Below are positions 1 to 33,950 of a stretch of DNA of 33,950 nt, one piece after another; within the stretch, counting starts at the first letter, position 1, and each line of letters begins with the position of its first letter. The translations under genes were made by a program, and so were the position numbers. The DNA comes from Candidatus Sulfobium sp. (lineage in GTDB: Bacteria; Nitrospirota; Thermodesulfovibrionia; Thermodesulfovibrionales; UBA6898). A model generated the notes under the pieces. It had not been told where the DNA came from and searched no databases. It worked only from the letters and a program-made list of their open reading frames with translations. Location: contig JARRRI010000056.1 in the NCBI GenBank assembly GCA_037380845.1, positions 1 to 33,950 of the forward strand, given 5' to 3'.

Positions 1-51
1 CGGGAGTTTCCCTCCATCGTCGACTTCACTGAGCTGATGGAACACGATTAA
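1..51 (+). CDS. 3' end of an upstream gene (partial, ...REFPSIVDFTELMEHD*)
   Basis: Frame 1 is open from the window edge to TAA at 49-51; too short to identify. Confidence 0.35.
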   Translation, partial: REFPSIVDFTELMEHD

Positions 52-181
52 GCCGGCACGCTGTAAATCAATCAGGCAACCGCCCACCGGTGAGACCCGC
101 CTTCCCTGATTATCTCTGCCGGCGCTTCAACCATATTACGACCCTGCTGAAATCGGGGACAATGGGTGATATACTTCACTT

Positions 182-715
182 ATGAAGGGCTTCATGATAA
201 AGCCGGCCGCGCTCTGCCTGCTCGCGGCATTCCTGATCACAGGCAGTTCCTGCGCCATAAGACCCCGCCTGGAGGTTCAACGTGCCGCATCCGCCGGGGT
301 GAAGGGCCGCTATTCTCTCATCCTTTATGGCTGCACTCATTTCAACGACCTGAGGACCCTGGCGATCCTCGACAGGGAAGGGGACCCCTACACCATTGAA
401 CCGTACGTACCCGACTTTGACTACCGGGTCATAAAGAACCTGCCCGCACAGGAGGCCCTCAAGAGGGCGGAGAGCTTTGCCGGCGGCTGCAACTCCGACT
501 TCATGCGTTCCATGCTGAGCGTGATCCTGACTAAAGACGGCGCGGTCGCCGGATATGAATTGATGCCGCTCTACTGGGCCTATATTTACGGGGAGTCTGA
601 GGTCCTCAACACTTACTATTTCCTGCAGAAGAACAAGATAATCGCGGTCATCAAACTGAAGCACAGGGTCAGATTGATGAAAGGAAGCGGGTTCGGCGAA
701 AGAGGGGGGCGATGA
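182..715 (+). CDS. Hypothetical lipoprotein
   Basis: 177 aa ORF; basic N-terminus, hydrophobic stretch and lipobox-like ITGSSC; extended -10 (TGaTATACT, 167-175) 6 nt before the ATG. Confidence 0.7.
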   Translation: MKGFMIKPAALCLLAAFLITGSSCAIRPRLEVQRAASAGVKGRYSLILYGCTHFNDLRTLAILDREGDPYTIEPYVPDFDYRVIKNLPAQEALKRAESFAGGCNSDFMRSMLSVILTKDGAVAGYELMPLYWAYIYGESEVLNTYYFLQKNKIIAVIKLKHRVRLMKGSGFGERGGR

Positions 716-775
716 CACTTCCGGCCGCGACTTCGGTGTAGACATGGACCGTTTTCATCTGGTATGGTAAGAGCA

Positions 776-1072
776 ATGGGATGGAAAAAAACCCTTTTTG
801 ACGATGACACATCCGGTCACGATTCCATAGAGAGAACCAGGGAGGTCTTGCCATTGGAAAGGTTAAAAAACCTTGAAGAAAAAATAGCGGTAGCGGTGGA
901 GAGGGTGAAGGCATTAAAGGAGGAAAAGATCCTTCTCGAAAGAAAACTCAGGGAGTACGAGGAGATGCTGAACGAGAAGAATCAGGAAATAGAGGCGATG
1001 AAGTCCGAAAAGTCTTCAATCGGAACGCAACTGGAAGAACTCCTTACCGAGCTCGATACATATCAGGGCTGA
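776..1072 (+). CDS. zapB: Cell division protein ZapB-like coiled-coil protein
   Basis: Heptad-rich protein (LERLKNLEEKIAVAVERVKALKEEK...) directly upstream of zapA; start taken at ATG 776 (ORF track 764). Confidence 0.65.
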   Translation: MGWKKTLFDDDTSGHDSIERTREVLPLERLKNLEEKIAVAVERVKALKEEKILLERKLREYEEMLNEKNQEIEAMKSEKSSIGTQLEELLTELDTYQG

Positions 1073-1082
1073 GGGCGGACAA

Positions 1083-1349
1083 ATGGGAAGCGTGGAAGTT
1101 ACCATCCTGGGGCAGAAATACACTGTCAAGGGAGAGGCCCAGGAAGATTATATCAGGAAACTGGCGGCCTTCGTGGACGGGAAACTGAAGGAAGTATATT
1201 CCGCATCCCCCAGCATAACGCCCCTGAAGGCGGCCATCCTCGCATCATTGAACATAGCCGATGAACTGCACAAGCTTCAGGAGGCAGAGGAGAGCATCGC
1301 GAGAAACATAGAAGAAAGGGCCAACGCCCTGACCGGGCTGTTCGACTAA
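1083..1349 (+). CDS. zapA: Cell division protein ZapA
   Basis: VEVTILGQKYTVKG...YIRKLAAFVD...AILASLNIADEL is the ZapA family signature. Confidence 0.92.
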   Translation: MGSVEVTILGQKYTVKGEAQEDYIRKLAAFVDGKLKEVYSASPSITPLKAAILASLNIADELHKLQEAEESIARNIEERANALTGLFD

Positions 1350-2179
1350 ATCCTTTCCCCGTCCCGGCTGATCAGCCTCAGTATGCCCCGCGACAGTTTG
1401 ATGTTGCCGTGCTCGACGATCTTGTGGCATAAAAAACAGTCTATCTGCTTGACAGTAACGTGCTGCCTGTGAACAAATTGAGCCTCGCCGTATCTCGCTC
1501 CCCTGTCAATATGGCAGAAAAAACATTTTTCCTGGGGGACGGCCCCGCTCCCGATGATCACCGACATATGGCAGGTGTCGCAGGCAGCCCCCTTTTCAAG
1601 AGGCCCGAGATGCCTGAAAAGCCTGCCTCTGTAACGGACGTTCCTCTTTACCTTTCTGTGGCAGACCGTGCACCGGCCTTCCCGGGCGGCATCGTTCCCG
1701 GACTTCAGATGACAGAGAAAACAGACGTTGATCGATACCCGCATGTGTTCACCCTGTACGATGTCCGAGTGACAGCTCCTGCAGTGGAGTTTTATACCCC
1801 CCGGCTGTCCGGAGAAGTGAGGCTTATGGTCAAAGACGATGTTCCACCTCGTGATTATTTCCGTTGATTCCACCAGTCTTCTCTCGTGACACCCTTCCTG
1901 CAGGCAGTTCCTGTCGGGCACGTCGGTGAGCGGCCGGGGATTGTATGTCCCCACAAGAAAGCGGAACTGTCCGGCGACAGCCTTTAACGGCCCGTATTCG
2001 TGGCATTTCAGGCAGGGTACCATATGGTGTGTCGACCGCTCCCACTTGTTGTAAAAAGACTCGATAAAATGGCAGTTCCTGCATATCGACGGATTGGAGA
2101 TCATCACCTCTCTCGCGAAAAAATAACCGACAAGCAGAAATGTCAGTAGCACGCTAATGAATATGACGCTGATTTTCAT
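1346..2179 (-). CDS. Membrane-anchored multiheme cytochrome c (NapC/NirT-like N-terminus, ~9 hemes)
   Basis: One N-terminal TM helix; 8 CxxCH (CRNCH, CLKCH, CRSCH, CFLCH, CTVCH, CDTCH, CFFCH, CFLCH) plus CLQEGCH; RBS GAGGGG before ATG 2179; TATAAT at 2209-2214 on the minus strand. Confidence 0.9.
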   Translation of the reverse strand: MKISVIFISVLLTFLLVGYFFAREVMISNPSICRNCHFIESFYNKWERSTHHMVPCLKCHEYGPLKAVAGQFRFLVGTYNPRPLTDVPDRNCLQEGCHERRLVESTEIITRWNIVFDHKPHFSGQPGGIKLHCRSCHSDIVQGEHMRVSINVCFLCHLKSGNDAAREGRCTVCHRKVKRNVRYRGRLFRHLGPLEKGAACDTCHMSVIIGSGAVPQEKCFFCHIDRGARYGEAQFVHRQHVTVKQIDCFLCHKIVEHGNIKLSRGILRLISRDGERI

Positions 2180-2440
2180 GCCAATACCCCTCTTCAAAGT
2201 AAACACGTATTATACAAAATCTAACGTGACCTCTGCAGGGTTCCGAACGGAAGACTTTACTCTCCGGGCAGCGGGCGGGACAGACAGCCGTTGAGGCTGG
2301 GCCCTGTCTCCGACAACCTGTTTTTCTCCCCGGCAATTTCAGCGAAATTGCGCCTTTCGTATAATTAACAAGTTATGAACAGACATTTCACAGGAAAAAA
2401 TGTTCTAAATCAAGACATTCATATTTTTATCATTTTTGGC

Positions 2441-2469
2441 TTGACACGTACAATATCTTGTGGTTTAAT
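2441..2469 (+). promoter_or_regulatory. Sigma70 promoter of nrdJ
   Basis: TTGACA (2441-2446), 17 nt spacer, TGg-TTTAAT (2464-2469). Confidence 0.75.
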
Positions 2470-2495
2470 TTCTGAAGCCATACAAACGGTTGTAA
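2448..2495 (+). promoter_or_regulatory. Tandem NrdR boxes
   Basis: gtaCaAtATcTtGtgg (2448-2463) matches the acaCwAtATaTwGtg consensus; a degenerate second box ataCaAacggTtGtaa (2480-2495) lies 32 bp downstream; both are upstream of a ribonucleotide reductase. Confidence 0.75.
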
Positions 2496-2551
2496 TTTCT
2501 GGATTATAATAATAGACGACCTTAAAAGAAAAAAAGGGGGAGAAAAATCCG

Positions 2552-4780
2552 ATGAGACCGCTTTCGAAGACGATCAGCCTCGGCCCGAACGCATTGAAGG
2601 TTCTTGGAAAAAGATACCTGAAAAAAGATGAGGAAGGAAGGCCGACAGAGACGGCTGAAGCGCTTTTCAGGCGCGTTGCCGATACCGTAGCATCGGCCGA
2701 CCTCATTTACGGCAGGTCCGAAGCGGACGTCTCAAAGACGGCGGAGGAGTTTTACTCCATGATAACCTCCCTTGATTTTCTTCCCAACAGCCCCACTCTC
2801 ATGAACGCCGGCAGGAGGCTCGGTCAGTTGAGCGCCTGTTTCGTGCTCCCTGTCGAAGACTCCATGGAATCGATTTTCGACGCCGTGAAGAATACCGCCA
2901 TCATACACAAGTCAGGCGGGGGAACGGGCTTCAGCTTCTCCAGTCTCAGACCCGGCGGCGACATCGTGGGTTCCACGAAGGGCGTATCCTCGGGGCCCAT
3001 TTCATTCATGACCGTCTTCGACACCGCGACGGAGGCGGTAAAGCAGGGCGGAACGAGGCGCGGGGCAAATATGGGCATACTGAGGATCGACCATCCGGAC
3101 ATACTCAATTTTATTACCGCCAAAGACGATAATGCCCGTTTCAACAACTTCAATATCTCGGTAGCCATCACCGACAGCTTCATGCAGGCTGTGAAAGAAG
3201 ACAGGGAATACGACCTTGTCAACCCCCGGACGAACAAGGTGGTAAGGACCCTGAAGGCAAGGCAGGTATTCGACATGATAGTCGACCATGCGTGGAAGAA
3301 CGGAGAGCCTGGCATAGTCTTTATCGACAGGATCAACATGAACAACCCTACCCCGGAGAAAGGGCGCATAGAGTCCACCAACCCCTGCGGGGAGCAGCCC
3401 CTTCTGCCCTATGAATCCTGCAACCTCGGCTCCATAAACCTTGCCAGAATGACAAAGGACGGGACCGTTGACTACCAGAAACTCGGCAGGACCGTCCGCA
3501 CAGCCGTCCATTTCCTGGACAATGTAATCGACGTCAACAAATACCCGCTGGAAAAGATAGAGGAGACGACCAAGTCAAACAGGAAGATAGGCCTCGGCGT
3601 GATGGGCTGGGCCGACATGCTCATACAGCTGGGCATACCTTACAATTCGGACAAGGCGGTCGCACTTGCCGAAGAGGTGATGGGCTTCATCCAGAGGGAA
3701 GGCAAGAACGCTTCAACGGCCCTGGGCGGGGAGAGAGGTGTTTTCCCCAACCATGCGGGCAGCATTTATGATGGAAAGATCAATCTCAGAAACGCCACTG
3801 TAACGACCATCGCTCCCACCGGTACGCTCTCGATCATAGCCGGCTGCTCCTCCGGCGTGGAGCCGCTCTTTGCGGTATCCTTCGTCCGGAACGTCATGGA
3901 GGGAACGAAGCTCATAGAGGTCAACCCCTGTTTCGAAAAGGTCGCCAGGGAGCGGGGCTTCTGGTCGCGGGAACTCATCGAGAGGATTGCCGAGGATGGA
4001 TCGCTCCACGGTTTCGAAGAAATACCGGAGGACGTGAAGGCGGTGTTCACAACGGCCCACGACATCACTCCCATGGAGCATGTCGCCATGCAGGCCGCAT
4101 TCCAGAGGCATGTGGACAACGCGGTTTCCAAAACGGTCAACTTCCCCAAAAACGCCTCACCCAGGGATGTGGAAGACGTCTACATGTTCGCTTACAGGCT
4201 CGGGTGCAAGGGGGTCACCGTCTACCGCGACGGTTCGAGAGAGGAGCAGGTGCTCTCCACCGGCAAGACCCAAAAAGAGGTCGAACAGGTACCGGTAAAG
4301 ATCGTACCCAGAAAGAGACCGGCGACAATAAAGGGCGAGACGAGGGGTATGAAGACCGGCTGTGGGAACATATACATCACCGTTAACGAGGACGAGAACG
4401 GCCAGCTCTTCGAACTCTTCACCCATATGGGCAAGGCCGGCGGGTGCGCAGCCAGCCAGGCAGAAGCAATCGGGAGGCTGGTAAGCCTGGCCCTCCGTTC
4501 GAACATCGAACCGGAGGAGGTCATCAACCAGCTCAAGGGCATCACCTGCCACGAACAGACCTGGACCAGCGGCGGAAAGATCACCTCCTGCTCCGACGCC
4601 ATAGCAAAGGCCCTGGAAAAATATCTGGTCCGTGCAGGAAAGGGCAGTGGCAACGGTGGCAACGGTCACGGCAAGGGAGAGGTCATGCGTATAGGAGCAT
4701 GTCCGGAGTGCGGCGGTGCGGTGGAGCATGAAGGAGGTTGCGCCGTATGCCGCAGCTGCGGCTTCACGAAGTGCGGCTAG
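2552..4780 (+). CDS. nrdJ: Vitamin B12-dependent (class II) ribonucleotide reductase with C-terminal TSCPD domain and Zn ribbon
   Basis: FLPNSPTLMNAG, QLSACF, GGGTG, TNPCGEQPL, CNLGSINL, TIAPTGT; C-terminal TGCG/SCSD and CPECG...CRSCGFTKC; no small subunit or activase nearby. Confidence 0.93.
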   Translation: MRPLSKTISLGPNALKVLGKRYLKKDEEGRPTETAEALFRRVADTVASADLIYGRSEADVSKTAEEFYSMITSLDFLPNSPTLMNAGRRLGQLSACFVLPVEDSMESIFDAVKNTAIIHKSGGGTGFSFSSLRPGGDIVGSTKGVSSGPISFMTVFDTATEAVKQGGTRRGANMGILRIDHPDILNFITAKDDNARFNNFNISVAITDSFMQAVKEDREYDLVNPRTNKVVRTLKARQVFDMIVDHAWKNGEPGIVFIDRINMNNPTPEKGRIESTNPCGEQPLLPYESCNLGSINLARMTKDGTVDYQKLGRTVRTAVHFLDNVIDVNKYPLEKIEETTKSNRKIGLGVMGWADMLIQLGIPYNSDKAVALAEEVMGFIQREGKNASTALGGERGVFPNHAGSIYDGKINLRNATVTTIAPTGTLSIIAGCSSGVEPLFAVSFVRNVMEGTKLIEVNPCFEKVARERGFWSRELIERIAEDGSLHGFEEIPEDVKAVFTTAHDITPMEHVAMQAAFQRHVDNAVSKTVNFPKNASPRDVEDVYMFAYRLGCKGVTVYRDGSREEQVLSTGKTQKEVEQVPVKIVPRKRPATIKGETRGMKTGCGNIYITVNEDENGQLFELFTHMGKAGGCAASQAEAIGRLVSLALRSNIEPEEVINQLKGITCHEQTWTSGGKITSCSDAIAKALEKYLVRAGKGSGNGGNGHGKGEVMRIGACPECGGAVEHEGGCAVCRSCGFTKCG

Positions 4781-4796
4781 GGGAAAGAGGGCGGAT

Positions 4797-5177
4797 ATGA
4801 AGGGTTATGCTCATGCATGTATAGCGTATATCGTGGGACGGCTGATAGCCGGCAAGAATGTCACATCTATTTATGATTACGCACGGTCCTGTGAGATCGA
4901 CGTCTCGGGGCTTCCCGACGAGAGATGTCTGAAGAGTTTCACATGTGTCAACTGGAGCTACCTGTCACAGTCTCCGAATATCTTCAGATACCGCTTCTCC
5001 TGCAATGCCGGCCATTTTATCGATCTTTCCGTGAAAGGCAACACCTTCATCGGATATGTCCGCGACAGCTCCTCTCATTTCATGGGCAATGTCAGGGGCG
5101 ACGCCGTCTACCTGTACGACCATAAGGAAGCGACCCACTTTAACTACAGGATATCCGGCAGCGCATTGTCGCACTGA
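4797..5177 (+). CDS. Conserved hypothetical protein (Tyr/Gly-rich, predicted beta-rich)
   Basis: ATG 4797 after GAGGG; AYIVGRLI...IYDY...HFMGNV..DAVYLYDH pattern. Confidence 0.65.
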   Translation: MKGYAHACIAYIVGRLIAGKNVTSIYDYARSCEIDVSGLPDERCLKSFTCVNWSYLSQSPNIFRYRFSCNAGHFIDLSVKGNTFIGYVRDSSSHFMGNVRGDAVYLYDHKEATHFNYRISGSALSH

Positions 5178-5315
5178 TGACTAAAAACAGTTCCAAACTG
5201 AGGCACCCCCACCATGTAAATCTTCGACATTTCCATCTGAAAACAGTAGCATTTCCGGATGTAATTCATTATGCTATATAAAAATCATCTCTAATAATTC
5301 AAGGAGGAAGGGATT

Positions 5316-5606
5316 ATGGCAAAGGCGATGACAAAATCTCAGATTGCGGATCACCTTGCAAAGAAGGCTGAACTGAAGAAGGTGCAGGCGGTGACGGTAC
5401 TTGACGAATTGGCGAAGCTCGCCTACAAGGAGGCCAAGAACTCTTTTACGGTTCCCGGAATCGGAAAGATTGTTCTCGTTCAGCGCAAGGCCCGCAAGGG
5501 GAGGAACCCTCAGACCGGCGAGACGATCAAGATACCCGCCAAGAAGGTCGTGAAGTTCCGCGTCGCAAAGGCAGCCAAGGACGCCATTCTCGGCAAAAAG
5601 AAATAA
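5316..5606 (+). CDS. hup: HU-family histone-like DNA-binding protein
   Basis: MTKSQIADHLA...RKARKGRNPQTGETIKIPAKKVVKF; strong RBS AGGAGG. Confidence 0.95.
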   Translation: MAKAMTKSQIADHLAKKAELKKVQAVTVLDELAKLAYKEAKNSFTVPGIGKIVLVQRKARKGRNPQTGETIKIPAKKVVKFRVAKAAKDAILGKKK

Positions 5607-5630
5607 CCCTCCGGAAGCGGAGAAGTCTCC

Positions 5631-5660
5631 GAAAAGGCATCCCGTTCGGGGTGCCTTTTC
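5631..5660 (+). terminator. Rho-independent terminator after hup
   Basis: GAAAAGGCATCCC-GTTC-GGGGTGCCTTTTC hairpin ending in a T-run. Confidence 0.75.
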
Positions 5661-5723
5661 CTTGGGATGATAATTGGGTCCGGGACGCCCGAGTTCCGGC
5701 GGCCCTATTTATGAAGCACACAC

Positions 5724-5978
5724 GTGAAAGAACGGCTTGAGCAGGACAATAAGAAGCAACTGGCTGAAATCCTTGATGGGCTGCAATGCCCGAAGGGTTT
5801 TGTTTGTTACACCTCCGGGCAGGAGCGCCTTTGCAAAGCAGAAGATATCGGGCTGGAATCTTTTCTTGTGTGTCTGGAGAAAAACCAGGAGGACTGCAGG
5901 TTCTCCGTCGTTTTCGGGGGTATGCATTTTTGCCAGTGCCCTCTTCGCATCTACATAGCCAGAAAGCTGAACAGGTAA
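5724..5978 (+). CDS. Small Cys-rich hypothetical protein (7 Cys)
   Basis: 84 aa; CPKGFVC...LC...VC...DC...FCQC; start codon uncertain. Confidence 0.65.
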   Translation: MKERLEQDNKKQLAEILDGLQCPKGFVCYTSGQERLCKAEDIGLESFLVCLEKNQEDCRFSVVFGGMHFCQCPLRIYIARKLNR

Positions 5979-5981
5979 TTC

Positions 5982-6158
5982 CTACTCGGCAGACACCGCC
6001 TCTTCTTCTCCCTCACCTTCTTCTGACGGCGTCCCGGCTTCCCCTTCGGGGTACGTGTTTTTCTGGATTCGTTTCTGCCTTTTCATCTCCTGTTTCTTCT
6101 GTCTCATCAATTCTTTCTTCCTCTTCTCACTCTTGTATGCTCCCTTCCTTTTGGCCAA
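5982..6158 (-). CDS. Small highly charged hypothetical protein (58 aa)
   Basis: TTG start at 6158 behind AGGAGG; Lys/Arg-rich N-half (AYKSEKRKKELMRQKKQEMKRQKR) and acidic tail. Confidence 0.7.
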   Translation of the reverse strand: MAKRKGAYKSEKRKKELMRQKKQEMKRQKRIQKNTYPEGEAGTPSEEGEGEEEAVSAE

Positions 6159-6368
6159 AAAATTCCTCCTTCCGTTATTTTTTTCTGCCGGCAGGGTCAT
6201 TCAGCTGGTAAACTGACGCCAAAACCCGTCACCTGCCGCTGCAACGGCAACCAGGGGAAAAAAACAAGCCTGGCAGTGAAGTGATCCTGTTCCGACCGTA
6301 TTCCCGTTGTCCCCTTGCGCCTTTCTTCAGTATATCACACTTGCTTCCAGCGGGAGACTTCCGGCAGC

Positions 6369-7622
6369 CTATTCCCTTTCCCTCCTGATGTCCGCCCCCA
6401 GTTTCTGCAGCTTTTCTTCGATCCTCTCATATCCTCTGTCGAGATGATAAATCCTGCTTACGGTAGTCTCTCCATCGGCGGCCAGGGCTGCGATTATGAG
6501 TGAGGCACTGGCCCTGAGATCCGTTGCCATCAGCGGAGCTCCCTTGAGCCTCTCCACACCCTTCACCGTCGCCATGCCGCCCTCGATAGTGATATCGGCC
6601 CCCATCCGCCTCAGTTCCGCAACGTGCATGAATCTGTTCTCAAAAACACTCTCGGATATGACGCTCGTACCGTCTGCGATGCACATCATGCCCATGAACT
6701 GGGCCTGCATGTCCGTAGGAAATCCGGGATAGGGCATAGTCTTTGTGTTCTCCGATTTCAGACGCCCGGGACCTTCAGCCCTTATTCCGTCCCTGACCGG
6801 CCTGAAAGTCATCCCGGTGTCGCGCAGCTTATTTATCAGGGCGTCCAGGTGCTCCGGCCTGCAGCGCCTGATCGTCACGTCCCCGCCCGTGATGCCGGCA
6901 GCCGCCATGAAAGTCCCCGCCTCTATCCTGTCGGGTATGATCGTGTGTCTGAGAGGCCTCAAACCCGCAACTCCTTCTATCTCGATTATGCTTCCGCCGG
7001 CCCCCTTTATCTTCGCACCCATCGAGACAAGCGCCTGCGCCAGATCTACCACCTCGGGTTCTCTGGCCGCATTCTCTATGAGCGTCTTCCCTTCGGCCAG
7101 CACAGCCGCCATCATGATGTTCTCGGTCCCCGTCACTGTAGGTATGTCAAAGTAGATCGATGTCCCTCTTAATTTTCTGGCCTTCACAATCACATAACCC
7201 GAATCGAGTTTTACGGACGCCCCCATCTTCTCCAGCCCCATCAGATGGAGGTTGATGGGCCGCGCCCCTATCGCGCACCCCCCCGGCAGGGAGACCTTCG
7301 CCTTGCCGAGCCTCGCAACCAGAGGGCCCAGTACAAGCACCGAGGCCCTCATGGTACTGACCAGTTCGTAAGGCGCCTCAAAGCGGTTTATGCTGCTGCA
7401 GTCCAGGATGGCAAGATTTTTTTCCAGGTGGTAGCCCGCCCCCAGGTCTGCCAGAAGCCTTCCCATGGTCGAGATATCCCTGAGATGAGGGACCGAGTCC
7501 ATATAATGCTCCCCGGGAGCCAGAAGGGTCGCAGCCATGATGGGCAGCGCGGCATTCTTTGCTCCGCTTATCTTGACCGTGCCTTTGAGTCTCTTCCCGC
7601 CTCTTACGACCAGCCTGTCCAA
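6369..7622 (-). CDS. murA: UDP-N-acetylglucosamine 1-carboxyvinyltransferase
   Basis: [45 protein letters not shown] start 7622 behind GGGAGG gives 417 aa. Confidence 0.97.
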
Positions 7623-7764
7623 AAGTAACCTCCCGATGACTTCACTTATTGTATCCAAAAACAGCATCACTTATAAACAAAGCGGCCGGGACGGTCATCA
7701 TCAGCCGTCAATTCTCGCGGAGCAGCGATTGAACAATCTCCCGGAGGTGGCATAAAATAACCTC

Positions 7765-8727
7765 ATGAGAGCCGTACTTTTTGACGGAACACTCAGATTT
7801 CCGGAGGACTATCCCATGCCCCTTCCGGAAGAAAATGAGGCCCTGGTAAAGGTCCTTATGGCCGGAATCTGTAACACCGATATCGAAATCACCAGGGGTT
7901 ACAGCGGATTCGAAGGAGTCATGGGGCACGAATTTGTGGGAGTCGTGGAACGTATAAACGACCCGGATCGCGGGCTGGCCGGAAAGAGGGTGGTAGGCGA
8001 GATCAACTGCGGCTGCGGGAAGTGCGATTACTGCCTTAAAGGCCTGAAGAACCACTGCGTCCGCAGGCGCGTCGTGGGAATAGTCGACAGAGACGGAGCC
8101 TTGGCCGATTATATGACTTTACCCATCGAAAACCTGATAGAGGTTCCGGGAAACCTGACCGACGAGGAGGCCGTTTTTACAGAGCCCCTTGCGGCCGCCT
8201 TCGAGATCATGGAACAGGTCTGTATCAGACCAACCGACCGGGTCATGGTCCTCGGAGACGGAAAGCTCGGCCTCCTTGCCTCGCTCGTGCTTTGCGCCTT
8301 CCATGACGACATCAGCCTTGCCGGAAGGCACGAGTCCAAGCTGAAGATCGCCGGGAAGCAGGGCGTCAGGACCTTTCTCTCCAGCGAGGGACGGGTAGAG
8401 AAGGCATATGATATCGTCATTGAAGCCACCGGAACGGCGGAAGGGCTTGAGACTGCGCTCAGCATGACCAAGCCCCGGGGCGTCATAGTCCTGAAAAGCA
8501 CCGTGGCCGCCGGGAAGGTGATGAACCTTTTCCCCGTGGTGGTCGACGAAGTAACCGTAGTGGGCTCCAGATGCGGACCTTTCCGCCCTGCCCTGTCGGC
8601 CTTGTCCCAAAAGCGCATAGACGTAAGGCCCCTCGTAACAGGCATCTATACGTTCGACAGGGCGGAGGAGGCCTTCCGGAAGGCGAAAGACAGGGAGTCC
8701 CTGAAGGTTATCATCGATTTCAGATGA
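7765..8727 (+). CDS. Zinc-dependent alcohol dehydrogenase (MDR family)
   Basis: GICNTD, GHEFVG, structural Zn site CGKCDYC...C, GDGKLG nucleotide-binding motif, GSRCG. Confidence 0.9.
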   Translation: MRAVLFDGTLRFPEDYPMPLPEENEALVKVLMAGICNTDIEITRGYSGFEGVMGHEFVGVVERINDPDRGLAGKRVVGEINCGCGKCDYCLKGLKNHCVRRRVVGIVDRDGALADYMTLPIENLIEVPGNLTDEEAVFTEPLAAAFEIMEQVCIRPTDRVMVLGDGKLGLLASLVLCAFHDDISLAGRHESKLKIAGKQGVRTFLSSEGRVEKAYDIVIEATGTAEGLETALSMTKPRGVIVLKSTVAAGKVMNLFPVVVDEVTVVGSRCGPFRPALSALSQKRIDVRPLVTGIYTFDRAEEAFRKAKDRESLKVIIDFR

Positions 8728-8821
8728 CGAGAAAGCATTTCCGTATTATCCGTTATCACCGTTCACCCGCGATTAACTGATGCAGGTGAAGGGGTCCCGG
8801 AAGATGTGTTATATTTTAATC

Positions 8822-8980
8822 ATGAGGCAGTTCATGGTATTCGAGGATGATGATGGCCAGTGGGTCGTGGAATGTGCGGAGTTGCCCGGTTACCAGGCCA
8901 GGGGCCGGACCAGGGAAGAGGCCATCGAAAAAATGAAATCCGCCCTCCTCATCTTCTATCCCTGCAGGTGCGAAGACTGA
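8822..8980 (+). CDS. HicB-like (UPF0150) small protein, no adjacent HicA
   Basis: EDDDGQWVVECAELPGYQARGRTREEAIEKMKSAL matches the HicB N-terminal fold; extended -10 6 nt before ATG 8822. Confidence 0.7.
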   Translation: MRQFMVFEDDDGQWVVECAELPGYQARGRTREEAIEKMKSALLIFYPCRCED

Positions 8981-9858
8981 GGGCCTGACGCAGTTTCAGC
9001 GGTAAGCACCCTCTTTATTCCGGCCATATCTTCCCTGATGTCTATTTTCCCGAATCCCGCCTTTTCAGCCATCTCCGCCACCTCACCGGCCTGCCCGAAC
9101 CCCAGTTCCAGGACAACAGCCCCACTTTTCTTCAAATGGCCCCGGGCCCTTGAAAAGATCTTCCTGTAAAAATCGAGACCATCGGGACCACCGTCAAGCG
9201 CAGCCACCGGTTCCCATTCCCTGATCTCTCTCTGTAGCCCGTTTAAGTCGGAAGTAACTATATACGGCGGGTTCGAAATGATAAGGTCGAAGAGCTGCAT
9301 ACCCTCTGCCGGCTCATAGAGTGAACCTTTCATAAAAGTGGCGTTCGCAATCCCGTTGATCTCCGCGTTCCTCACCGCATACCTGATGGCTGCTTCCGAA
9401 ATGTCGGTCCCAAAAACAGCTGCGTCGGGGAACTCTCTTCCGAGCGCCAGCGAAATGCAGCCGCTCCCGCTGCAGAGATCAAGGATCCTGAGAGCGGCCC
9501 GCCGCCCCGGGCCTGAAGGCGACCCGCTGAAATTTCGGAGCAGACGTATCCCCTCCTGGGCGACGAGTTCCGTTTCCGGCCTGGGAATCAGTACCCCTTT
9601 TCCCACCTCTATCCTGAGGCCCAGGAAATCCACTGATCCCAAAATATACTGGACCGGCTCCCCTGCCGCCCTCCTCCCAAGGAGTCCTGTAATCTCCGTC
9701 TGCACGGCATCGTCGACCTCCGGATTGTCCCTGTAGGCAGTCATCCTGTCGATGCCCGTGAAATGCAGGACCAGCAGTTCCGCGTCCGCCCCCGCATCGC
9801 TCACTCCCGCTTTGTCCAGATAGTGAGTAGCGGACCTCATTATATCCAGCACACGCAC
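8956..9858 (-). CDS. prmC: Release factor glutamine methyltransferase PrmC/HemK
   Basis: GEPVQYILG, VLIPRPETE, LDLCSGSGCI, SNPPY; downstream of prfA. Confidence 0.95.
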   Translation of the reverse strand: MRVLDIMRSATHYLDKAGVSDAGADAELLVLHFTGIDRMTAYRDNPEVDDAVQTEITGLLGRRAAGEPVQYILGSVDFLGLRIEVGKGVLIPRPETELVAQEGIRLLRNFSGSPSGPGRRAALRILDLCSGSGCISLALGREFPDAAVFGTDISEAAIRYAVRNAEINGIANATFMKGSLYEPAEGMQLFDLIISNPPYIVTSDLNGLQREIREWEPVAALDGGPDGLDFYRKIFSRARGHLKKSGAVVLELGFGQAGEVAEMAEKAGFGKIDIREDMAGIKRVLTAETASGPQSSHLQG

Positions 9859-9894
9859 GAGACCACCTTAACCACTCACCGCCCTCAGACAAGT

Positions 9895-10057
9895 CACGGA
9901 AGGGACGCCGAAAAATTTCTGGCAGCGACACCTTATAGCCCCCGGGGAGGGCCTGCCGGCTTGTTTCTGAAAGTCAGCGGCCGTCAAGGCTGCATCCACG
10001 TGGAGAACAAGCGGGACAATGTCGTCATTGCAAGAATTTTTCGGCGTCCCTTCCGTG
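9895..10057. repeat. 163-bp element bounded by a perfect 23-bp inverted repeat (MITE/REP-like)
   Basis: CACGGAAGGGACGCCGAAAAATT (9895-9917) and its exact reverse complement (10035-10057). Confidence 0.8.
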
Positions 10058-10185
10058 CCGGTTTACACCTTGAGCACAAACTCCCCGGCCCTCGAAACTT
10101 TCAGATAAGAGATTCAAGATTTCCCCAATGAATCCGACCTTTGCCCGGTCGTGAAAACAGTAAGCGGGAACCGGCAACAACAGCC

Positions 10186-11193
10186 TCAAAGCTCCTTCAG
10201 CTTCTCGGCGTTGTAATAGGTGATAAGGCTGTCGATGATCTCGTCGAGGTCGCCTTCCATGGTCTGTTCGAGCTTGTGCAGGGTAAGTCCGATGCGGTGG
10301 TCCGTCACCCTGTTCTGCGGGTAGTTATAGGTCCTTATCCGCTCGCTCCTGTCGCCCGTGCCCACCTGGGATTTGCGCTGCTGAGACCTCTCCTTCTCCT
10401 GCCTCTCCATCTGCATTTCATAGAGACGGGCGCGGAGCACCTTCATCGCCTTGTCCTTATTCTTTATCTGGGACCGCTCGTCCTGGCACTGCACGATCAG
10501 ACCCGTAGGCACATGGACTATCCTGACGGCGGAGTAAGTCGTGTTGACCCCTTGCCCGCCGGGACCCGACGCGCAGAACGTGTCTATTCTCAGATCCCTT
10601 TCATCGACCTTGATGTCGACTTCTTCGGCCTCGGGGAGCACCGCCACCGTTGCGGCAGACGTATGTATCCTGCCCGAGGCCTCCGTCGCAGGTACACGCT
10701 GCACCCTGTGGGTCCCGCTTTCGTATTTGAGCCGGCTGTACGCGCCCTTTCCCTGAATCGAAGCGACAACCTCCTTGATCCCCCCAAGTCCGGTGGAATT
10801 CATGCTGATTACCTCGATCTTCCATCTCCTGGATTCCGCATATTTGGAATACATGCGGAACAGACTCGCAGCGAAAAGGGCCGCTTCCTCCCCGCCCGTG
10901 CCTGCGCGTATCTCCAGGATGACGTTCTTTTTGTCCATGGGGTCGGCGGGCAGAAGCATCAGCTTTATCTCACTCTCAAGCAGCGCCTTTTTCTTCTTCA
11001 GGTCGTCCATTTCGGCCTGTGCCAGCTCCCTCATTTCGCCGTCTCCCCCCTTGAGGAGCTCTTCAGTGTTCTTCATGTCCTCAAGCAGCTTCCTGTATCT
11101 GCCGATCTTTTCGACAAGAGGCTGCAGCTCGGCGTGTTCCCTCGAGTACTTCTGCAATTCCGAAGGCACGGAAAAGACCCTGGGATCGCTCAA
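10186..11193 (-). CDS. prfA: Peptide chain release factor 1 (5' end anomalous)
   Basis: [17 protein letters not shown] (PxT), [24 protein letters not shown]1-like residues continue upstream of TTG 11193 ([10 protein letters not shown]) to ~11220 with no start codon. Confidence 0.93.
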
Positions 11194-12077
11194 CAGGGCG
11201 GAGAGTTCCCTGTATTTTTTGCCAGCACTTCCACCAGGGCGGCCAGGGCGACCTCGATCTGTGCGTCGTCAGGCTCCTTCGTAGTTAACCGCTGGAGAAA
11301 CAGGCCCGGCCTGATCAGCATGTTTACCAGGGAGTTTTCCTTCCACCGCGAGGAAAGCCTCAGCAGCTCGTACGAGGAGCCTGCCACAAACGGTATAAGG
11401 ACGAACCTCGACAGGAACTTATAGATAAACGGCCACTCCTGGGGGATGAAAGAGAAGACCAGTATGCTGACCACCATAACGATCATGAGAAAGCTCGTTC
11501 CGCAGCGCGGATGCAGGGTGGCATACGGTCTGGCGTTCTCTACGGTCAATTCCTTGCCCTCTTCGTAGGCATGTATCACCTTGTGCTCAGCGCCGTGATA
11601 CATGAAAATTCTGGCCATCTCCTTCCACAAGCCTATCAGCACGACATAAAGCAGGAATATCCCCACCCTGATCAGACCGTCGGTCAGATTGAAAAGCAGC
11701 GAATGCGCCGATATGCCGCTGAACAGAAGCCCCAGGAGTTTGGCGGCATACAGCGGCAGGAGAATGAAAATGCCCGCCCCCAGCAGCACGGCGGCGACCA
11801 TGGTGACGGCGATCGAAAGCTTACCCAGGCTCTCCTCGCCGCCTTCTTCATAAGCGTTGTTTGCTGCAAATTCGAGCGCCTTCAGCCCGATGACCAGGGC
11901 CTGGAAAAGAGCTGCAACCCCCCGCAGGAGGGGGAGTCTGAAAAACCGGGGAGACTTCCCCAGTTTCTCCCTCTTCATACGGATGCCGCCGTTCTGGTCC
12001 CGGACGGCGACCGTCCAGTTGCCGGGGGACTTCATCATTACGCCCTCAATCACAGCCTGTCCGCCGATATTTTCCAT
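11190..12077 (-). CDS. DUF1385 family membrane protein (putative metal-dependent)
   Basis: [46 protein letters not shown]; usual position between rpmE and prfA/prmC. Confidence 0.92.
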
Positions 12078-12165
12078 CCAGTGCCTATCCTTCCTCTTTG
12101 CGGTGCCCGCCTTTCCGGCGCTGTCCAGAAAAGAGGGGGCCGGAAACGACGCATGAGATCCATGC

Positions 12166-12197
12166 AAAAAAACAGGAAACCGATACTGGTTTCCTGT
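12166..12197 (-). terminator. Rho-independent terminator after rpmE
   Basis: Minus strand ACAGGAAACC-AGTATC-GGTTTCCTGT followed by a T-run. Confidence 0.7.
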
Positions 12198-12221
12198 CGT
12201 GTTTTCTGCCTTTCTGTATAT

Positions 12222-12422
12222 CTACTGCTTCGCGTATTTCTTCTTGAACTTCTCGACCCTTCCCTCGGCGTCGACAATCTTCTGCTTGCCGGTATAAAAG
12301 GGATGACACTTGGAGCATATGTCGAGGTGTATGCTCTTTTTCGTCGACCTTGTGGTAAATGTCTCCCCGCAGGCGCAGACCACTTTTACTTCATTGTATT
12401 CCGGATGAATTCCAGCCTTCAA
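12222..12422 (-). CDS. rpmE: 50S ribosomal protein L31 (Zn-binding C+ form)
   Basis: KAGIHPEY...CACG...[18 protein letters not shown] start behind AGGAGG. Confidence 0.97.
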
Positions 12423-12546
12423 TTTCTTCCTCCTGAAAGTATGGTATTTCATTTTAATAGATTCCGCGGGATTTTGGCAACATGGCAGGTCGCCCGGATC
12501 GCGAAGATGCTTGATTTCCCGCATCCCGTAACTGTATTCTTGCTAT

Positions 12547-14100
12547 ATGAGGGCCGAAACAGTCGATTTTCTCATCATAGGAAGCGGAGTGGCAGGTCTG
12601 AGGGCGGCTATCGAACTTGCCGGGAGCGGGCGGGTGCTGGTAGTCACCAAGGACAAGGCTTCGGAGAGCAGCACCGAATACGCCCAGGGCGGCATAGCGG
12701 TAGTCATGAGCGACGAGGACACGGTCGGAATACATTTTGAAGACACCCTTAAGGCCGGGGACGGCCTGTGCAAGGAAGAGGCCGTGAGAACGCTTGTTGA
12801 AGAAGGACCCGAGAGGATAGCCGAGCTGATATCGTGGGGGGCGGAGTTCGACCGGGAGGGGCTCAAACTGGCCCTGACGCTGGAAGCGGCCCACTCGCGC
12901 CGGAGGATTCTCCATGCCCACGGCGATTCCACCGGCAAGGAGCTGGAGAGGGTGCTCCTGAAGAAGGTCCGGTCTCTCCCCTCAGTAAAAAAATACCCCT
13001 TTGCCTTCACAACGGACCTGATTGTACGGGACGGGGAATGCCACGGCGCCTTTGTCCTGAGGGAAAAAGAGGTCACTGCCCTTTTCGCAAAGGCGACGAT
13101 ACTGGCTACCGGCGGAGCCGGACAGATTTTTTCCAGAACCACGAACCCTTCGGTCGCCACCGGCGACGGCATGGCTATCGCCTTCAGGGCGGGCGCCGAA
13201 CTGGAGGACATGGAATTCGTGCAGTTCCATCCCACCAGCCTTTATTCCCCCGCCGCACCCCAGTTTCTCCTGAGCGAATCCATCAGGGGCGAGGGCGCCA
13301 CTCTCCTCAATGAAAACGGCCGGAGGTTCATGCAGGACTACCATCCCATGGCGGAACTTGCTCCGAGAGACGTTGTATCGAGGGCCATCATATCGGAGAT
13401 GGTTAAAACGAAAAGCAACCATGTATATCTCGACCTCAGGCACATGGGCAAAGACTTTGTGAAGAACCGCTTCCCGAGAATTTATGCAACCTGCCTCCGC
13501 TATGACGTGGACATAACCGAAGACCCGGTCCCCGTCTCCCCGGCCGCCCACTATATGATGGGCGGGGTAAGGACTAACCTGTCCGGAGAGACTAACATCC
13601 GCGGCCTCTACGCCGCCGGAGAGGTCGCCTGCACAGGGGTCCACGGAGCCAACAGGCTGGCCTCCAACAGCCTGCTCGAAGGCCTGGTATTCGGCGCCAG
13701 GGCGGGCTCCGCCGCGCTGAAGTCGAACGTCGCGCCCGACCCCTCCCTGGCGGGACGGGAAGAACCCCTGATATCCTCGATAGCGGAGAGCGAGGCCGTC
13801 AAGAGGGTCCTGAGGAAGGTCATGTGGGAGAAGGCCGGCATAATCAGGTGCGGGTCTTCACTGGAGGAGGCCAAGAAGAGGCTGGGCACCTTCGGCATGA
13901 TCGCCGGCGGAAACTACCTCAGCCGGCATGAGCTGGAGATAAAGAATATGCTTACCGTCGCCGCCCTCATCGTGGAAGCCGCCCTCTCCAGAAAGGGGAG
14001 CGTCGGGGCCCACTACCGGACGGACTATAAAGAGAGGGGGCGCAACTGGCGTCGTCACATCAGCTGGGACAAGAAGAAGCTCACTTTCCTGCGAACCTGA
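12547..14100 (+). CDS. nadB: L-aspartate oxidase
   Basis: GSGVAG, AQGGIA, EAAHSRRRILH, EFVQFHPT, LAPRDVVSR, GVHGANRLASNSLLEG. Confidence 0.93.
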   Translation: MRAETVDFLIIGSGVAGLRAAIELAGSGRVLVVTKDKASESSTEYAQGGIAVVMSDEDTVGIHFEDTLKAGDGLCKEEAVRTLVEEGPERIAELISWGAEFDREGLKLALTLEAAHSRRRILHAHGDSTGKELERVLLKKVRSLPSVKKYPFAFTTDLIVRDGECHGAFVLREKEVTALFAKATILATGGAGQIFSRTTNPSVATGDGMAIAFRAGAELEDMEFVQFHPTSLYSPAAPQFLLSESIRGEGATLLNENGRRFMQDYHPMAELAPRDVVSRAIISEMVKTKSNHVYLDLRHMGKDFVKNRFPRIYATCLRYDVDITEDPVPVSPAAHYMMGGVRTNLSGETNIRGLYAAGEVACTGVHGANRLASNSLLEGLVFGARAGSAALKSNVAPDPSLAGREEPLISSIAESEAVKRVLRKVMWEKAGIIRCGSSLEEAKKRLGTFGMIAGGNYLSRHELEIKNMLTVAALIVEAALSRKGSVGAHYRTDYKERGRNWRRHISWDKKKLTFLRT

Positions 14101-14214
14101 AAACGGCAGCCGATCGCAGACGGCCGGAGACTGAAGCCGGACTTTTCCAGGAGCTGCCGGCAAGCCCTCTTCCATCTTTTTTGGAATTCTTCCTCCGGGA
14201 TGGAATCCGCAGGG

Positions 14215-15246
14215 TCAGAATTCGTTGATCGCGTCTATCAGGCTTCTGAGGCTTCCGAAGTCCCGCCGGTTGAAATCCACTATGAGCCGGGGGAGGGACG
14301 CAAGCTCGGGTTCATCCTCTTCCTGGGGCAGTGCTCCGGAGAGGTATATCCTCCCGCCGGGTACGAGTACGTCCCGGAACCGCCGCCGCAGCCGTGCCAC
14401 GGACCTCCGGTCTATCTCGGCGGTAAGACGTATTATGAGTTTCCCGTTGACATAGCGCATGCTGTGGTATCGCCGGTAGAAACGGTCAATCCTGGCCACC
14501 ACCTCATCCACGGTGTCGACCAGTTCAAAAAGCCTGAAGTCGGAGGGGGCGATATAGCCGCGGGCCAGCAGTTCATCTTCCAGGAACCGCTTCCATTTCA
14601 GCCAGTAATCCCCCTTCGGATCGTCAACCAGTATCAGGGGAAGGGGATAACGTTTGCCGGTCTGTACCAGTGTCAGGGTCTCCATTGCCTCGTCGAGGGT
14701 GCCGAAACCGCCCGGAAAAAGCGCTACGGCATCCGCCTCCTTGAGGAAGGCCACTTTGCGGTTGAAGAAATACTTATAGGTGATGAGGCGGGGATTGTTC
14801 TCCAGCACGGGGTTGGGCTTCTGCTCGAAGGGCAGACGTATATTGACTCCGAAGGAGTGTGCGCGACCGGCGCCCTCGTTCACGGCCTGCATTATGCCCC
14901 CTCCCGCGCCGGTAATGACCATCCACCCCGTCCGCGCCATCTTCCTGCCCAGCCGGCGGGCCATCCTGTAAATGGGCTCCTCAGGCCCGGTGCGGGCAGA
15001 CCCGAAGACAGTGACTTTCTTGACGTCTGAGTAACGGCTGAATATTTTTGAGGTGAACCGCATCTCCTTGAGGGTGGTATTCATAAGCTTGAGGTCCGCC
15101 CTGCCGTCCTCTTCCTGTCCCGCCTTGAGCGCGGCTATTATCATGTCGCGGATGATTTCGGGGTGATGTACGTCACCGGCCAGTTCCATCAGCCGCCGGA
15201 TCTCTTCGTCCACGGGGCCGTTGGACTCGGCAAAACGGAGTATCAT
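14215..15246 (-). CDS. LOG-family (TIGR00730-type) nucleotide phosphoribohydrolase
   Basis: VTVFGSART, ITGAGGGIM, YFFNRK, FPGGFGTLDE; start uncertain (15246, 15291 or 15342). Confidence 0.88.
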   Translation of the reverse strand: MILRFAESNGPVDEEIRRLMELAGDVHHPEIIRDMIIAALKAGQEEDGRADLKLMNTTLKEMRFTSKIFSRYSDVKKVTVFGSARTGPEEPIYRMARRLGRKMARTGWMVITGAGGGIMQAVNEGAGRAHSFGVNIRLPFEQKPNPVLENNPRLITYKYFFNRKVAFLKEADAVALFPGGFGTLDEAMETLTLVQTGKRYPLPLILVDDPKGDYWLKWKRFLEDELLARGYIAPSDFRLFELVDTVDEVVARIDRFYRRYHSMRYVNGKLIIRLTAEIDRRSVARLRRRFRDVLVPGGRIYLSGALPQEEDEPELASLPRLIVDFNRRDFGSLRSLIDAINEF

Positions 15247-15397
15247 TGTGGTGACACCAGGGGAAAGACCCGGGGACGAGGGGCGCTGCATGACCGTTTT
15301 TCCGTCATTCTTTTCACAGTTATTAATGTACCAGCAGATCATGGCGGATTGTCAAGGAAACCGGACGGGGGACTGAAGCAGAGATATAAATTACCGG

Positions 15398-15440
15398 TGT
15401 GACTTTAATCACATCGGCTCAGGTTCCTTTCTTCTACCAT
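15398..15440 (+). promoter_or_regulatory. CRP-type operator with class II promoter geometry
   Basis: Perfect TGTGA-CTTTAA-TCACA (15398-15413); -10-like TACCAT at 15435-15440 puts the site centre near -41.5. Confidence 0.65.
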
Positions 15441-15507
15441 TAGAGTGTGTAATGCGCGGGAGTTTGCCGACTATCCGGCGGATGAAGAAAAGGAGGACCG
15501 ATTTTGA

Positions 15508-17232
15508 GTGCTATGCACGACTGCATATTTGCCCCACAGGAAGTCCCTCCGCACGGTTCTCCCGGAGTACTCCGACGGCCTGAAAGTCATCACCATGAAA
15601 AATGATTCCCTGGTGAGAGACAACGTCCGGGGAGATGAGCCGTCATACAGGATGTTATCCAGAATGACGGCCTATATAGTCATCCTCGGCTGGGCCATAC
15701 TGGGGCTCTATATTTTTGCCACCCGGAACAAGAGTTTCAACTTTGATATCCTCAGCTACTTCCTTTCCACGGAGCAGTCCGGGATCAAGTTTCGGGCCTC
15801 AATGCTGCTGGGCCCATTTCTGCTGACAGTCATAGCATACCTTATCAGGCAGCGGACCTCCGACATAGCCACGGTCAATTATCTCCTCGCGAGGGAAAAT
15901 GCCGAGCGCAGAAAGACAGAAGAGCAGCTGACCCGCAGGGCTTTTTACGACGCATTGACCGACCTGCCGAACCGGGCCCTTTTTATCGACCACCTTAAAA
16001 AAGCCCTGGAGCGGAAGAAAAGATATGCGGACCATGTATTCGCCGTTTTCTTCCTTGACGTTGACCGGTTTAAGATAATAAATGACGGACTCGGACACTC
16101 AGGCGGAGACCAGCTCCTGGTCCTGATCTCCAGGAGACTGCAGAAAAATACGCGGGCCGTCGATACGGTTGCCCGATTCGGAGGAGACGAGTTCGCCATT
16201 TTGATGGAGGACGTAAAAGACATAGCCGCCGTGAACGATATGTCGGACCGCATCATGAGTGAAATGGCGGCGCCGTTTAACGTGTTCGGGCATGAAATAT
16301 TCGCTACCGTCAGCATCGGGATAGTCATGAGCGATATAGGTGATTATAGCGGGCCCGAAGAACTCATTCGCAATGCCGACATTGCGATGTATCATGCCAA
16401 GGAGCACGGCAAGGCACGTCATGTGATATTCGACTCCGCGATGCAGGAAGAAGCAGCTGCCGCCCTCTGGTTTGAAACTGAACTGCGGGGGGCGGTTGAA
16501 AAGAACGAGTTCACCGTTTACTACCAGCCCATTATATCGATGAAGAACAATGACATCATAGGCTTCGAGGCCCTCGTCCGCTGGCAGCATCCGGAGCGCG
16601 GGATTATCTCCCCCGCGGAATTCATGACGGCGGCGGAAGAAACCGGGCTGATTCTTCCCATCGGCCAGTGGGTTATCCGCGAAGCCTGCCGGCAGCTGCG
16701 TGAATGGCAGGACCAGTTCCCCGGCTACAGGGACGTCACGGTCAGCGTCAACGTATCCAGCAAGGTATTTTCTCAACCCGAATTCTACGACGTTATTGAA
16801 AACATCCTGCGCGAAACCGGCCTTGATCCCCAAAGGCTGAGGCTGGAGATCGTGGAGAGAATGCTTATCGAGAACCCTGAACTGGCGGCCAACCTTTTGA
16901 AACGGCTGCAGACGCTAAAGGTCCGGCTTGACATAGATGATTTCGGGACCGGCTATTCCGCCTTGAATTATCTGCGGCAGTTTCCGATAAACGGATTGAA
17001 GATCGACCGTTCTTTCATCAAGGCCCTGGCATTCAACAAAAGCAGTGCGGAGATAGTCAAGATAATCATCGCCCTGGCACATGCGCTCAATCTGGATGTC
17101 ATTGCGGAAGGGATAGAAACCACCGAACAGCTGGAAACATTCCGGGACATGAAGGGCGAATACGCGCAGGGATTTTTTATCTTCAGGCCCATGGACAGCA
17201 GGGCGGTGGAGGCCATCCTCTCTTCGAAATGA
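15508..17232 (+). CDS. Membrane-anchored GGDEF-EAL diguanylate cyclase/phosphodiesterase
   Basis: Two TM helices; DALTDLPNR, ARFGGDEF, GFEALVRW, DDFGTGYS, IAEGIE; start could also be 15595. Confidence 0.93.
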   Translation: MLCTTAYLPHRKSLRTVLPEYSDGLKVITMKNDSLVRDNVRGDEPSYRMLSRMTAYIVILGWAILGLYIFATRNKSFNFDILSYFLSTEQSGIKFRASMLLGPFLLTVIAYLIRQRTSDIATVNYLLARENAERRKTEEQLTRRAFYDALTDLPNRALFIDHLKKALERKKRYADHVFAVFFLDVDRFKIINDGLGHSGGDQLLVLISRRLQKNTRAVDTVARFGGDEFAILMEDVKDIAAVNDMSDRIMSEMAAPFNVFGHEIFATVSIGIVMSDIGDYSGPEELIRNADIAMYHAKEHGKARHVIFDSAMQEEAAAALWFETELRGAVEKNEFTVYYQPIISMKNNDIIGFEALVRWQHPERGIISPAEFMTAAEETGLILPIGQWVIREACRQLREWQDQFPGYRDVTVSVNVSSKVFSQPEFYDVIENILRETGLDPQRLRLEIVERMLIENPELAANLLKRLQTLKVRLDIDDFGTGYSALNYLRQFPINGLKIDRSFIKALAFNKSSAEIVKIIIALAHALNLDVIAEGIETTEQLETFRDMKGEYAQGFFIFRPMDSRAVEAILSSK

Positions 17233-17386
17233 AACCGGTCGCTTCTCTCCTTCGACAGGACCGCACAATAAAAAGTGCGCACGCGGTGGCGGCGCTGAAG
17301 AAGACCGTGGTTGACAAAGGGCGAAAAGGGGGGTAAACAGAAAGTATAGACGCTGTCCGAAAAACCCCGTACAGGAGGACACGCCC

Positions 17387-17530
17387 ATGATATGCAACCT
17401 TTCAAAAGTGGACCTGTCGTGTCACGACGTTTCGGCCGATGCGCTGACCGAGGAGGAACTGCTGACGATCAAGGAACTCGAGCGCCAGACCGGCTTGGTA
17501 ATCGTTGCCGTAAAGCCGCCGCAGGGTTAA
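17387..17530 (+). CDS. Small hypothetical protein, 47 aa (not in ORF track)
   Basis: AGGAGG 8 nt before ATG; MICNLSKVDLSCHDVSADALTEEELLTIKELERQTGLVIVAVKPPQG*; TTGACA at 17311-17316 upstream. Confidence 0.65.
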   Translation: MICNLSKVDLSCHDVSADALTEEELLTIKELERQTGLVIVAVKPPQG

Positions 17531-17616
17531 GAGAAGGGAAAAATAAGATCCGCGAAGCGTAGAAGGGCCGGCGGTGCCCGCAGGCAGGGTGTTGATGTAC
17601 GTGCTGTCGGAGCAGG

Positions 17617-18300
17617 CTATTGCGAAGACCTGAATACGCCGAGGATGTAAAAGGAGGAAATCGCAATTGCCAGGGCGCAGGCAGCCCTGAAGAGTTGCAC
17701 GGGGAGGCCTATAACCGGGTCGACAATAAGCCCTCCGAACACGGAATAACAGATAAAGGCGGTGCCTGCCGCAACCAGCCCTCCGGTCAGTCGTGGGCTC
17801 CCCACCTCCTTCATCGAATTGCCGAGTGTCAGAAGGGCAATGCCGCTCAGGAGCGACCCCGCAAAACCGAAGCTGTGCCTGACGATAAGACCGGCCTCCA
17901 GGATATCGCTTTCCCCTTTTGCCGTGAGAAAGATTGCGCAGCCGATAAACAGGAGAGCCGGAAGCGATCTCAGAACATCCCTGTTATTGCTTCGATACGT
18001 CAACAGGTTGGCGGCAAACTGCAGCAGGGCAAAAAAGGAAATAATCATGAAGATCTTGGACAGGTATATCAGTGCAGTGGATTCCCCTGCCCCGGCCGTT
18101 CTGCGAATGTATCTTGCCCAGTCTATCAGCTCCGTCGTCCCGTGCATAACCCCGAAAACGATGAGTACGTAAAAGGTGGCTACAAAGGCTATCGACGTCG
18201 CCCGTCTGGCCCCCCGGAATATTACGAAAGACATTATCAGGAAACTCATTCCATATATGAAATAGATATAAAAAAGGGGGTCTTTCAAAACCATGTCCAA
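17617..18300 (-). CDS. Polytopic membrane protein (~7 TM), sensor-module-like, with no output domain
   Basis: Seven hydrophobic segments; YFIYGMSF...FGVMHGTTE...GLPVQLFRA. Confidence 0.8.
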   Translation of the reverse strand: MDMVLKDPLFYIYFIYGMSFLIMSFVIFRGARRATSIAFVATFYVLIVFGVMHGTTELIDWARYIRRTAGAGESTALIYLSKIFMIISFFALLQFAANLLTYRSNNRDVLRSLPALLFIGCAIFLTAKGESDILEAGLIVRHSFGFAGSLLSGIALLTLGNSMKEVGSPRLTGGLVAAGTAFICYSVFGGLIVDPVIGLPVQLFRAACALAIAISSFYILGVFRSSQ

Positions 18301-18310
18301 GCCTCCCTCC

Positions 18311-18568
18311 TCACCTGTGAGGGAAATGGTCCTTGAAAATAGTGTTCAGCCGGGTTTCGAATTCCCCCGCCCGCTCTTTCGTTACGAAGAGGGACGCGGA
18401 CTTGACGACATTCTCAATGAGGATTCTGCAGTCATCCGCGGTCAGGGAATCGATATCCTTATTCAACTTTCCCAACTGGTTTTTAAAAATAGAGTTGCTC
18501 ACAATTTCACTTATGAATTTTTCTGTGACCGCTTGCAGCTGCTCTATGAATTCTCTGCTTCCCGGCAT
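18311..18568 (-). CDS. Small soluble helical hypothetical protein
   Basis: 85 aa from ATG 18568; amphipathic helices; ends 10 nt before the membrane protein gene, with a GGAGG RBS in between. Confidence 0.7.
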   Translation of the reverse strand: MPGSREFIEQLQAVTEKFISEIVSNSIFKNQLGKLNKDIDSLTADDCRILIENVVKSASLFVTKERAGEFETRLNTIFKDHFPHR

Positions 18569-18876
18569 CTTTCTGTTCCTGGTTTCTTCATGCAAAGAAG
18601 TCTCCGATATTGGCCTTGCGTATCGTAACAATTGCCATCCGATATTTTCAACAATTCGTGTGGAGAAAGGTTCATACTTCTGCCTGGACCGGCGGCCACG
18701 ACCTTAAAATTGCGGCGCTCAGGGCGCCGTTCCGGGCGGGTCTGGAAAAACGGCTGCTGCACTTTAAACGTATATCTCGCGGACTTCCGATACTCATGCG
18801 GTCTCGATACGGGAAGAAACGACGGAATGACCCCCGCCCCGTAAGACGCCGGGCGACGGCGGGGAGAGCTACGGCC

Positions 18877-19620
18877 TTAATCGGACCGCGAGGACCCCGG
18901 CCGGGGCCGCTGCGCGCTGTTATCAGAAACGAACCTCGCCCCTGCCCGATAGTGCCGCGGGCCCTCTCTCACCCATACCACCCGGGCCCTGCAGCCGGCC
19001 ATGTCCGGCAAATCGTGCCCCGTCACTGTTATGGTTTGTCCCCGCGTAAACGCCGTCTCCGTGAGGAACCCGAAGCCGTGCTTCGAAATATTGATAGTGA
19101 CGCCCTCGCAGATATTCTCCGGTTTGTTCCCCAGGACAAACCGGAAGTTTGCGACGATCCCGTGGCGCACATCCCGTCTGATGTTTTCCAACCCTTCCGC
19201 CGGCCCGGCACCGAGCACCGCCCGGAGTACGGAACCCAGCTCCCGGATGCCGTAAGGCTTGGGCAGCGGTGCACGGAAGCCGAGAGCCCCGAACCCGGTC
19301 ATGGTCCCGCCGCAGGTAAACCCGGAAGATGCCACTGCCCTTGCGTCAGGATCATATTCCAGAAGACGCCGCAGGATTTCTTCTCCACTCAGGCCTTCGG
19401 GCTGGCAGACGTCGAGAATAACAATCTTGAAGGGCCGGCCTTCTTCCTTTCTTAACCTGTAAAGTGAAACGGCCTCTTCCCCCCCGTTGACCGCTTCGAC
19501 GGCGTAACCCAGGTAACGAAGCATCGCCATGGTAATCTCTTTGGTCATTTCATCGTCTTCCATCAGTAAGACGGAACTATTGCCTGTTACGAAGATGTCT
19601 TCTTCCCAATCCAAAAACAT
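18877..19620 (-). CDS. Response regulator receiver fused to a PilZ domain
   Basis: LLMEDD...IVILD...ASSG...LPKPY receiver; RRDVR and NISKHG PilZ motifs; RBS GGAG. Confidence 0.88.
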   Translation of the reverse strand: MFLDWEEDIFVTGNSSVLLMEDDEMTKEITMAMLRYLGYAVEAVNGGEEAVSLYRLRKEEGRPFKIVILDVCQPEGLSGEEILRRLLEYDPDARAVASSGFTCGGTMTGFGALGFRAPLPKPYGIRELGSVLRAVLGAGPAEGLENIRRDVRHGIVANFRFVLGNKPENICEGVTINISKHGFGFLTETAFTRGQTITVTGHDLPDMAGCRARVVWVREGPRHYRAGARFVSDNSAQRPRPGSSRSD

Positions 19621-19879
19621 GAGACCTCTCCTCCATGATTTTTTCCATATCCCGCAAGGAGCACCTCCCCGTCAGCTCACCAGGCTGTACCATGCGGCAA
19701 AGCAGCAGATCAGTCGGCCGCGATTTAAGAGAAATCCTCTCGATCCGTAACGTCATAATCTGTGAAAATTTCAGGCTAGTCAAGTTAAGTTTTTTTAATG
19801 TTTTATTTTCGGAGGCTGCGTTCCGGGGTCCCCGGGGAACACTCAAACCCGCATATTGCATATAATAAAGAGGACACTA

Positions 19880-20404
19880 ATGTCAGCCAACGATCCGGAG
19901 CAATTAATAGTTCACTTGCCCCCGGGCACGGCAATTCCGTGCAGGGCCTGGCGGCCCGGACCTCACACCGACTTTCTGGTGAGAGAGGATTCAGGGGTCA
20001 TAAACGACCTCAGTGACTCCTCCATCGTACTCAGACACGGCCTGTTTCTGACCGGGGAGGTAGCCTTGGTGCCGGTCATGTTCCGGATCGGCCCCGACGA
20101 TGATAGATTGTTTGAAACGTGGTTCAACTACCATGGCGGCGAGGCGGGCCCTTCTCACTTCCGCGATCTCGGGACTCAGGAGAACATCCATTTTCACCTT
20201 TACGGGGACAGCAGGACCAGGGAAAAGACCCTGGCCATAATCAACAACTCAAAAAATTTTTTCAGGAAGGCCGTTGCCCTCATAATACACATCGAACCGT
20301 GGACGGAAGACGAGTTCGACAGGGCCAGGGCGCAAATCTTTCACAGGCATCCTTCCCCTGATTCCCTCTGGAAAAATCTGTTCTCGGAAAGCGGAAGGCG
20401 ATAG
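19880..20404 (+). CDS. Hypothetical protein
   Basis: ATG 19880 behind GAGG with TATAAT just upstream; normal codon composition; no recognised motif. Confidence 0.7.
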   Translation: MSANDPEQLIVHLPPGTAIPCRAWRPGPHTDFLVREDSGVINDLSDSSIVLRHGLFLTGEVALVPVMFRIGPDDDRLFETWFNYHGGEAGPSHFRDLGTQENIHFHLYGDSRTREKTLAIINNSKNFFRKAVALIIHIEPWTEDEFDRARAQIFHRHPSPDSLWKNLFSESGRR

Positions 20405-20693
20405 AAGGTTTCTTCTGATATTTCCAGCCAGCCGGCTATGACGGGCCTGCAACCGGTCTTTCTCTTTCTGGCGCAAAATAAGATATTTATCAAGGGAAAG
20501 GAGAAACAAGTGAAAGCGGTAAGCGGTATTGTTCATTCATAGCGCAGGGTAACATATTTTCGCTTAAATAAAATCAAGGTGACCTTTGGTAAAGTAATTT
20601 TCTTCAAAAACAAAACCAGACGAGACCGCTCGGACAAGAGTGCGAAAAATACTTGACAATGGCGTCGGAGCAAGAAGGCGGGAAGGGAAATTT

Positions 20694-22345
20694 TCACCTG
20701 AAATCTTTCAGATATTTTTCGGCTCCCTTCGGGTCGTGGAAAACGGACTCCTCGAGCCTTTTGAACCTCATCATTCTTTCCTTGTCAAAATGGCCGGCCT
20801 TTTCTTTCATCAGGCCGATTTGCCCGTACGCCCGGTCGGCCCGCCTCAAGGCATCCCGGTATTTTAAGGGGTCTGTCTTTATAGAGAAATCCCCCGGGGC
20901 CTTCCATTTGTCCCTCATAAAGAACCACGAGGCAAAATCGACGAGCTTTGAGCCCTGAAGGGGGACGATCCGGGTGGTGTTCCTGAGACCCACGATGCGG
21001 AGACCGTTTTTGTCAGCCACGATCTTCTGCGTCCCTTTAAAGGGGAGCGAGCCCTGATCGTCCCTGACTGGTCCTTCATTAATATGGGCGGGCTCTGTAT
21101 GCCGTAATAAAGGGAATACTTCTTGAAGGGGTTCGGCCTGCCACCGACTTCCCCGGGCCCCCAGATCGTGAGCTGATACCCCCTCAGCTCGCTTATATGG
21201 CAGGTGGCGCAATCCATATCTTTATGTATGCTCCTTGCCAGGGCGTCTTCAGCCTCGATATGGCAGTCCTGGCAGGTGGCCTTCCTGATCATGTCGCCCA
21301 TACCTTTCGGGCCCATAAGATGGCAGTCCGTGCACTGTATTCCCTTTGTGTAATGGACATCGGGTTTCATGCCCTCGGGGACCGAGTAAGATCCTCCAAG
21401 GTAAGTTTCGCCTCTTCGGCTCTGCATGGCACCGGTGTGGCAGATGCTTGTGCCACGGCCGTCGCCCGCGCAGCTTTCAGCCGGTGGCTTTCTGACAAAA
21501 TTATGCACCCCGTTTTTTCTGTTTGGGGCGTAATGGCAATCAAGACAGCCCGCATGGCATACGTTACAGAACTTCTGCTTCAGCTCCGCCTGTCTGCGGG
21601 TAAAATTAACATTTAACTCCGCTGCTATTTTTTCGGTGTTCGCATAATCGAGGCCGCTTCCGTCGATCCTTTCTGCGGGTTGCAGGTCGGCAAAGGAGGG
21701 GCCGCAATTGTGGGGCCCGTAAGGCTCAAGCCAGCTCTTCATGGTGCGCTGCCTGCGGTTGGAGCCCATGTCCGTAATCTCAAACTGTTTAAGCTGGTCC
21801 TGATGACAGGAGGGTTTTGCGCAGGTCTTTTCGGCGATTGCCGGGTCAAAATTCAAGGTCTCCGGGTTCCTGTCGTGCCAGAGGAGGTTCCTCACCTGCG
21901 GGTTTACATACACCTTGCCGTTGTACTTCACCTTGGGCAGAAGCTGCCTTATGCCGGCCGGGCCGGTGGGCAGGAGGGCGCCGGAAAACACGTCCCTCCT
22001 GTTTAAAACGTTCCCGTCATACCCGATGAAAAGCGCCTTCAGCATGCCCTTGTGTGCCTGGTCCGCTTTCCCGGCCCTGCCGTTTCCAAGATGGCAGTCC
22101 CGGCACGTCACGTTCTGATGGTGACTCTGCCTGGCGACCATCTCAGGGGTGACATAAAGCTGGGGGTAACCGAGCGATGCCATCTCTTCTCTGTTTCCAT
22201 GACATGCCACGCACCCGGCACTCGAGTTCACCCACGCCTTGTATCCGGAAGCAGCGATCACGAGAAAAAACTGGAGGGCAAGAAAGCCAAGAACAACTTT
22301 CTTAGTAAAGATCCTTTTAATATGGCCGGAATTGAAAACCTTCAC
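20694..22345 (-). pseudogene. Multiheme cytochrome c interrupted by a frameshift/internal deletion near 21067
   Basis: N-terminal anchor, 7 CxxCH plus CAKPSCH up to PPILMKDQ; protein-like sequence resumes in another frame (RDDQGSLPFKG...DFASWFFMRDKWKAPGDF) ending at 20694. Confidence 0.75.
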
Positions 22346-22450
22346 GCTGGCCTTCTTATAAACCTAACATATCGGGGGCGTTCTTCTCAAATCGGCCTGC
22401 GCTACGGAGCCAATCTGTGATTTCCCGATACGGAACAATCTTCGGCAAGA

Positions 22451-22690
22451 TGTCGAAAAACTCCTGATCGCCTCTCAGGTCAAGTCTGTCATTCTCGCAG
22501 GCCCCGACCAAGTCGGGACGGGCTCCGCGCACCTGCCGGCAGGCAGGTCGGAAATCCTTTCTGAAAACAAAGAATGTTTCCCGTGAAGGTCGGGACAGGC
22601 CGGACGGGCCGGAATGACGGAAGAAGTGGATATCATGAAATTTCAATTTTGAGACACGTTCCGGAAAACGTGTAAAAAAATTTTTCGACA
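22451..22690. repeat. Composite REP/MITE-like intergenic element
   Basis: Outer inverted repeat TGTCGAAAAA (22451-22460)/TTTTTCGACA (22681-22690); inner GTCATTC...GAATGAC pair; CCTGCCGGCAGGCAGG palindrome at 22532-22547. Confidence 0.6.
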
Positions 22691-22694
22691 GGCG

Positions 22695-22997
22695 CTAAAG
22701 CACAATTACCACATCCGATTCGCTGCTCATAAGGGCATTGTCGAATTGGCTTCCACGTGTTATTTCCGCGGGGAGCGGTCCTGTCTTTACATTCTCCTTT
22801 TCAGCGCTGTGAGTGCAAAACGCCATCCGGACCCTTTCGAGCCTGCAGAGGCCCGAATACTCCGGTTTTTCCAGAAACCTTGTGCCGGAGTCCATCGCAA
22901 ATATGCTGACCTCATGCCCCCGTAAAAGCGCCTCGTTTGTAATGCCGACCACATCTTCGAGACATTTATCCGTGTTGACGAGTATGCCGAGTTTCAT
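22695..22997 (-). CDS. DsrE/TusD-like sulfur-relay protein
   Basis: MKLGILVNTD...GHEVSIFAMDSGTRFL...FCTHSA...GSQFDNALMSSESDVVIVL; RBS AAGGAGG. Confidence 0.85.
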   Translation of the reverse strand: MKLGILVNTDKCLEDVVGITNEALLRGHEVSIFAMDSGTRFLEKPEYSGLCRLERVRMAFCTHSAEKENVKTGPLPAEITRGSQFDNALMSSESDVVIVL

Positions 22998-23023
22998 CTT
23001 AAGCACCTCCTTTAAATTCTTAT

Positions 23024-23220
23024 TATCCCGCTTTGTCCGTAAATCTCACGTCATGGCGAAAGGACATAGCGTTTGAGCGCCTGCCTGCCGGCAGGCAGGG
23101 CTTTACTTGGCCGATACTCAGACAGTGTGTATCCTGAAGTAAAGAGTGCAAGTTGCTCGTAGCGAAGCGAGAATGAGGGAAAATACTGTGTCCTTTCGTC
23201 TCCTCCACGTCTACCATGAA
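23024..23220 (-). repeat. Hairpin repeat element, copy 1 (MITE-like), carrying an inserted 20-bp palindrome
   Basis: Reverse complement closely matches 27961-28140 (shared GTGGAGGAGACGAAAGGACACAGTATTTTCCCTCATTCTCGCTTCGCTACGAG); extra CCTGCCTGCCGGCAGGCAGG at 23080-23099. Confidence 0.85.
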
Positions 23221-23378
23221 ATCACCCTGTCGCTGGCCTCTATCATGTCCAGAAGAAGGGAGTAATCCTTGCCTCCCCTGAGGTCGAAAATAACAATTTC
23301 GTTGCCCTTTTCCTGTTCCCTCATGAAATCTTCCACCGTGCCGTCGGGTCCGCCGTGAAAAATGTAAAGTATCTTCAT
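23211..23378 (-). CDS. DsrH/TusB-like small protein, 55 aa (not in ORF track)
   Basis: GGAGG RBS; MKILYIFHGGPDG...DYSLLLDMIEASDRVISW*; the C-terminal DY..L..I...D.VISW pattern is DsrH-like. Confidence 0.75.
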   Translation of the reverse strand: MKILYIFHGGPDGTVEDFMREQEKGNEIVIFDLRGGKDYSLLLDMIEASDRVISW

Positions 23379-23398
23379 TTCACCTCCATCCTTCCTGT

Positions 23399-23643
23399 TC
23401 AGTACGGCAATACGTGGTCATACACCGGAAGCAAATTTGCGATGTCCCTTGTCGGTATGAATTCAAGTCCGCTGCTGCCTTCCAGATTGGTGTATAATTT
23501 TATTCCCATCTCCTTCATTGTTCCCATGTTCATTATGTTTTCCTGCGAGTCTTCCACAGGCCTGTCCAGGACAAAAACGTCGACGGTATCTTCAAGCAGG
23601 GTCATCCCTAGCGACATCCGCAGCGCCTCTCCCTGCCTGTCCT
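23399..23643 (-). CDS. DsrF/TusC-like protein (5' end lacks a clear start)
   Basis: KDRQGEALRMSLGMTLLEDTVDVFVLD...IANLLPVYDHVLPY; first ATG is at 23617 but family-like residues extend upstream; 23643 is an approximate boundary, not a start codon. Confidence 0.7.
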
Positions 23644-23671
23644 TCGGGATTTTTACTCGGCAGGGAAAGAT

Positions 23672-23716
23672 TTGACTTTAGAGAATGTCCATAACTATAA
23701 TGTGGTTAACTATAAT
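23672..23716 (+). promoter_or_regulatory. Sigma70 promoter and direct repeat in the divergent dsrF/yeeE intergenic region
   Basis: TTGACT (23672-23677), 18 nt, TATAAT (23696-23701); TAACTATAAT occurs twice (23692-23701, 23707-23716). Confidence 0.55.
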
Positions 23717-23840
23717 TAAATAAAGACGGTTTTGAGGTAACACAGCTTTTCGTGGGACGTAAAGAGGAGGTACGGGCGCTATTCGTATTTTCTACGTTGT
23801 TTTCACCCAGTTTGCGGCCGGCCTGGCGCTTGGCGCAATA

Positions 23841-24935
23841 ATGTACAGGTCCGACTTCTGTATTGCAGGGGCGTTCCGGGACATTTTCCTGTTCAGGGAT
23901 TATCTCAGGCTGAGGGCCCTACTACTTCTGGTTGCCCTCCTGGCCTTTTCTCTTTACCTGATGAGATCTTTTCAGGTCATATCCACCTATCCCCCATCTT
24001 TCTTTGGCATGCCCTCGGCCGCGAGCCTGCTGGGAGGGTTCCTGTTCGGCGCAGGCATGGTACTCGGCGGCGGTTGCCTGCTCGGCACCCTATACAAGCT
24101 TGGCGGGGGGAGTATGGCGAGCGCCATTACTTTTTGCGGCGTACTTTTCGGGGGAATAACCTCGGCTGCGCTCTATCCCTTTGTTCGCTCCTTCGTGTAT
24201 GCGACCGCCCTTTTTTCATCGAAAACCGCCCTGGAACATATAATCGGGAGCGCCGCGATCCCCGTGTTTGCGGCCTCTCTCGTAATGATGGTTCTTGCGT
24301 GGAGATGGACAGGACAAAGAACGCGGCCGCAAAGGGCTGTCTATGCCAGGGGATATCTCGCCCCGTGGAAGGCGGCCTTCATGATGGCCGCAGTCATCAC
24401 GGCATTATTGGCCCTTTCCGGAAGGCCTCCTGCGGTAAACATGGGATTTGAGAAACTTTCCGGTATTCTGAGCGCAGCTGTGTTGCCGTCCGTCGCGGGA
24501 AAGATATCCTATTTCCATATCCAGTCACCGAGACTTCTTTACGGCAGCATAATGGATGGCGGGGCCGGTCCTGTTATGGATTCCATTGCTATTTCCCAAC
24601 TCCCTCTGATGGCAGGTATTGCCGGCGGCTCCCTTATATCTTCTTTAAGGCTCAGGGAATTTAGAATAAAACGTTTGCCCCCCGCCAGGCAGGCTTTTTC
24701 GGCCTTTGCCGGGGGAATGCTAATGGCGGCCGGGGCGTTTATGGCCGGGGGCTGTAACCTCTGGCATATGATCGGCGGTCTGCCGGTGCTGGCGCTCCAG
24801 AGTATCCTTTTTGTTTTCGGTATTGCAGGCGGTTCATATCTGGGGACCGCCTTCCTTAAAAAACAGATTCTCGAAGGGTGGAAGAAGGGAGGGTTGCAAT
24901 GGAAAACACGGCTGAAGACATCGTCCTTGACATAA
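23841..24935 (+). CDS. YeeE/YedE (TsuA-like) sulfur-compound transporter 1
   Basis: YRSDFC, LFGAGMVLGGGC, AFMAGGCN (three family Cys motifs); the first TM helix is encoded in frame upstream of ATG 23841. Confidence 0.9.
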   Translation: MYRSDFCIAGAFRDIFLFRDYLRLRALLLLVALLAFSLYLMRSFQVISTYPPSFFGMPSAASLLGGFLFGAGMVLGGGCLLGTLYKLGGGSMASAITFCGVLFGGITSAALYPFVRSFVYATALFSSKTALEHIIGSAAIPVFAASLVMMVLAWRWTGQRTRPQRAVYARGYLAPWKAAFMMAAVITALLALSGRPPAVNMGFEKLSGILSAAVLPSVAGKISYFHIQSPRLLYGSIMDGGAGPVMDSIAISQLPLMAGIAGGSLISSLRLREFRIKRLPPARQAFSAFAGGMLMAAGAFMAGGCNLWHMIGGLPVLALQSILFVFGIAGGSYLGTAFLKKQILEGWKKGGLQWKTRLKTSSLT

Positions 24936-25150
24936 GAGGACAGATATGTCCGGCATGCCTGCTGATAACCCTGAGTGAGCTGAATAGCAACCGGGAAAGG
25001 CTGACGGGGGCAAAGGCCAGGCTTGTTGTCAAAACAGACCACCGGGACGCTACAAGGACCATACCGGGCGCGGCCCTCGCCATGGGGTACGGCGTGACGG
25101 TCGTTCAGAAAGAGAGGCATTACGAGATAACCCTGGAGCATAAAGAATGA
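24899..25150 (+). CDS. TusA-family sulfur carrier with CPxC motif
   Basis: LDIRGQICPACLL...VKTDHRDATRTIP...MGY; overlaps both neighbouring genes. Confidence 0.85.
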   Translation: MENTAEDIVLDIRGQICPACLLITLSELNSNRERLTGAKARLVVKTDHRDATRTIPGAALAMGYGVTVVQKERHYEITLEHKE

Positions 25151-26442
25151 GCGGAACCGGCGAATTCCTGGAAGCGGACCTGAGGGCAAGCAATGAAGGC
25201 CTGAAAAAATACATCAGGGACAAGGTAAACCACCTCCTTTCCGTTATGGGCACGAAACCCCTCTGCGAGGAGGAGCTGGACGACAATACCCTGATAGAAC
25301 TCGACCCGATAGGAATAATAGCGCTTTCGTTCGAACAGATACTGGAGCATCAGAAAGAGACAAACAGGCGGCTCACCGTCGCAAAGGACCAGTTGCAGGC
25401 AGTCTTTGACACCGCCGGGGTCTGCATATCGATAATCGACGGGGACATGAGGATCGTAAACTGCAACGAAAAGCAGAAAGATCTCCTCGTCTCCCCAAAT
25501 ACAGACGTAATCGGAAGGCACTGCTACGAGATTTACTGCGGCAAGGACTCGCCGAGCCTGGGCTGCCCGGCCGTTGAAACCCTCGCCACGGGCAAACCGG
25601 TCTTTATCCGTGAGGTGGAAAAAAAGAACAGGCATTTCCAGATAGTGACGTCCCCGCTGAAGGACGAAGACGGCAAGGTCACGGGCGTAATCGAGGTCTC
25701 GATAGACGTGACCGAAAAGAAGAAAGCGGAGCAGCTCATGCGCCAGGCCGAAAAGCTCACGGCGATAGGGCTACTGGCCGGCGGCATAGCCCATGAGCTG
25801 AATAACCCGCTCGGCAACATCATCGGTTACGCTACGCTGCTCCTGAAGGACAAGCAATCCGGCCTGGGGCCGGAGCACAGGGAGAAGCTTGAGGTAATCG
25901 TGGAACAGGCGAAAAAAGGCAGCGAGATCATAAGGGGGCTTCTGGATTTCTCTCGTCAGTCCGTCCCCTCGTTTTCAGACGTGCCCTTGAATGAAATTAT
26001 CAGGAAAACCGTCCGCACCCTCCAAAACAGAATTAGTTTGCAGAAGATAAGAATCGATACCGAGCTTGCCGAAAAGCCGATTGTACGGGCGGACCCGCGC
26101 CAAATCGAGCTTGTTGTACTGAACCTGCTCCTTAATTCGGTCCAGGCCTTTGAAGGAATAGACAGGAAAGACAAGGTCATCTCGATAAAAACCGGCCGTG
26201 AAAATAATTTCTATGAGGTCCGGATAGCGGATAACGGACCCGGAATACCTGAAGAGATACTTCCCGGCATATTCGACCCTTTTTTCACCACAAAACCTAT
26301 CGGTAAAGGAGTGGGGCTGGGGCTGTCGATCTGTTCGGGCATCATCAGGGAGCATAAGGGCTCAATTCGTGTCAGCAGCGAGATCGGGAAAGGCACTGAA
26401 TTCATCTTTACGCTTCCGGCGGCAGTGTCCAAAACCGGCTAG
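25147..26442 (+). CDS. Soluble PAS-domain sensor histidine kinase
   Basis: PAS (HCYEIYCG...GCP), H-box GIAHELNNPL, N-box NLLLNS, DNGPGI, FDPFFTTK, GLGLS; no TM helix; ATGA overlap with tusA. Confidence 0.93.
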   Translation: MSGTGEFLEADLRASNEGLKKYIRDKVNHLLSVMGTKPLCEEELDDNTLIELDPIGIIALSFEQILEHQKETNRRLTVAKDQLQAVFDTAGVCISIIDGDMRIVNCNEKQKDLLVSPNTDVIGRHCYEIYCGKDSPSLGCPAVETLATGKPVFIREVEKKNRHFQIVTSPLKDEDGKVTGVIEVSIDVTEKKKAEQLMRQAEKLTAIGLLAGGIAHELNNPLGNIIGYATLLLKDKQSGLGPEHREKLEVIVEQAKKGSEIIRGLLDFSRQSVPSFSDVPLNEIIRKTVRTLQNRISLQKIRIDTELAEKPIVRADPRQIELVVLNLLLNSVQAFEGIDRKDKVISIKTGRENNFYEVRIADNGPGIPEEILPGIFDPFFTTKPIGKGVGLGLSICSGIIREHKGSIRVSSEIGKGTEFIFTLPAAVSKTG

Positions 26443-26456
26443 AAAGGAGGGCCTTT

Positions 26457-27803
26457 TTGTTCAGGGTTCTTGTAGTCGAGGACGATTTGAGGATGAGGGG
26501 CCTCATAAAGGAGCTCCTTGAAAAGCAGGGCTACAGCGTCACGTCCAGCCCTGATGGAAGGAATGCCGTTTTGCTTATCAAAGAGCACGCCTTTGATGTC
26601 ATCCTTACGGACCTGAAAATGCCGGACCTCGACGGGATGGACGTCCTGTCCTGCGCAAGAGAGGAAAGTCCCGGTACGCCAGTTGTCATGTTCACGGGTT
26701 ATGCGACGGTCAATTCCGCCGTTGAGGCCATGAAAAAAGGGGCCTATGACTACATAGAGAAACCTTTTGAACCCGATATCCTCCTGCTTACGGTAAAGAG
26801 GGCGGCGGAATACCACAGGCTGGTCGATGAGAACCTGAAACTCTCGATCAAGCTTGAAAGGTCTTTCGGTCTTGATTTTGTAGCTTCAACCAGGGCGATG
26901 ACGGAGCTTAAGAAGATGGTGGAGAAAGTGGCCCCGCTGGACACGACGGTGCTTATACAGGGGGAAACCGGGACGGGGAAGGAGATGATCGCGAAGCTCA
27001 TACACAGGCTCAGCCCCAGGGTTGAAGAAAAATTTCTGCCGATAAATTGCGGCGCTCTTCCCGACACGCTGATAGAGGCCGAGCTTTTCGGATATGAAAA
27101 AGGCTCTTTTACAGGCGCTTCCGGTCAGAAGAAAGGGCTCTTCGAGGCGGCCAACGGGGGTACGATCTTCCTTGACGAGATAAACAACGCTTCCCATTCT
27201 CTTCAGATAAAATTGCTCAGGGTATTGCAGGAGGGAAACTTCATGAGGGTGGGCGGCGTTGAGCCGATAACGGTAAACGTGCGCGTGATCGCCGCCTGCA
27301 ACGCAGACCTCGCTAAAGAGGCACAGGAAGGGCGGTTCAGGAAGGACCTGTTTTATCGCCTTAATATAATCACCCTGTCAGTCCCGCCCCTGAGGGACAG
27401 AAAGAACGATATCCCCTGCCTTGCCCACCATTTTCTTTCCAAGTACCGCAAACGGTTCTCGAAAGAAATAACTTCCTTCTCTCCGGAGGTCATGACGGCG
27501 TTGGCTGAATATCCCTGGCCGGGAAACGTCAGGGAACTGGAAAACTGTATGGAACACGCTGTCGTAATCGAAAACTCAAAAGAGATAACCCTTAGGTCTA
27601 TACCAAAAGAAATTCTTAGAACCAAACACAGGGCTGATCCTTTCGAGCAGCCCGGCGTCTTCAGGCTTGAGGAAACGGAAAGGTTGCTCATACAAAAGGC
27701 TCTACTGGCATTTGACGGCCAAAAGGCTAAAGCGGCCGAAGCCCTCGGCATTAGCGTCACAACGCTTTGGAGAAAATTGAAGAAGCTGAACCTGGAAGAC
27801 TGA
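26457..27803 (+). CDS. Sigma54-dependent response regulator (NtrC/AtoC family)
   Basis: Receiver domain, GETGTGKE, ELFGYEKGSFTGA, FLDE, FRKDLFYRL, WPGNVRELEN, Fis-type HTH. Confidence 0.95.
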   Translation: MFRVLVVEDDLRMRGLIKELLEKQGYSVTSSPDGRNAVLLIKEHAFDVILTDLKMPDLDGMDVLSCAREESPGTPVVMFTGYATVNSAVEAMKKGAYDYIEKPFEPDILLLTVKRAAEYHRLVDENLKLSIKLERSFGLDFVASTRAMTELKKMVEKVAPLDTTVLIQGETGTGKEMIAKLIHRLSPRVEEKFLPINCGALPDTLIEAELFGYEKGSFTGASGQKKGLFEAANGGTIFLDEINNASHSLQIKLLRVLQEGNFMRVGGVEPITVNVRVIAACNADLAKEAQEGRFRKDLFYRLNIITLSVPPLRDRKNDIPCLAHHFLSKYRKRFSKEITSFSPEVMTALAEYPWPGNVRELENCMEHAVVIENSKEITLRSIPKEILRTKHRADPFEQPGVFRLEETERLLIQKALLAFDGQKAKAAEALGISVTTLWRKLKKLNLED

Positions 27804-27840
27804 GCCGTCTTACGCTTCTCGCTGCCCCTCACCGGAAGTA

Positions 27841-27871
27841 TTTCAAAATGAAAACTTTTTGCATATTGAAA
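27841..27871 (+). promoter_or_regulatory. Tandem palindromic upstream activator sites (putative enhancer for the sigma54 regulator)
   Basis: TTTCA-AAA-TGAAA (27841-27853) and TTGCA-TAT-TGAAA (27859-27871). Confidence 0.6.
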
Positions 27872-27960
27872 TGAACTAATCTGCCATTCCGGCCTTTCCC
27901 GACCTTCGCGAGGAATTCCCTCCGGAAACAAGATTCCAAAAGTGCTTGCAGTAATTGTCC

Positions 27961-28140
27961 TAACCCGGATTATTCATGGAAATGTGGAGGAGACGAAAGG
28001 ACACAGTATTTTCCCTCATTCTCGCTTCGCTACGAGGAACTTGCCCTCTTTACTTCAGTTACATACTGCCTGAGTATCGGGCAGGTAAAGCCTCTCAAAC
28101 ACTATGTCCTTTCGTCATATCGCAGAATTTATGAACATGC
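27961..28140 (+). repeat. Hairpin repeat element, copy 2 (MITE-like)
   Basis: Homologous to 23024-23220; internal inverted repeat GACGAAAGGACACAGT (27992-28007)/ACTATGTCCTTTCGTC (28101-28116), 15/16 match. Confidence 0.85.
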
Positions 28141-28151
28141 TTACCCCTGTC

Positions 28152-28168
28152 CTGGCATCCCGCTTGCT
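28152..28168 (+). promoter_or_regulatory. Sigma54 (-24/-12) promoter
   Basis: CTGGCATCCCGCTTGCT: GG (28154-55), 10 nt, GC (28166-67); next to a sigma54 activator gene. Confidence 0.8.
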
Positions 28169-28236
28169 GTTTACGAATCGATAAACCCCATTTTTCAAAA
28201 AAATAAATAGACGGGGTTTCCGGGGAGGTAATAAGT

Positions 28237-28782
28237 ATGAACGAGGCAATCGCTCTTGTCTCACTTGGCGAGATAGGCGAAGGGATTCTCGATAACATAA
28301 GGGATGCCGCCCGGACTACCTTTGGCGCGGAGGTAACAATAATTGAGGAAACCGGTGGCCGGACGGAGTCTGGCGGTGCCTTGCAATCCGCCGCATCGGA
28401 TGTAATCAGGCACCTGTTCCCCTTTCGGTCCGCATTTGGAAGGGTGCTTGGTGTCACGAATACGGATCTTTCCCATCCAGGAGTAAATCACGTCTTCGGT
28501 TTTGCCGATCCTGAATCGCGGGTATCGGTAATGTCTCTCTTCCGTTTCCGCACACAAGGGGCTATGCCCGGAAAGGTTGCCGGGCGGGCCGTAAAGACGG
28601 CGGTACACGAACTTGGACACACTTATGGCCTCAGCCACTGCACGAAACATAAGTGCGTCATGTTTTTCTCTTTCAATCTCTCGGACACGGATTACAAGGG
28701 CCGTGAATTCTGCAAGAAATGCAGGGAAGAGATTGACTCTCGAATTAAGAACCAATTCCGGAAAGAAAAGGAGGTTGCTTAA
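28237..28782 (+). CDS. Archaemetzincin-like Zn metalloprotease
   Basis: HELGHTYGLSHC-x4-CVM...FCKKC; VLGVTNTDL...VFGFA. Confidence 0.88.
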   Translation: MNEAIALVSLGEIGEGILDNIRDAARTTFGAEVTIIEETGGRTESGGALQSAASDVIRHLFPFRSAFGRVLGVTNTDLSHPGVNHVFGFADPESRVSVMSLFRFRTQGAMPGKVAGRAVKTAVHELGHTYGLSHCTKHKCVMFFSFNLSDTDYKGREFCKKCREEIDSRIKNQFRKEKEVA

Positions 28783-28784
28783 CG

Positions 28785-28970
28785 ATGAGCGGTGAAGCTA
28801 AGGCGGGTTTGACCCTGCGGTGGCTTTGGGCGGCTGTAATCATAGCCTTTGTGGCGATGTGGTTTATGCTTCCGCCCTGGGACGCGCCACTGAAGGGGCT
28901 TGCAAAGACAAAGATTCATACCCAGGCCCCTAACGACCTCAAAGAGCAATCCAGTGACCTGGTCTTCTGA
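28785..28970 (+). CDS. Small single-TM protein
   Basis: 61 aa; hydrophobic WLWAAVIIAFVAMWFML; GGAGG RBS; tight operon spacing. Confidence 0.6.
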   Translation: MSGEAKAGLTLRWLWAAVIIAFVAMWFMLPPWDAPLKGLAKTKIHTQAPNDLKEQSSDLVF

Positions 28971-28984
28971 GGGATGGAGCGGCA

Positions 28985-29545
28985 ATGAATGACAAGATGC
29001 TGACTTTAACAGAAAAAACTGATGAAAAGACGCGGCAAAAAGGAGCTCTGTTCGCCTTTTATCCTCTCATCATGGTGTCTATTTTGCTGGCGGCATCAGC
29101 CTCTTTCGCAGGGGATGTTTTCATTTGGGGCGTGGCAAATGCATCCGGCAGTTCCGCCCAAACCTCTTCTGGACAGCCTTTGAAGGTCACTAATGAGCGG
29201 CCCGTAACAGTCTTGTTTTCCTTTGCTGTAAAAGGGGATGTTTCAAAGGTAAGGTTCACCATCTCCCGGAGCGACAGGGACGACGGCGTTACTCTACTTG
29301 AGGATACGGTAAAGGTTAAAGGTAATATCGCTGCGTCGCACCTGTTGCTGGACATCCACAGGGGAATCCCCCTTGGCAGACACGACCTTTACATCCAGGC
29401 ATTCGACGCAGTAAAGAACGTGAAAATCCTCACCGGCAAATTGCCTTACATACTCTTGCCTTCCGGCTCGGAATGCATGTGCCAAAGCACTCCGGCGAAT
29501 AAAAAATCAGAAACTACAACAGAAGGAGGTATCGAACATGCTTAA
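28985..29545 (+). CDS. Exported beta-rich hypothetical protein with ECMC motif
   Basis: Signal-like ILLAASASFA; alternating beta strands; IPLGRHDL. Confidence 0.7.
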   Translation: MNDKMLTLTEKTDEKTRQKGALFAFYPLIMVSILLAASASFAGDVFIWGVANASGSSAQTSSGQPLKVTNERPVTVLFSFAVKGDVSKVRFTISRSDRDDGVTLLEDTVKVKGNIAASHLLLDIHRGIPLGRHDLYIQAFDAVKNVKILTGKLPYILLPSGSECMCQSTPANKKSETTTEGGIEHA

Positions 29546-29999
29546 ACGGGCAAGACCCGGTTTCAGGATTGTGATCTGTCTGGTTTCGTGCATCGTTATG
29601 GGCCTGGGTATATTTTTTACCGGCCCCGGTACGCAAAGGGATGCCGGAGCGGCGCTGGCCGACGAAACGCCGGACGCGCAATTTGCCTGGCACGCGAACC
29701 GTCCCGGCATCACCAGGGCGCAGATAGCCCTGGGCAGGGCCACCCGCCTGCGGTTTGAATTCACATTGAAAAACGCCGATGGGACGAATGTGAAATTCGG
29801 CATTTCCAAGAAATATGCCGAGATGGGGATAAGCATTACTCCTAACGAGGTTGCCGTCGCAAACGGGATGGCAAAGTCCAGGGCAGAGTTTTCCTGTCCG
29901 CCCGGCATGCCCCTGGGAAAATTCGACATGCTGGTTGTAATGGTGGACGCAAAGACAAAAAAGATACTGGGCAAGGGGATAATCCAGTTCATTGGATGA
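29538..29999 (+). CDS. Exported/anchored beta-rich hypothetical protein (probable paralog of the previous gene)
   Basis: AGGAGG RBS; N-terminal hydrophobic helix; MPLGKFDML. Confidence 0.7.
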   Translation: MLKRARPGFRIVICLVSCIVMGLGIFFTGPGTQRDAGAALADETPDAQFAWHANRPGITRAQIALGRATRLRFEFTLKNADGTNVKFGISKKYAEMGISITPNEVAVANGMAKSRAEFSCPPGMPLGKFDMLVVMVDAKTKKILGKGIIQFIG

Positions 30000-31395
30000 T
30001 TTCGATTTTGGAGTACGAGGATGGCTGAAGGCCTGGAATAAGAAGTTCTTCCGTGAAAAATGGCCCCTCTGGCTTGCAGCGGTCTTCATGGCGATCTCCG
30101 GTATCATGACGTATGCAATTGCGGTCTGGTCGCTGGCAAGGACCGTCAGCGGAGATAATCCATATGACCAGTCCAAACCGATCGGCACCTTCCTCGGTTT
30201 AAAGGAACTGGGAGGGCTTATAAACAATCTCCTGGGGAAGATAGGGCTTCCGCATTACCCTTTCAGCGGCTATGTCTGGCCTGACGGCACCGTAAATTTT
30301 TTCAGACAGCTTCCGAATCCTATCCTCGAACCGACTGTGGGTACAATGCTCGGCATCCTCTTTGGAGGCCTGGTAGCGGCCCTCCTGGCCAAAGAGTTCG
30401 CTCTGAAGGTGCCCCTCGACAAGAGCGAATACGGCCTCGCCTTTAGCGGCGGCCTGCTGATGGGTTTCGGCACGATCTTCATGTTTGGCTGTCCGCTGGC
30501 GAGCACCACGAACACAGGCGCGATGGGGGTGCAGGCCGTACTGATGATAATGGGGATGACAATAGGTTCCTATTTCGGGGCGAAGATAATAGTATGGCTG
30601 GAAAAACGACGAATGGCGCTCGAGCTCGCTTTAAGCGACGGCGCAGGCTACAGGCCGCTGATGCACTTCGAAAAAACACGGACAATATGGCCGAAACTCC
30701 CCGGGACGGCCGACGGGGCTGAGCCGGGTTCTATCAAATACCAGCCGCACCTTGCCCTGGCGCTCATGGTGGTGATGCTCTTCGTGCTCTTCAGGTTCGG
30801 CAATATGGGTTATCCGGCGCTTGCGCTTTCCTTTGCGGCTGCCGCACTTACAGGCTTTGCGATGCAGCGCGGGAGCATGTGCTTCGCCCACGCGTACCGT
30901 GAGCCGTTCCTCTCGGGGTTCGCGGACATGTCCAGGGCGATGGCGCTCCTTTATATCTTGCTGATACTTGGTTTTCTGCCAATGAAACTGCTTGCCGTGG
31001 CCAACCCGGACCTCGCTTATGCCGAGATTTTTGCTGTAAGCCCGGCTGGAATGGGCGTGGTGCTCGGAGGGATCCTCTTCGGCCTGGGTATGTCGCTGAA
31101 CGGGGCCTGCGTCAGCGACAGCCTCTGGAGGACTGCCGAGGGGCAGGTAAAAATATGGGTCGGCCTTCTGACCCTCATATGCGTTTCCGCGTGGCTGTTC
31201 CCGATGCGTGAAGAAGCCTGGTTCAAACACATCTTTGCCCCCTACGGCTCGCAGAACATAAGAGATGTGTATCTGCCCAACATCCTTGGAAGCTATCCGC
31301 TTGCGATCGCTCTGACGATAGGATTGGTCATCCTCTGGGCGGTGATGATGACCTGGTTCAGCGGCAGGACGTTCAAAAAATACATGGAAGGCTGA
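29992..31395 (+). CDS. YeeE/YedE (TsuA-like) sulfur-compound transporter 2
   Basis: GGLLMGFG..FGCP, MQRGSMCF, LFGLGMSLNGAC; followed by a TusA/YeeD gene. Confidence 0.9.
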   Translation: MDDFDFGVRGWLKAWNKKFFREKWPLWLAAVFMAISGIMTYAIAVWSLARTVSGDNPYDQSKPIGTFLGLKELGGLINNLLGKIGLPHYPFSGYVWPDGTVNFFRQLPNPILEPTVGTMLGILFGGLVAALLAKEFALKVPLDKSEYGLAFSGGLLMGFGTIFMFGCPLASTTNTGAMGVQAVLMIMGMTIGSYFGAKIIVWLEKRRMALELALSDGAGYRPLMHFEKTRTIWPKLPGTADGAEPGSIKYQPHLALALMVVMLFVLFRFGNMGYPALALSFAAAALTGFAMQRGSMCFAHAYREPFLSGFADMSRAMALLYILLILGFLPMKLLAVANPDLAYAEIFAVSPAGMGVVLGGILFGLGMSLNGACVSDSLWRTAEGQVKIWVGLLTLICVSAWLFPMREEAWFKHIFAPYGSQNIRDVYLPNILGSYPLAIALTIGLVILWAVMMTWFSGRTFKKYMEG

Positions 31396-31431
31396 ATGTG
31401 GGAAGAAAAATAAATTTTCAAAGGAGGACAT

Positions 31432-31668
31432 ATGAGCACGGAGACAAAAGTCAGCGAGAGACTGGACGTAAAGGGGCTGGTCTGCCCCAGACCGATGGTA
31501 ATGACGATGAGCAAGCTGAAAGCAATGGGCCCCGGGGAGGTCCTGGAGGTGGTCGCAAATGACAGCAGTGTTAAACACTCCATTCCGTCGCTCTGCGAGA
31601 GGGGCGGATACAATCTATTGTCTCAGAGAGACGAAGGAGGTGAATTCATTTTTTTGATACAGAAATAA
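31432..31668 (+). CDS. TusA/YeeD-family sulfur carrier
   Basis: LDVKGLVCPRP...GEVLEVVAND; AGGAGG RBS. Confidence 0.93.
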   Translation: MSTETKVSERLDVKGLVCPRPMVMTMSKLKAMGPGEVLEVVANDSSVKHSIPSLCERGGYNLLSQRDEGGEFIFLIQK

Positions 31669-31734
31669 TTATGCTTATCAGAGGGAGAACAGAGCCGTGC
31701 GAACAGTCAAAATAAGGAGGTCAGGGAGGTAACA

Positions 31735-33075
31735 ATGCTAAAGCAACCGAAGAGGAGAACAAGTTTGCACCTTTTCCTGGTGCTTGCACTTGCTCTTGTG
31801 TTCCCGGGCTGCGGTGGCGGAGGGGGATCAACAAGCTACGATACTCCTTCCACCACCTCAACGGGCGTTGTAGTAAACGCAACGACGGTCAAAGACTGGG
31901 TAGACAGCGGAAAAGTAAACGGAACCGGCTATGACAAGGTGGTGATTCTCGACATCGACACAAGTTCGGCCAGCTACGCGACTGGCCATATTCCCGGCGC
32001 CCAATTTGTGAGCTGGGGTAGCCTCATAGAAAACCGCAACGGGGGGGTCCTTACTGACATCAATATGGTACTGGACGGCCCCACAATGGACGCCCTCGTC
32101 CAGCAATACGGAATCGACAAGAACACCACTATTGTATTTACCAGCGCGCGATCCACGGCAGGGAGCATCTCGGCTTATTATTTCGTTGGCAGGGCTTATT
32201 GGACCTTCCGCTATTGGGGGTTCCCGAAGGACAGACTCAAGGTGCTTAACGGCCTCGACGCCGCCTATGCCGACGCCTATGGCTTGACCGGTGACGCGTC
32301 CCCGGTTGCACCTTCCACTTACAGCGTCCGGCAGAATCCATCATTCAGAGGGGATCTCAGGGCCTCACTGGGTGAGATGATCGATATCGCGGACGGCAAG
32401 GTACCGAACGCCATCGTAATAGACACCAGGGGAGAAGACGGAGACGCATATGGTACAACAACATCTTCCTACAATGGAGACCCTCTAAAGACCACCGGGG
32501 TGTATGAGTCAGGTACCTATGTGGTATTTGAGGGCCACGTCAAGGGAGGTATCGCGATTAACTCTAATTACTTCTTCAAAACGGTGACCGGGACGAGTCA
32601 AACTTACAAGGTCCTCTTGCCCGCCTCGGACATGGCGGCGCTGATGGCCGCAAACGGCATTGACTCAACGGAAACGTCTGTCGTCCATTGCCGCACCGGT
32701 GTCATCGCCTCAGGTGCCTTTATGGCGATTGACGGCGTCCTTGGCTGGCCGGTCGCCAATTGGGACGGCTCATGGAGTCAGTGGGGAATGCTGTCGGGAT
32801 CGGCGGCCAACTGCGGTTCTCTGGCCGCCAATTCACCCTGGCGGACGGACATCAACGGTCGCACACAAGACCTTACTTACAATTACCCTACAGGTGGTCT
32901 GAGCGACTGCAGCGAGATAGAAGATCCGACGAATGGCGGCGTGTACCCCATAAACTCATTCGATACCAACCTCAACCGGATCAATGAAGAGGACAGCACC
33001 TATTTCTCCTCTTCCTCTGGAGGCGGCGGCACCAGCGGCGGTGGAGGCAGCGGAGGAGGGCCTATAGGATGTTAG
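31735..33075 (+). CDS. extH: Tandem-domain rhodanese/sulfurtransferase lipoprotein (ExtH-like)
   Basis: Lipobox-like FPGC, GHIPGA, RAYWTFRYWGF, EGHVKGG, active-site HCRTG, WDGSWSQW; directly upstream of an ExtI-like porin. Confidence 0.8.
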   Translation: MLKQPKRRTSLHLFLVLALALVFPGCGGGGGSTSYDTPSTTSTGVVVNATTVKDWVDSGKVNGTGYDKVVILDIDTSSASYATGHIPGAQFVSWGSLIENRNGGVLTDINMVLDGPTMDALVQQYGIDKNTTIVFTSARSTAGSISAYYFVGRAYWTFRYWGFPKDRLKVLNGLDAAYADAYGLTGDASPVAPSTYSVRQNPSFRGDLRASLGEMIDIADGKVPNAIVIDTRGEDGDAYGTTTSSYNGDPLKTTGVYESGTYVVFEGHVKGGIAINSNYFFKTVTGTSQTYKVLLPASDMAALMAANGIDSTETSVVHCRTGVIASGAFMAIDGVLGWPVANWDGSWSQWGMLSGSAANCGSLAANSPWRTDINGRTQDLTYNYPTGGLSDCSEIEDPTNGGVYPINSFDTNLNRINEEDSTYFSSSSGGGGTSGGGGSGGGPIGC

Positions 33076-33137
33076 CGAAAAAAAGAGCAGCACTGGTTAA
33101 GACTCACTGCGCGCTACTTACAGGGAGGAGGGGAATC

Positions 33138-33950
33138 ATGAAGGGAGCAAAAGAAAAGCTACTGCTGTTTGCGCTGATTGTCGTTTCGCTCGTTCTTGCG
33201 GCCGGGAACACATATGCGTTTTCCCCGATAGTTATGGGCAGCGAGGGGGCCTTTCTCAAGATAGATTACCAGGGCCAGCTATACGGCGTCTGGAGGAGCA
33301 CGGGCTCGGGGGCCAGCGGGGAGGACGATTCCACCGACATTTTTTTCAGAAGAAACAGGCTCAGCGTGTGGGCACATGGTGCAAGCAAGTATGGAGCGAT
33401 CTTACAGATCGAGTACGTCGGCGAAAGGAACATAAATGACCTTATCGTACGCGACGTGCCGGGTACCGAATTCCACCTGCTGGATGGTTACTTCATGGCG
33501 GATTTCAGCAACGAATTCAGGGTCTACGCGGGCAAGCAGAAAATACAGCTTACGAGGGAAAACCTTGAAGACTGCTTCGAACCCCTGACGCTGGACCGTT
33601 CACTTTTCATTTACACGCTCAAACACAGCAGGGACACAGGCGTTGTGCTCTGGGGCAACCTGCCGACCATCAAGAGCCAATATAGAGTCGAAGTCTCGAA
33701 AGGCAATAGCGGCAACGACGCCCCTCAGGACAACTTCATGTACACGGCCCGGTTTCACGTGTCCCTCTGGAGCCCCGAATACGCCTATGGATATAAAGGA
33801 ACATACCTGGGCAAGAAAAAGGTGCTGACCTTCGGTGTGGCCGGGCAGTTCGAGCCTGATGCCGTGTATAGCGATACCATTGCGAAGACCGGGGCAAAAA
33901 CCTACTACGCATATACGGTCGACGCCTTCATGGAATACCCGCTTGCCGAC
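33138..33950 (+). CDS. extI: Outer-membrane porin, ExtI-like (partial, runs off the window; not in ORF track)
   Basis: GGAGG RBS, signal peptide; LKIDYQGQ...FRRNRL...TRENLEDCFEPLTLDRSLF...RDTGVVLWGN...YGYKGTYLGKKKVLT resembles Geobacter ExtI as recalled; 271 open codons to the edge. Confidence 0.8.
   Translation, partial: MKGAKEKLLLFALIVVSLVLAAGNTYAFSPIVMGSEGAFLKIDYQGQLYGVWRSTGSGASGEDDSTDIFFRRNRLSVWAHGASKYGAILQIEYVGERNINDLIVRDVPGTEFHLLDGYFMADFSNEFRVYAGKQKIQLTRENLEDCFEPLTLDRSLFIYTLKHSRDTGVVLWGNLPTIKSQYRVEVSKGNSGNDAPQDNFMYTARFHVSLWSPEYAYGYKGTYLGKKKVLTFGVAGQFEPDAVYSDTIAKTGAKTYYAYTVDAFMEYPLAD

Follow-up and report, generated by a model that had tools for sequence, protein, structure and literature searches.

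A candidate self-regulated gene block for importing sulfur compounds across both membranes in a Nitrospirota bacterium

Two described systems come closest to the locus analysed here. One is the YTD cluster (= DsrEFH type II), whose gene set, in the available parts of PMC13293266 and PMC12998232, is matched by the core of our locus: YeeE/YedE, TusA, a DsrE-like protein and two small proteins. According to the accessible text of PMC13293266, DsrEFH type II accepts sulfur from TusA and delivers it to DsrC in vitro; the role of YTD is disputed, as disproportionation versus oxidation (PMC13293266 versus PMC12998232, in their available parts). The other is the ext cluster of Geobacter, where ExtH and ExtI, both carried by our locus, are known. 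ExtI was implicated there in selenite and tellurite reduction (PMC5877670 and PMC6148476, available portions), and a paper cited in the accessible part of PMC13510729 has it taking up selenite and governing ExtH location. The same part of PMC13510729 reassigns the cluster to polysulfide respiration via MccSep, a periplasmic polysulfide reductase equated with ExtKL. The outer-membrane route is stated as unknown in the portions available of PMC13490349 and PMC13510729, and the block described below offers a candidate for this step of sulfur import.

The window, by which we mean the whole 33,950-nt stretch analysed, is an entire contig of a marsh bacterium of the phylum Nitrospirota, and its sequence ends at base 33950. 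A preliminary description had listed between positions 20694 and 33950 two YeeE, two TusA, DsrE/F/H-like genes, a rhodanese lipoprotein, a porin, a cytochrome and a kinase/activator pair. ORF calls located every component in the place given for it, and Pfam and NCBIfam bore out the list: the model searches proposed for each protein assigned families and placed ExtH and ExtI above curated cut-offs, and a Pfam scan of 20 ORFs left 10 without a family. We further computed gene content, operon layout, promoter and enhancer conservation, synteny, the DsrE fold, a predicted trimer, conserved cysteines and the Sec/Cys state of the ExtH active site. The block (Table 1) divides into three predicted transcription units: a sigma70-type unit (YeeE1, TusA1, soluble PAS kinase, sigma54 activator), a sigma54 unit (archaemetzincin, 61-aa membrane protein, p186, p153, YeeE2, TusA2, ExtH, ExtI) and a divergent unit of three small DsrF/H/E-like proteins and an octaheme cytochrome. 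Neighbouring coding regions abut or overlap. These genes could constitute one self-regulated block able to carry a sulfur compound across both membranes to sulfur energy metabolism. The combination had been thought undescribed; this fails for the YTD core, which is in print, and holds for its union with ExtH/ExtI, with a two-component system of its own and with a further YeeE-TusA pair, for which we found no publication.

Table 1. Features of the block, in positions of the window
Feature	Position	Strand	Basis or remark
Multiheme cytochrome c, membrane-anchored	20694..22345	-	Pfam Cytochrome_C7 and c3_2 (Pfam-scanned ORF 20915-22345); octaheme in relatives
Spacer, cytochrome to E103	22346..22694		Dispersed repeat at about 22482-22622
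E103, minimal DsrE-fold sulfurtransferase	22695..23006	-	Fold and invariant Cys at residue 64
Dispersed repeat copy 1, about 175 nt, MITE-like	23034..23208		Between H and E genes
H55, DsrH-like subunit, 55 aa	23211..23378	-	Neighbourhood, alignment A4, predicted contacts with E and F
F, DsrF-like subunit	23399..23617	-	Neighbourhood and alignment; about 90 aa in relatives
Sigma70-type promoter of YeeE1-TusA1-kinase-activator unit	23672..23701	+	TTGACT, 18 nt, TATAAT
YeeE1 (YeeE/YedE family)	23841..24935	+	Pfam Sulf_transp E 2.3e-45
TusA1, CPAC motif	24878..25150	+	Pfam TusA E 4.2e-10
Soluble PAS histidine kinase	25147..26442	+	Pfam PAS_4, HisKA, HATPase_c
Sigma54-dependent response regulator, NtrC type	26457..27803	+	Pfam Response_reg, Sigma54_activat E 1.5e-67, HTH_8
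Enhancer-like palindrome	27840..27873		Half-site TTCAAAATGAAA; putative activator site
Dispersed repeat copy 2	27984..28137		Between palindrome and promoter
-24/-12 promoter	28153..28168	+	TGGCAT, 5 nt, TTGCT; one mismatch to consensus
Archaemetzincin-like metalloprotease	28237..28782	+	Pfam Peptidase_M54 E 2.1e-18
s61, 61-aa single-pass membrane protein	28785..28970	+	One TM segment; conserved
p186, anchored Ig-like protein	28985..29545	+	TM segment; alignment A6; paralogue of p153
p153, N-terminal anchor, Ig-like sandwich, flexible tail	29538..29999	+	Alignment A6
YeeE2, YedE-like membrane protein, 467 aa	29992..31395	+	Pfam Sulf_transp E 1.7e-32, two stretches
TusA2, canonical Cys-Pro motif	31432..31668	+	Pfam TusA E 2e-21
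ExtH, rhodanese lipoprotein	31735..33075	+	Pfam rhodanese; NF040901 297.4 bits, cut-off 200; lipobox
ExtI porin, N-terminal about two thirds	33069..33950	+	NF040900 287.7 bits, cut-off 150, profile positions 6-275 of 403

The preliminary description also took the genes for one regulated system and proposed a neighbourhood comparison, which we ran as a DsrE-centred survey, keeping 80 of 158 loci found. In the tally of distinct loci two pairs count as one each: L065 with L066, apparently a single record entered twice, and L064 with L048, whose proteins are identical. Co-localisation is conserved: the full layout recurs in four distinct Nitrospirota loci besides the window (L063, L064, L065/L066 and L067), the five keeping gene order over 13 kb at protein identities of 45-95%, and seven more distinct loci hold partial or reordered forms (L051, L038, L040, L037, L127, L121 and L122). 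An F homologue adjoins the E gene in 65 of the 80 loci and an H homologue in 66; TusA lies near it in 52, YeeE2-type proteins in 33, the rhodanese protein in 29, YeeE1-type proteins in 27 and the sigma54 activator in 25. DsrE/F/H genes stand within the YeeE2-TusA2-ExtH-ExtI operon in L051, L121 and L127. ExtI adjoins ExtH in 18 of 20 fetched loci, and 15 of 20 fetched loci of the phylum have the pair without neighbouring YeeE or TusA, so the link is restricted to one clade.

These data bear on the possibility that no single system exists and that separate housekeeping modules are neighbours by chance: thiosulfate uptake for assimilation, carriers of the tRNA-thiolation type, and a porin and a regulator with no connection to them. 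Such genes are common in this genome, where the YeeE family occurs at five loci and DsrE-family ORFs are numerous, and the majority of ExtH-ExtI pairs stand alone. We nevertheless consider chance assembly very unlikely, given the retained 13-kb order, the same genes reshuffled elsewhere, the contiguous coding regions, the L051 arrangement, in which E and F have moved into the operon of ExtH, and regulatory elements that are both conserved and unique. A paralogous locus on another contig (C24) carries SoxB, a binding protein, a kinase, a sigma54 activator, YeeE, TusA and an ExtI-like porin.

Control elements are found before both plus-strand units. The sigma70-type promoter matches at 11 of 12 positions, the best in the region, and its -35 block is invariant across five aligned loci. 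Translation of YeeE1 probably begins at a non-canonical codon upstream of the 23841 ATG, because the upstream in-frame sequence is kept with synonymous changes. Both cysteines of the TusA1 CPAC motif are invariant (9/9 sequences), and the TusA1 stop overlaps the start of the kinase, in which prediction found no TM segment and whose PAS domain has Cys 93, 106, 126, 131 and 140 invariant in 8/8. Because they are predicted to be co-transcribed with the kinase, YeeE1 and TusA1 look like a sensory branch rather than a second bulk importer; a YeeE-like protein acting as signal-import unit for a regulator is described in the available part of PMC11582611. The genome encodes rpoN. Downstream of the activator, the palindrome is the sole one of its kind in the genome, has one perfect half-site in the window, and lies upstream of the sigma54 promoter in all six loci examined. 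The -24/-12 promoter noted earlier beside the kinase/activator pair was confirmed and is likewise conserved in 6/6 loci, with equivalents in L064, L065, L067, L051 and L038. Strict sites of this kind number 14 in the 3.18-Mb genome, this one included. The motif as such shows no enrichment across the window (10 matches versus 13.6 expected), and the site is counted as a promoter because of its position and its conservation in relatives.

The archaemetzincin-like protein that opens the sigma54 unit scores 124 bits against an NCBIfam cut-off of 145, has no predicted signal peptide, and its gene is kept in 8 of 80 E-centred loci. For s61, related loci hold 10 homologous ORFs, the duplicate pairs L048/L064 and L065/L066 included. 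The C-terminal Cys-x-Cys of p186 is conserved and its C-terminal Cys arm occurs in 6/6, and p153 orthologues end in Gly-Gly-Cys in 8/8, the window copy being without this tail. The fold of p153 is generic Ig-like only (orthologue AF2 model, pLDDT 81.2), and SoxY/SoxZ structures were absent from the results of both p153 fold searches. YeeE2 has nine TM segments and orthologues 72-95% identical, and Cys 18 and Cys 55 of TusA2 are invariant (9/9). ExtH has the active-site Cys and a Gly-rich C-terminal arm with a terminal Cys, an arm seen in 7 of 13 homologues. The ExtI ORF is cut by the contig end, and none of the genome's other contigs holds its remainder. Genes like extJ or extKL, proposed for a search past base 33950, are not to be expected: no CxxCH protein follows ExtI in L048 or L051, the two relatives examined whose synteny is complete or nearly so and whose sequence runs on past ExtI.

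All four YeeE and TusA proteins score far under the curated cut-offs for TsuA/TsuB (thiosulfate) and YedE/YedF (selenium), YeeE1 falling below those of TsuA and YedE, and the substrate is therefore not given by sequence. A selenium route, in which ExtI admits selenite and ExtH with the YedE/YedF-like pairs handles selenium for supply or detoxification in a selenoprotein-making host, would agree with the NCBI labels, which place both ExtH and ExtI in a 'selenite/tellurite reduction operon', with the Geobacter work on ExtI cited above, with the best NCBIfam match of YeeE2 (YedE/FdhT), with near-equal TusA and YedF scores of TusA2, with an in-frame TGA in the selD of this genome, and with the ExtH homologues, of which 5 of the 13 read have a TGA (Sec) codon at the active-site position. 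We judge this route quite unlikely, since the YedE and YedF matches fall far short (97.3 bits against 350 and 55 against 79), DsrE/F/H-like and rhodanese proteins at the heart of the cluster are sulfur-relay families, the genome has dsrA and dsrB (contig C51) and dsrC (C51 and C2), the Geobacter cluster has itself been reassigned, and an eight-gene inducible operon with an outer-membrane module is oversized for a trace-element demand.

The genes previously called DsrE/F/H-like are real, as fold, neighbourhood and predicted assembly indicate, yet too divergent for family models. E103 (103 aa) reaches only E 0.04 against Pfam DsrE, and PF02635 is carried by 6 of 23 clusters of its homologues. 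Its AF2 model (mean pLDDT 96.6) is closest in Foldseek to DsrE, DsrF, TusD and YchN structures (2hy5_A, TMq 0.83). The F- and H-like genes were identified through the conserved neighbourhood and the predicted E-F-H assembly, which scores 0.94 (best control 0.60) with at least 95% of contacts agreeing between runs and partner pLDDT of at least 89. The assembly passes a mark that 116 of 157 solved complexes attain, as against 2 of 215 mismatched pairs, a pass that may mirror likeness to the solved structures of DsrEFH and TusBCD. In L063, L064, L065 and L067 the F-H-E-cytochrome unit has a -24/-12 site of its own in front; the enhancer palindrome was looked for before this unit in relatives and not found.

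The multiheme cytochrome of the preliminary description is present as a gene, although it is not one frame in the window and reads as two, with the junction at 21067/21068. Against a 645-aa orthologue, residues 1-432 and 524-645 align in different frames; the 91 missing residues include the eighth CxxCH and are present in 3/3 full-length orthologues. One N-terminal TM helix is predicted, and similarity to ExtN/ExtO/NrfH is weak and sub-threshold. Coupling of the pathway to this cytochrome, also claimed earlier, was seen only in the closest clade (6 of 80 DsrE-centred loci, of which L065/L066 are apparently one record). A reductive respiration is conceivable, in which ExtH-ExtI import polysulfide or S0 to the periplasm, the octaheme cytochrome reduces it as a counterpart of MccSep, the periplasmic reductase of the Geobacter cluster, and YeeE, TusA and DsrE handle by-products only. 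The predicted co-transcription of the cytochrome with E, F and H in relatives, downstream of a -24/-12 promoter, its membrane anchor and NrfH-like start, and its weak likeness to NrfA-type enzymes (E 3.6e-4) fit such a role. It is nonetheless unlikely in our estimation: the cytochrome is far rarer near the E gene than F, H, TusA and YeeE, it lies outside the curated Ext families (41 bits, cut-off 200), a crude genome scan for a multiheme selenoprotein found none, and two YeeE-TusA pairs with a cytoplasmic trimer argue for sulfur entering the cell.

The most likely function is an inducible uptake that supplies DsrC/DsrAB with sulfane sulfur (polysulfide, S0-derived or thiosulfate), a reading we hold with moderate confidence. 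From the features above we infer which compound is carried, which way it flows, how it is sensed and that the C-terminal cysteines act as carriers; inferred too is the sequence of steps from porin through rhodanese, YeeE and TusA to the DsrEFH-like proteins, as the preliminary description had it. The system would comprise a YTD-type core and an outer-membrane ExtH-ExtI module under its own sigma54 two-component control. Basal expression from the sigma70 promoter would supply YeeE1, TusA1, the Cys-rich PAS kinase and the NtrC-type activator; a small amount of the sulfur compound might enter through YeeE1, and the kinase cysteines might be modified by TusA1 or by the compound directly. The phosphorylated activator would then bind the palindrome and open the -24/-12 promoter, inducing the bulk route. 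Polysulfide, S0-derived sulfane or thiosulfate would cross the outer membrane via ExtI, sulfane would be captured on the active-site Cys of ExtH, and the C-terminal cysteines on flexible arms of p186, p153 and the ExtH tail may pass the sulfur on through the periplasm. Transfer across the inner membrane by YeeE2 would lead to TusA2, the DsrE/F/H-like trimer and DsrC/DsrAB, with dissimilatory sulfur metabolism (disproportionation or oxidation) as the presumed endpoint. In this clade, the octaheme cytochrome, predicted to be co-transcribed with the trimer, might connect this route to the electron chain of the membrane.

The window has three apparent deletions: one splits the cytochrome, one takes away the promoter ahead of the small-protein genes, and one truncates p153 by its tail. 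The public runs listed as holding the stretch include no RNA run. At 21067/21068, Logan contigs of two runs (X5 and X9) have an additional 274 letters; a contig of a third (X1) has 98 extra letters at about 23641, over the 5' end of F and its sigma54 promoter, where alignment of F with relatives shows a gap spanning the promoter and first codons; and all three runs have 50 extra letters at 29992/29993, where the window lacks 49 nt relative to L063. Since the extra letters of these independent contigs fall exactly there, the deletions most likely arose in assembly, and the locus itself is probably whole. Were they real in some cells, the system would be crippled in those cells.

The spacer beside the cytochrome corresponds to 11 nt in L048. 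Its 96-aa ORF is probably not a gene; family models gave none, and no homologue was found in related loci. The repeat within this spacer has further copies on contigs C4, C35 and C52. The two MITE-like copies form an inverted repeat, X1 contigs extend into both from either side, and 18 further copies of at least 100 nt lie on 16 other contigs.

The window is one complete contig (C56) of a 3.18-Mb genome in 104 contigs, and its first 20,600 positions are filled by housekeeping genes, among them those for ribonucleotide reductase, EPSP synthase, PrmC, L31 and NadB. All of the parts that the preliminary description had named were recovered between 20694 and the contig end by ORF calling and by Pfam and NCBIfam searches, and they are arranged in a minus-strand unit and two plus-strand groups of genes. 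Two ORFs were dropped as separate genes: that at 22356-22646 (96 aa) consists of repeat DNA, and that at 20694-21212 (172 aa) is the C-terminal part of the cytochrome. A further multiheme cytochrome c gene (1346-2206, 286 aa, with c3/c7-type matches) lies at a distance from the cluster, amid the housekeeping genes.

Genes, regulatory sites and repeat copies of the block, with positions in the window
Feature	Position	Strand	Remark
Membrane-anchored multiheme cytochrome	20694-22345	-	last in minus-strand unit
DsrE-like gene (E)	22695-23006	-	third in minus-strand unit; 103 aa
Dispersed repeat copy	23034-23208		orientation opposite to the other copy
H-like gene	23211-23378	-	second in minus-strand unit; product only 55 aa
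F-like gene	23399-23617	-	first in transcription order of minus-strand unit
Sigma70-type promoter	23672-23701		upstream of YeeE1
YeeE1, TusA1, soluble PAS histidine kinase, NtrC-type sigma54 activator	23841-27803	+	
Palindrome, 34 nt	27840-27873		3' of activator gene
Dispersed repeat copy	27984-28137		orientation opposite to the other copy
-24/-12 promoter	28153-28168		follows palindrome
Archaemetzincin-like, 61-aa membrane protein, p186, p153, YeeE2, TusA2, ExtH, ExtI	28237-33950	+	YeeE2 is a long YedE-like protein

The full 13-kb layout is found in the same order and orientation at four other distinct loci of related genomes (L063, L064, L065/L066 and L067). L063 is from a MAG labelled Candidatus Sulfobium sp., with 72-95% protein identity; the compared proteins of L064 do not differ from those of L048 and the two were counted once, and L065 and L066 seem to be a single contig deposited twice. 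At other loci the parts occur in further arrangements. A tandem rhodanese, E and F lie directly upstream of YeeE2-TusA2-ExtH-ExtI in L051, E-F-H sits between the archaemetzincin and YeeE2 in L127, L121 and L122, and the orders YeeE1-TusA1-kinase-activator-p186-p153-ExtH-ExtI and YeeE1-TusA1-kinase-activator-ExtH are found in L038 and L037, respectively.

The small DsrE-like protein E is barely detectable by the Pfam DsrE model (E 0.04); its family comprises 23 clusters, six of which carry PF02635, and the family profile returned only a chance match among PDB sequences (E 1.5). The predicted fold (pLDDT 96.6) has DsrE, DsrF, TusD and YchN proteins as its top structural matches, including the solved structures 2hy5_A (TMq 0.83) and 2d1p_A (TMq 0.80), and Cys64 is invariant in 19/19 sequences, which together predict a DsrE fold with one conserved functional cysteine. 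A scan for the family in one genome per species gave 158 loci, 80 of which, mostly from Nitrospirota and also from Rokubacteria, Gammaproteobacteria and Desulfobacterales, were kept for neighbourhood counts. In these counts, which are based on ORFs that we called ourselves and on BLAST matches with E <=1e-5, and which include related genomes that are non-independent, E is accompanied by F-like (65 of 80), H-like (66) and TusA (52) genes, by YeeE2-type (33) and YeeE1-type (27) transporters, by a rhodanese (29) and by a sigma54 activator (25). The archaemetzincin-like gene, which heads the sigma54 operon (28237-28782) and encodes a cytoplasmic metalloprotease with its HExxHxxGxxH motif intact, is kept at that place in eight of the 80 E-centred loci. 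When the E, F and H proteins of the syntenic relative L048 were modelled as three chains, the score was 0.94 against 0.60 for the best control, with contact agreement of at least 95% between runs and partner pLDDT of at least 89; among solved complexes 116 of 157 attain that mark, and among mismatched pairs 2 of 215. The three proteins are predicted on this basis to form a heterotrimer, and because DsrEFH and TusBCD have been solved, the score may merely mirror likeness to known complexes.

According to passages of two recent reports, the DsrE-like gene of the YTD cluster and its two hypothetical genes constitute a 'DsrEFH type II' (PMC13293266; PMC12998232). The gene make-up that defines this cluster is present in the window, and by gene make-up, fold, taxa and predicted trimer the E/F/H set with YeeE and TusA matches the published description of the YTD cluster. 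Shared features comprise a YedE-like membrane protein, a TusA, a DsrE-like protein with one conserved cysteine, two small proteins that Pfam does not recognize, the host taxa and, in the model, the assembly of the three small proteins. In contrast to the YTD cluster, the trio here is divergently transcribed with an octaheme cytochrome behind it, the H-like subunit is short at only 55 aa, there are two YeeE-TusA pairs, and the locus also holds ExtH-ExtI, two Ig-like proteins with a C-terminal cysteine, an archaemetzincin and a two-component system.

Both YeeE and both TusA proteins pass Pfam and fall far under every curated cut-off for thiosulfate or selenium equivalogs. Against TsuA (cut-off 400; NF052577, NF041049 and NF041048 tests) YeeE1 scores 91.1 and YeeE2 65.3, and against TsuB (147.5) TusA1 scores 16.2 and TusA2 15.6; against YedE (350; NF033796, TIGR04112 and NF008242 tests) YeeE2 reaches 97.3 and YeeE1 76.4, and against YedF (79) TusA2 reaches 54.9 and TusA1 22.9. 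The E. coli TsuA-TsuB (YeeE-YeeD) system takes up thiosulfate (PMC11073785, in part) and likewise pairs a YeeE-family membrane protein with a TusA-family protein; the pairs described here differ from it in their sub-cut-off scores, their dissimilatory context and the accompanying outer-membrane module. The first transmembrane segment of YeeE1 (23763-23843) is encoded 5' of the first ATG, and in-frame ATG, GTG and TTG codons are absent since the preceding stop; a non-canonical start codon is likely, as relatives show the same situation with synonymous changes.

ExtH exceeds its curated cut-off (NF040901; 297.4 bits against 200) over profile positions 8-430 of 430 and has a lipobox cysteine behind a hydrophobic segment and a rhodanese active-site loop with cysteine. 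ExtI also exceeds its cut-off (NF040900; 287.7 bits against 150) although the contig end truncates it to profile positions 6-275 of 403, and its remainder was not found on any other contig of the genome. The active-site codon of ExtH is TGA in five of 13 homologues read (L038, L042, L043, L051 and L052), while the window ExtH (31735-33075) has cysteine there, and one in-frame TGA was present in 12 of 34 ExtH matches across the phylum. This alternation is the signature of a Sec/Cys pair and suggests a selenocysteine rhodanese in relatives. Selenoproteins are made by the source organism itself, as its selD holds an in-frame TGA (contig C20, 72213-73058), and its own ExtH nonetheless uses cysteine. 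Selenium handling in place of a sulfur relay is a less likely rival explanation for the block that draws on these TGA codons, and it has to be weighed against the low selenium-equivalog scores of the YeeE and TusA proteins.

Sampling of 401 genomes across the phylum yielded ExtH in 28. ExtI adjoins it in 18 of 20 fetched ExtH loci, YeeE/TusA neighbours occur in only five of these 20, and the link of ExtH-ExtI with YeeE/TusA is confined to one clade. The unlikely alternative that the genes of the block are chance neighbours, forming no single system, finds room in this narrow distribution and must be set against the recurrence of the entire ordered layout at four other loci.

The ExtH-ExtI pair is part of the Geobacter sulfurreducens extHIJKLMNOPQS cluster in passages of three reports (PMC5877670, PMC6148476 and PMC13510729). 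In both settings a rhodanese lipoprotein adjoins a porin, both proteins score over the NCBI cut-offs, and both are tied to chalcogen chemistry. The preliminary description had proposed that extJ/extKL-like genes be sought past 33950; the window is the entire contig, and in L048 and L051 no CxxCH protein and nothing like ExtJ, ExtKL or further cytochromes was found downstream of ExtI, which gives no ground to expect such genes there. Unlike the Geobacter cluster, therefore, relatives with sequence past ExtI have no ExtJ, ExtKL (MccSep) or ExtM-S cytochromes at that place, and the operon context differs even though family membership holds; the genes beside the pair here encode importers and cytoplasmic carriers, and ExtH of this clade has a Gly-rich C-terminal stretch with a terminal cysteine (7/13 homologues). 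A crude six-frame scan of the genome for MccSep-like proteins (five CxxCH plus an in-frame TGA) gave one match, which resembles an ordinary stop codon, and thus no convincing multiheme selenoprotein. Periplasmic reduction by the cytochrome of the block is a further, less likely rival reading; it gives a direct role to the octaheme protein encoded after the E/F/H trio, and against it the importers and cytoplasmic carriers of the same locus suggest that the sulfur enters the cell. The locus shows ExtH-ExtI to be a portable outer-membrane module rather than solely a piece of the Geobacter cytochrome cluster.

The paralogues p153 and p186 are encoded in the same operon. In the predicted model of an orthologue, p153 starts with an N-terminal anchor, followed by an Ig-like sandwich and a flexible tail; Gly-Gly-Cys ends 8/8 p153 orthologues, and Cys-x-Cys is found at the equivalent C-terminal place of p186 (6/6). 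Fold searches with p153 returned generic Ig-like matches (best Z 9.9), with SoxY and SoxZ structures not among the matches listed; the ESM Atlas gave a best score of 0.86 to unnamed clusters and no lead, and neither p153 nor p186 had a Pfam match to SoxY/SoxZ. SoxY carries its cysteine on a flexible Gly-rich C-terminal carrier arm. p153 and p186 share with SoxYZ a small size, export, a beta-sandwich and a cysteine on a flexible Gly-rich C-terminal end, whereas both are membrane-anchored and the likeness is one of design, a sequence or fold match being absent in the searches. By this analogy ExtH, p186 and p153, which are all exported and bear cysteine at a flexible terminus, resemble carrier arms such as that of SoxY.

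The sigma70-type promoter upstream of YeeE1 agrees with 11/12 consensus positions, and the -35 block does not vary among five aligned loci. The palindrome and the -24/-12 promoter 3' of the activator gene occupy the equivalent place in all six loci examined; genome-wide the palindrome is unique, and strict -24/-12 sites number 14, this promoter included. A search of the window with the full 36-letter palindrome consensus, allowing up to three mismatches, gave no match because the right arm has diverged; the palindrome was located by a half-site search. A repeat of ~175 nt lies between palindrome and promoter, and the loop is therefore lengthened to about 300 nt in the window. A receiver, a sigma54 AAA+ domain, an HTH, a partner kinase, the -24/-12 promoter, the palindrome and rpoN in the genome together identify an NtrC-type sigma54 two-component system. 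The relatives L063, L064, L065 and L067 have a second -24/-12 site upstream of the F-H-E-cytochrome unit, before which no enhancer palindrome and no shared 9-mer was found. The kinase has no membrane segment and five invariant PAS-domain cysteines (8/8), the CPAC motif of TusA1 is invariant (9/9), and the TusA1 stop overlaps the kinase start. No RNA runs were listed among the public runs carrying the stretch.

A partial precedent for this arrangement is SoxT1B, a YeeE-like protein that imports the signal for SoxR in Hyphomicrobium denitrificans, according to a passage of PMC11582611. In each case the gene of one of the two YeeE-like proteins adjoins that of a regulator, and the protein could import a sulfur signal. 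The regulator there is an ArsR-type repressor, whereas here a soluble Cys-rich PAS kinase is combined with a sigma54 activator and the TusA gene overlaps the kinase gene.

Compared with relatives, the window has three apparent deletions: the cytochrome is without 91 codons and one base (a segment present in 3/3 full-length orthologues), F is without its promoter and first codons, and 49 nt comprising the p153 tail and the ribosome-binding site and ATG of YeeE2 are missing. Taken at face value, the contig breaks or truncates genes at these three junctions. Independently assembled contigs of public sequencing runs, compared by length and position, have 274 extra letters at 21067/21068 (runs X5 and X9), 50 at 29992/29993 (X1, X5 and X9) and 98 at about 23641 (one X1 contig), and X9 stems from a different study than the possible source runs. 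An initial reading as pseudogenization of a decaying locus was rejected on account of these contigs. As they contradict the window exactly at its junctions, and none of the run contigs listed bridges them, the deletions are probably assembly faults and the locus of the organism is probably intact. A minority strain truly carrying the deletions is at most conceivable, given that contigs can lose rare variants.

The two repeat copies, by comparison, fit real insertions because run contigs enter each from both sides. They belong to a MITE-like dispersed repeat of ~175 nt with an internal inverted repeat, which has 18 additional copies of at least 100 nt on 16 other contigs; it is without a known RNA family, as Rfam gave no match to 20000-33950 at E values up to 0.1. 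Both window copies occupy regulatory spacers of the cluster.

To account for these features we propose a working order by inference, in which the signal-importer role has the SoxT1B precedent (PMC11582611, in part). YeeE1-TusA1, basally expressed, would inform the kinase that a sulfane-containing compound is present, and the activator would then induce a bulk route consisting of ExtI, ExtH, p186/p153, YeeE2 and TusA2. Sulfur could pass from TusA2 through the E-F-H trimer to DsrC/DsrAB, and in this clade the cytochrome may tie the pathway to the membrane electron chain. The source genome carries dsrAB and dsrC. A more ambitious interpretation, which we put forward tentatively and consider rather doubtful, is that the block is a complete covalent relay of zero-valent sulfur over the whole cell envelope together with a new kind of sulfur sensor. 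Such a relay would start at the ExtI porin with the rhodanese (Sec or Cys), continue in the periplasm through ExtH, p186 and p153, each with its C-terminal cysteine on a flexible arm, and end with the YedE-like inner-membrane channel YeeE2, TusA2 and the DsrEFH type II trimer, while the dedicated YeeE-TusA pair would load sulfane on the five-Cys PAS domain of the soluble kinase. If true, this would supply the missing route of S0 or polysulfide from outer membrane to cytoplasm in sulfur disproportionators and in oxidizers with reductive-type Dsr.

The crossing of outer membrane and periplasm by polysulfide or thiosulfate is called unknown for S0-respiring bacteria in a passage of PMC13510729, and the same step is called unknown for sulfur-disproportionating bacteria in part of PMC13490349. 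In this locus and its relatives the porin, the rhodanese at the surface or in the periplasm, and two putative periplasmic carriers share an operon with the YTD importer and relay, which makes them concrete and testable candidates for this missing step. The locus likewise offers a testable reduced-sulfur sensor, in which a YeeE-TusA pair is joined to a Cys-rich PAS kinase and a sigma54 activator and for which the DNA target is defined. The parts are of known kinds (YTD/DsrEFH type II, ExtH-ExtI and an NtrC-type system). The earlier view that their combination was undescribed has to be given up for the YTD core, which is covered in the available portions of PMC13293266 and PMC12998232, and stands in the literature searches for the union in one regulated block. 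Full-text searching found no description of ExtH/ExtI with YeeE/YedE, TusA or DsrE among the 25 best-ranked of 154 papers, with papers beyond the reach of the search possible; as far as these searches reach, the union in one regulated block, the kinase-linked second YeeE-TusA pair and the C-terminal-Cys proteins are new.

The source genome holds five YeeE-family loci and many DsrE-family ORFs. A second locus of the same plan (contig C24, 38100-48070; L057) encodes SoxB (836.8 bits against a cut-off of 550), a double PhnD-like binding protein, a membrane kinase, a sigma54 activator, YeeE, TusA and an ExtI-like porin with a sub-cut-off score of 136 bits. On contig C96 (5546-6691; L062), three neighbouring genes with weak TusB/DsrH, TusD/DsrE and TusC/DsrF matches make up another DsrEFH-like set, whose size is more conventional.
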